A DNA stretch of 32,000 nucleotides from contig JACQNH010000044.1 of NCBI GenBank assembly GCA_016203175.1, positions 6,426-38,425 of the forward strand. Direction: 5' to 3'. Shown here in pieces: positions 1 through 32,000 of the stretch. The position numbers and the translations under genes were made by a program. Source of the DNA: Candidatus Woesearchaeota archaeon (lineage in GTDB: Archaea; Nanobdellota; Nanobdellia; SCGC-AAA011-G17; JACQNH01). The notes under the pieces are model-generated. The model searched no databases and had not been told where the DNA came from. It was given only the letters and a program-made list of their open reading frames with translations. Numbering within the stretch: position 1 is the stretch's first letter; the number at the start of each line of letters is the position of its first letter.

Positions 1-2
1 TA

Positions 3-419
3 GCCTACCACGGGGCTGAATTAATAACACTTATAATATCTATTTTTATACCTGGTTTTACTGTAGCTTATTTTGGAATAGCTATAGCCCCATTTTTAGC
101 AGCAATATCTTTTTTCACAATAATGGATATAAAACAATTAAGCCCGGTAGTAAAATTTCCAACAGCTTTCGTAGCAGGATTAACAACACCATTGTTTTTA
201 ATTCAGCCAAATTTTGTTTGGATTTACCTTTTAATAAACCTTTACACAAGTTTGTTTGCAAGTAAAAAAAGTGAATTTATAGCCTTAACAGTTCCAGTAA
301 TTTATATCGCAATAATTATTTTAATTTTAACAAGAATAGACTTAGGCTACTGCAATCTTATACAACAATTAGCATCAACCCTATCCCCAACAACCCCATT
401 TAAATTGCCACAAATTTAA
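3..419 (+). CDS. hypothetical polytopic membrane protein, 5' end outside the window
   Basis: The reading frame is open from base 3 (AYHGAELITLIISIFIPGF...) into the tracked ORF 123..419. The protein is strongly hydrophobic and helical, with no recognisable motif. It overlaps the convergent gene by 20 nt at its 3' end. Confidence 0.4.
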   Translation, partial: AYHGAELITLIISIFIPGFTVAYFGIAIAPFLAAISFFTIMDIKQLSPVVKFPTAFVAGLTTPLFLIQPNFVWIYLLINLYTSLFASKKSEFIALTVPVIYIAIIILILTRIDLGYCNLIQQLASTLSPTTPFKLPQI

Positions 420-3111
420 GAAACTTCAAAAATCTTGGTTCTTTCAAAAGTAATTTAAATAAAAATTTAGATGGAAAATCCCTGTTATATTCTTTCATTA
501 ACTCTAAAACTCTTTCTTGATTAAATAAGCTTATTAAATAACTATAATCCTCTTCTTTAAAAAAACTCATCACTTGTCTTATCTTCAGACTTAACAATAA
601 TTCCTTTCCAATTAATCTTTTAATTTCTTTATCATAATTCCCACCATCTTTAATTATCTTACTTAAAACCTTAGCAGCATTCAATCCATACACGATTCCA
701 CCATGAGTATTATGAAGCAAAATATTACCCAATCCCCCAACAAAAGTATTTATATCATTTACTTCTAAATCAAAAACCTCATCGTACTTAGAATCAGCAA
801 TTTTAACATCTTTTATTGGTAATATTAAAACATTGTTTTTAATCAAATTAAAATATAATTTTTCTTTTTTATTTTTATTCTTAATTTTGCCTAATAATCT
901 AATCATTTTTTCATAAGAATAAGTCTTGAAACTACTATAAGAATGCCCAAAATATTTTCTAAAAAGTAACTTCCGATTCCTAAAAATATCACTAATTAAT
1001 TTTTTAGGAATACCCTTCATAGATTTTGAGTCATTTATAGATCTTATAAAACTAGTTAAAACATTTCTTTTCTCTGGAAAAAAATCTCTTAATTTATATA
1101 AATCCTTCTGATTAGATACTGAAAGAACGTAATTACAAGTTGTTTTAATATTTTTTCCATAAAGAACATGACCTTTATGAATAACTGTCCTAACATTAGG
1201 GGAAACACCTAGTTGAAATAAAAGTAAAACTAAGTCACTAACTAATTTTCTACTTGCAGTTTCTACCGTCAAATCAGCAGACCAATTCCTTCTTTTTTTT
1301 GACTTTCTAATCCTTAAATGCCCATCCCCCCTAAAATATGCTTTCAAAAACTCTTTTCTTAAGCTATCAGAAACATTAAATATTATATTAGGAACTTCCT
1401 TATTCTCCGAACCAAAATTACAACCCAATAGCCTAGAGAATAACAAGCCAACTATAAAACCACCAAAAACAACATTTACCTTGGAATCCTCTTTAGTAAA
1501 CTTATTTTTAACCATTGAAATACAGTATCTTATACCTAAACTCCTCTCTATACAATATTTTACATCTTCTAAATTACCATTCAAAATATCATCTTTTCCA
1601 AAATTTAAAATAATACCTGATTTTTTTAAACTACCCTCAGCCACATAATATCCCAACAACCTTGCAAAATACTTATTAATTTTAATTTTATTTGGTATAG
1701 CTAAAAATTTCTTAGCAGGATTCATTGTAATCTTAACATCTTCAGGTATAACCCCTTGATCTAAAAAAGCTTCAAGAGGAATCAAATCTCTCCTATAATA
1801 AGTTTTAGGTAAACCGTTTAGATAAAATCTCAAATCTCTTTTGTGCCTCAAATACTTCATACCTCTAAAAACTAAAATTCTTTTTGCTAAAGATTTATCA
1901 TAATCTAATAACAATTTTATAACATTTATTTCCTTTATAGAATTTAATTTTGGAACATTATTTCTGATTAATAAATAATCTTGCCCTGTAACTAGTTCTG
2001 AAGTCTTCTTTTCAATAATTTCATCATTAGATAAACACATAATACTATGGGCACTAGTAACTTTAACCCTAAAACCTTTTTCACAAATAACCTCATATAA
2101 ATTATCCTTAAGTCTATGTTTAATCACCCTATTTAATCTAACAAGTTTTAACTTACCCTTCTTATCTAAAGTAAAAACATCTACTCTTTTATCCAATTTT
2201 AAACTCTTTAGATCTATTTCTTTATCCTCTAAAATAATTTTTGATTTATTTTTGTTCATTAAATCATTAACAAATTCCCCAACCCTTATACTTTTCATCA
2301 TTCCATCTTCAAAAATCATAATAGACTCGCTGTAATCAACACTTGAAGCTTTCACTAACCCAGCAGCATCACCAGTTAAAAAAACTTTATTTTTAAAACT
2401 CAATGGGACATCATGATTAAATAAAGGAATCATTCCAGTTTGATTCTCTAATTTTTTAACCTTAAATAGTTTTAAAAATTTATTAAACTCTTTTCTCAAA
2501 TTACTATCTCCAACGACACCAATCCTTGCAAAATTTTTATTCTCAGGTACTAACCAGCCAAATTCACCATAACCTAAATAAACTTTATACACATCAGGTT
2601 CAAATTCTCCTTTTACCCTATATTGCATTGCAGTTTTATACTTTCTTCCATTTAACATATTAAAAGAATTTCCAACCCTAGAATAAGGACCATCAGCACC
2701 AACTAAAATTTCATCCTCAATTAAACCTTTATTAGTCAAGCATTGAATTTTTTTATTAACAATACTAGCAGCATTTAACCTATGATTTAACAAGACTTTA
2801 ACACCTTCATTTTCAGCCATCTCACATAAATATCTATCAAACTTACACCTATCTAAAATATAATCTCCTTTACCTAAATCAACATCTAAAATATCTCCAT
2901 TAAAATGTACACGAACAGTTTTGATCTTGTTTACAATCACACTTTCATCTAATTTTAATACATTATCAATAGCATCAGTAACAACACCAGTGCATTGAAC
3001 AGGTTTCCCAATACAAGAATGCTCTTCCAACAAATTAACCTTAAATCCTTCTTTAGCCAATAAATAACCTAAATAACTACCGCTTGGACCTGCACCAACA
3101 ATTGTTACCAT
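400..3111 (-). CDS. geranylgeranyl reductase family FAD-dependent oxidoreductase (likely digeranylgeranylglycerophospholipid reductase), intein-containing precursor
   Basis: The N-terminal Rossmann motif is IVGAGPSGSYLG. The motifs GKPVQCTG, ILDRCKFDRYL, LVGADGPYSRV and GDAAG follow in the order typical of GGR-family flavoproteins. The exteins total about 358 aa (256 + 102) and are interrupted by a 545-aa intein. Confidence 0.85.
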   Translation of the reverse strand: MVTIVGAGPSGSYLGYLLAKEGFKVNLLEEHSCIGKPVQCTGVVTDAIDNVLKLDESVIVNKIKTVRVHFNGDILDVDLGKGDYILDRCKFDRYLCEMAENEGVKVLLNHRLNAASIVNKKIQCLTNKGLIEDEILVGADGPYSRVGNSFNMLNGRKYKTAMQYRVKGEFEPDVYKVYLGYGEFGWLVPENKNFARIGVVGDSNLRKEFNKFLKLFKVKKLENQTGMIPLFNHDVPLSFKNKVFLTGDAAGLVKASSVDYSESIMIFEDGMMKSIRVGEFVNDLMNKNKSKIILEDKEIDLKSLKLDKRVDVFTLDKKGKLKLVRLNRVIKHRLKDNLYEVICEKGFRVKVTSAHSIMCLSNDEIIEKKTSELVTGQDYLLIRNNVPKLNSIKEINVIKLLLDYDKSLAKRILVFRGMKYLRHKRDLRFYLNGLPKTYYRRDLIPLEAFLDQGVIPEDVKITMNPAKKFLAIPNKIKINKYFARLLGYYVAEGSLKKSGIILNFGKDDILNGNLEDVKYCIERSLGIRYCISMVKNKFTKEDSKVNVVFGGFIVGLLFSRLLGCNFGSENKEVPNIIFNVSDSLRKEFLKAYFRGDGHLRIRKSKKRRNWSADLTVETASRKLVSDLVLLLFQLGVSPNVRTVIHKGHVLYGKNIKTTCNYVLSVSNQKDLYKLRDFFPEKRNVLTSFIRSINDSKSMKGIPKKLISDIFRNRKLLFRKYFGHSYSSFKTYSYEKMIRLLGKIKNKNKKEKLYFNLIKNNVLILPIKDVKIADSKYDEVFDLEVNDINTFVGGLGNILLHNTHGGIVYGLNAAKVLSKIIKDGGNYDKEIKRLIGKELLLSLKIRQVMSFFKEEDYSYLISLFNQERVLELMKEYNRDFPSKFLFKLLLKEPRFLKFLKFVAI
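709..2343 (-). mobile_element. LAGLIDADG-type intein within the geranylgeranyl reductase (aa 257-801)
   Basis: Block A is SVDYSESIMIFEDG (Ser1) and block B is VKVTSAHSIM (TxxH). The two LAGLIDADG motifs are LLGYYVAEGS and FLKAYFRGDGH. Blocks F/G are EVFDLEVNDINTFVGGLGNILLHN, followed by Thr+1. Codon positions were checked by hand: AGT at 2343..2341 and AAT at 711..709. Excision joins GDAAGLVKAS to THGGIVYG. Confidence 0.8.
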
Positions 3112-3161
3112 AAAAAAACATCTTTAAAAAAATTTATAAAGCTAATGCACTAAAAGTCCTT

Positions 3162-4019
3162 ATGCTAGAAATTTTATTATCAATTTATGCAATATTAGCC
3201 CTATTATTAGCAACTATAACAGATTTTAAAAATAGAGAGATTCTAGACTCTATAAGCTTCACTTTACTAGCAATCTCCTCAATAACAGTAATTATTTATT
3301 CTATAATTTTAAAAGATTTCAATATAACCTTAACCACATTAAAAGTATTTTTTCCCTTGCTGTTTTTATCACTAATTTTATATTTTACAAGGCAATGGGG
3401 GGGAGGGGATACAAAATTATTAATCGCATTATCGATACCACTAGCATTTCCACTAATAAAATTTGATTTAACTTTATCATCCCCAATAGATTTCATTACA
3501 AATCTAGCAGTAGTAGGTGCATTATATGGAACCTTTTTTGCAATAATAAAAACAATAAGACATCCAAAAGAATTTATTAAAAATGCAAAAGAATTAACAA
3601 AAGGAAAAAAACCTACAATTTTAATTTCAATACTTATTTCACTATTGCTTTTTATACTAGGGTATTTATTAAAATCACAGTTTACCACAGCATTACTATA
3701 CGCATCAGCAATTTTTATTTTAATAACCCCAATGTTATTCATAATCTTTAAATCCGTAGAGAAATTTTCAATGATTAAAACTATTCCAGTAAATAAACTA
3801 ACACCAGGGGATTGGATTATAGACAAAAATATAAAATCAAAATTTAAAATCTCAGAACTAGGGATAGAACCAGAACAGATTTTAAAATTAAAAAAATCTA
3901 AAACTAAATCAATTTTAATAAAAGAAGGCTTACCATTTGCCCCAATATTTTTATTAGCCTACTTAATAACAATCTTCAATGGTAATCTAGTCTTAAATAT
4001 TTTAAAATTAATTTTTTAA
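3162..4019 (+). CDS. A24-family prepilin/preflagellin peptidase (PibD/FlaK/EppA-like)
   Basis: This is a polytopic membrane protein with the two aspartyl-protease signatures at the expected spacing. They are TITDFKNREI (Asp21) and WGGGDTKLL (GxGD, Asp83). It has an extra C-terminal soluble or membrane extension. Confidence 0.8.
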   Translation: MLEILLSIYAILALLLATITDFKNREILDSISFTLLAISSITVIIYSIILKDFNITLTTLKVFFPLLFLSLILYFTRQWGGGDTKLLIALSIPLAFPLIKFDLTLSSPIDFITNLAVVGALYGTFFAIIKTIRHPKEFIKNAKELTKGKKPTILISILISLLLFILGYLLKSQFTTALLYASAIFILITPMLFIIFKSVEKFSMIKTIPVNKLTPGDWIIDKNIKSKFKISELGIEPEQILKLKKSKTKSILIKEGLPFAPIFLLAYLITIFNGNLVLNILKLIF

Positions 4020-4645
4020 GGAATTCTTTCTTTAAACTTAAATTCCTCTAATTCTTTAATAACTTTAACAGGTTTAACCTCTAATTTCTTAACAACTTTC
4101 AACTTTTCTTTAATTAGTTTGGATAATTCTTGCAAATCCTTTTCTTTAACATTTAATTTCTCCCAATTAATTTTTACTTTATCATCCTCACTTCTAGGAA
4201 TTACATGAACATAACCATGAGCTACTTTCTGACCTGCAGTTACACCATCCCCAATCAAAATGTTTACCCCTTCAACCTTTAAAACATCAAAAACAACCTT
4301 CGCAACCCTTTGAACAACATCCATAATTTTTCCGTAATCTTTAGAATTAGTTATAGAACTTTCATGGTTCAAAGGAATAACTAACATGTGGCCTTTGCTG
4401 GCAGGATTAATATCAAATATAACCATTACATTTTCATCTTGATATAAAATCTCACTTTTTAATTTTCCTTCTTTAATCAAACAAAAAGGACATTCACTCC
4501 CACCATATTGTTTTCTTAAATATTCAACTTGTTCAGGGCTGCATTTTTTAAGAAATTCATTAAATTTTTTACTTTGCTCATCTCCTTTTAACTGAGAAAT
4601 CTCCTGCAATTCCTTTAACTGTTCCTTAGAAAACAAATCTGCCAT
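4016..4645 (-). CDS. HIT (histidine triad) family protein with a variant triad and N- and C-terminal extensions
   Basis: The core CPFCLIKEGKL...VMVIFDINPASKGHMLVIPLNH...GQKVAHGYVHVIPR matches the HIT fold pattern. The triad reads H-G-Y-V-H instead of H-x-H-x-H. Confidence 0.75.
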   Translation of the reverse strand: MADLFSKEQLKELQEISQLKGDEQSKKFNEFLKKCSPEQVEYLRKQYGGSECPFCLIKEGKLKSEILYQDENVMVIFDINPASKGHMLVIPLNHESSITNSKDYGKIMDVVQRVAKVVFDVLKVEGVNILIGDGVTAGQKVAHGYVHVIPRSEDDKVKINWEKLNVKEKDLQELSKLIKEKLKVVKKLEVKPVKVIKELEEFKFKERIP

Positions 4646-4675
4646 AAATATTTTAAAGTTTAATCTTATTTAAAT

Positions 4676-4951
4676 TTAACCTACAGCCCTTCTAACATCC
4701 ACAACTTCACAACTTTGAACACCTTCTATAGTACAAATATCTTTTTCCAATTTTTCAGTATCCCCTTTACTCTCGTCTAAAGTAAACATCAACTTCAAAG
4801 CAACTAAACCAAAAGCAACTGGCTCTTTCTCTTCTTTATGAACATTCCCCCCAAAAGTTTTAATCTTCTCAATTGCCTTTACTTTAATATTGTCTAAATT
4901 AACATCTACACCGTCAGGCATTATTCTAAAAGTTATTATTACAGTTGCCAT
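4676..4951 (-). CDS. ef1b: translation elongation factor aEF-1 beta
   Basis: The 91-aa protein reads IMPDGVDVNLDNIK...EPVAFGLVALKLMF...IEGVQSCEVVDVRR. It is colinear with archaeal EF-1beta sequences of about 89 aa. Confidence 0.85.
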   Translation of the reverse strand: MATVIITFRIMPDGVDVNLDNIKVKAIEKIKTFGGNVHKEEKEPVAFGLVALKLMFTLDESKGDTEKLEKDICTIEGVQSCEVVDVRRAVG

Positions 4952-4958
4952 TTAAACC

Positions 4959-5126
4959 TCAATTAGGACCTGTAAAACCACAATCACAAGTATACTTAGC
5001 GCATATTTCTCTACAACTTTTACATCTTATAATCTTGTTTTTATCACAAGCAGGACAAGTGAAGATAACAGACCCAGGATCATTGGTTATTTCCTTCTTA
5101 CAAGACATACATAATTGCTTTGTCAT
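4959..5126 (-). CDS. small Zn-ribbon protein (COG2888-like, conserved upstream partner of aEF-1beta); not in the ORF track
   Basis: Hand translation of the minus strand gives MTKQLCMSCKKEITNDPGSVIFTCPACDKNKIIRCKSCREICAKYTCDCGFTGPN* (55 aa). It contains four CxxC-type pairs. The stop lies 7 nt before the ef1b ATG. The tracked plus-strand ORF 4945..5166 is its mirror image. Confidence 0.65.
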   Translation of the reverse strand: MTKQLCMSCKKEITNDPGSVIFTCPACDKNKIIRCKSCREICAKYTCDCGFTGPN

Positions 5127-5161
5127 TTTAACAAGCCAGTTTTCAACACTTTATAAAACTT

Positions 5162-5183
5162 TTTAAAGCAGTATAAATATATA
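5162..5183 (+). promoter_or_regulatory. TATA-like boxes upstream of tRNA-Arg
   Basis: The sequence is ttttaaagcagtataaatatat, lying 9-30 nt upstream of the mature tRNA 5' end. Spacing is compatible with an archaeal TATA box at about -26. The AT-rich background makes this weak evidence. Confidence 0.3.
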
Positions 5184-5191
5184 AAATAAAT

Positions 5192-5265
5192 GCTCCTGTA
5201 GTATAGCCTGGATAGTATACAAGCTTGCGGAGCTTGGGACCGAGGTTCAAATCCTCGCAGGAGCG
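5192..5265 (+). tRNA. tRNA-Arg (anticodon GCG)
   Basis: I folded the cloverleaf by hand. The acceptor stem is GCUCCUG/CAGGAGC. The D stem is GUAU/GUAU with G10-U25 and U13-G22 wobbles and a GG in the loop. The anticodon stem is CAAGC/GCUUG with loop UU-GCG-GA. The T arm is CGAGG-UUCAAAU-CCUCG, and the discriminator is G. CCA is not encoded. Length is 74 nt. Confidence 0.85.
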
Positions 5266-5280
5266 AATCTAAATCCAATA

Positions 5281-7905
5281 TTAAATATCTGCATCCTTAA
5301 TCCCTTGCTCAGTTATCATAAAAGGAGCTTCTGACTCAGGCAAATAAGGACTATCCACCATTTTTGCTACCCTAGTTCCTTTCTTTCCCTTTCTTAGATA
5401 TACCCGTGTAGTCATTCCATGCGCAAGTACGTGCCCCCCAATAGCCTCAGTTGGATCTCCAAAAAATGTGTCTGGTTTAGACATTACTTGATTAGTAACA
5501 TAAACAACAATATTGTAGCTTGTTGCTAATTTCAATAAAGTATGTATATGTTTGTTTAATTTCTGTTGCCTATCCGCTAATTGTCCACGACCAACAAAAT
5601 CCGACCTATAGTGGCTCATTAAAGAATCAATAATTACTAATTTTATACACTTATCTTTTTGGCGAAGAAAATCCTCTGCTTTTTCCGCTAACAACATTTG
5701 ATGGTCGCTATTAAAAGCCCGAGCAACAATAATATTCTTCAAAGTTATAATCGGGTCTAAACCAACATCTGTAGCAATTTGTTTTATTCTTTCAGGTCTA
5801 AAAGTATTATGTAAAATTATACCCCCATGCCCCCCAATAAAGTTCTGTATCTCTTTATCTCCAGGCATTACTTCCACATCATAAGTCATCTCCTCTCCGA
5901 CACAATTTATTGATTCTATAGCATCAAACCAAATATCAGAATTAATTATCTTCTTTATTTTAAGAATTGATTCAGAATCTGGTAAATACTGTAACCATCT
6001 AGTTAAAGTAGATTTCCTAATAGGGTAATATCGCTTCAACCTGTATGTCAAATAACTATTATCTATCCCTGCTTTTATAGAAAAACTTTTAATACTGCCA
6101 TAATTATCCATTATAGACTTTAATAAGGGTATTGTAAATTGCAATTTATCATTAGGTAATTCATCAAACCTACTATCCCCTATTAAAAATGTTTGCCAAC
6201 TAATACTTTGCATAGCGTATTTCTTTCCATCATTCTCAGGCCTTATACCGTTTTTTTCAGAACACTTATAGGTTCTAATAACTGTATTATGTCTCGCAGG
6301 AATACCTAAAGCACAAGTAGCATATAATAAACCGTCTGCAAGCTCTTTACTTTTAGTTTCACATGTAGTGGCCCCAGTAATTTTATCTCTAGAACCATCT
6401 CCAGCAATATAGCCTTCCATAAACGCTTCGATATACTTCTCACCCAAGTTTAAAATAAACTCAGGCAACTTTTTTGTATCAGCTGAATACCCTAAATTCA
6501 ATTTCTCAATAAACAAAGCAAAAGGTCGAGCATTAATCTTCAAATCATTCTTACTTCGTTTTACTACAAAACTTAGACTACTAGCAAAATTTCTTACATA
6601 ATTATACTCTACATCTTTCTTTGTACAAGTTATAATTACACTACGCCCCTTTAAACAACTACCTTCCCCAACATATAAACCTAAAAATTTCATCAAATCA
6701 ATTGTAGTAGGCACTAATAAAGGCATCATATATTTCCTAGACCAACCCCCGATTCTAAGTTTAGTTTTAATTGCATCATTCATTTTAAACTTTATTTTAT
6801 TATAAACACCAAGTGGCAATTCAGTTCTTGTTAACCAATTATTTAAACTACTTGTGGAAAGATTTTTTGATACTGCCATCGATTGCAAATCTTCTCTTAT
6901 TGTATCTAAAAAGCTTCTAAATTCTTCACCCCCACGCACATACAAACCATTAACATCACTAAACATTTCTGATAAATCGAATACATTAATGCCCATCTTA
7001 ATTGGAATACTACCAGCTATTGCTATTTTCGTTCCTTTACTTAAATCCTTTGTTGCAATTTCGCTCAACTCACAATTACCATCTAAAGTAAAAAAATTGT
7101 GATATTCAGTTACCCTAACAGATCTCCCACTCTTCAATTTTACTTCATAAATTTTCTGTTTTGGATGTTTTATGAACCCTGTTATGGGAAAAGTCTTGAT
7201 TTTATAATCTTCCGGATCATAAGAAATTGCCTTTACATTTTCAAAATTATCTGCTGTAGAAATAGTATTGCCATACCTAACAATATTCTCAGTACTATTC
7301 AAAGCAGTTTCTATAAGTTCTCCTATCTGCACTAATTGAATTCTATTCTCCTTTTCAACCAGTATCTTCTCGCCAAAAGGTAAACTGCTTTCAGTATCAA
7401 TCCACAAAGCTTTTCCATCAATACCTCCTTTTTCTTTAGGTAATTGAACATTCACAGCTAATTGATGAGCTATCGCACTTTTTCCAGCACCATATGGACC
7501 ATAGCATTCTGTTATCCCAGAACTCTCAACACCCCCCCCGAAAAGTTGATCCAATTTTTTACTCCCTAAAGATATTCTCAATAAATTATCTCTTTTCTTT
7601 AACAATTCTTCACCAGTTTCAAAACCCATACCTGCTTTTTCCCTGGCAGTATTAATCATCTTTCTTGCAACACTTTCACCAACACCACAAGCCTCAACCA
7701 ATTGACCAGGGCTAGCAACAGCAACAGAAATTAAATCACAAAATCCTCCTTCTCTTAATTTTTCAGCAGTAGCAGCCCCAACACCAGGTAAATCATTAAT
7801 TGTAAATTCTTTCTTTTTATCAGCTTTAGATTTTTGAATATCTTTTTCATCAACTACAGCCTCTTTTTCTTTCCCAAGTGTTTCTTTTTCTAGGTCTTTA
7901 TTCAT
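5281..7905 (-). CDS. radA: DNA repair and recombination protein RadA, intein-containing precursor
   Basis: The N-terminal HhH motif is LPGVGAATAEKLREGGF. Walker A is GPYGAGKS. The core reads LWIDTES-[intein]-TFRPERI, then Walker B LVIIDSL, then VVYVTNQV...GGHVLAHG. The exteins total 347 aa. Confidence 0.9.
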   Translation of the reverse strand: MNKDLEKETLGKEKEAVVDEKDIQKSKADKKKEFTINDLPGVGAATAEKLREGGFCDLISVAVASPGQLVEACGVGESVARKMINTAREKAGMGFETGEELLKKRDNLLRISLGSKKLDQLFGGGVESSGITECYGPYGAGKSAIAHQLAVNVQLPKEKGGIDGKALWIDTESSLPFGEKILVEKENRIQLVQIGELIETALNSTENIVRYGNTISTADNFENVKAISYDPEDYKIKTFPITGFIKHPKQKIYEVKLKSGRSVRVTEYHNFFTLDGNCELSEIATKDLSKGTKIAIAGSIPIKMGINVFDLSEMFSDVNGLYVRGGEEFRSFLDTIREDLQSMAVSKNLSTSSLNNWLTRTELPLGVYNKIKFKMNDAIKTKLRIGGWSRKYMMPLLVPTTIDLMKFLGLYVGEGSCLKGRSVIITCTKKDVEYNYVRNFASSLSFVVKRSKNDLKINARPFALFIEKLNLGYSADTKKLPEFILNLGEKYIEAFMEGYIAGDGSRDKITGATTCETKSKELADGLLYATCALGIPARHNTVIRTYKCSEKNGIRPENDGKKYAMQSISWQTFLIGDSRFDELPNDKLQFTIPLLKSIMDNYGSIKSFSIKAGIDNSYLTYRLKRYYPIRKSTLTRWLQYLPDSESILKIKKIINSDIWFDAIESINCVGEEMTYDVEVMPGDKEIQNFIGGHGGIILHNTFRPERIKQIATDVGLDPIITLKNIIVARAFNSDHQMLLAEKAEDFLRQKDKCIKLVIIDSLMSHYRSDFVGRGQLADRQQKLNKHIHTLLKLATSYNIVVYVTNQVMSKPDTFFGDPTEAIGGHVLAHGMTTRVYLRKGKKGTRVAKMVDSPYLPESEAPFMITEQGIKDADI
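5806..7386 (-). mobile_element. LAGLIDADG-type intein within RadA (aa 174-700)
   Basis: Block A is SLPFGEKILVEKEN (Ser1) and block B is VRVTEYHNFF (TxxH). The LAGLIDADG motifs are FLGLYVGEGS and FMEGYIAGDGS. The C-terminal blocks are MTYDVEVMP...QNFIGGHGGIILHN, followed by Thr+1. Boundary codons were checked: AGT 7386..7384 and AAT 5808..5806. Excision gives IDTES-TFRPERI, matching the Rad51/RadA pattern IDTExTFRPER. Confidence 0.85.
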
Positions 7906-8168
7906 TCTTCTTCACCTCCTTCATCGTGTCCACCTAAAAATAATTCCTCTGAGGCCTTTTGAACAACCAATAAAACTTTCTGCAAATCTCCCTTCCTTAA
8001 ATTGATAACCTCATTCCTCCAAATATCCTCATCTTTCTTCTTGTAACTTCTACCCAAGCTAACTGTCTTAAATTCTACCTCTGCACCATTCACATTCTTC
8101 TTATTACTCCAGATAGCAACCTCTATGTTGCCTGCCCTAAACTTCTTTATTGGTAAATTTCCTACCAT
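7902..8168 (-). CDS. small basic protein with an acidic C-terminal tail, possibly PC4/YdbC-like ssDNA-binding; translationally coupled to radA
   Basis: The 88-aa protein has a strong SD (ggaggagga) upstream, and its stop overlaps the radA start (ATGA at 7905..7902). The pattern FRAGNIEVAIWSNKK...FKTVSLGRSYKKKDEDIWRNE..INLRKGDLQKVLLVVQKA loosely resembles the PC4-like beta-sheet plus helix. The tail is HDEGGEEE. The function is tentative. Confidence 0.55.
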   Translation of the reverse strand: MVGNLPIKKFRAGNIEVAIWSNKKNVNGAEVEFKTVSLGRSYKKKDEDIWRNEVINLRKGDLQKVLLVVQKASEELFLGGHDEGGEEE

Positions 8169-8240
8169 TTTATTTTCCTCCTTCCTTTTCGGCTTTTATT
8201 TCACTTCAAAAAATCACTTTTCTTCTGTAAAATTTCAACC

Positions 8241-8277
8241 TTTTCTTTTCCAAGGTTTTCTTTTTCCAAAAGAAAAG
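8241..8277. repeat. intergenic element copy A: TTTTCTTTT-CCAAGG-TTTTCTTTT-tcc-AAAAGAAAA
   Basis: The 9-mer TTTTCTTTT occurs twice directly (8241..8249 and 8256..8264) and once inverted (8268..8276). The last two copies form a 9-bp hairpin with a 3-nt loop. The first 24 nt are identical to copy B at 11930. Confidence 0.7.
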
Positions 8278-8317
8278 CTTTGCTATTCGCCTTTTTTTTC
8301 AGATTCAAGCTTGTGAC

Positions 8318-8425
8318 ATACTCCCACCCATAAAGGGCGTGGGCTTCATAGTTCCATGACAAAAGTTGCCATTGCTGGTAGAGCTTCCATCTCTCTATGC
8401 GTTGATTCGGCTGTGCCCCAACCTA
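8318..8425. other. GC-rich island in an AT-rich spacer; candidate structured RNA, 5' leader or gene remnant
   Basis: My hand count is 52 G+C in 8321..8420, against 31/100 (8221..8320) and 23/100 (8431..8530) in the flanks. It contains a GC hairpin at 8323..8343 (cccaccc-ataaa-gggcgtggg, 7 bp with one bulge). No ORF longer than 38 aa is present. Confidence 0.3.
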
Positions 8426-8460
8426 TCTTTTTAACAGCTTTTAATAGAATAAATCAAACT

Positions 8461-8470
8461 TATTTATAAA
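8461..8470 (-). promoter_or_regulatory. near-consensus TATA box (tttataaata on the minus strand) with a GC-rich BRE-like flank (acgcgccaga)
   Basis: It lies about 40 nt upstream (minus-strand sense) of the GC-rich island and about 290 nt upstream of the 88-aa ORF/radA operon. Its sequence stands out from the surrounding spacer. Confidence 0.3.
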
Positions 8471-8574
8471 TCTGGCGCGTCTATGAAATATACATTACAG
8501 TGCAAAAAATTCTTCAAAATTTTAATAGTATGAGCCCTATAAGTGAAAGTTACACTGTCAAAACCACATTAAAA

Positions 8575-9585
8575 TTAGATCCTTACCTCAATCTCCTTAA
8601 TCATAATAACAGGATCAACTTGTTGAATATCATTAACAACAAATTCTTTCCTTCCAAACATCTCATTCTTCTGTACTTTACCAAGAAAAGTAAACTGCTT
8701 TCCAGCAATATCGTTTTTAATCCTTTCAAAAGCATTTATATCATCTTTTAACAATTTAACATCCTCCATACTTAATCCTAAAACCTTTGCAACATTTTCT
8801 CTAAAACAAGTAGCTCTTATATTGTCCGTACCATCATCAAAATACATATTTAATATTGGTACAAGCTCTCCATGTACAAACCCATGAGTCTGACAAAAAC
8901 TTTTTCCATCCCTAATTTCTACCTTTTTAGAACAATTACCACAAGATTCATAAAATCTAGGCTCAAAAACCTGAATAACAGTCCCACTAATACTTACCCC
9001 AATATCATTTTCCATTAATTCTACAATCTTTTTATTAATAACCTGTCTTTGCTGCACTTCAACTACATTTTTAAAAGAAATATTTTTAGGGTTTAACTCC
9101 AATTTTCCACCTTTTCCTAAATGCACCTCTTTTGCCCCATTATTCTGCCTTATTCCTCCACCAACAACATGCAAAACAGAACCACTAGGAATTAAGCCCT
9201 TAGACAGATTATCAATTATAGGTTCATCCCAAATAACAACTCTAATTGCCTGAGTATCATCCCCAACAAATAAATTAGCAACCCTACCTTCTCTTCCATT
9301 CTTATTAAAACTCCTAATAGCATCGATTTTTAATAGTTTACCATAAAAAGAAATGTTCCTCATTCCCTCAGTTAATTCTTCAATCTTAAAATCCTTGCCA
9401 CTATAATCCTCAAAAACACTAACCCCCAACTCGTTAGCAATTATATGTACTGCACCTTGTTTGCTTATTAAATCAGACAATTTAGACAACTTCTCATTAA
9501 CCCTAGAATTAATCTCATGCTCGCTTAAACCCTTCTCTTTTTTTATCTTTTCTATAATTTGTTCGTAAGTTAGCTGCGAAATCAT
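8575..9585 (-). CDS. rpa: replication protein A (RPA41-like ssDNA-binding protein with OB folds and a zinc finger)
   Basis: The N-terminus is MISQLTYEQIIEKIKKEKGLSEHEI...LISKQGAVHIIANELGV, which is colinear with euryarchaeal RPA41 N-termini. An OB-fold-like segment follows (GRVANLFVGDDTQAIRVVIWDE). The zinc finger is CGNCSKKVEIRDGKSFCQTHG, of C-x2-C...C-x2-H type. Confidence 0.75.
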   Translation of the reverse strand: MISQLTYEQIIEKIKKEKGLSEHEINSRVNEKLSKLSDLISKQGAVHIIANELGVSVFEDYSGKDFKIEELTEGMRNISFYGKLLKIDAIRSFNKNGREGRVANLFVGDDTQAIRVVIWDEPIIDNLSKGLIPSGSVLHVVGGGIRQNNGAKEVHLGKGGKLELNPKNISFKNVVEVQQRQVINKKIVELMENDIGVSISGTVIQVFEPRFYESCGNCSKKVEIRDGKSFCQTHGFVHGELVPILNMYFDDGTDNIRATCFRENVAKVLGLSMEDVKLLKDDINAFERIKNDIAGKQFTFLGKVQKNEMFGRKEFVVNDIQQVDPVIMIKEIEVRI

Positions 9586-9676
9586 TTTAGAAATTTTAAG
9601 AATTCAATTTTATTTAAAAACATTATTGTTCTCTAGTTGTACGTACACTATAAAGTGAAAAATAATTTTTACTATT

Positions 9677-10405
9677 TTACCTCTTCACAACATATTTTAT
9701 CTCAAAAGTTTCAACATCTCCACGATAAAATAATTTCTTACCCGCATCAACCATAACAATAACATAATCCATTTTATCATCAAAAGAAACATTTAATCTA
9801 CTTAAGTCAAAAGGGGAATTATTCAAGCATTTATTCAAATTTGTCTTTTCAACCTTAACACAATCCCTAATTAAACCAAATAACCTAAAACTATCTTCAA
9901 AAAAATTAAAATCTTTAAGCTCAATACTAAATTCAGGCTCTATTTTAAACCAAATATCCTTATCTTCATCAAAAATTTCAACACTTTTACCTTTTCCAGT
10001 AATTTTATCAGTTATTTGAACCTCTTTTTCTTCAAATTCTTTATAATTTAAATTTTTAAAATCTATAATTAAGTCATTTAAATTTTTTAAGAATTCTTTT
10101 TTTAATTCACCTTTAAAATCAGGCTTAGAACTCGTTTTAGTTCCTATAGGCTCACTTAATTTACTCCAACCACCATTTTTCCCTAATCTCAATAAACTTC
10201 TCTTATAAGCCTCTAAAGCAAAATAATTCAAATTAAAATTTATTTCATCTCCAATTTGATATAATTTCAATAACCTAACCTCATCGCTCCCATAATAATT
10301 CTTTCCTAAAGTACCTTTGCTAGTAACTTGATACTCTATTAACAAAAATATAGCTACTATAAACCCAATACTTGCTATAATCATTAAAAACCCTTTCTTA
10401 TTCAT
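9677..10405 (-). CDS. prepilin-like protein (class III signal peptide)
   Basis: The N-terminus is MNKKG/FLMIIASIGFIVAIFLLI. It is the last gene of the pilin operon. Its ATG overlaps the upstream stop by 8 nt. Confidence 0.6.
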   Translation of the reverse strand: MNKKGFLMIIASIGFIVAIFLLIEYQVTSKGTLGKNYYGSDEVRLLKLYQIGDEINFNLNYFALEAYKRSLLRLGKNGGWSKLSEPIGTKTSSKPDFKGELKKEFLKNLNDLIIDFKNLNYKEFEEKEVQITDKITGKGKSVEIFDEDKDIWFKIEPEFSIELKDFNFFEDSFRLFGLIRDCVKVEKTNLNKCLNNSPFDLSRLNVSFDDKMDYVIVMVDAGKKLFYRGDVETFEIKYVVKR

Positions 10406-11126
10406 AAAATCTCCTCCCTATAATACAAGAATGTAAATCCACAGTTATATCCCCATCATAATTCTTACTTTTCAAGCTAGAATGTCCATAAGAACGATAA
10501 AAATACTTATTTCCTGAAAAACCAGAAGATTCTAAGCACCATTCAGCTTCAGAAACATCATCAACAGAAAAAAGATCCTTATTTCTAGATTCAATAATAT
10601 TTATAGTTGGTTCACGTAATACTTCAGGTGGGCTTCTAGAAAAACCTTTATTTATAATCCTAATAAAATAAAAAGTACCAAGCTTTTCAAATCTAAAAAT
10701 TAAAGTATAATCAGGAGTAAATTCAAAATTAATAGATGCTTCAGATGTATACTGATGTGGATAAATTACTCTAAAATAGTTTACAATCTTTACTAAAATT
10801 TCTTTACTTTCTTTTAACTTATCAGAATAAACAGCAGCAATATAAAAGAAGTCCACAACTGTACTATCCTCATCTAAACCAATTTTCACTAGCTTAGACA
10901 AATCTTCTTTTCCTAAAATAGAACCTAAATTAGTATTCAAAAAAGAAATTAAATCATTCTTAATGTCAATAGAAGCAGCATCCTCAAGACCTTGATTAGC
11001 TTGTATTGTAAATCCATTTATTGTAGAGATTAACAAAACAACTCCAACTATAGAAAGTAAAAAAGCTAGTAACAAATCTCCGAATATATCCTCTGTTTGT
11101 CCTTTTTTATTTAGTTTAATCCCCAT
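10398..11126 (-). CDS. prepilin-like protein (class III signal peptide)
   Basis: The N-terminus is MGIKLNKKG/QTEDIFGDLLLAFLLSIVGVVLLI. It overlaps both neighbouring genes. Confidence 0.6.
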   Translation of the reverse strand: MGIKLNKKGQTEDIFGDLLLAFLLSIVGVVLLISTINGFTIQANQGLEDAASIDIKNDLISFLNTNLGSILGKEDLSKLVKIGLDEDSTVVDFFYIAAVYSDKLKESKEILVKIVNYFRVIYPHQYTSEASINFEFTPDYTLIFRFEKLGTFYFIRIINKGFSRSPPEVLREPTINIIESRNKDLFSVDDVSEAEWCLESSGFSGNKYFYRSYGHSSLKSKNYDGDITVDLHSCIIGRRFYE

Positions 11127-11568
11127 ATTCTAACCCCATAACTAAAGTTTTTAATTCCCCATTATTATCTACTAAAACTAAAGCTTTATCGTCTCTTCTT
11201 TTATAACCGCCAATACCATTAGTTATTTCACTTTTAAACAGCTTACCGCCATCAAACAAATTAATCTTAATAGATTTCTTAAAATTACTAGTGCATTTTC
11301 TTAAATTTTCAGAAGTAAATTTATTTAAATCAATTACAGGAATTTTATAAAGATCAGAAGCAAAACAATTAGAACTATGAGTTAAAACATATTTAATTGC
11401 ACTCCCCTCTATAAAATCTTTAGTTTTAAAAGTTTCAGCCTTCATATTTACCAATAAACCATAAAAAGTAACAAAAACAAAAGTTAAAAAAACAGAAGCC
11501 ATAAATATGTACAAAGCCTTCCTTCCTAAATCATAATCACCTTTTTTATTCAAGATCAGTTTTCTCAT
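11116..11568 (-). CDS. prepilin-like protein (class III signal peptide)
   Basis: The N-terminus is MRKLILNKKG/DYDLGRKALYIFMASVFLTFVFVTF. It overlaps the upstream gene by 23 nt. Confidence 0.6.
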   Translation of the reverse strand: MRKLILNKKGDYDLGRKALYIFMASVFLTFVFVTFYGLLVNMKAETFKTKDFIEGSAIKYVLTHSSNCFASDLYKIPVIDLNKFTSENLRKCTSNFKKSIKINLFDGGKLFKSEITNGIGGYKRRDDKALVLVDNNGELKTLVMGLEYGD

Positions 11569-11902
11569 AAATTATAAACCTTCCACCTTTTTTTTCAATA
11601 ATCAATTTCTTTGATCCTAAATTATTAATAATCTTAGTATTTGTTCTTTCTAAATCCACATCATCTCCAGTTATTTTAACGCCATTTCCAACAATATAAG
11701 CTATACTTGCATCCCCATCTGCATTTTTAATTAAAGTCTTGCCCAAATTCAACTGCTCAGATACAGATAAAGCATATCCTTTACTTTCAGCACCAAAAAC
11801 CTGATTTAAAGCAAAAACCATAACTAAAAAAAATAAAAATCCTCCTATAACCTGAAATAGATTCATAGTCTCCAAAACTACAGCATCACCTTTTTTATTC
11901 AT
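11546..11902 (-). CDS. prepilin-like protein (class III signal peptide)
   Basis: The N-terminus is MNKKG/DAVVLETMNLFQVIGGFLFFLVMVFAL. A GAGG SD lies 8 nt upstream of the ATG. Confidence 0.65.
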   Translation of the reverse strand: MNKKGDAVVLETMNLFQVIGGFLFFLVMVFALNQVFGAESKGYALSVSEQLNLGKTLIKNADGDASIAYIVGNGVKITGDDVDLERTNTKIINNLGSKKLIIEKKGGRFIIYEKTDLE

Positions 11903-11929
11903 ATTTTTGCCTCATTTTATTTTGCTAAT

Positions 11930-11964
11930 TTTTCTTTTCCAAGGTTTTCTTTTCTAAAGAAAAG
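11930..11964. repeat. intergenic element copy B: TTTTCTTTT-CCAAGG-TTTTCTTTT-ct-AAAGAAAA
   Basis: The architecture matches copy A, with direct 9-mers at 11930..11938 and 11945..11953 and an inverted 8-mer at 11956..11963. An 8-bp hairpin is retained despite two single-base indels relative to copy A. Confidence 0.7.
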
Positions 11965-11982
11965 TTAGTTTAAATAAATTTC

Positions 11983-13371
11983 TCATTTAGTTGCAGTTAT
12001 ATCGACTTGCGAAATTGGAAAAGTCTTATCATATAAACAAACCTTTCCAGGATTTTTAGGGTCAGATCTAAATTCTAAATCAGTTTTAACCAGATTTTCA
12101 AAAGAATCCTGGTCTTCATAAATATTATCTCCTACAAGATTAGCTATAGCATCAATTTTCAAATCACCACTTCTAAAACTAAAACTAGGAGCACCATCTG
12201 AAGAAGGATCTTTTACCAAAGGATAAACACCTATAAAATCAGGATTAAATACATCTTTTGGAGTCAATAATAAATATTTAAATTCCCTTTCTTTCTCTCT
12301 ACCATTAAATTTACCTAAAAAAGTCTTCTTTTCATTAAAACACAAAGATATAGAATCAATATGCCCCAAATTAATAAATTTAGTATAACTAGTTTTAGTA
12401 CCTTCTGGAAAGATAAGTCGAAAAACTTCTGCTAAAAATTCAAAACCTTCAACTCGCCCCCTTGCAACCTTATTCTTGAATACAGAAATTGCAAGATTAA
12501 AATCCATCCCTTTTTCAGATATTAAAAAAACAGGAGAAAAAATATTCATAACAGCTATTTGATCTGTACTTTTAAAAAACCAATAAGAGCCAACTTTACT
12601 CCCCTGTAAATATAACCTTAATAACAAACTTTTAAAATAATCACTTTGAAGACCAGTAATAGATTCTTTAATATTCTCTTCCAAAATATTTAGTGTCTCA
12701 AAATCAAGCACCCTAAAACCATCGCCTAAAAATACTTCAACAGAATTTAATGAATCATAAAATTTAATTTTTACAGGAACCAAATTAATTGTCTTCTCTA
12801 CATCAAGCTCTAAACTAAATTCAGTACCCCCTTTCCCACCCTTTCCAAAAAAAGCCCCACCTAAACCCAAGGGGCAGTCTATATGATTTATCTCATTTGT
12901 AATCTTAACTAAACCACAATGGGATAATAAATTTTGATCAAAAGGAACACATTTGGCTCTTTTACAAGAAAACTGATCCAAATCTTCAATAAAATCTTCA
13001 CCAAACCCAGGATCTTTTATTTCAGTATTCACAATATTCCCACATTCACAAATACAACTTTTACCTTCACATTCAACATTTTGAGGCTTTGATATTAAAA
13101 AAGAACTAGTTAAAAGATCCCTAAAAAATTTAAACGCATATTTATCATCTTTCCCATAAACAACAACAGGCTTATTAAAATCACAATCAAAACTAATCTC
13201 TTTTCCAGGATTCTTTATAGCCTCTTGAACATTACTAACCAACAAACCAAAACAATCACGCTCAAAACCTAAAAAAAGTTTTATACCATATATTGCTATA
13301 GTACCCATAATTAAAAATAAAATTAATCCAACAACGAAACTTAAACTTTCAGCTTGTCCTCTTTTAAACAT
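11983..13371 (-). CDS. large prepilin-like protein with a Cys-rich ectodomain (candidate minor pilin or tip adhesin)
   Basis: The N-terminus is MFKRG/QAESLSFVVGLILFLIMGTIAIYGI. A Cys-rich segment follows (DCFG, FDCDF, ECEGKSCICECGN, FSCKRAKCVP, SHCG, IDCPLG), then about 290 aa without Cys. Confidence 0.6.
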   Translation of the reverse strand: MFKRGQAESLSFVVGLILFLIMGTIAIYGIKLFLGFERDCFGLLVSNVQEAIKNPGKEISFDCDFNKPVVVYGKDDKYAFKFFRDLLTSSFLISKPQNVECEGKSCICECGNIVNTEIKDPGFGEDFIEDLDQFSCKRAKCVPFDQNLLSHCGLVKITNEINHIDCPLGLGGAFFGKGGKGGTEFSLELDVEKTINLVPVKIKFYDSLNSVEVFLGDGFRVLDFETLNILEENIKESITGLQSDYFKSLLLRLYLQGSKVGSYWFFKSTDQIAVMNIFSPVFLISEKGMDFNLAISVFKNKVARGRVEGFEFLAEVFRLIFPEGTKTSYTKFINLGHIDSISLCFNEKKTFLGKFNGREKEREFKYLLLTPKDVFNPDFIGVYPLVKDPSSDGAPSFSFRSGDLKIDAIANLVGDNIYEDQDSFENLVKTDLEFRSDPKNPGKVCLYDKTFPISQVDITATK

Positions 13372-13380
13372 TTCATCACC

Positions 13381-13545
13381 TTAAATTTTTGGCCACAATT
13401 TTAAAATATCACTCCAAAATCCCTTTATAGTCTCTCCAAACTTTCCAGTAACACCATATAATGCAATTAAAACAACAACTAAAACAACTAAAGCAATTGC
13501 AGCTACAATAATCCAGTTTATCTCTAAATCCCCTTTTTTGTCCAT
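13381..13545 (-). CDS. mini prepilin-like protein (54 aa); not in the ORF track
   Basis: Hand translation gives MDKKG/DLEINWIIVAAIALVVLVVVLIALYGVTGKFGETIKGFWSDILKLWPKI*. It has the same KKG plus hydrophobic-helix signature as its neighbours. It ends 9 nt before the next ATG. Confidence 0.6.
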   Translation of the reverse strand: MDKKGDLEINWIIVAAIALVVLVVVLIALYGVTGKFGETIKGFWSDILKLWPKI

Positions 13546-13579
13546 AAATTAATTAATAAAATTAGTTATATAAATGTTT

Positions 13580-13954
13580 TCATGTACATTTAGTAATTGT
13601 TACACAACTAACACCTAAATCTAATTCTTTTGTTAGTTTTCCAGGCTTATTAGATACACTACTACACTTATAAATTTCATCTTCACTACTATATTTCTTA
13701 TCTTTATCCCTATCAATCCAATAAAAAGCATTACAATAATTTGATTTATCATCTAAACTGCAAAAAGCTTGGCATTGATTTCTCCACAAATTCAACTGTT
13801 GCTGACTTACTTGAATAGTTTCAGGCACTCCACCCAATAGCCTTTCAGCTCCACCAGTAAAAAATACCAAAGCAATAACTAAAACAACTAAACCTATAGC
13901 TGCGATTATAATAAAATTCAAAGATAATTCAGCCCCTTTTTTACCTAAAGCCAT
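13580..13954 (-). CDS. prepilin (candidate major pilin; first gene of the distal pilin operon)
   Basis: The N-terminus is MALGKKG/AELSLNFIIIAAIGLVVLVIALVFF. The globular domain is short, giving 124 aa in total, with 6 Cys. It is promoter-proximal. Confidence 0.7.
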   Translation of the reverse strand: MALGKKGAELSLNFIIIAAIGLVVLVIALVFFTGGAERLLGGVPETIQVSQQQLNLWRNQCQAFCSLDDKSNYCNAFYWIDRDKDKKYSSEDEIYKCSSVSNKPGKLTKELDLGVSCVTITKCT

Positions 13955-14005
13955 AAAACTTCAATACCAGTTATCTATTTAAATATTTCTAATTTGTATT
14001 TAATA

Positions 14006-14782
14006 ATGAATAAAATCAACCTAGAAAAGCCAAATATCGAATTTTTAATAAATAAAGGCTTTAAATGTTTAGATCTTCATATGCATTCAAATTTCTCAGA
14101 TGGCTCTTCAACACCAGAAGAAATTGCCAAAATAGCAGAAAAAAAGAATCTAATAATCTCCATAACTGACCATAATGAAATAGAGGGTGTTAAAAAAGCA
14201 ATAGAAATTAACAAAAACATAATAATCCCAGGAATAGAATTAACATCAAGAAATTCCAAAGACATACTAGTTTATTTTTACAACTTTAAAGACCTGGAAG
14301 ACTTTTACAATAAACACATTAAAAATAATAAAATTCATCCAGGAAAAGGTTTTGATCTAAAATGTTTAAAACTTTCAATGAAATCTATTTTAAATTATCT
14401 TAAAAATTATAAATGTATAAAAGTTATTCCTCATCCATTCGCATTAAAACCAAAAACAAATTATAGGTATTTCAAAAAAAGACCCCAGTTATTAAGAAAA
14501 ATGGATGCAATAGAAGTTTTACAATGCATTCAAACAAGAAAAAAAACAATAAAGTCAATTGGATGGGCAGAATCTATAAATAAACCAATGCTCGGTGGTT
14601 CAGACTCGCATACGCCAGAAACAATAGGCTCAGTTATAACAGCAGTGAAAGCAAAAGATATAAAAGAAATCTTAGATCAGATTAAAAAAGGAAAAACATT
14701 TATTTATGGTTTAGAACTCCCTTTATATCAAAAAATGAAAATAATGTTAAGATTGTTATTCAGAAACCTAAAATTAAAATGA
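14006..14782 (+). CDS. PHP-domain metal-dependent phosphoesterase
   Basis: The motifs LDLHMHSNFSDGS, ISITDHNEIEG, VIPHPF and GGSDSHTPETIG are the PHP family His/Asp motifs, in order. The tracked start at 13994 is a TTG, so I prefer the ATG at 14006 (MNKINLEK). Confidence 0.8.
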   Translation: MNKINLEKPNIEFLINKGFKCLDLHMHSNFSDGSSTPEEIAKIAEKKNLIISITDHNEIEGVKKAIEINKNIIIPGIELTSRNSKDILVYFYNFKDLEDFYNKHIKNNKIHPGKGFDLKCLKLSMKSILNYLKNYKCIKVIPHPFALKPKTNYRYFKKRPQLLRKMDAIEVLQCIQTRKKTIKSIGWAESINKPMLGGSDSHTPETIGSVITAVKAKDIKEILDQIKKGKTFIYGLELPLYQKMKIMLRLLFRNLKLK

Positions 14783-15327
14783 TAAACTTAATAATAAAAG
14801 CAATTTATTTCTTTCTTCCAGCCTATTTCGCAAACATGGCTCCACCAATTATTTTTAATATTCCATTTATCAAAAAAATTAATTACCCCATGGATTTTAA
14901 AAGAAATTTATTCAAAAAAAGGATCTTTGGTGATCATAAGACCATTTTAGGCTCTTTATCTGGTATTTTAGCATCAATTTTAATCTTCTTAATTCAAAAA
15001 TATTTATTTAATTTCAATTTCTTTCAAAACATTTCTTTAATAAACTACAATGAATTCAATCTACTATTTCCACTTTTATTAGGTTTTGGAGCAATTTCAG
15101 GGGATTTAATTAAAAGTTTCATAAAAAGAAGATTAAACATAAAACCAGGTGCATCTTTTCCAGTATTTGACCAGTTAGACTTTGTAATTGGAGCATTAAT
15201 ATTTTTATATTTTATCTACTTACCTTCAATAAGTATAATTTTGACTTTAATAATTTTAACACCTATATTATGTATTTTAATAAATTTTATAGCATTTAAA
15301 TTAAAATTAAAAAAAGTCTGGTATTAA
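14779..15327 (+). CDS. carS: CDP-archaeol synthase (CDP-2,3-bis-O-geranylgeranyl-sn-glycerol synthase, DUF46 family)
   Basis: The motifs are FLPAYFANMAPPI, RIFGDHKTILGSLSG, GDLIKSFIKRRLNIKPG and PVFDQLDFVIGA. It is a membrane protein of about 180 aa. There is an ATGA overlap with the PHP gene. Confidence 0.8.
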   Translation: MINLIIKAIYFFLPAYFANMAPPIIFNIPFIKKINYPMDFKRNLFKKRIFGDHKTILGSLSGILASILIFLIQKYLFNFNFFQNISLINYNEFNLLFPLLLGFGAISGDLIKSFIKRRLNIKPGASFPVFDQLDFVIGALIFLYFIYLPSISIILTLIILTPILCILINFIAFKLKLKKVWY

Positions 15328-16107
15328 TCACCTCTTTCTATATTGATAAGGATAAGCCCCAGTTTTTAATTTTGTAATTTCAAACTTATTTGTATCCCGA
15401 ATAAAATCATCAAGTAAACCATTAGTGTCCTTATCAAAAATAAAACCAAGATTACTAACTGCAACATTGTTATAATTAAAGAAAGTATAAGCTAAGATTG
15501 GAGCATAGAGTTTTTGACTTAAAACATAATCTGGTAAAATTCTCGCATTCAATCCTTGACGATCATAATAAATTTGCAAATCATTTTCATAAAAATTAAT
15601 AAAATCGCTAACAATAAAACCCCCTTTAGAACCAACAAAGTAACCAAATTCAACTCCAATATCATTTTTAAAAGATTTTTTCTGTATAAACTTATTTTGT
15701 AACTTATCAAATAATAAAAAAACTAAAACCTTTTTATCTTTAGAATTTTGAACATGAATTTCATAATCTTCTTTTAATAGTACTAATTTTCTTAAACCCA
15801 TAATTTTCATCTTGTCAGGTTCTTTAATTACACTTTCAAAAGCACTTACAACCTCATCAAAAGCCTTTTTAGCATTTGCAGCAGGATCACCATAAACTCT
15901 TTCAATACCGCTTCCTTTCAAACCAAAAACCTCTTTAAATTGACTAACAATATCGCTTGTTGTACCTTTTAATTCACCTCTAAACTTTGTAGCAGTTTCA
16001 CCTGTAGAAAAAGATAAATAACCAATCCCAACAATAAAAATTAATACTAAAGCTATTCCACCATAAACCAATTCCTCATGCTCAACAGCCCCTTTTTTTG
16101 TAAACAT
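15328..16107 (-). CDS. prepilin-like protein (class III signal peptide)
   Basis: Starting at the ATG at 16107, the N-terminus is MFTKKG/AVEHEELVYGGIALVLIFIVGIGYL. The tracked start at 16119 is a TTG and would overlap the preceding mini-ORF. Confidence 0.6.
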   Translation of the reverse strand: MFTKKGAVEHEELVYGGIALVLIFIVGIGYLSFSTGETATKFRGELKGTTSDIVSQFKEVFGLKGSGIERVYGDPAANAKKAFDEVVSAFESVIKEPDKMKIMGLRKLVLLKEDYEIHVQNSKDKKVLVFLLFDKLQNKFIQKKSFKNDIGVEFGYFVGSKGGFIVSDFINFYENDLQIYYDRQGLNARILPDYVLSQKLYAPILAYTFFNYNNVAVSNLGFIFDKDTNGLLDDFIRDTNKFEITKLKTGAYPYQYRKR

Positions 16108-16109
16108 TT

Positions 16110-16268
16110 TCAACCCCAAAAAGTTCCTTTAAATACTTCTTTAAAATAATTTATTACTCCTTCCCTAATTTCATTTGATATTAAAAAATATATAATAACA
16201 ATAATTAATATTATAACTAATGCAACAATATAATCCCAGTGTATCGCTCCTCTTTTAAATTTAAGCAC
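16110..16268 (-). CDS. mini prepilin-like protein (52 aa, GTG start); not in the ORF track
   Basis: Hand translation gives (GTG)M-LKFKRG/AIHWDYIVALVIILIIVIIYFLISNEIREGVINYFKEVFKGTFWG*. The GTG overlaps the upstream stop (GTGCTTAA). The stop TGA at 16112..16110 lies 2 nt before the next ATG. No ATG is available in this frame. Confidence 0.5.
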   Translation of the reverse strand: MLKFKRGAIHWDYIVALVIILIIVIIYFLISNEIREGVINYFKEVFKGTFWG

Positions 16269-17007
16269 TTTTAACCCCTCCAAAAGCTAATAAATTTCTC
16301 TGTGATATATAATCCTTTCCCCCGTCATAAGCATAATCATCTGTAAATATTAATCTATCAGGATCATCCATTTCAAAACCATCATAAAATCTTATATAAT
16401 ATCTACAACTAATTTTTTTACATTCTTCAGCATCCTTATCAAAAATAGATTTGCCTAAAAATCTGTTATCAATCCTTAGTTTATTCCCCCATAACCCAGT
16501 TCTTTCCACATACTCAACAAAACTTTCTTCTGTATAACTATCATCATTAAAAAGTTTGTTTAGAGGTATATTTAATGCATTCAAAAATTCTGTTACACTT
16601 ATCTCATCACTTTTGTCTAAATCAATATTAAAATTAAAACAAGTATTATAACTATTAACAGCAAAAAACCACTCCTTCAATAATTTTGGATGAGGAGTAT
16701 TTCCAAGCATTTCCCAACATCTCCCCATTAATTTAACAATATCCTTAATAACTTCATCTTTATCCCCCTTTGCTATTTGATCTTTACTTCCACAAGCCAA
16801 AGGCATTGTCGCAGGAAGAAATTTACCAAAAAAAGAAACCAAATTACCATTAATCCTCCCACTAATAGCACAAGCCAATTCCCCCCCATAAAGACTAAAT
16901 TGCTTCTGACCTAAATAAACAATAGAACCAGCCACTACTGCAAAAATAATTACTAATACTATACCCAACATAACATTTGGACCCCCATCTCCTTTTTTAA
17001 GCAACAT
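16261..17007 (-). CDS. prepilin-like protein (class III signal peptide)
   Basis: The N-terminus is MLLKKG/DGGPNVMLGIVLVIIFAVVAGSIVYL. It is the first pilin-like gene downstream of the platform gene. Confidence 0.6.
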   Translation of the reverse strand: MLLKKGDGGPNVMLGIVLVIIFAVVAGSIVYLGQKQFSLYGGELACAISGRINGNLVSFFGKFLPATMPLACGSKDQIAKGDKDEVIKDIVKLMGRCWEMLGNTPHPKLLKEWFFAVNSYNTCFNFNIDLDKSDEISVTEFLNALNIPLNKLFNDDSYTEESFVEYVERTGLWGNKLRIDNRFLGKSIFDKDAEECKKISCRYYIRFYDGFEMDDPDRLIFTDDYAYDGGKDYISQRNLLAFGGVKSA

Positions 17008-17092
17008 AACTTCTTAACCCCCATATAACAAGTAACATTATCACTACTAACAATAAACTCAAGATCAATATCACAATATATCCAGTTTCCAT
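16997..17092 (-). CDS. possible 31-aa single-pass membrane micro-ORF
   Basis: The sequence is METGYIVILILSLLLVVIMLLVIWGLRSYVA*. It fills the gap between the platform gene (stop at 17095) and the next pilin gene and overlaps that gene's ATG. It has no KKG motif. It is called only from position and hydrophobicity. Confidence 0.3.
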   Translation of the reverse strand: METGYIVILILSLLLVVIMLLVIWGLRSYVA

Positions 17093-17094
17093 TT

Positions 17095-19215
17095 TTACAC
17101 CCCTATATTTACCCTAGCAATTGTGCTTGCAAGCAAATTAAATATTAATGTTACAACACCCGCTATTATAAAATAAGTTAAAACTGCTCTATATAAATTT
17201 TTTCCAGTTACAAATAATTGACTTATCTTATCAACACCATTTTCAATTCCATTGCTTAAAATACTTAAAATTATAGTTACCTCAACAACATAAATCCCAA
17301 CAATTAATTGAAAATAAAAAGGGGGGATTACCTTCTCAATAGGAAATAAACCTAATAAAGTGCTTACATTAAAAACACCTCCAGCTTCTTGAGCTCCTAA
17401 AATAGCAGTAAATTGCTTAGCTAATAAACCAATTATTGTAGTTATCATAGTTCCTATACCTACAACAACACCACCAATAACAGGAGTCAAAAAACTAATC
17501 TGCCCTTTCATACTGCTTATAACATCTGCTAATAAATCTTTTAATCTTTCAACAACCAAATGAACCTGTCTAAAATAATTTGAAATACTAATTAAACTTT
17601 GAGCAACTATACTCCCTCCTTTTCTACTTGCTTCCAACATAACCTTCATACTCGATTCAATTAAAGGAGAATTAAAATACCTTATAGCTCCTCTTTCAGA
17701 ATTAAATATAGCCTCTTGCAAACTCATCCCAACCATTTCTAAATTATTACTTACCAAAGCAAAAAATTCACCACTAGCAGTTCCTCTTAAACTTTCAGCT
17801 ACTTTTCTAAAAGAAACCTCAACAGGCAATCCATCTCCAACCCTATTTCCTAATTGAAATAAACTCCCAGAAAATTCCACTTCTAATTTCTGTATATCTT
17901 CAAAAGTTTTAACCAATACGCTACTTCTTCTTTTGCAATAAGCACCATAACCAAAAGCCAAACCCAAAGGAATTAACAAACTAAACAATACAGCCCCGAT
18001 ACCAAAAGGACCAAATTCACCACCCTCGCCACTTCTAAAATCCAAAAAACTTCCAACATCACTTCCCCCTATTCTTAATGGAATATCAAACTCAGGTATA
18101 ACTAAATGTATTATTAAAGGTAAAAAACCAATTAAAACTAAAAGCAATCCTATAACAAAACCAATAGTTTTTGATTCAGATATAACCTTTGGATCCTCTA
18201 AATATTTTACCTTACCTCCAAAACCAGTAGGACGATTATTTAATAAATTAGTTCCATAAAAATAAACTATCACAGGTAATGCAACATCATAAAAAAAACC
18301 AAGGACATACCATTTAACACCCAAAAAAGAACCTAATAAAGGTAATATAATCAATCCTAAAATTGGTAATACTACACCCAACATATGTAAATTTGTAACA
18401 GGATTTTTTAAATTTTGGGCATAATGCATCATTCCTTCATAACTTCCCTCTAACATAACATTCAATCCTTTTTCTAAAACCTCAATCCTTTTCTTCTCAG
18501 TTCCTTCATACAAACTCCCAGCAATCAACTGCATGCTTTCAACAAATTCTATATTCTTATCTTTCCATTGTTCCAGATAATTATCAACAGACTCTTTAAT
18601 TGTACTATATTTACCTATCTCAACATCCCAATAAATCTTCCTTAAATCTAAAGCTAATGAACCACCAACATGATCACCAGCAAATTTAATAGCTCTTTCA
18701 AAATTAGAAGTATGTCTCATATACATAACAACATACAAAACACACAAAACCATTCTATCACTAACCTCCATTCTGAATTTATTAGCAATTCTTAAGGGAT
18801 ACTTTCCCATTGGTTTAATCATAAAAACACCAAGACCCATAATTAAAAATATTAAAAAATAAAAAGAAATCCCAGGTAAATTTCCACCTAATAAACCATA
18901 AAAACCAAATCTTAAAACAAACAAAAAAATTCCAATTAATATTACCATCACAGCAAAACCCAAACCAAAACTTGCAGCTTCTTTAGGATTAATTAATAAA
19001 TGAGAAAATTCAATAGCTTTTTCAACTTTTTTCTCGCTTTCCTCATCTAATTTAACTGGAAAATATCTAACGCAAAACTTACAGGCCTTTTCATAAAACG
19101 TTAAGCCTCTACCTAAAACCTCTTCTCTAAAAACTAAATAATCCTTACTAAATATGCCCTCTTCTTCATTCTTATCTAAATTATACTTTTCTAAAACTTT
19201 ACTTATTCCTTCCAC
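17095..19215 (-). CDS. type IV pilus assembly platform membrane protein (FlaJ/TadC/PilC-like, two T2SSF-type domains)
   Basis: This is a polytopic membrane protein immediately downstream of the ATPase. It has two cytoplasmic helical domains: an N-terminal one, and a second reading FSGSLFQLGNRVGDGLPVEVSFRKVAE...GMSLQEAIFNSERGAIRYFNSPLIESSMKVMLEASRKGG. They alternate with TM bundles as in T2SSF proteins. The start is GTG, with a GAGG SD 5 nt upstream. Confidence 0.7.
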   Translation of the reverse strand: MEGISKVLEKYNLDKNEEEGIFSKDYLVFREEVLGRGLTFYEKACKFCVRYFPVKLDEESEKKVEKAIEFSHLLINPKEAASFGLGFAVMVILIGIFLFVLRFGFYGLLGGNLPGISFYFLIFLIMGLGVFMIKPMGKYPLRIANKFRMEVSDRMVLCVLYVVMYMRHTSNFERAIKFAGDHVGGSLALDLRKIYWDVEIGKYSTIKESVDNYLEQWKDKNIEFVESMQLIAGSLYEGTEKKRIEVLEKGLNVMLEGSYEGMMHYAQNLKNPVTNLHMLGVVLPILGLIILPLLGSFLGVKWYVLGFFYDVALPVIVYFYGTNLLNNRPTGFGGKVKYLEDPKVISESKTIGFVIGLLLVLIGFLPLIIHLVIPEFDIPLRIGGSDVGSFLDFRSGEGGEFGPFGIGAVLFSLLIPLGLAFGYGAYCKRRSSVLVKTFEDIQKLEVEFSGSLFQLGNRVGDGLPVEVSFRKVAESLRGTASGEFFALVSNNLEMVGMSLQEAIFNSERGAIRYFNSPLIESSMKVMLEASRKGGSIVAQSLISISNYFRQVHLVVERLKDLLADVISSMKGQISFLTPVIGGVVVGIGTMITTIIGLLAKQFTAILGAQEAGGVFNVSTLLGLFPIEKVIPPFYFQLIVGIYVVEVTIILSILSNGIENGVDKISQLFVTGKNLYRAVLTYFIIAGVVTLIFNLLASTIARVNIGV

Positions 19216-19227
19216 TTTTCCTCTTTT

Positions 19228-22200
19228 TTATTCTTTTTCCAAAGCTGTCCTCTCACCTTGAATACCTTTTTTTAACCATTCAACCCATTCATTATAAATT
19301 TTTTTACTATCTAAAACACCAGTCATACTTTTTACATTTTCAGAAACAATATGGAACATATCATTAGCTTGAACAATAAAATCAGCCTCTAAAATATCAG
19401 GTCTGTTTAACTTTAGACTATAATCCAATAAAGTTTGTTTTATTTTAGCTCTTAATAAAATATTATCCCAAACAGCAGCCCAATTTCCAGCCCAGTCTTT
19501 AACATTCCCAGCTATAGATTTCAAAATTTCACTATCTCCATTTTTTAAATCATCTGTAATCTCTAATTGATCTGTCTTAGGATTATATCTCATTAAATCT
19601 ACAAAACCACCCTCTTTCAAAGGATCTTCTTCCCAATGTTTTCTTACCTCAGTAATTTGTAAAACCCTTCTAAAATAGCTCAAACCATCGGGGCTTCTAA
19701 CAGGATTTGATAGCACAATTATATCTGTAGCTTTAAAACTTGTTCTTGGAACACCTAAATCATTTACAACTCTATCAAATACACCATAAGGACTTTCGCC
19801 ATGAATTGTACCTGCAACGACATTAGCTAACGCACCTATGCGCATGGACTCAAAAAGTGACTTTGCTTCAACACTTCTTATTTCACCTACAATTAAACTA
19901 CTATCCCCCATTCTTAAACTCGTTCTTATCCCCTCATCAGCGCCAACTTCAGTTCCACCAGTAGCTAAAGCACTTCTTACTTTCATCTGCTGAACATTAT
20001 AACCTAATCTTCTATATGCTTCTAAAGGAATCTCTAAAGTATCTTCAATCGAAACTATTCTGTATTTCCTCATAATCTCAGCAATAGCACTTCCCAAAAG
20101 ACTAGTATTATGAGCAATAATCCCATTAGCAACAAAATTATGTGTCCTATCAACAGTTAAATCATAAACATAATCATCTATTTTATTAACAACTTCAATA
20201 GATACAATTTCATCCCAAAAAATATCAGAATGTGCTAATTGCTCAGTCTCACAAATTAAATCAAAAACTTCTTTCGCAACTACCTTATCATAAATATTTA
20301 AAATAGTTTTAACAATAGATTGAAATACTTCTAAAGTAGATACACCTTTTCCCATAAAGAAATTTGTTACAGTTGTAATAGAAACATCATCAGATAAAAA
20401 TTCAGAATTAGAAATATTAAGCTCATTCCTCAAATAGGAAATGAGTATACCAACATCAAGATAGCTTATTAAAAATTTCATAGAGTTTAGTTTACTAAGT
20501 AAATCAACAGCTTCTTTAAAATTTGATAAAAGCTTACTCCTTAATTCAACTAGATAACTTTCAAGTAATATTTGTTTTTGCACAGGTATATTGATGTTAT
20601 CTGGACCATAAGCATAATATTTCAAAGTAGTTTCAGGAATACTAGTAGCTTTAGAAATATCAACGTAAGAAACTAAACCTGCATTAACGAAAAGCGGTAC
20701 ATTTCTCATGGTCAAGTCTAAATTCTTTAAAAACTCCAGCTCAACAAAACGTTTATTAAAAAAATTAATAATAGAAGAAGTTCGAGCTAAATTGCTAATA
20801 TTACCAATTCTAAAATTTTTTAATATTTTTCTAACTCCTCTTTCGGAAAAACCTAAATTAGCAGCTAAAGTACCATAAGATAAACCAAAAAGCTCTTTCA
20901 ATCTAGCAATATCTTTAAAATACAAGCTACCATCAAAATTAACAAAATTTCTTAAATTATTTACTTTTTCATTTAAAGAAAGAAGTTTTATATATCTTTC
21001 TTTATAAAAACATATAATCTTTGAAAACCAATTTCTTGTTACTCTATATTGATCATTTTCATAAGACCAATAATCCTTTCCAATATCTTTCCTTAAATCC
21101 AATGGTGAAACTCTAAGTTTCTTCCTTAATAATCTAAAAATTTCATTTCCTTGGGGGATTGTATCAACATTTGTATTTTCTATATATTTTTTTGTTACAA
21201 GCGAATTTAAAACTTCTTTTTTAAAAGGATGCGAAAAACCAATATTATTAAAGAAGTCTACAACACAACGGCCATAAATATAATTTCTATAATAAGGCAC
21301 ACCATTTATTATTTTTAAACAATTAAAAGTAGTTATACCAAATCGCAATAAAGCAAATCTTAGGTACTCAATCATTGATTTACTTGCCGATACAAGTTCT
21401 ATCATTCTCTTATCTTTACTAACAGAACCATCTGTATCAAAATAACCTCTTAAAAAAGCAGCTAAAACCTCATTCTTTGATTTGAGTATAACCTGAGGAA
21501 TAATAATTTTATTTGCCTTATTTCCTAGTGGAATCTCAAAAACCTCACTCAAAAGACTAGAAAGGATTCTAGAGGATACTTGAACAACAGTAGTAGTCCT
21601 AGATTTAAAAACCCTATAGGGCACATTGAACATTTTTATTAATCTAATATACTTCTCTCTAAGTTCTACACAGCTATTATGAAATTCTAATTTTGTTTTA
21701 TCAATATGACCATCCCCTAAAATTAAACCAACAAATTCAGCAATGTCAGCATCAACCAATTTAGGAAAGTAAACAATTGAAGAATTAGTTTTTCCCTTTA
21801 AAATATAATAATCATCATTTTCTCTAATAAGATAAGGATGCCCTTTTAAATCAATCGAAATTTCTTTACCAATAACTTCAATTTTTCTAGGGGAAGCAAT
21901 TAAATCCTTAATTTTAAGTTCATCAGCTCTCTTATTTTTTAAACCCTTATAATAAACAAAGTAAGGATGCTCACAAGTAGTAATTATCTCCTTTCCGCTC
22001 TTTGTTCTTATTTTAATAAGTTTGTCAGGTGAACTTCTTTTCCAAACATCTGTAATCTTTTGATTAGATATCTGAAATCCATCTAAAGACTTAACACTTA
22101 AATCAGAGATAGGCTCATAAATATAACCATCATCAATCTGTTTTTTCTCTTTTCCAACTAAATCCTTAATCTTCTTTATACCACCATCAGCAAACTGTAT

Positions 22201-23613
22201 TAAAGTATCCCCACCAACACACTTTCCTGAACTTCTTGTACCAGCAAAAATTAAGGACCTGTTTCCATCGATTACAAAACTTAACAAACCAGCAGCCATA
22301 CTATTAATCATTTTGTTCTTCATAAATAAAGGAAAAGTCCATGGCTTATCCCTATGTCTCCTGAATGCATAAGCCAAACCAAAAGGATTTAATGGACTAG
22401 TTATAATTGCAACCCTCGCTCTTGATTTAGGCAAAATTAATTCCGTATCTAAAATAGGATTTGCCTCATCTAACGCCCTTCCACTTAAAATTCTAAATTT
22501 AGTTGCCCACCCTTGAACATCATCATTACTAGGATAAATATTTGTAAAACAATGACCATAATCTTGATGAACAACATAAATAGGATTCTCACCAACAGGA
22601 GCATTAATTGTTATATCTTGTATCTTCTCATCTTCTAACAAAACTTCAATCAAACCAAAACCAATAGTATAACGAACTAAAATCGAAGATAAATCATTTA
22701 ATTTTTCAATACTAATATCCATTTCTCTTTGATCAGCCAATTCAGTTAATAAATCTCGAGCAATATTAAAAAAAGTATTCCTAACCCTTTCAGGCTCTAA
22801 AAAGTCTTCTTCTCTAGGTTGATGTTCACGAATTATTCCCCTAGCAGTCTCCAATAAACTATATTCATCCTCACTTAGTTTAAATTCAGGGGGATTTAAT
22901 TGATACAAATATTTTATGTCTCCTTTAATCCTGTAAACCCCAACATCACTTTGATTAAAACTATAAACATCTAATTGCTCTGCATCTAAAGGAGGCTGTA
23001 CTCTTAATCTAGAAAGCATAAAATCAGGAGTAATAGCAGCCCTAAACACTAATCGATAAATACTTCTATCACCAATCTCAAAACCATCTAATTCATCCCT
23101 TGTAGCATTTATCAAAGCAGTATTATTTAACAATCCATACAAATAATCTAAAAGATCAAAAAAAGATTTCTCATAGGGGTTCTCAGCTTTTTTTAGTCTT
23201 ATTCTACTTTCCCTCCTCAATCTTTTTATTTCAACAAAAGCACTTATAGGATCACTTTTTAATAAACCATAAACAATAGTCTGTAAATTTGTTAATCTTT
23301 CACCCAAATAAGAAGAGCAGTTAGGGTCCAAAACCAAACTCCAAATACCTCTTTGTTTTACTAAGGCATTATAAACATTAGAGATTTCAACTAATAACTG
23401 GGTTTGATGATAATTGTAAATATAATTCTTATTTAAATAAAAAATTATTCTCTTAACTCCTGGAAATTCAATTAATCTTTCAATGGTTTTTAACATACAG
23501 ACAGGATCATCTTCTAAACTAGGGCTATGACCTGCTATCAAACAATCTATCTTTAAAATCTCTTCCTGCCCTTCCCTAACAATCTGAAACTCTCTTTTTT
23601 CAACTTCAACCAT
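19228..23613 (-). CDS. type II/IV secretion-family ATPase (FlaI/PilB/GspE-like pilus assembly ATPase), intein-containing precursor
   Basis: Walker A is split as AGTRSSGK-[intein]-TSLLGS. Downstream motifs are RIVSIEDTLEI, the Asp-box/Walker B SSLIVGEIRSVEA and the His-box VAGTIHGESP. The exteins are 464 + 292 aa. Confidence 0.85.
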   Translation of the reverse strand: MVEVEKREFQIVREGQEEILKIDCLIAGHSPSLEDDPVCMLKTIERLIEFPGVKRIIFYLNKNYIYNYHQTQLLVEISNVYNALVKQRGIWSLVLDPNCSSYLGERLTNLQTIVYGLLKSDPISAFVEIKRLRRESRIRLKKAENPYEKSFFDLLDYLYGLLNNTALINATRDELDGFEIGDRSIYRLVFRAAITPDFMLSRLRVQPPLDAEQLDVYSFNQSDVGVYRIKGDIKYLYQLNPPEFKLSEDEYSLLETARGIIREHQPREEDFLEPERVRNTFFNIARDLLTELADQREMDISIEKLNDLSSILVRYTIGFGLIEVLLEDEKIQDITINAPVGENPIYVVHQDYGHCFTNIYPSNDDVQGWATKFRILSGRALDEANPILDTELILPKSRARVAIITSPLNPFGLAYAFRRHRDKPWTFPLFMKNKMINSMAAGLLSFVIDGNRSLIFAGTRSSGKCVGGDTLIQFADGGIKKIKDLVGKEKKQIDDGYIYEPISDLSVKSLDGFQISNQKITDVWKRSSPDKLIKIRTKSGKEIITTCEHPYFVYYKGLKNKRADELKIKDLIASPRKIEVIGKEISIDLKGHPYLIRENDDYYILKGKTNSSIVYFPKLVDADIAEFVGLILGDGHIDKTKLEFHNSCVELREKYIRLIKMFNVPYRVFKSRTTTVVQVSSRILSSLLSEVFEIPLGNKANKIIIPQVILKSKNEVLAAFLRGYFDTDGSVSKDKRMIELVSASKSMIEYLRFALLRFGITTFNCLKIINGVPYYRNYIYGRCVVDFFNNIGFSHPFKKEVLNSLVTKKYIENTNVDTIPQGNEIFRLLRKKLRVSPLDLRKDIGKDYWSYENDQYRVTRNWFSKIICFYKERYIKLLSLNEKVNNLRNFVNFDGSLYFKDIARLKELFGLSYGTLAANLGFSERGVRKILKNFRIGNISNLARTSSIINFFNKRFVELEFLKNLDLTMRNVPLFVNAGLVSYVDISKATSIPETTLKYYAYGPDNINIPVQKQILLESYLVELRSKLLSNFKEAVDLLSKLNSMKFLISYLDVGILISYLRNELNISNSEFLSDDVSITTVTNFFMGKGVSTLEVFQSIVKTILNIYDKVVAKEVFDLICETEQLAHSDIFWDEIVSIEVVNKIDDYVYDLTVDRTHNFVANGIIAHNTSLLGSAIAEIMRKYRIVSIEDTLEIPLEAYRRLGYNVQQMKVRSALATGGTEVGADEGIRTSLRMGDSSLIVGEIRSVEAKSLFESMRIGALANVVAGTIHGESPYGVFDRVVNDLGVPRTSFKATDIIVLSNPVRSPDGLSYFRRVLQITEVRKHWEEDPLKEGGFVDLMRYNPKTDQLEITDDLKNGDSEILKSIAGNVKDWAGNWAAVWDNILLRAKIKQTLLDYSLKLNRPDILEADFIVQANDMFHIVSENVKSMTGVLDSKKIYNEWVEWLKKGIQGERTALEKE
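20107..22221 (-). mobile_element. large (705-aa) LAGLIDADG intein in the P-loop of the pilus ATPase (aa 465-1169)
   Basis: Block A is CVGGDTLIQFADGG (Cys1) and block B is IITTCEHPYF (TxxH). The LAGLIDADG motifs are FVGLILGDGH and FLRGYFDTDGS. The C-terminal blocks are YVYDLTVDRTHNFVANGIIAHN, followed by Thr+1. Boundary codons were checked: TGT 22221..22219 and AAT 20109..20107. Excision restores GTRSSGKT. Confidence 0.85.
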
Positions 23614-23694
23614 TTAATACCTCTTCAAAAACCTTTTTAAATACCAATAACTTTGAAAGATTAAATAGTTTTCGATTACAAAAAGAGGTTTAAA

Positions 23695-24063
23695 ATGGTA
23701 TTAGAACAAACAAATGAAGCAGAATATTTTTTAGCTTCAGCAGGAACAAGATTATCAATTCTAGAAAATAAGTACAATATGATTAGTGAAAAATTACTAA
23801 TTATAAACCAGAATATGATCACAGAGTATAAAAGGTTATTAACAGAAATAAGCTCATTTGGAAGAGAAATTAAGGATTTAAAATCACAAATAAACACTTT
23901 AAAAGAATCCTTAACATTAATTTCAAGAGAATTAACATTTTTTGCAAGAAAAGAATCTGTTAAAGAATTAGAAAAGTATATTAACCTCTGGCAACCACTA
24001 AATTTCACAACAGAAGACGATGTTAAAAGAATAATAAGAGAAGAAAAAAGAGGTAAAAAATAA
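23695..24063 (+). CDS. coiled-coil protein, unknown function
   Basis: The 122-aa protein is heptad-rich (ENKYNMISEKLLIINQNMITEYKRLLTEISSFGREIKDLKSQINTLKESL). It has an AGAGG SD. It is divergent from the ATPase operon and overlaps the next gene by 1 nt (TAATG). Confidence 0.55.
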   Translation: MVLEQTNEAEYFLASAGTRLSILENKYNMISEKLLIINQNMITEYKRLLTEISSFGREIKDLKSQINTLKESLTLISRELTFFARKESVKELEKYINLWQPLNFTTEDDVKRIIREEKRGKK

Positions 24064-24644
24064 TGCCATCACCTTTAGAATTAGCAGTTGAACTCCAGAA
24101 TAAAGGATTGGGTGAAGAAAGAATAGCATCAGAACTAGCAACACAAGGTTTCTCAAAAGAACAAATTTCTCAAGCTATAACACAAGCAAATGTTAAAACA
24201 CAAGTAGAAGAAATTCCAGAACCCCCCCCAGCACCTGAAGCACCTATTACAATACAAGAAACCCCTCAACAAATTCCAGAACCACAAGTAGGACAATTCC
24301 AGACCTATACATCTACAACATCCCAACAAATAGAACAAATAGCAGAAGAAATTATCCAAGAAAAATGGGAAAGATTTGTAGAAACATTTGGCGACTTACC
24401 TATCTGGAAAGAAAAAATTGAAACAGATGTTTTGTCAATTAAACAAGAGATCGTCAGAACACAAGATAGATTAAATGGCATTGAAAGAGCATTAGCATCT
24501 AAAGTACAAGAATATTCTGAATCCATAACAGATCTAACAGCAGAAATGAAAGCACTATCAAAATTATTAAATCAAATCTTACAACCATTAACATCTAATA
24601 TAAAGGAACTACAAAGATTAACTGAAAAATTTAAGAAAGAATAA
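24063..24644 (+). CDS. three-part protein: small helical N-domain, Pro/Glu/Gln-rich linker and C-terminal coiled coil; unknown function
   Basis: The N-domain is PSPLELAVELQNKGLGEERIASELATQGFSKEQISQAI. The linker is EEIPEPPPAPEAPITIQETPQQIPEPQ. The coiled coil is KQEIVRTQDRLNGIERALASKVQEYSESITDLTAEMKALSKLL. Confidence 0.55.
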   Translation: MPSPLELAVELQNKGLGEERIASELATQGFSKEQISQAITQANVKTQVEEIPEPPPAPEAPITIQETPQQIPEPQVGQFQTYTSTTSQQIEQIAEEIIQEKWERFVETFGDLPIWKEKIETDVLSIKQEIVRTQDRLNGIERALASKVQEYSESITDLTAEMKALSKLLNQILQPLTSNIKELQRLTEKFKKE

Positions 24645-24730
24645 TTTACCTTTAAATGCCTTATTTTTGTAATTATAGACCAGTAGTAAAAAATAGAAAG
24701 GTTTATATAGCAATTTACTTATAACCCCTT

Positions 24731-25402
24731 ATGAAACTAGTTGTTCTTGGAGATATACATGGGAAATGGAAAAGAGTTAATGCAATTATTAATCACGAAC
24801 TCGACAAAGGTTTTGCATTATCTACAGGAGACTTAGGAAACTATAAATTTGAACCAGAAAATAGACAGAAAATTATATTTTGTCATGGTAATCATGAAAG
24901 TTTTCAATATATTAAAGAACTAATGGAAGATAAATCAAATAATTTAATACCTCTCAAAGCAGGAGAAATTTATACATTATCTGATGGTACAACTATAACT
25001 GCCTTACCTGGTGTATTCTCGCCCAAATTTTATGAAAAAGGATGTATTTTAAAATATTTTTCAAAAGCTGATGTAGAAAAACTTTTATGTTTAGAAAAAA
25101 AGATAGATATACTTTTAACCCACGAAGCGCCATTTGGGATTGGGGTTACAAAAAATGGTTTTGATCTAGGAAAAGAACAAATTAATCAAATAATTAAGCA
25201 TTTAAACCCAAGAATAGGTTTTTTTGGTCACCATCATTTTTTTTGTGATAAATATTTAAATACTACACGTATCATTGGTCTTGATCAACCAAATCATTCT
25301 TATATCCTTTTGGATACAGAAACATTTACTCCCAAAATAATACAAGCTTCCCTTCAAAATAGATTAGGTTACCAATATAAGTGGGAAAGGAAAGAAATTT
25401 AA
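24731..25402 (+). CDS. calcineurin-like metallophosphoesterase
   Basis: The motifs appear in canonical order: LGDIHG, TGDLGNY, CHGNHES, LLTHEAP and FFGHHH. Confidence 0.85.
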   Translation: MKLVVLGDIHGKWKRVNAIINHELDKGFALSTGDLGNYKFEPENRQKIIFCHGNHESFQYIKELMEDKSNNLIPLKAGEIYTLSDGTTITALPGVFSPKFYEKGCILKYFSKADVEKLLCLEKKIDILLTHEAPFGIGVTKNGFDLGKEQINQIIKHLNPRIGFFGHHHFFCDKYLNTTRIIGLDQPNHSYILLDTETFTPKIIQASLQNRLGYQYKWERKEI

Positions 25403-25918
25403 ATGCTAGAAAGTAAATTAAAAAATATGAAAGACGAATTCAATGAAGGCATATTATTACTAAAAAACGAAAGAAACCAAGAGGCTCTAAAATACTTTAA
25501 TTCAAAATTAGCAACTGATGATCCTTTGGTTTATTATGGAATTGCAACAGCAAAATTTAAAATAAAACAACATACTTTAACTATAGAAGAGCTATATGAA
25601 ATTATTGTTTTGTATAAAAAAGCACTAGAAAAGGACCAAAAATTTGCAGACGCTTATTTAATGTGTGGGTTAACCTATGGACAATTGGCTTCTACATTAA
25701 CAATAGCGTATAAAAGAGACCCACTTAATAAAGGTGATTCTCAAATAAATAATATTAAAAATATTCTACAACAATCAAAATGGTTTATAGAAAAAGCTAT
25801 AGAAATTAATCCTGATTTCGCCAAAAATTGCGAGCATATCCTCAATAAATTCGAAAGAAGATTTGAAGGTATTGATTCTTTAAAGAAGTTTTATGAAAAT
25901 AGATCTCAATTTAACTAA
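25403..25918 (+). CDS. TPR-like helical repeat protein
   Basis: The 171-aa protein is all-helical in character. It has TPR-like segments (EALKYFNSKLATDDPLVYYGIATA; YKKALEKDQKFADAYLMCGLTYGQL; IEKAIEINPDFAKN). It begins directly after the phosphoesterase stop. Confidence 0.5.
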   Translation: MLESKLKNMKDEFNEGILLLKNERNQEALKYFNSKLATDDPLVYYGIATAKFKIKQHTLTIEELYEIIVLYKKALEKDQKFADAYLMCGLTYGQLASTLTIAYKRDPLNKGDSQINNIKNILQQSKWFIEKAIEINPDFAKNCEHILNKFERRFEGIDSLKKFYENRSQFN

Positions 25919-28900
25919 CGTGTTAAAGGAATATTTCCTGACTTATCAAAAGGACCCTCTTCTCTAACAACTCCAACTTGAATTTTCTTCACACCGAGGG
26001 ATTTCCCTAAATCAATCATTTCCCCTTCAAGTTTATGTATTGGATCAATAACTTTTAGATATCGTGCATTTATTAAGCCAGTAGGATAATCCTTCTGAAA
26101 TTTTTTTAAATCTTTTTCTGCACTAGAGTAAGTACTTATTTTGAATGCATCTTCAATTTTTTTTGCTATACTATTATAGTTTTGTTCATCCATAACAATA
26201 TTTATATCAATATCTTTATCAGATCCAAAAACAAATCTTTCACCTGTTTTAGAAGAAACACCTATAACAGAACTACCAACAACCATTACTTTTTTTGGAT
26301 CATATGTAAAAGGAAGTCTATCAAGAACATCAAATACACCATTAGATAACTGAGTAAACATATCTTTATTAAAACCAAAAGGTAAACCAGTCTCCTTTAC
26401 TTTTAGATGTAATGGGGGATTACAAGATTTTGCAATAGTCTTTCCAACATTTGCTTGTGTTGTTAAAAGATAATCTTCTACAAATTCAAAAACTTCTGAA
26501 GGCATATTAGGAAATCTCGGAATAACTTGCTCAATAACAAATTCTGTTGGATCAAAGTCCATAAGTCGATAAAAGTTCTCATCTGCAACAGGTATCTCCT
26601 CGGGTGTTGGTGCAGGAATACCTTTTATTATATCTTCAAGCGTTTTTTTAGTAGCATCTGTTACTTCTCTAACTCTAACTGGTTCTAGGAATTTAGCATG
26701 TTCAAAATCATAACCTAAAACTTTTCCTTCAGGTGCTATCCCAAGATTATGGAGTAACAATTTCCCACTTTGTGTTAGCCCTATACCAAAATCATCATCA
26801 CCAATTAAATATCGTAAAACCTTAATTTTATTAGCAGCTGTTTTTGTTATTTGAAAGGGATCTCCCCCTTCAACTGCTAATTGTAATGAACCCTCAACAT
26901 TTCCCAAACCTGAAATTTCTTCTAGTTCACTTGGCTTTATACTTGCACCTTCTATTTGTTGAGGTGTTATTTTATAACTATCAGTTTCTGGAACTGCACC
27001 TAATTCTAATTCCTCACTTAATTTGTATACAATTTCTTCAATCTTCCCACTATTCCCTGATCTAAAAAATGCCTTTACACCATTCTTAAATATAACCCGA
27101 TAAGCTTTACTATAAGCAGAAATAGGACCAATTATAACAATAGTTTTTTCTATAGAATCAATTGGCATATCTTTCAAAGAAACTATATCAATTTTTGGAG
27201 CTGGTAACGCTAATCTTTCCGGCCTAAGTAGTTTACAAGTGCCTTTTTCAAGACCCACCAAATCTTTATTATTTATACAAGATTTTATTTCTAAAGCAAA
27301 ATTTTCAGGAACTCCTTCATCAACGAGTAATTGCTCTAAAGGTTTTGGTTGACTATTAAGTGCATTTCTTATAAAAGATCCTCCCAAAGTTGAAGAACCT
27401 ACAGCCATTGCTGTATCTTGAGCAGAAGCCCCAGCTTTTGCAGTACTAGCCACTAAACCTACAAGATTTTCAACAGGAATTTCTACAGGCTTAAGTAATA
27501 CAAGACCCCCTTCGCCTTCTGAAATCCTAAACATTACAAACTGACCCTTACTAATAGGTATAGGTACTAGAGTTTCAACTGCTCCTTCAACTGGAACCCC
27601 CAACAATTTTGCAAGCCAATTTACTTTTACTCTATAAGGAGTTGCTGTATAAATTTGCCCTTCAATTGGAACCTCTATTTGTTTTTCAGGAATCTCTACA
27701 GCTATTCTTTTTAAATAAGTTGTAATAATCTTCTGTCCATAGGGAGACTGTATAAAAGATTCTCCAGCAATCTTTCTTAAAGATTGTGCACCAGCTACTG
27801 CAAATAAAGCTGTGGCCCCCATATCTGCACATTTTTGACTAACTTGGAAATATTTTTCACATTCTGGTCTAAGTTCAGGTTCAATAAGATGAATCTTAGG
27901 ACACCATTCTGCATCCTTATCCAATCTAAATTCTTCAAATGCTTTAACACATTCAGGAGCCACTTCATTAAAATGATACAAAACTGCTGGAAGAGTAATT
28001 GCAGTTAAAGCTACACCTACCTTTCCTACAAGTGGAGCAATTACAGGGAAAAATCCACTAATAAAACCAACTGCCATAGGTGCAACAAGAGTCCCACCAA
28101 CTAAAAGGTACTTTGCTGTTTGCCATTCAGGATGTTCAGGAGGCATACAGAACAGATCTCTATTTTTGCTTGAAAAAAAGCTGACATCCCCCCCATAAAG
28201 TTCAGCCCCTGTTGTCATATCATCATCCCAAGGAGTAACCCCGTTCTCATAATCAACAGAATAACCTTCTTTGAAATTTTTATTACAATTAATATCCAAA
28301 AGATCAGCAGTACCACAACTCAATGCTTCTTGCTCAGGATAAGGACTTAAAGGAGCAAATGGATGCACATACTTTGCACTTATCTTTATATAATCCTCGC
28401 GAGTTGCACCTGTAAGACTTAAGGCTTTTACATACTTCTCTGGATCCAATAATTTTATTCTTTCTTTCACCGGCAATGATTGTGGTGGACTAGATCCCAA
28501 TACAATAGCATGATAATCGGGAATACCGTTATTATTGAAATCCTGCTCATCATCATCACCCTCATAATTATCACAGTCAGAAAATAATTTAGATTCTGCA
28601 AAAGGAAAACATTCTTTATTTTCTAAGCAATAATCATAATTAACACATAATTGTGGGATTTTATCTCTTTCTTTTATTGCAGCAAATCCCCCCTCAGTTT
28701 TTCCAAGATGTTTAATCATATCACAATAACCTTTATGACTTCCTAAGAATCTATCATCATCCGCATCCCAACCTTTATTATAACATTCAGGATCATCACC
28801 ATCAGCAAGGGTTACAAGAAGAGTTTTACCCAAGTGTTCAGTTTCAGTACATGTTTCCGATTCAGAATATTTTTTTATTATTTCAAAACCGGTGCGTAAG

Positions 28901-31900
28901 GTCGAATCTTCAAAAGGACTAAATATTTTAAATATATTATTCAAATCTTCTTTCCCATCATTATCAACACCATCTTTACATTTATCTTTCTTAACACAAT
29001 TTGTTTTCCAACCAGTCTCTTTTTTTAGAACAGTTTTTCTACAAGGGTTATCCTGTTCATTACCCTCTTTATCAATATATTTTTTTGAAATAAACTTATT
29101 AAAATCAAGTTCACCATATCTTGAATCAATTACTTTATCTTCTTTCTCAGGAAGACAATTAAATGCAACATCTAATTTAGACTCTACCCCTGATCCAGTT
29201 ATAAAATTAAGCTCACATCTAGCATCTTTATTCGTTTTTAAGGGAAATACATTTGGTATTATAGTCTCTTTTGCCCCACCAGGTGAAAATCTACATTCAT
29301 TTATACCACTAGATTCTTCAAGGTGGATTACACATTGTTCATCCTCTTCACACGCTGTTCCATCAGATAAACCATTCCAAACCCCGGTGCATTTATTATT
29401 TGTTCCACATATCCTTGGTCTATCATCCCCTCCTAAGACAGGATAATTACAAAAAGAACATGCGGCATACAATGTAGACTTACAAATACCAACTCTAGAC
29501 ACCTTTCTATCCACACATTTATCATCCCCAAACAAAGCCCACAAATTAAGATCATTATTACAACTATTTCCAGTTTTAATCCCCCATAAATATTCATTAG
29601 TTTCACTATTTTGACAACATACTACAGCAGAACAAAATGATTCATCATTAGATGGATCATCATTACAATCCAAAGGACCACAATAACCTCCTTCTGGTGA
29701 AAAGCCATCATTATCTTTATCAGAACAAACAGAACAACCAGTATAATCCCGAATACCAGAAAAATCAATAGTAAATTCTCCTTCAGCATAATCTTGTCTA
29801 ATTTTATTAAGACCTACACTAAATTTTTTATCAGCATAATATAAATATAAATTTGGAATCTGAATCAATTCACCTTGAAGAGAGAATTTAATTTTTGTTT
29901 TATCACGAACATTACTTATGCTTCTTGTATCACTTGGCAACTGACCTTCAGAACTGTCACTAATAGGCGGATCAATAAAAAACTTAGTAATCCTAAGCTT
30001 TCCTTTACCACCTATGCTTGTTCTTGAATCTTGACCTCCGCTTATAAATGCAGGACAAGAAATAACTTTACCTATAATAGGGCAACTATACACATTAGTG
30101 TCTGTACTACATTGAGTTTCAACTTCTGTTTTAAGCCCAATTAGGTTCTGTTTATCTTGATTATCCACCTTTCCATCATTATTTAAATCTAATAATTGTG
30201 AAAAATCATCTCCACGTAAATATTTTTCAAAAATTAATAAATCACGTCCCCCAACCTTTCCATCACTATCAAGATCTCCTTTTATACCCTCTTTAATTTT
30301 ACAAGGCAACTCTTCACCTGGATGTTCTTGTAACCAAGTTTCCATACCAAAAAAAGGTAAACAAGATACTTCACTAATGGTTTTTATCTTTACAACACTC
30401 AATTTATACCCACTTTCAGCATTACCTTCAATAGAGTAAGCTAGTTTTGTTCCAGAAGGTAAATCTTTAAAAAATAATTCAGCAATTTTTTTTATAGGAT
30501 CTTTAAAATTATCACAACTTATTTTAAAAGAATTTGGTAATTCATTAAAATTATTTTTATCAGACCAAACATCTACAGCATTTTGTTCTATAAATATCTT
30601 TGAAATAGTTTTAGTTCCGCCTTCCGCAATGTTTACTGTAGATATAACTTTTTGACAATCCCCAAAAGGTAAAGTATAGGAATGGTCTTGACCCGAGGTT
30701 ACATAAATACTTTTTGGAGTAACCCCTATATTTTGCCCATCTAAAATAATAGTAACCCCGCTTGGTTGGGAACTAAAATCTAATTTTCCTTTTCCTTCAA
30801 ATAAATTATATTGAAGATTAGTTTGTTGTATTTCAGATATACTTACAGAGCTAAATATTTTTATTAAATCCTCTTTTTTAACAGTTATTTTATAATTTCC
30901 AGGAATAAGCATAAAAGGTCTTGTTCGTGGTGAAGTTTCTTCATTAATAAACACTTGTGCATCTAACGGATTTCCACTAATCTCTAAATTTGTTACAAGT
31001 GTAGTTTGTAAATTTGTTGTTTGTCCACTATTAATTATTGCAGACTGAGAAAAACTTACATAACCAGCTTTTGAAATTTTTATATTATAATTCCCAATAG
31101 GGAGAGTAATTGAAATAATCCCATTAGAGTCAGTTTTTCCTCGCGGTGTTGTTTCTTGATTAATAAAAATATTAGCATCAGGATTAGAAGTGATTTTTAA
31201 AACCCCTGGTGCTGTTTGTTGTAAAGTTGCACTAATAGGGGTTGTTTCACCACCATAAGCATATTGAGTTATTGTCTGAGAATTATAACCACTTTTACTT
31301 AAAACAACTGTATGATAAGTATTTCCACTTAAATCAGAAACTGTTAATGGACTTATCCCCCTACTTACACCATCGACAGTTACACTTGCTCCTAAAGGAT
31401 TTGAAGTAATACTTATTGTAGAAGAAAGAGGGCTTCCAAAATTTGCAGTAAATGTAGTTGTTTCACCACCATAAGCATATTGCGTAACTTGTTGATTACT
31501 ATAACCTCTAATAGTAAAATACACAGTATATTGTTGATTTCCAGATAAAGAAACTGAAAAAGGAGTGCAACATCCAGCAGTAGCTCCACTTACACTCGCA
31601 CCGACAGGTATAGTTTGAAGATTTAAAGTTGCAACAGAAGGATTTCCTAATAATCGAGTAACTGTGGCCCTTCCCCCTGATACAACATTTTGATTGGCTA
31701 TCGAATCTACATAACCTCTTTTAATAAGTTTAACAGAATGAGTACCTGCTGAAACTGAAATATCAACCTGTCCACTAGTACTTGTTTGTCCCCCCCTAAC
31801 ATTGTCAATATAAATATCCGCAACGCAACGATTATCTCCAATATCAGCACATCTAGCATCTATTCTAAAAACCCCAGTACCAATCTGAAGTCCAGTAATT

Positions 31901-32000
31901 AAATTAGGTTTATCAAGATTTTTTTCTTTTAATTCCCTCACTGCAGAACCACTAACAACACCTAATCCAGAACCCCCACTTGAAATTGTAAAACCATTCA
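25915..32000 (-). CDS. giant multidomain surface/membrane protein (more than 2,027 aa, 5' end outside the window)
   Basis: The frame stays open upstream of the tracked GTG at 31941 to the window edge (..NGFTISSGGSGLGVVSGSAVRELKEK..). The domains read by eye are:
- PEGA/CarboxypepD_reg-like repeats (aa ~40-450), including a 72-aa tandem unit.
- A dockerin-like pair (aa 555-602).
- Cys/Asp-rich repeats (aa ~735-1275).
- A hydrophobic stretch (aa 1277-1324).
- A roughly 680-aa C-terminal region. Confidence 0.8.
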   Translation of the reverse strand, partial: NGFTISSGGSGLGVVSGSAVRELKEKNLDKPNLITGLQIGTGVFRIDARCADIGDNRCVADIYIDNVRGGQTSTSGQVDISVSAGTHSVKLIKRGYVDSIANQNVVSGGRATVTRLLGNPSVATLNLQTIPVGASVSGATAGCCTPFSVSLSGNQQYTVYFTIRGYSNQQVTQYAYGGETTTFTANFGSPLSSTISITSNPLGASVTVDGVSRGISPLTVSDLSGNTYHTVVLSKSGYNSQTITQYAYGGETTPISATLQQTAPGVLKITSNPDANIFINQETTPRGKTDSNGIISITLPIGNYNIKISKAGYVSFSQSAIINSGQTTNLQTTLVTNLEISGNPLDAQVFINEETSPRTRPFMLIPGNYKITVKKEDLIKIFSSVSISEIQQTNLQYNLFEGKGKLDFSSQPSGVTIILDGQNIGVTPKSIYVTSGQDHSYTLPFGDCQKVISTVNIAEGGTKTISKIFIEQNAVDVWSDKNNFNELPNSFKISCDNFKDPIKKIAELFFKDLPSGTKLAYSIEGNAESGYKLSVVKIKTISEVSCLPFFGMETWLQEHPGEELPCKIKEGIKGDLDSDGKVGGRDLLIFEKYLRGDDFSQLLDLNNDGKVDNQDKQNLIGLKTEVETQCSTDTNVYSCPIIGKVISCPAFISGGQDSRTSIGGKGKLRITKFFIDPPISDSSEGQLPSDTRSISNVRDKTKIKFSLQGELIQIPNLYLYYADKKFSVGLNKIRQDYAEGEFTIDFSGIRDYTGCSVCSDKDNDGFSPEGGYCGPLDCNDDPSNDESFCSAVVCCQNSETNEYLWGIKTGNSCNNDLNLWALFGDDKCVDRKVSRVGICKSTLYAACSFCNYPVLGGDDRPRICGTNNKCTGVWNGLSDGTACEEDEQCVIHLEESSGINECRFSPGGAKETIIPNVFPLKTNKDARCELNFITGSGVESKLDVAFNCLPEKEDKVIDSRYGELDFNKFISKKYIDKEGNEQDNPCRKTVLKKETGWKTNCVKKDKCKDGVDNDGKEDLNNIFKIFSPFEDSTLRTGFEIIKKYSESETCTETEHLGKTLLVTLADGDDPECYNKGWDADDDRFLGSHKGYCDMIKHLGKTEGGFAAIKERDKIPQLCVNYDYCLENKECFPFAESKLFSDCDNYEGDDDEQDFNNNGIPDYHAIVLGSSPPQSLPVKERIKLLDPEKYVKALSLTGATREDYIKISAKYVHPFAPLSPYPEQEALSCGTADLLDINCNKNFKEGYSVDYENGVTPWDDDMTTGAELYGGDVSFFSSKNRDLFCMPPEHPEWQTAKYLLVGGTLVAPMAVGFISGFFPVIAPLVGKVGVALTAITLPAVLYHFNEVAPECVKAFEEFRLDKDAEWCPKIHLIEPELRPECEKYFQVSQKCADMGATALFAVAGAQSLRKIAGESFIQSPYGQKIITTYLKRIAVEIPEKQIEVPIEGQIYTATPYRVKVNWLAKLLGVPVEGAVETLVPIPISKGQFVMFRISEGEGGLVLLKPVEIPVENLVGLVASTAKAGASAQDTAMAVGSSTLGGSFIRNALNSQPKPLEQLLVDEGVPENFALEIKSCINNKDLVGLEKGTCKLLRPERLALPAPKIDIVSLKDMPIDSIEKTIVIIGPISAYSKAYRVIFKNGVKAFFRSGNSGKIEEIVYKLSEELELGAVPETDSYKITPQQIEGASIKPSELEEISGLGNVEGSLQLAVEGGDPFQITKTAANKIKVLRYLIGDDDFGIGLTQSGKLLLHNLGIAPEGKVLGYDFEHAKFLEPVRVREVTDATKKTLEDIIKGIPAPTPEEIPVADENFYRLMDFDPTEFVIEQVIPRFPNMPSEVFEFVEDYLLTTQANVGKTIAKSCNPPLHLKVKETGLPFGFNKDMFTQLSNGVFDVLDRLPFTYDPKKVMVVGSSVIGVSSKTGERFVFGSDKDIDINIVMDEQNYNSIAKKIEDAFKISTYSSAEKDLKKFQKDYPTGLINARYLKVIDPIHKLEGEMIDLGKSLGVKKIQVGVVREEGPFDKSGNIPLTR

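Follow-up and report, generated by a model that had tools for sequence, protein, structure and literature searches.

A Probable LAGLIDADG Intein in a Geranylgeranyl Reductase-Family Flavoprotein of Woesearchaeota and Its Recurrence at the Same Site in DPANN Archaea

Introduction

How should a 903-residue protein of a Candidatus Woesearchaeota archaeon be understood that combines parts resembling a flavoprotein of the geranylgeranyl reductase (GGR) family with a long insert resembling an intein? The gene resides in the stretch of 32,000 nucleotides analyzed here as a whole (the window), and the identical NCBI protein (P0121) is titled only "NAD(P)-binding protein [Candidatus Woesearchaeota archaeon]". 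A first-pass annotation had interpreted the insert as a class-1 intein within a lipid-saturation enzyme and had considered such a host unusual. Its premise that known inteins are concentrated in replication and repair proteins agrees with the survey of Novikova et al., in which 66.9% of the archaeal hosts fall into COG category L and 8.3% into category F (PMC4760082).

Architecture of the Precursor

The precursor (103.7 kDa) is encoded on the minus strand at positions 400..3111, with the stop codon at 400-402, and combines a GGR-family flavoprotein of 358 aa with an insert of 545 aa. The N-extein (aa 1-256; 2344..3111, minus strand) ends with LVKAS, while the 102-aa C-extein (aa 802-903; 403..708, minus strand) starts with THGGIVYG, its Thr+1 codon occupying 706-708. 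Between them lies the intein (aa 257-801, 63.2 kDa; 709..2343, minus strand), a Hint splicing domain interrupted by a homing endonuclease of the LAGLIDADG type; the last codon of the intein (Asn) is found at 711-709 on the minus strand. The division into 358 and 545 residues and the limits of the insert at 709-2343 had been proposed earlier and are confirmed to the base. The GC content of the intein (26%) does not deviate from that of the exteins (26-30%); recent foreign acquisition was considered as an origin and set aside, as composition carries no signal of it.

The window holds two more inteins, in RadA and in an ATPase. Descent of the GGR intein from either of them was considered and rejected, with about 23% identity to the RadA intein and a marginal match to the ATPase intein. 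Scans of the window for Rfam families and tRNAs yielded nothing besides a tRNA-Arg at 5191-5266, which is unrelated to the intein.

Identity of the Host Protein

Removal of the insert restores a recognizable GGR-family protein, just as the first-pass annotation had proposed. The joined exteins scored 172.8 bits against TIGR02032 (GG-red-SF; cut-off 158.8) and could be aligned to the GGR from T. acidophilum (3OZ2) with no gap across the junction (phmmer E = 4.1e-18). All of the ten aligned intein-free homologues likewise run continuously over the junction and lack the insert. When the predicted structure was compared with solved structures using Foldseek, 3OZ2 was retrieved with E = 2e-18 and an rmsd of 3.0, and Sulfolobus GGR (4OPL/3ATQ) was also matched.

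With motifs defined according to PMC10821996, the exteins contain the GGR-family set of GxGxxG, catalytic Cys, RxxFD and LxGD. The corresponding N-extein sequences are GAGPSG (aa 6-11), Cys40 within PVQC, RCKFD (88-92) and LTGDAAG (245-251), and C40, R88, D92, G247, and D248 are invariant among the aligned homologues. The region of the PxxYxWxFP cavity motif, which includes FGWLVP (184-189), reads GEFGWLVP and retains the Trp, the Pro and one aromatic residue but not the full motif, which is poorly conserved across arCOG00570 (PMC10821996). The digeranylgeranylglycerophospholipid reductase Ta0516 from T. acidophilum (3OZ2) and the GGR from Sulfolobus acidocaldarius (3ATQ/4OPL) share the fold of the host and the motifs GxGxxG, catalytic Cys, RxxFD, aromatic-W-x-x-P, and LxGD, whereas they lack an intein and are longer, with 397-452 aa compared to 358 aa.

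The insert is located between Ser256 and Thr802, eight residues past the final Asp of LxGD, a motif that interacts with FAD, in a loop that corresponds to DPI/TGGGI in the T. acidophilum enzyme (here and below, a slash marks the insertion point). The earlier claim that a GGR-family flavoprotein is split a few residues after GDAAG is thus supported by models as well as by continuous alignments.

On the other hand, the equivalog models for DGGGPL reductases, NF041160, NF041080, and NF041385, yielded 56.7, 56.0, and 22.2 bits versus cut-offs of 780, 580, and 700, respectively, and we therefore file the host as a member of the GGR family and not as the lipid reductase itself. The suggestion that membrane-lipid maturation would depend on protein splicing is an extrapolation, as only the family-level GGR model was passed and the cut-offs of the equivalogs were missed. 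Woesearchaeota reportedly do not possess GGGP and DGGGP synthases, i.e., genes for early steps of lipid synthesis (PMC8421398). A gene for a CarS-like CDP-archaeol synthase is present at 14779-15327, 12 kb from the reductase gene.

Identity of the Insert

Both families of Pfam models that had been put forward as a check, Hint/intein-splicing and LAGLIDADG, recognize the protein above their curated cut-offs. Intein_splicing (PF14890) covers aa 266-801 with 65.1 bits (E = 8.4e-18, cut-off 35.8) and LAGLIDADG_3 (PF14528) reaches 40.8 bits (E = 2.8e-10, cut-off 22.5). In addition, NCBIfam intein_Nterm (TIGR01445) scored 32.7 bits versus a cut-off of 24.5.

All sequence strings cited in the first-pass annotation were found, i.e., the block A string SVDYSESIMIFEDG, TSAHS, LLGYYVAEGS, FLKAYFRGDGH and ILLHN followed by THGGIVYG. 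On the minus strand, the codon for the block A nucleophile Ser1 is located at 2341..2343, block B (TxxH, here T-S-A-H, with T96 and H99) at 2047..2058, LAGLIDADG motif 1 (LLGYYVAEGS, with the catalytic Glu E236) at 1630..1659, motif 2 (FLKAYFRGDGH, with the catalytic Asp D340) at 1318..1350, and blocks F and G (VFDLEV...GGLGNILLHN, with D525, H544, and the terminal N545) at 709..777. Each of these residues, S1, T96, H99, E236, D340, D525, H544, and N545, as well as the +1 Thr is invariant across 14 GGR inteins, and wherever the C-terminal junction of an occupied allele is complete, the +1 Thr is found. Within the intein, conservation is highest in the LAGLIDADG core, where 33 of 185 columns do not vary among the 14 sequences.

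The AlphaFold model of the precursor has a mean pLDDT of 87.8, and confidence is low only at the two junctions (254-257 and 801-804) and in a loop (293-301). With this predicted model as the query, Foldseek retrieved the solved inteins 2CW7, 7QSS, 7QSU, 1DQ3, and 7QST with E-values from 1e-25 to 1e-14, among them PI-PkoII (2CW7, 1e-25), TliVMA (7QSS, 1e-20), and PI-PfuI (1DQ3, 7e-17). The interpretation as a class-1 intein with a LAGLIDADG endonuclease has consequently held up, with curated models, catalytic residues, predicted structure and the intein-free syntenic allele described below all in agreement.

Intein-Free Relatives and an Empty Allele

The best 120 homologues of the exteins all have an intein-free length of 344-388 aa, and the closest of them is 91% identical. 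At a syntenic locus (L001), the DNA flanks are 91.2% and 90.7% identical to the window and exactly the 1,635-bp intein is missing, the gap being placed at positions 706-2341 of the window. The comparison of the exteins with intein-free GGR orthologues, which had been named as a check, thus produced a gap that matches the insert to the codon and speaks against a native domain. In L001 the empty site, a candidate substrate of the endonuclease, reads GGGCTGGTGAAAGCTTCA directly followed by AGCCATGGAGGCATTGTC, with the insertion point between the two; as a continuous stretch the empty site reads ...GCTGCTGGGCTGGTGAAAGCTTCAAGCCATGGAGGCATTGTCTATGGA.... Around this site the empty allele differs from the joined exteins in 8 of 48 bases; compared with the 9.3% background, this does not constitute a significant signal of co-conversion or immunity (binomial p = 0.07).

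These observations bear on two alternatives. That the insert is a native reductase domain, or that a GGR gene was fused with an intein from another gene during assembly, deserves consideration insofar as the sequence stems from a metagenome assembly. Yet the identical 903-aa protein appears in several public sources (ncbi, lgn, nr), albeit on a single 45.5-kb contig, the ends of the insert coincide with the gap in the orthologues to the codon, and another 14 sequences of the GGR family, assembled elsewhere, have the same junctions in frame, so that both variants are effectively refuted. The second alternative holds that the intein is decaying or dead for splicing and the gene a pseudogene, or that it encodes a flavoprotein permanently broken at its FAD loop, with another GGR or lipids from a host being used instead. 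DPANN genomes are reductive and reportedly host-dependent for lipids (PMC6470261, PMC8421398), and the 32 kb of genome in view leave room for a second GGR elsewhere. Nevertheless, we regard this as improbable, given an open reading frame intact over 2.7 kb, the retention of all catalytic residues for splicing and endonuclease activity that are invariant in 14 homologues, exteins that carry all GGR motifs and share 91% identity with an orthologue lacking the intein, and a model that is confident for all three domains.

Curated models, splicing residues, the empty allele and recurrence at the same site lead us to conclude that the insert is a real, probably active and mobile intein.

Recurrence at the Same Site in DPANN Archaea

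Inteins occupy this same position in at least 15 proteins of the GGR family from Woesearchaeota/Nanoarchaeia, Iainarchaeum and Micrarchaeota (P0122-P0124, P0143, P0145, and P0146 as well as nine GTDB genomes, L002-L010, with L003 identical to P0122). This recurrence was seen in three independent sequence collections, and the sequences compared all stem from metagenome assemblies. Pairwise identities amount to 33-61% for the GGR inteins versus 23-51% for their exteins, with the higher value for the intein in nearly every pair. Inteins that are more alike than their hosts fit a spread by homing, while the difference could in principle also reflect strong constraint on the intein instead of horizontal transfer.

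Occupation of one site across several DPANN phyla is also what a domesticated conditional intein might exhibit, in which temperature, redox state or another cue would tune splicing and thereby switch on isoprenoid saturation post-translationally. Inteins in conserved motifs have been suggested to splice conditionally (discussed in PMC4760082), and the unspliced and the spliced protein would not be equally active, as the flavin site is disrupted. We nonetheless consider it very unlikely. The closest relative (91% identity) manages without the intein, as do most members of the family (an intein is present in only about 7 of the 150 top representative clusters). Conservation is strongest in the endonuclease, which suggests that mobility has been selected for, and all 14 copies retain the full endonuclease domain, with not a single mini-intein among them. 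Furthermore, the nucleophiles are Ser and Thr, compared with the Cys pairs of known redox traps. Hardly to be expected, too, is the related scenario of a switch in lipid-scavenging DPANN archaea that would provide active reductase, and hence saturation of isoprenoid lipids that were acquired or recycled, only when splicing is permitted; if true, it would account for the occupation of one site in several DPANN phyla.

Proposed Mechanism

Our preferred reading, to which we assign a probability of roughly 90% on the basis of sequence comparison and structure prediction, is that of a canonical class-1 LAGLIDADG intein inserted in frame into the FAD-dependent GGR-family gene of a Woesearchaeota member, which would splice and home and would constitute a selfish passenger rather than a regulator. 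Translation would yield the 103.7-kDa precursor, unable to build its flavin site. As suggested by the conserved residues, Ser1 would undergo an N-to-O acyl shift, Thr+1 would attack the resulting ester to form a branched intermediate, and cyclization of Asn545, assisted by His544, would free the 63-kDa intein. An O-to-N shift would then remake the peptide bond and generate a 40.5-kDa enzyme with the sequence ...GDAAGLVKAS-THGGIVYG... (predicted ligated junction peptide: ASTHGGIVYGLNAAK). From the comparative data it appears that the free intein or the precursor would cleave intein-less alleles at the sequence coding for K-A-[ST]/T-[GH]-G-G, whereupon recombinational repair would copy the intein into the cut allele. 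Homing of this kind would account for the spread among divergent DPANN GGR genes, and we propose that the intein is tolerated because splicing removes it from the host protein.

Comparison With Known Inteins

By sequence (E = 5.4e-19) and by structure, the best match of the intein in the PDB is PI-PkoII, the Pol-2 intein of Thermococcus kodakarensis (2CW7), which exhibits the same build of about 540 aa with Hint-N, LAGLIDADG endonuclease and Hint-C and the motifs LLGYYVSEG and FLEGYFIGDG of which align with both LAGLIDADG motifs of the GGR intein. PI-PkoII differs in its host, DNA polymerase B, and its insertion site, and identity is only about 21%. The closest relatives outside the GGR family (27-31% identity over the full length) are inteins in topoisomerase VI subunit A from Micrarchaeota (P0125-P0133; loci L013-L019). 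They belong to the same DPANN gene pool and share the termini S[VI]D..EP... and ...LLHN/T, but reside in a DNA enzyme at the site ...VF/TDCDAWGWY and form a separate group, more distant than the GGR inteins are among themselves.

That an intein can reside in an enzyme of archaeal membrane-lipid synthesis has a precedent in intein-containing Tes, the tetraether lipid synthase (NCBIfam NF045703, an "exception" model). The intein region of NF045703 matches the GGR intein (E = 9.2e-21), whereas the host is a radical-SAM protein instead of a flavoprotein and the two insertion sites bear no relation to each other. Beyond replication and repair, inteins are also found in metabolic enzymes of Methanocaldococcus jannaschii, for instance glutamine-fructose-6-phosphate transaminase, PEP synthase and UDP-glucose dehydrogenase, where they interrupt conserved cofactor- or substrate-binding motifs in other host families. 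To our knowledge, none of the M. jannaschii inteins of this kind is located in an FAD-dependent GGR-family protein.

A literature search on inteins in GGRs, flavoproteins, isoprenoid and archaeal lipid enzymes and DPANN archaea retrieved no published description of this allele, a result that does not extend to the full host list of Novikova et al. The terms "intein" and "geranylgeranyl reductase" were found together in one paper on a cyanobacterial genome, each once. The earlier assessment of an intein in an FAD-dependent isoprenoid reductase as unusual is shared here with two qualifications, the at least 15 DPANN proteins in which the same site is occupied and the precedent of Tes.

Significance

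What we describe is a well-known element at an insertion site and in a host family, FAD-dependent isoprenoid reductases, that both appear to be new to the literature, and not a new mechanism, and it leaves the understanding of how inteins work unchanged. For splicing studies the 14-member family of Ser1/Thr+1 inteins offers material, while the pair of an occupied and an empty allele with 91% identity is suited for homing experiments. In surveys of DPANN lipid pathways, a 903-aa record titled as an NAD(P)-binding protein will be misjudged unless the intein is removed first. For the DPANN archaea as a group, the finding indicates an active pool of inteins that reaches past nucleic-acid enzymes.

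Anatomy of the Precursor and Identity of the Intein

The precursor is a protein of 903 aa encoded by a minus-strand open reading frame (ORF; 400–3111). Mapping of the motif strings quoted in the first-pass annotation onto this ORF delineated three parts, all on the minus strand: an N-extein of 256 aa ending in ...FLTGDAAGLVKAS, an insert of 545 aa (709–2343; SVDYSES... to ...GNILLHN) and a C-extein of 102 aa starting with THGGIVYG.... The codons for Ser1 and Asn545 of the intein occupy positions 2343–2341 and 711–709 (minus strand), respectively, and the insert coordinates as well as all motifs originally reported proved right.

In agreement with the initial proposal of a LAGLIDADG intein, both Pfam and NCBIfam cut-offs were exceeded in profile searches. 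With the full ORF, Pfam Intein_splicing yielded E = 8.4e-18 (65.1 bits vs. a cut-off of 35.8, aa 266–801) and LAGLIDADG_3 E = 2.8e-10; the insert alone scores over the cut-off of NCBIfam intein_Nterm and also matches the intein portions of the NCBIfam PolII, RNA polymerase A'', DnaB, GyrA and Tes models. The top PDB match by sequence is PI-PkoII (2CW7, E = 5.4e-19), an intein endonuclease of 537 aa with which both LAGLIDADG motifs and blocks A, B, F and G can be aligned, followed by the TFIIB mini-intein. AlphaFold predicted the full precursor with confidence (mean pLDDT 87.8), values below 50 being restricted to a loop at residues 293–301 and to residues 254–257 and 801–804, i.e., both predicted splice junctions. 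When the predicted precursor was compared with the PDB using Foldseek, intein endonucleases (2CW7, 1e-25; TliVMA, 7QSS, 1e-20; PI-PfuI, 1DQ3, 7e-17) were interleaved with geranylgeranyl reductases (GGRs; the DGGGPL reductase from Thermoplasma acidophilum, 3OZ2, 2e-18, rmsd 3.0, then 4OPL and 3ATQ), which ranked above other flavoproteins.

Joined Exteins and an Empty Allele

Joined in silico, the exteins form a protein of 358 aa (40.5 kDa) that scores 172.8 bits against TIGR02032 "geranylgeranyl reductase family protein" (cut-off 158.8) and contains the GGR motifs GAGPSG, the catalytic Cys (C40), RCKFD, FGWLVP and LTGD, the list used for this comparison stemming from a review (PMC10821996). Alignment with intein-free GGR-family proteins is continuous through the junction, both for 3OZ2 (gdaaglvkas·thggi facing GDAARLIDPI·TGGGI) and for ten aligned homologs, which read ...GDAAG.VKA[ST]-[ST]HGG... 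with one clean gap facing the insert. When 5.8 billion proteins were searched, the joined exteins gave 615 matches, and the best 120 of these are each of intein-free length (344–388 aa); the closest, P0001, is 91% identical.

The gene for P0001 maps to locus L001, a groundwater scaffold in ENA, and shares the neighbors Peptidase_A24, HIT, EF1_GNE, aS21, RadA and an RPA-like gene with the window. In BLASTN, window positions 23–705 match L001 11451–10769 (91.2% identity) and positions 2342–5410 match 10767–7691 (90.7%). L001 is therefore without exactly the 1,635-bp intein, its empty site being GGGCTGGTGAAAGCTTCA/AGCCATGGAGGC (slashes denote insertion points and junctions throughout). Of all the evidence, this empty allele argues most strongly for a discrete mobile element and against a native domain. 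Within 24 nt on either side of the junctions (window 685–732 and 2320–2367 vs. L001 ~10745–10792), 8 of 48 bases differ, mostly at synonymous positions and in six of the eight cases on the 3' side. The excess over the gene-wide divergence of 9.3% is not significant for these 48 bases (binomial p = 0.07); it could mark a co-conversion tract or a target site resistant to homing.

Distribution and Conservation of GGR Inteins

A search with the intein retrieved the precursor itself (NCBI protein P0121, annotated as "NAD(P)-binding protein [Candidatus Woesearchaeota archaeon]"), three further FAD oxidoreductases of 873–899 aa with inteins 37–38% identical to that of the window and, as the next group, topoisomerase VI-A inteins (27–31% identity). 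In an exhaustive search of cluster representatives, about seven clusters (50% identity level) matched both extein and intein. A scan of GTDB, with one genome per species, revealed nine genomes with a GGR intein (L002–L010), labeled Iainarchaeum (four), Micrarchaeota (two), Nanoarchaeia, "uncultured archaeon" and, in the case of one MAG, Methanosarcinales (one each). The junctions are identical in all cases (GD[AS][AG]xxxKAT/S[IV]D...LHN/TGGG).

The collection amounted to 15 distinct GGR-family proteins with an intein. The complete inteins comprise 532–545 aa, each with an endonuclease domain, and there are no mini-inteins among the complete copies. For nearly every pair in this set intein identity (33–61%) exceeds extein identity (23–51%), e.g., 48 vs. 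31% for L002 and L003. Of the catalytic residues, S1, T96, H99, D525, H544 and N545 (splicing) and E236 and D340 (endonuclease acids) are invariant in 14 inteins, and conservation within the interior peaks in the LAGLIDADG core. Judged from the sequences, distribution and conservation are as would be expected if the intein actively homed into a conserved target.

The GGR intein nearest to that of the window (40% identity) resides at L002 (CAZUSQ010000002.1, 371–3106), a contig whose bin is labeled "uncultured Methanosarcinales archaeon". The extein there is of the DPANN (Woesearchaeota/Nanoarchaeia) type and 42% identical to that of the window; the contig may be mis-binned or reflect transfer. 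Remoter members of the same intein group (L011, L012, L020, L021, L025; 24–28% identity) reside in other host genes, with termini S[IV]D... and ...HN as in GGR inteins and the junctions ...GGS[LF]/.../SEG[VI]D, ...MFVYE[ML]/.../TQxxVARGGQ and ...GSLPDG/.../SRVN.

Predicted Splicing and Position in the Host

Anatomy, conserved catalytic residues, exact excision boundaries and the pair of empty and occupied alleles are direct observations; by the established class-1 pathway, splicing would comprise an N-O shift at Ser1, trans-esterification onto Thr+1, cyclization of Asn545 and an O-N shift. The insertion point lies eight residues past the Asp of LxGD, in what we take to be the GDAAH-xxx-P-x-T-G-x-G loop of PHBH-fold flavoproteins, ahead of a helix pointing at the flavin. 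LxGD has been tied to FAD interaction in GGRs (PMC10821996), and from the position of the insert the precursor is predicted to be inactive until spliced, as is usual for inteins, whose insertion points fall in conserved active-site motifs (PMC4760082).

Metabolic enzymes as hosts have precedents: Methanocaldococcus jannaschii has inteins in several of them, and NCBIfam has a curated model for a Tes lipid synthase with an intein. Archaeal intein hosts belong to COG categories L (66.9%) and F (8.3%), others being rare (Novikova et al., PMC4760082), and because these two categories dominate, a flavin reductase is a statistically unusual host, as first suspected. No description of a GGR intein was found in the literature searched, and the term "inteins" is absent from the GGR review (PMC10821996). 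The element appears to represent a new intein allele in a new host family; an intein in a metabolic or lipid enzyme is not without precedent.

Other Genes in the Window

Three genes in the window bear inteins. The second encodes RadA (5281–7905, minus strand, 874 aa), with a LAGLIDADG intein of ~526 aa (about 5806–7383) at WIDTES/SLPFGEK...GIILHN/TFRPE. In RadA of L001 (5288–7819), the 91% identical relative, this site is empty (IDTEGTLRPE) and an intein is found at another site downstream, after GGHVVGHA, i.e., the occupied site differs between close relatives. In this lineage, inteins are evidently still being gained, lost or relocated. The third gene, for a FlaI/T2SSE-like secretion or pilus ATPase (19228–23613, minus strand, 1461 aa), carries a LAGLIDADG intein of 705 aa (about 20107–22221) within the Walker A P-loop (GTRSSGK/CVGGDTLI...GIIAHN/TSLLGS).

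An ORF of 2008 aa (25915–31941, minus strand) with PEGA repeats, a CarboxypepD_reg domain and a dockerin-type domain probably encodes a giant surface or adhesion protein, as in episymbiotic DPANN archaea. No Pfam match was obtained for ORFs of 242, 242, 150, 462, 263, 248 and 706 aa (9677–13371 and 15328–19215), the first four of which lie inside a stretch 91% conserved in L001.

Host Function and Lipid Context

For the host, GGR family membership alone is established, and it scores far below the cut-offs of the DGGGPL-reductase equivalog models; archaeal GGR paralogs are many and mostly uncharacterized (PMC10821996). Woesearchaeota have been reported to be without GGGP and DGGGP synthases (PMC8421398), their lipids probably being derived from partners (PMC8421398; PMC6470261). 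On the plus strand (14779–15327), 12 kb from the GGR gene, the window encodes a CarS-like CDP-archaeol synthase that scores 133 bits against PF01864. Late steps of archaeal phospholipid handling are therefore encoded nearby, in a lineage for which absence of GGGP and DGGGP synthases has been reported. A dependence of membrane-lipid maturation on protein splicing is plausible, if unproven.

Follow-up and report, generated by a model that had tools for sequence, protein, structure and literature searches.

A type IV pilus-like gene cluster with a lineage-specific set of pilin-like proteins in a Woesearchaeota-type DPANN archaeon

A conserved type IV pilus-like locus

Our analysis confirms the type IV pilus-like nature of the minus-strand gene cluster in the window (the whole 32,000-nucleotide stretch of DNA analyzed here), which belongs to a tiny DPANN archaeon of the Woesearchaeota type. 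Its genes code for a secretion ATPase split by an intein, a polytopic membrane protein of 706 aa, a membrane peptide of 31 aa from a micro-ORF, and ten proteins with a [KR][KR]G leader, and the start/stop overlaps of 8-23 nt seen in the ORF coordinates point to an operon structure. All the ORFs listed in the original prediction are present where it placed them, and the ATPase family, the platform, the leader motif and the peptidase support the main points of its proposal, a type IV pilus-like locus that encodes numerous class III signal-peptide proteins. We consider it quite probable that the locus specifies the full machinery for assembling a type IV (T4P-like) filament. From sequence comparisons, we provisionally interpret its core of ATPase and platform as the counterpart, in DPANN, of the haloarchaeal 'subclade 4F' system. 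Hundreds of related genomes contain the same cluster, with almost all of the proteins annotated as 'hypothetical'; the platform occurs in at least 546 GTDB species genomes, and in almost all of 81 related loci its gene comes right after that of the ATPase.

Two features of the immediate setting can be set apart from the system. First, the array of leader-bearing genes is interrupted by a pair of plus-strand genes, coding for a PHP phosphoesterase (13994-14782; Pfam PHP and PHP_C) and for CarS, the CDP-archaeol synthase (14779-15327; Pfam CarS-like, 1.3e-38). Only the two closest relatives (loci L002 and L003) share this pair within the array, and it is absent from all other arrays. Hence, while the locus had been rightly described as interrupted, its 'two-part' layout is not a feature of the system: PHP and CarS (13994..15327, plus strand) are unrelated genes that were recently inserted into the array and stand outside the pilus system. 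Second, the adjacent giant adhesin-like gene, which had been tied to the locus, is a PEGA/dockerin gene that extends past the end of the window; it is not syntenic in the relatives, where no link to the locus is seen.

The ATPase and its intein

The minus-strand gene at 19228..23613 codes for a 1461-aa precursor of a secretion (T4P assembly) ATPase, recognized by Pfam T2SSE, PDB matches and motifs. Embedded in it is a 705-aa intein with a LAGLIDADG homing-endonuclease domain (20107..22221, minus strand; Pfam Intein_splicing, 4.6e-31; LAGLIDADG_3, 6.9e-21), whose junctions, as read from the sequence, lie in the Walker A loop (GTRSSGK/C ... HN/TSLL), which is complete only once the intein has been spliced out. 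Inteins occupy the same ATPase site in the related loci L016, L023 and L037. The mature extein of 756 aa has a long N-terminal domain and a C-terminal extension. When spliced in silico, it matches Pfam T2SSE (E 8e-14) and, among solved structures in the PDB, afGspE (4e-26), CpaF (1e-19) and FlaI (7e-14). Its NCBIfam matches, FlaI (2.6e-36) and TadA (1.9e-32), both fall far under the equivalog cut-offs, the top match to FlaI reaching 125 bits against a cut-off of 550. The motifs IEDTLEIP, LIVGEIR and GTIHG can be read in the sequence, and the Asp box, Walker B and His box are intact, bearing out the earlier identification of an ATPase and placing it in the GspE/FlaI/CpaF family of secretion ATPases. 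Among outside relatives, a haloarchaeal ATPase comes closest (223 bits), ahead of CpaF (112 bits) and a haloarchaeal PilB (103 bits).

The platform protein

Immediately downstream lies the gene for a divergent TadC/T2SSF-like polytopic membrane protein of 706 aa (17095..19215, minus strand), identified through structure and transitive homology, with about nine TM segments and two cytoplasmic helical bundles. Direct sequence searches of Pfam, NCBIfam and the PDB gave no match for it, and its sequence shows no detectable internal repeat. Its AF2 model (pLDDT 78.7) was matched by Foldseek to the cytoplasmic domains of EpsF/OutF (prob 0.97-1.0, TM 0.63-0.71) and to the PilC chain of 3jc8 (prob 0.66). 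Pfam T2SSF is weakly matched by nine of 41 platform orthologs. The platform profile aligns over 541 columns with a haloarchaeal family that its sources name TadC/T2SSF (hhalign 99.9%, E 6e-33), 25 of whose 42 members do match T2SSF, and the best outside match of the platform lies in a haloarchaeal locus (E 2e-30). The identification as a platform thus holds through the EpsF/OutF fold match and the transitive path from haloarchaeal TadC to T2SSF; the kinship with T2SSF that is supported by the model and these profiles is an indirect one.

The pilin-like array

All ten genes of the array, but none of the 18 other genes of the window, encode a [KR][KR]G among the first 12 residues and, after it, a hydrophobic segment of about 20 residues (Fisher exact p = 7.6e-8). 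This confirms ten of the 'at least ten' class III signal-peptide genes that had been claimed. The N-termini quoted in the original prediction are likewise correct, as is the observation of an acidic residue near the site in most of them (D/E at +1 to +6 in nine of ten), and the products do range in size from 52-57 aa, depending on the start codon, up to 462 aa. Across 159 ORFs from 19 related arrays the leader has the consensus MNKKG, and the relatives retain about ten pilin-like genes in the same order and of the same size classes. Even the orthologous arrays of distant relatives keep the [KR]G site, with the consensus MNKKG/. K/R at -2 and G/A at -1 fit characterized archaeal pilin sites, such as the KG/Q of Epd pilins (PMC4371748).

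The products themselves have no match among Pfam, NCBIfam or PDB pilin families and no detectable similarity to the haloarchaeal 4F pilins; the pilin set is lineage-specific. The lack of a family-level pilin match would suit a reading in which these proteins are uncleaved N-terminal membrane anchors beside an ATPase/TadC pair whose own pilins are encoded elsewhere, as would the hydrophilic residues at +2 to +6 of several leader sites, which are atypical for archaeal class III signals, and the ATPase/platform pairs of some relatives, where the array does not adjoin the platform downstream. However, simple anchors would hardly explain why families with no other sequence in common all keep a K/R-preceded Gly at a constant distance from the start. 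The exclusivity of the motif to the array and the tight translational coupling of its genes with the platform gene also speak against this reading, which we regard as highly improbable.

All the array genes are on the minus strand and, the micro-ORF apart, were recognized by the leader and the TM segment. The micro-ORF (16997..17092), a conserved gene that encodes 31 aa with a single TM segment, was identified from ORFs at the same position in relatives: 45 of 76 related loci have a TM ORF of 25-43 aa there, which in many of them starts with M-x-KKG or KRG. The copy in the window lacks such a leader; its product may be a mini-pilin without a head or else a small membrane subunit. First in the conserved array proper comes the candidate minor pilin p248 (16261..17007; MLLKKG/DGGPNVMLGIVLV), of a size class of about 220-400 aa, without a family match in Pfam or NCBIfam. 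It is followed by p57 (16110..16283; 52-57 aa; ..KFKRG/AIHWDYIVALVIIL), a headless protein with an ectodomain that is nearly absent, whose orthologs in 11 loci have the common motif KKG-x-(A/I)WEYI. The conserved third position holds p263 (15328..16119), a candidate minor pilin with the probable start MFTKKG/AVEHEELVYGGIALVL.

Beyond the inserted pair lies p124 (13580..13954; 124 aa; MALGKKG/AELSLNFIIIAAIGLVVLVIALVFFTGG), the most conserved of the pilin-like families, found in 35 loci, with a TATA-like box about 25-30 nt upstream. Its alignment shows a nearly invariant N-terminal helix and a variable, Cys-rich head; the AF2 model, of moderate confidence (pLDDT 70), has a helix at 10-41 and a small alpha/beta head, for which the PDB yielded neither a fold match nor a sequence match. 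The same pattern of invariant helix and variable head has been described for the major pilins PilA1-6 of H. volcanii (PMC4371748). Since its own N-terminal helix hardly varies within the lineage, p124 is likely the major subunit and is the best candidate for this role. An alternative candidate is the short, headless p54 (13381..13545; MDKKG/DLEINWIIVAAIALVVLVVVLIAL), which has orthologs in 17 loci and cross-matches the N-terminus of p124. The sixth position is occupied by the largest product, the Cys-rich p462 (11983..13371; MFKRG/QAESLSFVVGLILFL), of a very variable size class (184-682 aa) and a candidate tip or adhesin subunit. After it come three candidate minor pilins: p118 (11546..11902; MNKKG/DAVVLETMNLFQVIGGFLFF), at a position with a conserved size class of 115-135 aa, p150 (11116..11568; ..LNKKG/DYDLGRKALYIFMASVFL), with orthologs in 13 loci, and p242a (10398..11126; ..LNKKG/QTEDIFGDLLLAFLLSIVG).

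That most of the array proteins are large, fast-evolving and unlike known pilins, and that 10-11 distinct class III proteins are many for a simple pilus, could alternatively indicate, in place of a long adhesive pilus, a short pseudopilus or a 'bindosome'-like platform displaying or secreting surface proteins, with the large, variable class III proteins as its cargo or functional heads. Class III substrate-binding proteins are indeed among the known clients of archaeal TFF machines (bioRxiv 10.64898/2026.04.22.720090). Yet no array protein has a substrate-binding or enzymatic domain, the array order and size classes are conserved as in a structural set, and the small p124 with its invariant N-terminal helix bears the hallmark of a polymerizing major pilin. 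We therefore think such a device unlikely, and prefer the filament-assembly machine.

The final gene of the array codes for the candidate minor pilin p242b (9677..10405; MNKKG/FLMIIASIGFIVAIFLL), of a conserved size class (236-299 aa), which in most of the 19 relatives compared directly precedes the gene for the ssDNA-binding RPA; in 19 related loci RPA comes next after the last pilin gene. This adjacency, along with the occurrence of RPA in 24 and of the recombinase RadA in 15 of the 81 loci, raises the idea of a pilus that is primarily for DNA uptake (competence-type), supplies DNA or nucleotides to an organism of reduced biosynthesis and is functionally coupled to these two proteins. T4P-mediated DNA uptake is established in bacteria (PMC7212644), and the Ups pili of Sulfolobales promote DNA exchange (PMC11178815). 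However, RPA and RadA are housekeeping proteins, conserved neighborhoods in small genomes need not imply a common function, and the window contains no ComEC-like channel or DNA-receptor domain. We give this role little credence, somewhat less than the pseudopilus; it would in any case be a subtype of a T4P-like machine rather than exclude one.

The coiled-coil pair and the peptidase

Two coiled-coil genes (23695-24644), which were overlooked in the original prediction and lie outside the range it covered, also belong to the unit. Both were delineated from orthologs and alignments. The first, cc122 (23695..24063, plus strand), encodes a small cytoplasmic coiled-coil protein and starts 81 bp from the ATPase start, with divergent transcription; 59 of the 81 related loci have an ortholog, which as a rule lies on the strand opposite to the ATPase gene and 60-100 bp from the start of that gene. 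Its Pfam matches are generic coiled-coil ones, and no homology to cc193 or to the haloarchaeal coiled-coil protein is detectable. The second gene of the pair, cc193 (24063..24644, plus strand), encodes a cytoplasmic protein that lacks TM segments. A P/E-rich linker separates its small helical domain at the N-terminus from a coiled coil at the C-terminus, and its Pfam matches are, again, only generic coiled-coil ones. The gene always adjoins cc122 and the ATPase in the 56 of 81 related loci that have an ortholog, most of the remaining loci being too short on that flank.

The A24-family class III signal (prepilin) peptidase that had been reported is present at 3162..4019 (plus strand; 285 aa), with matches to Pfam PF01478 (2.8e-7) and, under the equivalog cut-off, to NCBIfam FlaK (3e-8). 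Both catalytic Asp motifs are in place, D21 (TDFKNREI) and GGGD83. Its gene is 5.7 kb from the array and is near the locus in only two of the 81 loci.

A proposed working of the machine

Prepilin processing, filament formation and the roles of the subunits can be inferred as follows. The ten, possibly eleven, prepilins would insert into the membrane with their short basic leader (consensus MNKKG) on the cytoplasmic side and would be cleaved after the Gly by the A24 aspartic peptidase (3162-4019). Splicing of the intein would restore the Walker A loop, and only then would the ATPase become active. Its hexamer is predicted to assemble on the cytoplasmic bundles of the TadC-like platform, and its ATP-driven motion would pull the processed pilins from the membrane, building a filament in which their hydrophobic N-terminal helices are stacked. 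These assembly steps follow established T4P biology. In such a filament p124 is the probable major subunit; the headless peptides (~30-57 aa) and the large variable proteins (248-462 aa) may be minor, priming or tip subunits, and the divergent coiled-coil pair probably provides accessory scaffold or regulatory subunits. By inference, the most likely biological role is adhesion or host-cell contact.

Comparison with known filament systems

The archaellum (ArlB/ArlI/ArlJ/ArlH/ArlF/ArlG) resembles the system in its ATPase of the same superfamily, platform, class III signal peptides and A24 peptidase. However, no gene in the window matched the archaellin, ArlH/FlaH, ArlF/G (FlaF/G), ArlCDE or ArlX families, in agreement with the earlier statement that this is not an archaellum. 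The bacterial Tad/Flp system (CpaF-TadB-TadC) shares short headless subunits of the Flp kind and a number of minor subunits that resemble pseudopilins, and of the solved structures CpaF is one of those that best match the ATPase. Nevertheless, the ATPase shares only ~28% identity, the Tad platform consists of two single-domain proteins, the Flp prepilin site is G/XXXXEY, and Tad systems include an outer-membrane secretin.

Likenesses are also seen in the Epd system of Methanococcus maripaludis and its relatives ('system 1'): KG/Q-type processing sites with acidic residues near +5, many minor pilins and, as the major pilin, the headless and very short EpdE, to which p54, p57 and the micro-ORF can be compared. 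System 1 has been reported in some DPANN; it has two separate platform genes and a large dedicated EppA peptidase that requires a +1 Gln (bioRxiv 10.64898/2026.04.22.720090; PMC4371748). In contrast, the present locus has a single two-repeat platform and a variable +1 residue (A/D/Q/F), and among the references compared, which included no Epd ATPase, the best outside match of its ATPase is of the haloarchaeal 4F type.

The 4F systems are haloarchaeal and methanomicrobial, and also constitute subsystem 4F of the Sivabalasarma & Albers 2026 preprint. 4F-type ATPases occur in nanoarchaea as well, where cognate pilins were not identifiable (Makarova et al. 2016, PMC4858521). The haloarchaeal locus runs from a coiled-coil gene through a small pilin, a Cys-rich ATPase, a 9-TM TadC and pilins to a ~1000-aa surface protein, with a CARDB protein nearby, a layout that fits the subclade-4F locus in Table S4 of Makarova 2016. 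Against this, the locus described here, from Woesearchaeota rather than Halobacteria, has two divergent coiled-coil genes instead of one co-directional gene, the proteins not being detectably homologous; it lacks a small pilin gene upstream of the ATPase and a ~1000-aa DUF7286-type surface protein; and it has 10-11 downstream class III genes as opposed to three or four, with the leader MNKKG and pilins without detectable similarity. What the two have in common is the core: the ATPases, with their extended N-terminal domain, and the 9-TM TadC-like platforms are mutually closest outside relatives, the platforms have diverged so far that Pfam T2SSF can barely detect them, a cytoplasmic coiled-coil protein is encoded beside the ATPase, and several pilin-like genes lie downstream of the platform. 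Because both the ATPase and the platform find their best outside match in the haloarchaeal locus and the layouts agree, we provisionally assign the locus to the subclade-4F type, on best hits and layout rather than on a tree.

A divergent type IV pilus-like locus and its genomic setting

The minus-strand locus at 9677-23613 encodes a type IV pilus (T4P)-like system whose core is provisionally a DPANN branch of the 4F type (subclade 4F of Makarova et al. 2016); the system combines lineage-specific pilins with a platform family missed by standard models and two previously unnoted coiled-coil partners. The original prediction of a T4P-like locus was essentially right, the ATPase, the platform protein, the A24 peptidase and the class III-type leaders all having been recovered as T4P features; every ORF that it listed is present where it had been placed, and the N-termini that it quoted are exact. 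Its exclusion of an archaellum also stands: archaellin, FlaH, FlaF and FlaG are all absent, no gene of the 32-kb window matching the Pfam models for archaellin (PF01917), ArlH/FlaH or ArlF/ArlG, and we therefore reject that reading. The genes of the locus lie close together, starts and stops overlapping by 8-23 nt, an arrangement typical of an operon.

The surrounding DNA is of low GC content (about 30%) and carries archaeal housekeeping genes, namely those for an intein-bearing RadA, aEF-1beta, RPA, CDP-archaeol synthase and an intein-bearing geranylgeranyl-reductase-like flavoprotein; MAGs with the labels Woesearchaeota, Nanoarchaeota or Nanoarchaeia are the source of the close homologs of the window proteins, which places the organism among DPANN archaea of the Woesearchaeota type. 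Inteins with a LAGLIDADG domain occur in three genes within 24 kb (400-3111, 5281-7905 and 19228-23613, all on the minus strand), their carriers being the geranylgeranyl-reductase-like flavoprotein, RadA and the pilus ATPase; for a small genome, inteins are unusually dense here. An 88-aa ORF (7902-8168, minus strand), located between RPA and RadA and running into the RadA start, has no family match and is kept in nine related loci.

The motor ATPase and its inteins

The ATPase ORF (19228-23613, minus strand) is 1461 aa long, of which 705 aa are an intein; this intein has a LAGLIDADG endonuclease domain and sits exactly in the Walker A loop (GTRSSGK|C...HN|TSLL). The spliced protein of 756 aa matches Pfam T2SSE (8e-14), and among solved structures in the PDB its extein matches Archaeoglobus GspE (afGspE; 4e-26), CpaF (1e-19) and FlaI (7e-14). 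With the motifs GTRSSGK-T (after splicing), IEDTLEIP, LIVGEIR and GTIHG, it is by sequence a GspE/FlaI/TadA (VirB11-like) secretion ATPase in which the Walker A, Asp box, Walker B and His box motifs are all present. The NCBIfam models for FlaI and TadA also match it, far under their equivalog cut-offs, which points to a diverged member of the family and not to an archaellum motor. Outside the catalytic core it has an N-terminal part of ~300 residues and a C-terminal extension.

Across this ATPase family there are three distinct intein sites, all of them in catalytic motifs: Walker A (GK|T), the Asp box (IED|T) and Walker B (GEIR|T). At least one intein is present in the ATPase of 11 of the 75 comparison loci where the ATPase was found (L006, L016, L023, L037, L038, L046, L057, L059, L063, L073 and L074), with up to two per protein, giving lengths of 1262-1979 aa as against about 760 aa.

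Identity of the platform protein

The assignment of the platform protein (17095-19215, minus strand; 706 aa, about nine TM segments) was the weakest part of the original reading before structure and transitive homology were considered. Neither its single sequence nor a 41-sequence profile gave a direct match in Pfam, NCBIfam or the PDB; among the 41 orthologs, nine match T2SSF weakly. An internal-repeat test was negative, no significant alignment resulted when hhalign compared the platform profile with individual T2SSF proteins (a haloarchaeal PilC and R. etli TadB), and a profile search of 1.84 billion representatives returned 1315 matches, of which the best 150 were all family members and offered no bridge to T2SSF.

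Two other lines of evidence bear the assignment out indirectly. First, the AlphaFold model (pLDDT 78.7) consists entirely of helices, which form two cytoplasmic bundles with TM helices after each of them, and Foldseek matches it to the cytoplasmic domains of EpsF and OutF (probability 0.97-1.0; target-normalised TM 0.63-0.71, rmsd 3.2-4.4 Å over about 120 columns), as well as to the PilC chain of a T4aP machine model (probability 0.66). Second, the platform aligns with the neighbor of a Haloterrigena turkmenica plasmid ATPase, a 'secretion system protein' (23% identity over 532 residues, E = 2e-30), which belongs to a large chromosomal haloarchaeal family named TadC or T2SS F family in the sources. 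In a comparison of the two families by hhalign, the platform family and the haloarchaeal TadC family were aligned with 99.9% probability (E = 6e-33, 541 columns), and 25 of 42 members of the latter match Pfam T2SSF (PF00482) in the second repeat, the best at 2e-5. Taken together with the position of the platform gene beside the ATPase gene in nearly all of the 81 loci, the fold match of the model and the transitive homology indicate that the platform is, by structure prediction and alignment, a highly diverged TadC/T2SSF-type protein.

The pilin-like array, the micro-ORF and the prepilin peptidase

The claim of class III leaders holds for all ten array products, in each of which [KR][KR]G occurs within the first 12 residues and is followed by a hydrophobic segment of ~20 residues; the motif is found in 10/10 array genes versus 0/18 other genes of the window (Fisher exact p = 7.6e-8). 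In 19 related arrays there are 159 pilin-like ORFs whose leaders give the consensus M-N-K-K-G, in which the invariable G/A at -1 and K/R at -2 follow from the detection rule, which demanded both; the position before -2 is K in 136 of the 159. These sites agree with those at which characterised archaeal pilins are processed, for example KG|Q (Epd) and K[GA]|I (Ups; PMC4371748). None of the window genes matches the Pfam pilin families Pilin_N and Class_IIIsignal. The pilin-like families are fast-evolving, and phmmer traces only four of them, named by their length in aa, across loci: p124 (35 loci), p54 (17), p150 (13) and p57 (11).

In p124 (13580-13954, minus strand) the segment KKG|AELSLNFIIIAAIxLVVLxxAxxFFTGG is nearly invariant, and the Cys-rich head is variable. 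The major pilins of H. volcanii, PilA1-6, are marked by a conserved H-domain (PMC4371748), and for this reason we consider p124 the candidate major pilin and the headless p54 the alternative. In the p124 model (pLDDT 70) a small alpha/beta head accompanies a long helix at the N-terminus; in the PDB neither the model found a fold match nor the profile a sequence match.

A 25-43-aa TM ORF lies 3' of the platform gene in 45 of 76 loci, often with a KKG leader of its own, and the micro-ORF at 16997-17092 (minus strand) is a real gene. The window copy (METGYIVILIL...) does not have the KKG leader borne by many of its positional equivalents in other Woesearchaeota; it may work unprocessed, or may have lost the leader.

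The A24 peptidase of 285 aa matches PF01478 (2.8e-7) and the FlaK model (3e-8) and has both catalytic Asp residues, in the motifs D21 and GGGD83. This upholds its identification as a prepilin peptidase, and it is predicted to cut the leaders of the array. In other genomes its gene shows no linkage to the pilus locus. The array products are likewise predicted to be processed and to assemble into an extracellular filament.

A divergently transcribed coiled-coil pair

Two plus-strand genes that were absent from the original gene list, cc122 (23695-24063; found in 59/81 loci) and cc193 (24063-24644; 56/81), are supported as members of the locus. They always adjoin each other and diverge from the ATPase across a spacer of about 60-100 bp, the loci without them being mostly too short upstream of the ATPase. 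Beyond cc193, 44 of 45 relatives have a block of genes for a TraB/PrgY-family protein, a PRC-barrel protein and three paralogous ~180-aa membrane proteins of no recognized family (e.g. locus L002, 3950-6628). This block is missing from the window, where a metallophosphoesterase, a TPR protein and a giant gene take its place; that the coiled-coil pair has stayed with the ATPase even so supports its linkage to the pilus genes. The block itself may be part of the pilus system or may serve cell division.

Both products are cytoplasmic coiled-coil proteins with generic coiled-coil matches in Pfam and no specific family. The FlaC_arch model matches four of 40 members weakly (E 0.002-0.02), which we judged to be non-specific. 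No homology was detectable between cc193 and cc122, or between either of them and the haloarchaeal coiled-coil protein.

Conservation and layout across the lineage

In a scan of one genome per GTDB species, at least 546 genomes have the platform, including the complete genomes AR20 (CP010426) and CP066683, and in the 81 fetched loci the ATPase precedes it almost everywhere. Related arrays have the micro-ORF after the platform and then about ten genes of conserved size, roughly and in order 250-400, 50-75, 200-500, 120-145, 56-70, 184-682, 115-135, 130-175, 165-175 and 236-299 aa, ending just before RPA in the 19 loci where RPA was found downstream. In six loci (L071, L075, L077-L079 and L081) no pilin array lies 3' of the ATPase-platform pair, and the downstream genes are unrelated and mostly on the other strand; there the pilins must be encoded elsewhere or be absent. 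The 'two-part' layout of the original prediction does not survive as a design feature: the plus-strand PHP/CarS pair (13994-15327) lies within the array of only the two nearest relatives, which makes the interruption a recent insertion.

RadA is found a few genes beyond RPA (window 5281-9585, minus strand; L001, L002 and others), RPA having been located in 24 loci out of 81 and RadA in 15, and at a T4P locus on a haloarchaeal plasmid (L084) the pilin genes likewise have an RPA gene next to them. This neighborhood could be a coincidence or a hint of a DNA-related role.

The giant gene at 25915-32000 (minus strand), previously proposed alongside the locus as part of a host-contact apparatus, is not syntenic with it in relatives, and we reject it as a part of the system. 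It encodes more than 2028 aa with four PEGA domains, a dockerin-like domain, a CarboxypepD_reg domain and TM segments near residue 1300; it runs past the right end of the window, and the known part lacks its N-terminus.

Biological significance

Woesearchaeota and similar DPANN archaea are abundant, have not been cultivated and are believed to live on hosts, and little is known of the means by which they attach. The present locus is a complete, strongly conserved T4P-like machine that is near-universal in its lineage, and it may have a role in host contact: if it makes a filament, it would rank first among the candidates for the apparatus with which these episymbionts attach to hosts or acquire DNA or nutrients. 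Its platform, pilin-like and coiled-coil proteins have no (specific) Pfam or NCBIfam match, and standard annotation is therefore likely to miss most of the system. A groundwater cryo-TEM study, whose sampling campaign also yielded several of the MAGs identified in this analysis, stated that T4P components are 'missing in DPANN genomes' and used pili to call ultra-small cells CPR (10.1101/2020.05.14.094862). The locus advises caution with 'has pili' or 'lacks pil genes' as a criterion separating CPR bacteria from DPANN archaea, and provides concrete targets for metaproteomics, cryo-ET and heterologous expression.

Relationship to known archaeal type IV pili

The diversity of archaeal T4P is well catalogued (PMC4858521; bioRxiv 10.64898/2026.04.22.720090), and we found no paper describing the Woesearchaeal locus. 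Of the established systems, Epd/system 1 has two genes for the platform, and its EppA-type processing requires Gln at +1 (bioRxiv 10.64898/2026.04.22.720090; PMC4371748). The window locus, in contrast, has one 706-aa platform gene, and Q stands at +1 in just 2/10 of its products; it does not fit that system.

The core points elsewhere. In tblastn against plasmids, the ATPase core is 41.6% identical to the Haloterrigena turkmenica plasmid ATPase, as against about 28-31% for the others among the matches listed, and the bit score of the haloarchaeal ATPase (223) exceeds those of CpaF (112) and a canonical haloarchaeal PilB (103). In the haloarchaeal loci the coiled-coil protein DUF7310 is followed by DUF7311, a small protein anchored at its N-terminus; next come an ATPase whose N-terminus is rich in Cys, a ~570-aa TadC, three pilin-like DUFs and DUF7286, a ~1000-aa surface protein, with a CARDB protein close by. 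This order and these sizes agree with the 4F locus of Haloarcula hispanica in Table S4 of Makarova et al., which comprises arCOG07564, arCOG10216, the arCOG01818 ATPase, the 9-TM arCOG01814 TadC, three pilin arCOGs and arCOG02945, CARDB proteins being included in arCOG02981 (PMC4858521). The haloarchaeal TadC family is probably arCOG01814, judging by size, TM count and neighbors rather than by arCOG profiles, and by hhalign the platform falls into one family with the ~570-aa TadC of these 4F-type loci. We infer that the ATPase/platform core is of the 4F-type lineage, from the reciprocal best similarity of the two proteins and the locus layout rather than from a tree. A plasmid-borne copy of the haloarchaeal 4F-type core, on H. 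turkmenica pHTUR04 (L083; NC_013747.1 16292-21159), consists of DUF7382, DUF7311, ATPase and TadC, followed by a DEAD-box helicase where the chromosomal Natrinema locus has pilin genes and the ~1000-aa surface protein.

Around this core the components differ. No match was found in the window to the 4F pilins (arCOG02981, arCOG10216, arCOG04673 and others) or to the coiled-coil arCOG07564: p124 has no similarity to the haloarchaeal DUF7311 pilin, and no window protein matches Pfam DUF728x, DUF7310 or DUF7311; cc122/cc193 resemble the haloarchaeal 4F coiled-coil protein in position only. In the recent catalogue DPANN appear only under system 1, 4A and Aap-like loci, and 4F is described as mainly haloarchaeal (bioRxiv 10.64898/2026.04.22.720090). 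The machine receives a provisional 4F-type place in the archaeal classification, with candidate pilins named, among them a likely major subunit whose N-terminal helix is invariant. We put forward, tentatively and with less than even confidence, a broader reading: that this is a surface organelle shared across the Woesearchaeota/Nanoarchaeia, with at least 546 species genomes carrying it, and a distinct T4P branch, sister to haloarchaeal 4F, with its own ~11 pilins, an unrecognised platform family and a new coiled-coil subunit pair. On this reading the absence of T4P from DPANN in earlier scorings would be due to the label 'hypothetical' on almost every one of its parts, and the locus, if it makes a filament, would supply the 'missing cognate pilins' of the nanoarchaeal 4F-type ATPases.

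Follow-up and report, generated by a model that had tools for sequence, protein, structure and literature searches.

A P-loop intein in a DPANN secretion ATPase with a predicted tandem array of four helix-turn-helix domains

The closest described systems are archaeal inteins with accessory domains (ACDs), namely TliVMA and PhoVMA (7qss, 7qst), PI-TkoII (2cw7) and PI-PfuI (1dq3) (Beyer & Iwai 2022, PMC8966425). In TliVMA and PI-TkoII, the ACD is positioned between the endonuclease and HINT's C-terminal part, is helix-turn-helix (HTH)-like and alters the choice of the cleavage site; that of TliVMA decreased specificity rather than increasing it (PMC8966425). Known ACDs are single small domains within inteins of 360-540 aa. 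Phage homing endonucleases belonging to the GIY-YIG, HNH and EDxHD types (I-TevI, I-HmuI, I-Bth0305I) have NUMOD-type DNA-binding modules, while LAGLIDADG enzymes are described as relying on a compact fold instead of module strings (Stoddard 2014, PMC3943268).

Inteins are also on record for the host superfamily considered here: the catalogue of Novikova et al. 2016 contains 21 inteins in archaeal VirB11/COG0630 and five in CpaF, and notes that P-loop insertions, a recognised hot spot, are common (PMC4760082). The first-pass annotation was wrong to suppose that no intein had been described in an archaeal pilus or secretion ATPase. One of the related proteins in our own set (P0007) is labelled COG0630. 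The literature already covers inteins of archaeal COG0630/CpaF ATPases, insertion sites in P-loops and HTH-like ACDs. In the catalogue passages reached by a term search there is no mention of multi-HTH accessory arrays (PMC4760082), and we found no description of a fourfold HTH array in an intein in the literature searched. The intein described here has the domain order of the ACD inteins (HINT-N, LAGLIDADG endonuclease, ACD, HINT-C), but in place of one small domain there are four predicted HTH units (~315 aa), for a total of 705 aa.

The intein interrupts an open reading frame within a 32,000-nt stretch of DNA (the window; Table 1). Judged by its sequence, the host protein is a T2SSE/GspE/FlaI-family ATPase of a DPANN archaeon: the spliced extein matches Pfam T2SSE with 51.5 bits (cut-off 24.9), its best match among solved structures is afGspE 2oap (E 4.3e-26), and the C-extein bears both an Asp box (IEDTLE) and a Walker B motif (LIVGEIR). 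The ATG at 23613 is backed by orthologues of 750-765 aa, which align over 97-100% of the 756-aa extein after splicing. A 'pilus' role is suggested by the family to which the protein belongs and by the order of the genes. The gene call in the database (P0001, 1164 aa) begins at an internal Met of the precursor reading frame.

Table 1 Positions of the ATPase gene, its intein and the intein domains within the window
Feature	Position (nt)	Strand	Description
Whole precursor ORF	19228..23613	-	1461 aa, T2SSE/GspE/FlaI-family secretion ATPase with one intein
N-extein	22222..23613	-	aa 1-464, C-terminal ...AGTRSSGK opens Walker A
Intein HINT domain, N-terminal part	21772..22221	-	intein aa 1-~150; Cys1, block B T82-x-x-H85
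LAGLIDADG homing endonuclease core	21187..21750	-	intein aa 158-345
Motif FVGLILGDGH	21706-21735	-	intein aa 163-172, predicted catalytic Asp170
Motif FLRGYFDTDGS	21424-21456	-	intein aa 256-266, predicted catalytic Asp264
Predicted HTH unit 1	20977..21168	-	intein aa 352-415; VDxIP anchor, near-invariant helix 3 GKDYW(S/A)YEN
Predicted HTH unit 2	20737..20940	-	intein aa 428-495; not in 539-aa allele P0096
Predicted HTH unit 3	20506..20724	-	intein aa 500-572; not in 630-aa allele P0003, nor in P0004, P0096
Predicted HTH unit 4	20257..20484	-	intein aa 580-655; in all alleles; immediately upstream of C-terminal splicing strands
Intein HINT domain, C-terminal part	20107..20241	-	intein aa 661-705; blocks F/G, ...THNFVANGIIAHN, then Thr+1
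C-extein	19228..20106	-	292 aa + stop; starts TSLLGSAIAE, completes Walker A

The intein consists of 705 aa (protein aa 465-1169, nt 22221..20107 of the minus strand) with the flanks ...IFAGTRSSGK / CVGGD...IIAHN / TSLLGS. It splits the Walker A motif as GTRSSGK/T, exactly at the coordinates first annotated, and has the canonical splicing residues of class 1 (Cys1, T82xxH85, His704-Asn705, Thr+1); in alignment A1, H85 is invariant and T82 nearly so. Splicing would regenerate GTRSSGKT, which aligns with GETASGKT of afGspE 2oap; the closest orthologue without an intein (P0099) has exactly this sequence in its uninterrupted loop. Pfam Intein_splicing covers intein residues 8-705 (110.9 bits against a cut-off of 35.8, E 6.6e-32). 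In the AF2 model, the N-terminal HINT part has a beta-rich fold (pLDDT 74-93); the C-terminal part (660-705) aligns with PhoCDC21-1 and also with DnaB mini-inteins. Solved inteins among the sequence matches are PhoCDC21-1, TliVMA and PI-PkoII, and the top Foldseek match of the intein model is TliVMA (7qss, E 1.2e-21, TMt 0.72), which likewise resides in a P-loop. Together with the match to Pfam LAGLIDADG_3 (E 1.1e-21, two stretches), these comparisons uphold the intein call and place it far beyond chance. With 705 residues between the Lys and the Thr of GxxxxGKT, the 1461-aa precursor would be unable to bind ATP; the HINT domain would join the exteins to a 756-aa active ATPase and release the free intein.

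Both LAGLIDADG motifs quoted in the first-pass annotation are present (Table 1). Foldseek matches of the endonuclease core include TliVMA, PI-PfuI, PI-TkoII and I-DmoI, and the acidic residues of the xDG motifs are retained in all alleles examined. The free intein may act as a homing endonuclease against intein-less alleles.

Intein residues 346-660 lie outside the endonuclease fold and before the C-terminal HINT strands; this extra region is all-helical, and its ~315 aa agree well with the original estimate of ~325 aa on top of a core of ~380 aa. AF2 modelled intein residues 336-661 with good confidence (pLDDT 86.7, pTM 0.75) as four repeats of a1-a2-turn-a3-long a4, hence as four separate helical units and not as an extension of the endonuclease fold. 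All four HTH-like strings that had been pointed out are found (intein 371-381, 441-467, 517-536 and 597-622) and each maps to helix 2/helix 3 within one repeat, consistent with the proposed three to four HTH units. None of the window's own four units reaches a Pfam HTH cut-off, and their assignment is based on orthologues and on profile-profile comparison. As reference, we used a profile of accessory domains from related inteins with Pfam HTH_3 matches of E 1e-5 to 5e-12; hhalign aligned the profiles of all four units in register with it, with probabilities of 95.4% for unit 1 (E 1.7e-8, 57 columns), 68% for unit 2 (E 4.7e-5), 82% for unit 3 (E 1e-5) and 85% for unit 4 (E 6.2e-6). An HMM of the same accessory domains matches unit 1 of P0003, P0004, P0006, P0091 and P0096, and in orthologues HTH_3 exceeds its cut-off of 23 bits for unit 3 (23.7 bits in P0097) and unit 4 (30 bits in P0003). 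Unit 2 aligns with unit 3 (91%) and unit 4 (77%) and has Pfam matches below threshold to HTH_23, Sigma70_r4_2 and HTH_31; the profile of unit 3 matches HTH regulators of the PDB (E 0.004-0.06), PezA and Stl among them. The Pfam families with most matching members in each unit are HTH families, although each is matched by only 1-3 of 7-11 members. A few non-HTH Pfam families also match members of the unit families. Foldseek searches with the whole 326-aa module returned nothing significant from the PDB (best E 0.49) or BFVD (best E 0.06); among the weak matches from the viral library, CI and Cro/C1 repressors are over-represented. By sequence and model, the extra region is confirmed as a predicted tandem array of four HTH domains.

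Inteins of the same lineage (E 1e-27 to 1e-49 against the present intein) but with one HTH_3 domain are found in DPANN and other archaea, within other T2SSE ATPases (P0014, P0015, P0017, P0019, P0022), SRP54 (P0009) and MCM (P0008, P0010). Common to them and the present intein are the VDxIP anchor, the HTH_3 domain after it and then an ...SDI(F/Y)WD block F, but they are ~415-515 aa long and interrupt either different host genes or T2SSE ATPases at a different site (after profile position 238, not in Walker A). Unit 1 is homologous to their single domain and would be the ancestral accessory domain, and the array as a whole appears to be an enlarged form of the DNA-binding accessory domain of other homing inteins. 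The best explanation, and in our view a probable one, is a mobile P-loop intein whose accessory DNA-binding domain has grown from a single unit into a tandem of four Cro/C1 (XRE, HTH_3)-like HTH domains. The array most likely serves as an extended DNA-targeting module for homing: of the two functions initially considered, an expanded DNA-recognition module fits best, because unit 1 is homologous to the HTH_3 domain of related inteins and such domains are documented to modulate DNA cleavage (PMC8966425). The other, a captured regulatory domain, is unsupported: when 1.84 billion representatives were searched exhaustively, the extra region turned up only in alleles of the same intein, with no free-standing relative.

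In the proposed mechanism, the LAGLIDADG core would cleave at the GGAAAG/ACTAGT junction region and the four HTH units would dock in successive major grooves of the flanking DNA, resulting in a longer footprint, higher affinity and perhaps tolerance of synonymous target drift. Units 1 and 4, which are never missing and show the highest conservation, would accordingly make the core contacts. Conservation of units 2 and 3 is weak and some alleles lack them; they may therefore contribute little and be dispensable add-ons. The direction of the effect of the array is uncertain, given the lowered specificity caused by the TliVMA domain (PMC8966425).

The position of unit 4 next to the C-terminal splicing strands, and the strict dependence of a host protein with a P-loop intein on splicing, could also point to conditional splicing, documented in other inteins (DnaB, RadA): the array would respond to DNA, to a partner protein or to a ligand and, by gating splicing, control the ATPase and pilus assembly. 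This is very improbable, as the units contain neither a sensor-type domain nor a cysteine pair nor a metal site and look like DNA-binding HTH domains, and related inteins with one or no unit have the same splicing blocks.

Unlike in the known single-ACD inteins, the number of units varies at one and the same site, with two (539 aa), three (630 aa) or four (693-711 aa). The four-unit alleles come from eight GTDB species representatives, all DPANN, at 29-49% identity; the array is kept even at 29%, and a Candidatus Nanohalobium MAG also has it. The distribution among orthologues is sporadic: ~113 of the 120 best-scoring ones have no intein, including the three closest (76-78% identity). The intein is, on these comparisons, probably a mobile class-1 LAGLIDADG element in the P-loop of a DPANN T2SSE-family ATPase. 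At the putative homing site, the closest intein-free allele and the reconstituted site of the window are identical in only 36 of 60 nt, which makes current homing between these lineages doubtful.

That natural alleles of 630 and 539 aa look otherwise intact without unit 3 or units 2 and 3 would suit a largely neutral expansion, with units that arose by duplication or insertion and are at most a structural spacer with no need for DNA binding. They would persist because any frameshift or stop inside the intein would destroy the host ATPase, and the host gene enforces an open frame whatever the function. The extra region is also less conserved (0.36) than the HINT and endonuclease parts (0.47-0.61) and has the lowest GC content of the gene (25.8%). 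However, conservation is uneven and peaks in the predicted recognition helices: within every unit, predicted helix 3 ranks first among the segments (jointly so in unit 4), with mean pairwise identities of 0.77, 0.38, 0.50 and 0.62 for units 1-4, compared to 0.18-0.44 for the a4 helices; helices 2 and 3 of unit 4 range at 0.62-0.64. Moreover, the array has a confidently predicted ordered fold, and neutral sequence would be expected to be deleted far more often than the persistence of four-unit alleles of near-constant length (693-711 aa) across such divergence indicates. We therefore consider neutrality unlikely.

Retention of the array across deep divergence could, alternatively, reflect domestication or dual use, with the free spliced intein acting as a transcription factor or nucleoid protein that for example regulates the pilus locus. 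The model would be WhiA (DUF199), a free-standing bacterial transcription factor with a LAGLIDADG fold followed by one C-terminal HTH; Pfam LAGLIDADG_WhiA matches at the borderline (24.0 bits, cut-off 23.2) and the WhiA structures 3hyi and 8dy9_I are among the Foldseek matches (E ~1e-5). WhiA is degenerate and catalytically dead, whereas the present protein keeps both catalytic Asp in all alleles examined, lies within a HINT domain and carries four predicted HTHs, and its array was not found free-standing among the 1.84 billion representatives. Most orthologous genomes have no intein, so any host function would be dispensable, and no candidate operator was identified. Domestication is therefore unlikely.

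As a homing module, the array resembles the NUMOD endonucleases, in which small DNA-binding modules, HTH domains among them, are strung together and tied to the nuclease to reach targets of up to ~30 bp (PMC3943268). The likeness is one of strategy; those enzymes are free-standing and non-LAGLIDADG. The present element would unite the compact LAGLIDADG fold with a modular DNA-binding string within an intein. Among its sequence matches is also the Mja KlbA mini-intein 2jmz (MJ0781; E 5.8e-9), whose host we take to be a member of the same ATPase family. KlbA is a class-2 (Ala1) mini-intein of 168 aa without endonuclease (PMC7765530), unlike the class-1 intein here.

The intein was found at exactly the coordinates proposed in the first-pass annotation when the ORF was read again (20107-22221). 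Cys1 directly follows ...GTRSSGK of the N-extein and is kept in all alleles; block B reads T82-C-E-H85, with H85 invariant and T82 nearly so in our alignment (A1), and the C-terminus is ...IIAHN (His704-Asn705), followed by Thr+1. A single match to the Pfam Intein_splicing profile PF14890 runs from intein position 8 to 705 (profile 1-155; 110.9 bits at a curated cut-off of 35.8 bits, E 6.6e-32), and the solved inteins matched by sequence are PhoCDC21-1, the V-ATPase inteins 7qss and 7qsu, PI-PkoII, DnaB mini-inteins and MJ0781/KlbA. The AlphaFold2 model of the whole intein (mean pLDDT 84.2) is structurally closest to the TliVMA intein (Foldseek: E 1.2e-21, TMt 0.72), with PhoVMA, PI-PfuI, PI-TkoII and PI-SceI as the next matches. 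Cys1, TxxH, His-Asn with Thr+1, a profile match at both ends and a restored host motif classify the element as a class-1 HINT intein, and it is predicted to be active in splicing.

Features of the intein-bearing ATPase gene and of other genes in the window (nucleotide positions are window coordinates; a3, predicted recognition helix)
Feature	Position	Strand	Sequence	Basis or a3 identity across alleles
Precursor ORF, 1461 aa	19228..23613	-		translation
Intein, 705 aa	20107..22221 (protein aa 465-1169)	-	junctions IFAGTRSSGK / CVGGDTLIQ and NGIIAHN / TSLLGS	
Predicted unit U1	intein aa 352-415		a3 DYWSYENDQY	0.77
Predicted unit U2	intein aa 428-495		a3 ERGVRKILKN	0.38
Predicted unit U3	intein aa 500-572		a3 ETTLKYYAY	0.50
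Predicted unit U4	intein aa 580-655		a3 ITTVTNFFM	0.62
Putative homing/cleavage site, reconstituted intein-less allele			...GGTACAAGAAGTTCAGGAAAG / ACTAGTCTTTTGGGAAGT...	predicted
Predicted target, reconstituted site across the junction			ATTTTTGCTGGTACAAGAAGTTCAGGAAAG / ACTAGTCTTTTGGGAAGTGCTATTGCTGAG	predicted
Genes next to the ATPase gene	15328..19215	-		
RadA recombinase gene, 874 aa	5281..7905	-		
RadA intein, ~520 aa	about 5806..7386	-	junctions IDTE(S) / S...ILHN / TFRPERI	
FAD/NAD-binding oxidoreductase-like gene, 903 aa	400..3111	-		
Oxidoreductase intein, ~540 aa	about 709..2346	-	...ILLHN / THGGI	
2008-aa ORF	25915..31941	-		
RPA-like OB-fold protein	8575..9585	-		
tRNA-Arg(GCG)	5191..5266	+		

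The spliced extein has 756 aa and regains the Walker A motif GTRSSGKT: its junction reads GTRSSGKTSLLG, is identical in the closest intein-free orthologue (P0099) and aligns with the Walker A motif of 2oap. It matches Pfam T2SSE (PF00437) with 51.5 bits (cut-off 24.9), Walker A, Asp box and Walker B are all present, and the closest solved relatives are Archaeoglobus GspE (2oap, E 4e-26), CpaF and FlaI; MJ0781/KlbA is presumably a member of the same ATPase family. By sequence, the host thus classifies as a secretion ATPase of the T2SSE family (GspE/PilB/FlaI/CpaF/VirB11). It was not filed as FlaI, because its score of 125.5 bits is far under the equivalog threshold of 550 bits (NF058587), and it belongs to a DPANN orthogroup of its own (~755 aa). 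Relatives number thousands; the best 120 are mostly ~750-770 aa long, come from Woesearchaeota, Nanoarchaeota and Pacearchaeota MAGs and carry the database name 'type II/IV secretion system ATPase subunit'. These orthologues span 97-100% of the spliced extein, indicating that the start of the 1461-aa ORF is correct. The database gene call of the locus (P0001, 1164 aa) begins at an internal Met (aa 298) and omits window positions 22722..23613.

Gene order around the ATPase is conserved: the ATPase gene is followed by a gene for a polytopic membrane protein of ~700 aa and by genes for proteins of ~250-265 aa, in the window as well as at two orthologous loci (L001, 8272-12195; L003, 11446-15123). 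The ~250-265-aa proteins have an N-terminal KKG and a hydrophobic helix and look pilin-like by eye. The membrane protein in the window has 706 aa and is accompanied by two proteins of ~250 aa; searches of Pfam, NCBIfam and PDB, made to type these neighbours as platform protein and pilins, returned no match for any of them. The host had at first been called a pilus ATPase: the ATPase family and the conserved gene order agree with this name, whereas the neighbours match no family, so that 'pilus' is a reasonable but unproven label drawn from family and gene order. The ATPase and its neighbours may form a so far uncharacterised pilus or secretion module of DPANN archaea.

Both LAGLIDADG motifs of the intein keep their terminal acidic residue (GLILGD170G and GYFDTD264G), and the intein matches Pfam LAGLIDADG_3 in two stretches (E 1.1e-21, 77.3 bits). 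The AlphaFold2 secondary structure of residues 158-345 is a pair of alpha-beta-beta-alpha-beta-beta-alpha folds, for which Foldseek finds I-DmoI (TMt ~0.7) and TliVMA (0.72). Motifs and model classify this domain as a monomeric two-motif LAGLIDADG homing endonuclease with predicted site-specific cleavage. A LAGLIDADG_WhiA match (24.0 bits) sits under the much stronger LAGLIDADG_3 match; WhiA is catalytically degenerate and free-standing with a single C-terminal HTH, while the intein domain retains the catalytic Asp and lies inside HINT, and WhiA identity was rejected.

The endonuclease ends at about intein position 345 and block F starts at about position 661, leaving a gap of ~315 aa (346-660), compared with ~75 aa in TliVMA. 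This is the position of the accessory domain (ACD) slot sensu Beyer & Iwai 2022 (PMC8966425). Modelled alone from 12 aligned sequences, the extra region is entirely helical (pLDDT 86.7, pTM 0.75) and repeats one pattern four times: helix a1 (9-14 aa), a2 (8 aa), a turn, a3 (9-10 aa) and a long a4. The possibility raised in the first-pass annotation, that the extra region is just a normal extension of the alpha/beta endonuclease fold, is contradicted by this all-helical, fourfold and separate module, and each of the four HTH-like strings picked out there lands on a2-a3 of one of the units U1-U4. A nested second intein or an inserted gene was rejected as the origin of the extra length, as there is only the single HINT match and there are no additional splicing blocks; an assembly chimera was rejected too, as the same architecture is seen in independent MAGs. 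DNA-level repeats within 20107-22221 are limited to short AT-rich chance matches, thus the units are not recent duplications. The array (20242..21186) has the lowest GC content of the gene (25.8%, compared with 29.0% for HINT-N and endonuclease and 31-34% for the exteins).

None of the window's own units reaches the gathering threshold of Pfam HTH_3 (23 bits), the whole intein scores 12.3 bits and only U2 has sub-threshold HTH matches; the case for HTH domains therefore rests on related inteins, profile comparison, orthologues and structure searches. Related inteins of other T2SSE ATPases, SRP54 and MCM have a single HTH_3 domain at the same position (E 1e-5 to 5e-12) that opens with a (V/I)DxIP anchor, common to the intein of the window, and is followed directly by ...SDIYWD of block F. 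When a profile of these accessory domains (HTH_3-ACD) was aligned pairwise with the units by hhalign, all from small alignments, all four units matched in register: U1 with 95.4% (E 1.7e-8, 57 columns) and U4, U3 and U2 with 85%, 82% and 68%; between units, the values were 91% for U2-U3 and 77% for U2-U4, likewise from small alignments. Earlier unit comparisons with 7-11 sequences had given a weak signal that became stronger once the GTDB alleles were added. An HMM of the HTH_3 accessory domains independently matches U1 in five family members, and two orthologue units are above the HTH_3 threshold: U4 of the shorter same-site allele P0003 (30 bits) and U3 of P0097 (23.7 bits). The most widely matched Pfam families of each unit are HTH families, although each matches no more than 1-3 of 7-11 scanned members and some families other than HTH turn up too. 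Foldseek searches of the module against viral models (BFVD) gave weak local matches, mostly to CI repressors and Cro/C1/XRE proteins (TMt 0.62-0.73, rmsd 2.0-2.7 over ~60 residues), with no significance for the whole module; against PDB nothing was significant for the 326-aa module, the top matches being long helical proteins with rmsd >20. In searches of PDB sequences the U3 profile had marginal matches to HTH regulators and the profiles of U1, U2 and U4 returned noise only. We conclude from these comparisons and the model that the module probably consists of four divergent HTH domains of the Cro/C1 type in tandem, with U1 as the ancestral accessory domain.

A word-indexed search with the extra region alone returned no matches, which is a sensitivity artefact; the whole-intein search recovered the family. 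Exhaustive searching of 1.84 billion representatives without a profile recovered the extra region from only 10 proteins, all of them alleles of the same intein in the same ATPase. Among 185,579 GTDB species genomes, eight have the array, all DPANN: Nanoarchaeota and Woesearchaeota MAGs and one Candidatus Nanohalobium (the taxonomy is that of these related MAG records rather than of the window). The GTDB alleles cover the full query with 29-49% identity, with inteins of 693-711 aa. Shorter alleles exist at the same site: P0003 (630 aa) and the truncated P0004 are without U3, and P0096 (539 aa) is without U2 and U3. Alleles with four units are found in both main subclades of the intein and those with three are nested within one, and loss of U3 in the three-unit subclade is the simplest reading.

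Averaged over pairs of alleles, HINT and endonuclease reach an identity of 0.47-0.61 and the array one of 0.36. In every unit, conservation peaks at the predicted recognition helix a3 (in U4 equal with a2), compared with 0.18-0.44 for the a4 helices and 0.31 for the helix linking U1 and U2; U1 and U4 are present in every allele and are the most constrained units. Such a conservation peak at a3 is the pattern expected of DNA-reading heads and argues against a purely neutral spacer. By its HTH similarity, the array may have a part in recognising DNA or in choosing the cleavage site.

Inteins are absent from about 113 of the 120 best orthologues, among them the three closest (exteins 76-78% identical), and the exteins of intein-bearing hosts are only 45-65% identical to that of the window; the catalytic xDG residues are kept in all alleles examined. 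Homing elements are classically recognised by just this combination of patchy occurrence and intact nuclease motifs. At the P-loop site, the closest intein-free allele shares only 36 of 60 nucleotides with the reconstituted site of the window, with 10/10 identical residues on the N-extein side and 7/10 on the C-extein side, so the nucleotide changes are mostly synonymous. Ongoing exchange between the two lineages is not evident, and the 36/60 value is uninformative on current homing.

P-loop inteins, inteins of archaeal secretion ATPases, the LAGLIDADG endonuclease and an HTH-like accessory domain are all established. Entries of the intein catalogue include insertions into P-loops in general, as well as inteins of archaeal VirB11/COG0630 (21) and CpaF (5) ATPases (PMC4760082), and the KlbA mini-intein of MJ0781 is the textbook class-2 example (PMC7765530). 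Accessory domains in the ACD slot are structurally diverse, HTH-like in TliVMA and PI-TkoII, and alter the choice of cleavage site, with lowered specificity in TliVMA; their acquisition was proposed to help inteins spread, and modular extension of meganuclease target recognition was attempted by engineering (PMC8966425). Phage HNH and GIY-YIG enzymes tether a string of DNA-binding modules (NUMODs) to the nuclease, while LAGLIDADG enzymes are described as users of a compact fold instead (PMC3943268); the intein of the window appears to join both strategies. Our literature search for a multi-HTH accessory array or for unit-number polymorphism found no description of either. New, as far as this search goes, are the enlargement of the accessory domain to four predicted tandem HTH domains and natural two-, three- and four-unit alleles at one site. 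These alleles are ready-made deletion variants; should the array bind DNA, it would be a natural experiment on how the target recognition of meganucleases can be extended by modules.

In the mechanism we propose, the precursor would be inactive because Walker A is split, and HINT splicing would yield the ATPase and a free endonuclease of ~82 kDa; the LAGLIDADG core would cut intein-less alleles and the HTH array would lengthen the DNA contacts along the flank. It is a long shot, in our estimate, that the array serves as a targeting device that is modular by nature and can be reconfigured, with units gained, lost and diverging to re-aim or broaden the nuclease, or that the free intein has a second role in sequence-specific regulation of the pilus locus of its host. 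A targeting device could allow the intein lineage to persist in fast-drifting, AT-rich DPANN genomes, and either reading, if true, would make this the first LAGLIDADG intein whose DNA-binding arm has several domains in the manner of NUMODs, and a natural template from which programmable meganucleases could be made.

The finding is one more sign that DPANN genomes are rich in inteins. Two further genes of the window, encoding RadA recombinase and a FAD/NAD-binding oxidoreductase-like protein, have LAGLIDADG inteins, and three inteins in 32 kb mark this genome as intein-rich. The RadA gene matches Pfam Intein_splicing (2.1e-18) and Rad51 (8e-83); a search of its intein with the HTH_3-ACD HMM gave no HTH accessory domain. 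The ATPase orthogroup has at least three intein sites: Walker A, Asp box and Walker B (P0122, P0152, P0174, P0206, P0215, P0180; L005, L010, L011). Inteins at the Asp box (~515 aa) have the junctions ...VED / S...AHN / TLELP and those at Walker B ...GEIRS / S...LHN / TEA; three loci (L005, L010 of Candidatus Nanohalobium and L011) have two inteins in one ATPase gene, with open frames of 1945-1966 aa.

Elsewhere in the window, three PEGA domains, one CarboxypepD_reg-like domain and one dockerin type I domain were recognised in the 2008-aa ORF, which probably encodes a surface or adhesion protein. The RPA-like OB-fold protein (Rep_fac-A_C, DUF2240) and the tRNA-Arg(GCG), both encoded near the RadA gene, look ordinary.

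Follow-up and report, generated by a model that had tools for sequence, protein, structure and literature searches.

The right end of the window (the whole stretch of 32,000 nucleotides analysed here) is occupied by a single giant gene combining surface-protein units, a long hydrophobic stretch and an enzyme-like C-terminal region, and the questions it raises are whether such a mosaic is one gene, on which side of the membrane its C-terminus lies, and what it does there. We tentatively favour the reading that its product is a membrane-tethered, polymorphic-toxin-like protein that serves a DPANN (Woesearchaeota/Nanoarchaeota-type) archaeon as adhesin and effector carrier. The predicted DPANN context itself is supported, with window genes for RadA, RPA, CarS and an A24 prepilin peptidase, inteins, and closest homologues of the neighbouring genes in a Nanoarchaeota SAG and a Woesearchaeota MAG.

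Integrity and architecture of the giant gene

The features are listed in Table 1, and domain positions follow the numbering of the window translation unless P0001 is named. The frame is on the minus strand and open at the window edge, and the missing part is therefore the N-terminus. The full-length product, P0001, has 2,145 amino acid residues, of which the 118 beyond the window translation include a hydrophobic N-terminal signal or anchor; the open reading frame of more than 2,027 residues in the original prediction is real.

Table 1. Features of the giant gene and its two partner genes
Feature	Position	Strand	Residues	Remarks
Calcineurin-like metallophosphoesterase gene	24731..25402	+	223 aa	Pfam Metallophos E 5e-12
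TPR protein gene	25403..25918	+	171 aa	Convergent with giant gene; Pfam TPR_11 E 1.7e-7
Giant gene	25915..31998	-		2,027 codons plus stop, frame uninterrupted
Tail domain, minimal nucleotidyltransferase-like alpha/beta	25918..26388	-	aa 1871-2027	
Kinase-like region	26512..27141	-	aa 1620-1829	Core aa 1696-1771
Acidic loop, four conserved Cys, short hydrophobic segment, basic stretch	27778..27969	-	aa 1344-1407	
Hydrophobic Gly/Ala/Pro-rich stretch	27970..28110	-	aa 1297-1343	47 residues
Cys-rich module	28111..29736	-	aa 755-1296	Conserved, non-repetitive
Type I dockerin	30133..30282	-	aa 573-622	Pfam Dockerin_1
PEGA/carboxypeptidase-regulatory-like beta-sandwich array	30592..31815	-	aa 62-469	5-6 units

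The mosaic architecture, and a tail that is common to otherwise unrelated proteins and set off by a break at about P0001 aa 1947–1980, could point to an assembly chimera or a fused gene call, with a mis-join or sequencing error uniting unrelated genes. This possibility, raised with the original prediction, is highly improbable and is already contradicted by assembly, orthologue, recurrence, GC and frame evidence. An independent Logan contig agrees at 99.992% identity over 12,383 bases spanning the giant gene, with one mismatch; the orthologue P0002 is collinear with P0001 over about 1,890 residues, from the stalk through the dockerin, Cys module and hairpin to the kinase-like region; the arrangement of tail, TPR gene and phosphoesterase gene is found again in other genomes; GC is even across the gene (0.30–0.35), and no tandem-repeat or frame anomalies were found in it.

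The predicted order of segments (PEGA units, dockerin, Cys/Asp-rich region, hydrophobic stretch and large C-terminal region) holds throughout. Together with the signal sequence, the PEGA units (about six) and the intact dockerin make up the outer stalk. Five to six stretches of the array match Pfam PEGA (E 1e-31 to 3e-36), and it also matches CarboxypepD_reg (E 2e-9), while the predicted dockerin pair scores 26.7–31 bits over aa 573–620 against a curated cut-off of 22.9, retains both DxDxDG-type calcium-loop motifs (DLDSDGKVGGRD and DLNNDGKVDNQD), and is 50% identical to that of the orthologue. The next region, with its DxDxDG-like and CxDGVDNDG motifs, had been compared with thrombospondin-type-3 (TSP3) or metal-binding repeats, but it is not a repeat array: BLAST detects no similarity within the window region, which also lacks a Pfam, TSP3 or MopE match, a weak MopE match (E 0.0027) being confined to a homologue. 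It accounts for most of the 35 Cys residues within aa 755–1390, four of which lie just past the hairpin, out of 50 in the whole protein. The module is 49–54% identical to that of P0002, where the rest of the protein reaches about 25%, and 31 of the 32 Cys residues are conserved; a second homologue, P0009, matches it at 29% identity with 97% of the query covered (E 7e-58). Judged by these alignments, the Cys module and the hydrophobic hairpin are the best-conserved part of the protein and its family-defining scaffold. The hydrophobic stretch, correctly predicted, reaches means of 1.88 in 19-residue Kyte-Doolittle windows, and its length is kept at 47–54 residues in P0002 and P0009; it probably forms a two-helix membrane hairpin. 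The predicted large C-terminal region comprises the 684 residues that follow.

An exchangeable C-terminus and its partner genes

The most informative facts about this locus, both missed by the original prediction, are the exchangeable C-terminus and the conserved partner genes at 24731–25918. The scaffold is very rare, with two homologues found. With 32% identity, P0002 follows P0001 collinearly from aa 60 up to aa 1947, retaining the kinase-like region, and is then unrelated, with a different end; P0009 has only the Cys module and hairpin in common with P0001, and then continues into a Hint N-terminal block. The sequence past the scaffold core thus differs between homologues, and the C-termini appear to have been swapped. 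The P0009 locus (L013) contains RHS repeats (E 9e-19), PT-HINT (E 2.5e-12), a toxin-like, ART-like C-terminal end with R, STS and ExE motifs spotted by eye, a convergent DraG/Tri1-like ADP-ribosylhydrolase (E 5e-31 and 1e-27), and a precomputed TEN_YD-shell match beside the scaffold homologue; by these matches it is a bona fide toxin locus. Scaffold and toxin are physically linked there in an indirect way, since the Hint is split and each of the RHS and toxin ORFs has its own signal peptide.

The last 160 residues of the giant protein form a domain of their own, which is found at the end of other, unrelated proteins too, on four architectures in all. An alignment of six diverged sequences gives the invariant pattern G-S...G.S..T...F......D.D, and the AF2 model is confident (pLDDT 84, pTM 0.77). 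The best Foldseek matches are mostly Pol-beta-type nucleotidyltransferases (NTases), all with E of at least 0.27, and Pfam Polbeta is matched by one family member (E 0.04), so that neither Foldseek nor Pfam gives a significant NTase match. Model and motif together suggest a small NTase-like domain with a GS...DxD motif, and the typical NTase arrangement of the invariant G, S, D and D argues for catalysis or nucleotide binding. Among the other tail-bearing proteins, P0006 carries THNYFAGGVLVHN, a motif resembling intein/Hint block G, close to its start, and P0005 is a small, orphan-like protein that retains about 50 residues from before the tail and stands alone, without a signal peptide, beside a TPR gene. 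P0003, P0004 and P0007 each begin with a classical signal peptide and lack a convincing TM segment, so their tails are implied to be exported; their C-terminal 700 residues, including the tail, are the most conserved part and their N-termini the most variable, and these giants are preceded by an overlapping gene with, by eye, a pilin-like N-terminus.

Within the kinase-like region, the core aligns in register with the GSxQLFVEG, LDYxxxNxDR and xDNG motifs of human PI4K type II alpha (PI4K2A, PDB 4HND). The signal is weak but specific (hhalign probability 57%, E 1.1e-4, controls E 0.36–0.47), and comes from one pairwise profile comparison with about 76 aligned columns. Unlike PI4K2A, the window protein has no Pfam PI3_PI4_kinase match and does not conserve the catalytic-loop Arg (DDF versus TDR) or the following Asn. 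Pfam AceK_kinase is matched at E 0.011–0.015, the AF2 model of the region failed (pLDDT 39.5), and no enzyme family match in the giant protein reaches its curated threshold. The predicted enzyme-like tail therefore stands in part, on the PI4K-II-like signal and the confidently modelled NTase-type domain.

The stop codon of the TPR gene overlaps that of the giant gene by 4 bases, and a homologous TPR gene (blastp E 3e-34 to 4e-3) lies tail-to-tail with the tail domain in all five loci with DNA, which range in GC from 0.275 to 0.53; apart from the partner genes, the flanking genes are not conserved. The TPR protein, which has no signal peptide, is a candidate immunity protein, chaperone or partner of the tail. 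The adjoining metallophosphoesterase gene, which usually accompanies the tail and TPR gene and whose product also lacks a signal peptide and is matched by PADLOC PDC-S10 (E 3e-11), has homologues of 48–56% identity in the same position at L003 and L004 and is absent at L005.

A type IV pilus-like cluster nearby comprises a T2SSE-type ATPase gene at 19228–23613, a TadC-like gene and pilin-like genes; the ATPase gene, predicted to lie about 2.3 kb away, is 2,302 bases from the giant gene. This proximity, with the pilin-like genes preceding the P0003/4/7 giants, the PEGA and dockerin units typical of surface and scaffold proteins, the lost catalytic-loop Arg and the missing curated enzyme matches, would suit a surface or envelope protein of purely structural function (an adhesin, S-layer-associated or pilus-tip-associated), with the hairpin merely an anchor, degenerate, non-catalytic C-terminal assembly or anchoring modules, and the TPR protein as assembly chaperone. 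We consider this quite unlikely, however, as the tail keeps its G, S, D and D invariant across six diverged sequences, the C-terminus is exchanged between homologues, one of which lies in a toxin locus, and a structural anchor would not need the conserved cytoplasmic partner pair.

Topology and proposed function

The original prediction placed an ectodomain and an enzyme-like tail on opposite sides of a membrane anchor, and this is doubtful. The hairpin length of the hydrophobic stretch, the Hint/toxin modules that follow it in relatives, and the sequon-free chain together favour export of the tail as well. None of the five giants has an N-X-S/T site (10–22 expected in each), the reverse motif occurs 10–26 times, and the regions past their hydrophobic segments have 0 sequons where 26 would be expected in total; in cytoplasmic-type ORFs on the same contigs the counts are 30 against 44 expected and 44 against 56 expected. 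For the window protein's own tail the difference is not significant (0 against 2.3 expected, p ~0.09). The void suggests export of the entire chain and a need to keep it free of glycosylation.

The third hydrophobic segment, Ala/Gly-rich and followed by a basic stretch, is kept in all three scaffold members and may form a third TM helix, leaving the tail cytoplasmic. The protein would then be a transmembrane contact receptor with PEGA, dockerin and Cys-rich parts outside, three membrane passes made by the hairpin and this segment, and cytoplasmic kinase-like and NTase-like domains that signal or modify targets jointly with the TPR protein and metallophosphoesterase, also cytoplasmic; a nucleotide signal or protein modification that is made and then degraded would be one example. 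The charges past the segment fit this (K+R versus D+E of 6/5, 6/3 and 10/2, with acidic earlier flanks), as do the scarcity of Cys past aa 1390, the cytoplasmic function of ATP- or NTP-dependent folds, the signal-peptide-free partners and P0005, and the conserved C-terminal 700 residues of P0003/4/7 behind a fast-diverging N-terminal part, resembling a variable sensor on a conserved transducer. However, the segment has only 12–15 hydrophobic residues, a 19-residue Kyte-Doolittle mean always below 1.4 and an unfavourable simple Hessa sum, P0009 runs on into a Hint domain in a secreted-toxin locus, the sequon void covers the C-terminal regions of all five giants while same-contig cytoplasmic proteins have sequons, and a Cys pair at aa 1574 and 1588 is conserved. 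On balance we regard a receptor as unlikely.

For the effector carrier speak the C-termini swapped on one scaffold, the scaffold member in L013, the four tail architectures, the convergent, abutting TPR partner, the signal peptides without clear TM segments, the sequon void, the Cys pattern at the hairpin flanks (conserved Cys without CxxC spacing on both net acidic sides) and the enzyme-like signals. Against it stand the lack of a Hint, peptidase or other release domain in the window protein, a candidate immunity gene that is convergent where classic systems are co-directional, the possible third helix, the indirect scaffold-toxin link, the own-tail sequon result, the NTase assignment without a significant match, and a kinase-like signal from one comparison with the catalytic-loop Arg lost; in P0003/4/7, moreover, conservation is the opposite of that in a typical polymorphic toxin and fits a conserved effector or intracellular module better.

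As an effector carrier, the protein would attach to a partner cell by its PEGA stalk and by dockerin binding to a cohesin. A two-helix hairpin would place the kinase-like and NTase-like part outside as well, and since these enzymes need NTPs they would act only inside the recipient cell, as effector or toxin, probably by phosphorylating or nucleotidylylating a target. The TPR protein may act on the tail inside the producing cell or its kin, as a neutraliser or chaperone; the phosphoesterase could undo the modification or remove its product, on the model of the ADP-ribosylhydrolase paired with an ART toxin in L013.

Comparison with known systems

Bacterial and archaeal polymorphic toxin systems (Rhs/YD, CdiA, WapA-type) were reportedly described by Zhang, Aravind and colleagues in 2012, with an archaeal survey said to have been made by Makarova and colleagues in 2019. 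The archaeal survey is mentioned in PMC6393860. The window family resembles such systems in its signal sequence and long repetitive extracellular stalk, a conserved body whose enzyme-like C-terminal domain is exchangeable, its small, tightly linked partner gene and orphan-like short copy, and the RHS, PT-HINT, ART-like and Tri1-like components around a scaffold homologue. It differs in having no Hint, peptidase, release domain or RHS repeats in the window protein, a Cys-rich module and membrane hairpin between stalk and putative payload, a convergent partner gene, and a sister family in which the payload is the conserved part.

With Pol-beta minimal NTases (MNT, KNTase/AadA, CD-NTases) the tail shares hG[GS] after beta-1, DxD on beta-2 and the alpha-beta-alpha-beta-alpha-beta order of its model, and NTases are its best, though not significant, Foldseek matches. 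Its third carboxylate is uncertain, its GS-to-DxD spacer of about 20 residues is longer than in MNTs, and, unlike MNT systems, its partner is a TPR protein rather than HEPN.

SPEARE proteins, to which the giant protein had been likened, are larger than it. They are giant multidomain surface proteins of Nanohaloarchaeota, also DPANN, with a proposed role in host contact (PMC6642349). The likeness ends there: the two have no sequence relationship, and the SPEARE-defining serine protease and restriction endonuclease domains were not detected in the giant protein.

Teneurins, finally, are type II single-pass proteins, unlike the window protein, which also lacks their YD shell. They and their bacterial YD-shell ancestors nevertheless resemble it as membrane-tethered proteins with a Cys-rich extracellular region, a carboxypeptidase-regulatory-like beta-sandwich and a C-terminal toxin-derived domain, and the TEN_YD-shell match in L013 lies beside a homologue of its scaffold.

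The giant gene, its domain anatomy and its neighbourhood

The plus-strand translation of 25915-32000 contains stops throughout; the giant gene lies on the minus strand, in a frame read from position 31998 for 2,027 codons to a stop at 25915-25917. Since the frame runs off the window edge, the missing part is the N-terminus. The full-length protein (P0001; 2,145 aa, 100% identity) was retrieved by searching 1.84 billion cluster representatives exhaustively with HMMER; its 118 extra N-terminal residues begin basic and then turn hydrophobic, as a signal or anchor. A class III (pilin-type) signal was rejected by eye, as charged residues fall between the RG and the hydrophobic core. The original prediction named an assembly chimera as the alternative to a single long ORF. 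A Logan contig (L001) holds the entire gene, with one mismatch in 12,383 bases relative to window positions 19618-32000; GC content is even along the gene, which has no notable tandem DNA repeats. A chimera is therefore very unlikely, to the point of being essentially excluded, and the giant gene is a real gene. We note a 184-aa ORF antisense within it (coordinates of this and other features are tabulated below), which is most likely spurious. No paralogues of the tail domain (the last 160 aa), of the TPR-like protein encoded next to it, or of the scaffold (the Cys-rich module plus hydrophobic hairpin) are present elsewhere in the window.

Much of the predicted anatomy is borne out by profile searches (residue numbers are those of the window translation; 118 is added for P0001). 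The N-terminal beta-sandwich repeats form a PEGA (PF08308) array of 5-6 units at about aa 62-469, scoring 109-123 bits against a cut-off of 20.8 (E 1e-31 to 3e-36), one unit of which also matches CarboxypepD_reg. A type I dockerin (PF00404, Dockerin_1) follows at aa 573-620, at 26.7-31 bits against a curated cut-off of 22.9, and direct reading of the translation shows its duplicated calcium-binding F-hand loop to be intact (DLDSDGKVGGRD and DLNNDGKVDNQD); no Cohesin match was found in the 20 window ORFs scanned, a set that covers nearly all those of 80 aa or more, or among the L001 genes. The segment at aa 621-1296 is rich in Cys and Asp as described, but is not the repeat array that was proposed: it has no internal repeats and no family match at E <= 10, including the MopE-like or thrombospondin type 3 repeats it was thought to recall, and a Cu-binding_MopE match appears only in the homologue P0009, below threshold (E 0.0027). 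The hydrophobic stretch at aa 1297-1343 stands as the sole strongly hydrophobic stretch of the window protein. In the last 684 residues, Pfam, NCBIfam and PDB sequences gave nothing except a weak AceK-kinase match (aa 1744-1786), and PDB sequence searches with the C-terminal 737 aa and with two alignment profiles (A1, of the tail, and A2) returned nothing relevant. No Hint or peptidase match was found in the window protein in Pfam/NCBIfam-type profile scans, and the scaffold and the tail domain each lack a Pfam family.

The surroundings are archaeal and DPANN-like, with genes for RadA, RPA, CDP-archaeol synthase, an A24 prepilin peptidase and small pilin-like proteins, and neighbouring genes have their closest homologues in a Woesearchaeota MAG and in a single-cell genome of Nanoarchaeota. 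Three of the genes contain inteins with LAGLIDADG homing-endonuclease domains, among them that of the T2SSE-type ATPase, which lies 2.3 kb from the giant gene as first reported. A run of pilin-like small ORFs, in two stretches and without Pfam matches, adjoins the ATPase gene and a gene for a 706-aa polytopic TadC-like protein, and these genes probably form a system of the type IV pilus kind. Past the window edge, upstream of the giant gene, L001 encodes a divergent 379-aa secreted Peptidase_S74 protein together with three multi-pass membrane proteins, paralogues of about 180 aa each; Peptidase_S74 is a self-cleaving chaperone domain of the tail-fibre type.

A rare scaffold with different C-terminal ends

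Only seven representatives among the 1.84 billion clusters matched the C-terminal 737 aa. A word-indexed homologue search with the same query gave no match and missed even the identical P0001, so negatives from that search are weak for this protein. Locus scans in metagenome and viral collections, made with tail and scaffold profiles, gave no confirmed match; the alignments of the TPR protein and of the six tail sequences were too diverged for such scans. Phage and plasmid collections gave no match, and a mobile-element origin is thus not supported. Both scaffold and tail domain are very rare across the more than 5 billion proteins covered.

The most informative comparison is with P0002 (2,484 aa, on a contig with a GC content of 0.54), which is collinear with P0001 residues 60 to 1947 at 32% identity and unrelated beyond. 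Identity is unevenly distributed: the PEGA and kinase-like parts stand at about 25% and the dockerin at 50%, and the stretch made up of Cys module, hairpin and the next four Cys reaches 45-54%, with 35 of its 36 Cys conserved. This unevenness, together with the Cys conservation, points to the stretch from the Cys module through the hairpin to the following Cys as the functional core. A search with the core profile returned one further protein, P0009 (E 7e-58, 29% identity over 97% of the query), which beyond the hairpin contains the N-terminal half of a Hint domain (E 3e-6). The divergent end of P0002 weakly resembles Hint, matching Pfam Vint at E 0.099 and, in a pairwise comparison, the PT-HINT encoded at the P0009 locus at E 0.008. 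The C-terminal domain thus differs among three otherwise homologous proteins, with a shared body and different ends.

P0009 is encoded on a JGI metagenome contig (L013) which, as judged from its gene content, is a standard polymorphic-toxin locus. The first ORF has a signal peptide and is Cys-rich, and the scaffold gene is second, ending in the half Hint domain. These are followed by an ORF of RHS repeats (E 9e-19) and then by one that combines the C-terminal half of PT-HINT (E 2.5e-12) with an ART-like end, recognized by eye from R, STS and ExE motifs; each of these two ORFs has its own signal-like start. The last gene is convergent and encodes an ADP-ribosylhydrolase similar to DraG and the Tri1 immunity protein. 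We note that the Hint domain is apparently split by the RHS ORF.

The tail domain, its partner genes and the kinase-like region

The tail is a mobile domain, separate from the rest of the protein and C-terminal in P0001, in the secreted giants P0003, P0004 and P0007 (about 2,100 aa), whose similarity to P0001 is confined to it, and in three smaller proteins: P0006 (577 aa, with an intein/Hint block-G-like motif at its start), P0005 and P0008 (233-258 aa). A word-indexed search with the tail profile returned only the last two. Six aligned sequences share invariant G-S, G, S, T, F and D-x-D positions (G67, S68, D88 and D90), and the Pol-beta hG[GS] and [DE]h[DE]h motifs are present on a beta1-alpha2-beta2 unit. 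An AlphaFold2 model from the six-row alignment (pLDDT 84, pTM 0.77) has strands at 63-66 and 88-95; its elements run helix, strand (followed by the GS), short helix, strand (with the DxD), helices and strand, as in the core of Pol-beta-type nucleotidyltransferases. When the PDB was searched with Foldseek, such enzymes made up about 16 of the best 24 matches, including CdnD, GLD-2, TUT7, CCA-adding enzyme, TdT, FAM46B and AadA, at E 0.27-3 and TM scores of about 0.2, none of them significant. Pfam Polbeta matches one of the six members (E 0.04-0.06), a PDB profile search with the tail returned no nucleotidyltransferase, hhalign against an MNT encoded on L001 was negative, and Foldseek against viral models was uninformative. 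The third carboxylate (beta-3) is not clearly conserved as an acid. Since there is no significant structural match, and sequence support comes from one member, we call the tail "NTase-like" rather than a nucleotidyltransferase.

In all five tail-gene loci for which DNA is available (L001, L003, L004, L005 and L006), a convergent gene encoding 153-171 aa abuts or overlaps the stop of the tail gene with its 3' end, the stops overlapping by 4 bases in the window (25915-25918), L001 and L005. These candidate immunity genes encode mutually homologous (blastp E 3e-34 to 4e-3), TPR-like proteins without signal peptides; a HEPN-like reading was rejected, no Rx4-6H motif being visible by eye. In three of the five loci the TPR gene is followed by one for a metallophosphoesterase (221-223 aa, 48-56% identity), which matches the PADLOC candidate PDC-S10 (E 3e-11). 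The P0006 contig also has a convergent gene, of 180 aa. Because conservation does not extend to the remaining neighbours, and GC content among the loci spans 27.5% to 53%, this pairing is not just synteny among close relatives. Neither NCBIfam nor PADLOC gave a match to the tail, to the C-terminal region or to the TPR protein, and identity with a known (CBASS-like) defence system was dropped for this reason. Weighing the PEGA array and dockerin on one side and the tail and its partner genes on the other, we regard a purely structural surface protein as quite an unlikely description of the giant.

Two observations concern relatives of these genes. Ahead of each of the P0003, P0004 and P0007 giants, and often overlapping it, lies a conserved gene that encodes 322-349 aa including a pilin-like signal (blastp E 3e-33 to 5e-54), and no such gene is found upstream of the window giant. 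A 40% identical metallophosphoesterase homologue lies inside a protein of 643 aa; its contig (L009), 2.7 kb long and binned as Deltaproteobacteria, shows no TPR or tail gene.

Between the scaffold and the tail, P0001 and P0002 share the motifs GS(L/M)QL.(V/I)EG, L(R/D)YL.G(D/N)(D/N)D(F/R) and (Y/F)D(F/N)E.A. When this two-sequence profile was aligned by hhalign with human PI4K2A (its sequence checked against PDB 4HND), the three motifs were in register over 76 columns, with a probability of 57% and E 1.1e-4, compared to E 0.47 for the reversed sequence and 0.36 for an unrelated protein. The similarity to AceK_kinase has E 0.011, and the window protein has no Pfam PI3_PI4_kinase match. It keeps the motif Asp in both places (DDF, YDF), has lost the catalytic-loop Arg and lacks the aligned Asn (DRxxxN); P0002 keeps the DR and DN. 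An AF2 model from the two sequences has a pLDDT of 39.5 and was kept out of the fold search. We take the type II PI4K likeness of these aligned motifs as a lead, not a family assignment.

Coordinates of features in the window and in related loci
Locus	Positions	Strand	Feature
Window	400-3111	-	FAD/NAD-binding oxidoreductase gene with intein
Window	3162-4019		A24 prepilin peptidase gene
Window	5281-7905	-	RadA gene with intein
Window	9677-13954	-	Pilin-like small ORFs; archaeal class III-type basic-then-hydrophobic N-termini (e.g. KKGQ, KRGQ, KKGA)
Window	15328-17007	-	Pilin-like small ORFs, N-termini as for 9677-13954
Window	19228-23613	-	T2SSE-type pilus/secretion ATPase gene with intein
Window	24731-25918	+	Tail-to-tail partner module
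Window	28892-29446	+	184-aa ORF antisense to the giant gene
L001	6253-9022		Peptidase_S74 and multi-pass membrane protein genes
L003	5326-6375		Pilin-like upstream gene
L003	12620-13750		Tail-to-tail partner module
L004	6911-7942		Pilin-like upstream gene
L004	14283-15478		Tail-to-tail partner module
L005	1408-2376		Pilin-like upstream gene
L005	8816-9331		Tail-to-tail partner module
L006	1092-1562		Tail-to-tail partner module
L009	138-2069		643-aa protein with metallophosphoesterase homologue
L013	9092-16799		Polymorphic-toxin-type locus around the P0009 scaffold gene

Topology, the sequon void and comparison with known systems

The hydrophobic stretch was suggested to form one or two helices; in the three scaffold members it is 47-54 residues long, with prolines mid-stretch, a length that fits two helices and not one. 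Both flanks are acidic, and in the distal flank four Cys are conserved, none of them in CxxC spacing. The giants P0003, P0004 and P0007 start with classical signal peptides, and the Gly-rich segments in the middle of these proteins are only weakly hydrophobic. The acidic flanks, the non-CxxC Cys and these signal peptides are evidence for an exported C-terminus; a conserved Ala/Gly-rich segment of 12-15 residues and a basic stretch, both following the Cys loop, are evidence against it. A third transmembrane helix formed by the Ala/Gly-rich segment is possible, and if it spans the membrane the C-terminal enzymes would be cytoplasmic.

A second line of evidence is the absence of N-X-S/T sequons from all five giants, where shuffled sequences average 10 to 22; for P0001, every one of 5,000 shuffles contained at least one. 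Read in reverse, as S/T-x-N, the motif is present 10-26 times per giant.

N-X-S/T sequons in the giant proteins, over the whole chain and past the hydrophobic segment
Protein	Observed, whole chain	Shuffle mean	Observed, past segment	Expected, past segment	p, past segment
P0001	0	16.0	0	2.3	0.09
P0002	0	13.9	0	4.9	0.005
P0003	0	17.5	0	5.4	0.002
P0004	0	22.0	0	9.8	< 2e-4
P0007	0	10.3	0	4.3	0.009

Cytoplasmic-type proteins from the same contigs have roughly the expected numbers (30 observed vs 44 expected, and 44 vs 56; e.g. 9 vs 9.3 for the ATPase and 5 vs 5.3 for a 903-aa flavoprotein). Sequons are absent from several other secreted ORFs, including the L001 S74 protein (0 vs 5.8), the L013 RHS ORF (0 vs 4.4) and the L013 toxin ORF, as well as from the window pilin-like ORFs (0 vs about 9.4), and a few pilin-like proteins are sequon-rich. 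A literature search found no published description of such a void. Its simplest reading would be selection against N-glycosylation along the whole chain, which is sensible only if the whole chain, tail included, is outside the cell and glycan-free.

The best supported reading, which we favour tentatively, is that the giant is a polymorphic-toxin-like carrier. The PEGA array and dockerin would form an adhesive stalk, the scaffold would tether the protein to a membrane or insert it into one, and the C-terminal payload would be exchangeable; the cytoplasmic TPR protein would be a candidate immunity protein or chaperone, and the phosphoesterase may erase a modification or product, in parallel with the ART/ADP-ribosylhydrolase pair of L013. 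Several points weaken the carrier reading: the window protein has no release domain and its partner gene runs convergently; in the P0003, P0004 and P0007 family it is the tail-bearing end that is conserved; a third transmembrane helix is possible; the enzyme assignments are weak; and in L013 scaffold and toxin are linked indirectly. Its main rival is a contact receptor whose kinase-like and NTase-like output would be cytoplasmic and work with the TPR protein and phosphoesterase; a membrane-spanning Ala/Gly-rich segment would place the enzymes accordingly, the sequon void would place them outside, and we consider a receptor possible if rather doubtful. It is unlikely, in our estimate, that the Cys module and hairpin are a new archaeal device for contact-dependent effector translocation by DPANN archaea against hosts or competitors, in which attachment via dockerin or PEGA would be followed by entry of the hairpin into the partner-cell membrane and passage of the glycan-free kinase-like/NTase-like payload into the partner cytoplasm, with the producer protected by the TPR protein and phosphoesterase.

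The molecular basis by which DPANN archaea attach to and act on other cells is largely unknown, and this locus offers testable parts: a rare scaffold bearing different payloads, and a small, newly recognized NTase-like domain whose TPR partner is apparently obligate and to which a phosphoesterase is linked. The module of tail, TPR and phosphoesterase genes and the sequon void are both worth follow-up, the latter because it could mark exported proteins that need to stay unglycosylated. If the effector reading is true, the logic of polymorphic toxins extends to archaea of the Woesearchaeota/Nanoarchaeota type and provides a handle on symbiont-host or archaeon-archaeon conflict.

The original prediction likened the giant to the SPEARE proteins. 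The serine protease and restriction endonuclease domains that define these are absent (Pfam, NCBIfam), so it is not a SPEARE protein (PMC6642349), and it has nothing in common with them beyond being, in general terms, a giant surface protein of a DPANN archaeon. In its working it appears most like a polymorphic toxin or contact-dependent effector, with an N-terminal hydrophobic signal and a PEGA array as stalk in P0001, and a C-terminal domain that varies across the homologous bodies of P0001, P0002 and P0009. It differs in that the window protein contains neither PT-HINT nor a peptidase, release elements being found in relatives only (the Hint of P0009, the L013 PT-HINT, the weak signal in P0002 and the motif in P0006). 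Because a pre-toxin release domain is one defining feature of polymorphic toxins, we do not file the giant as a member of that class, close as the resemblance in working may be.
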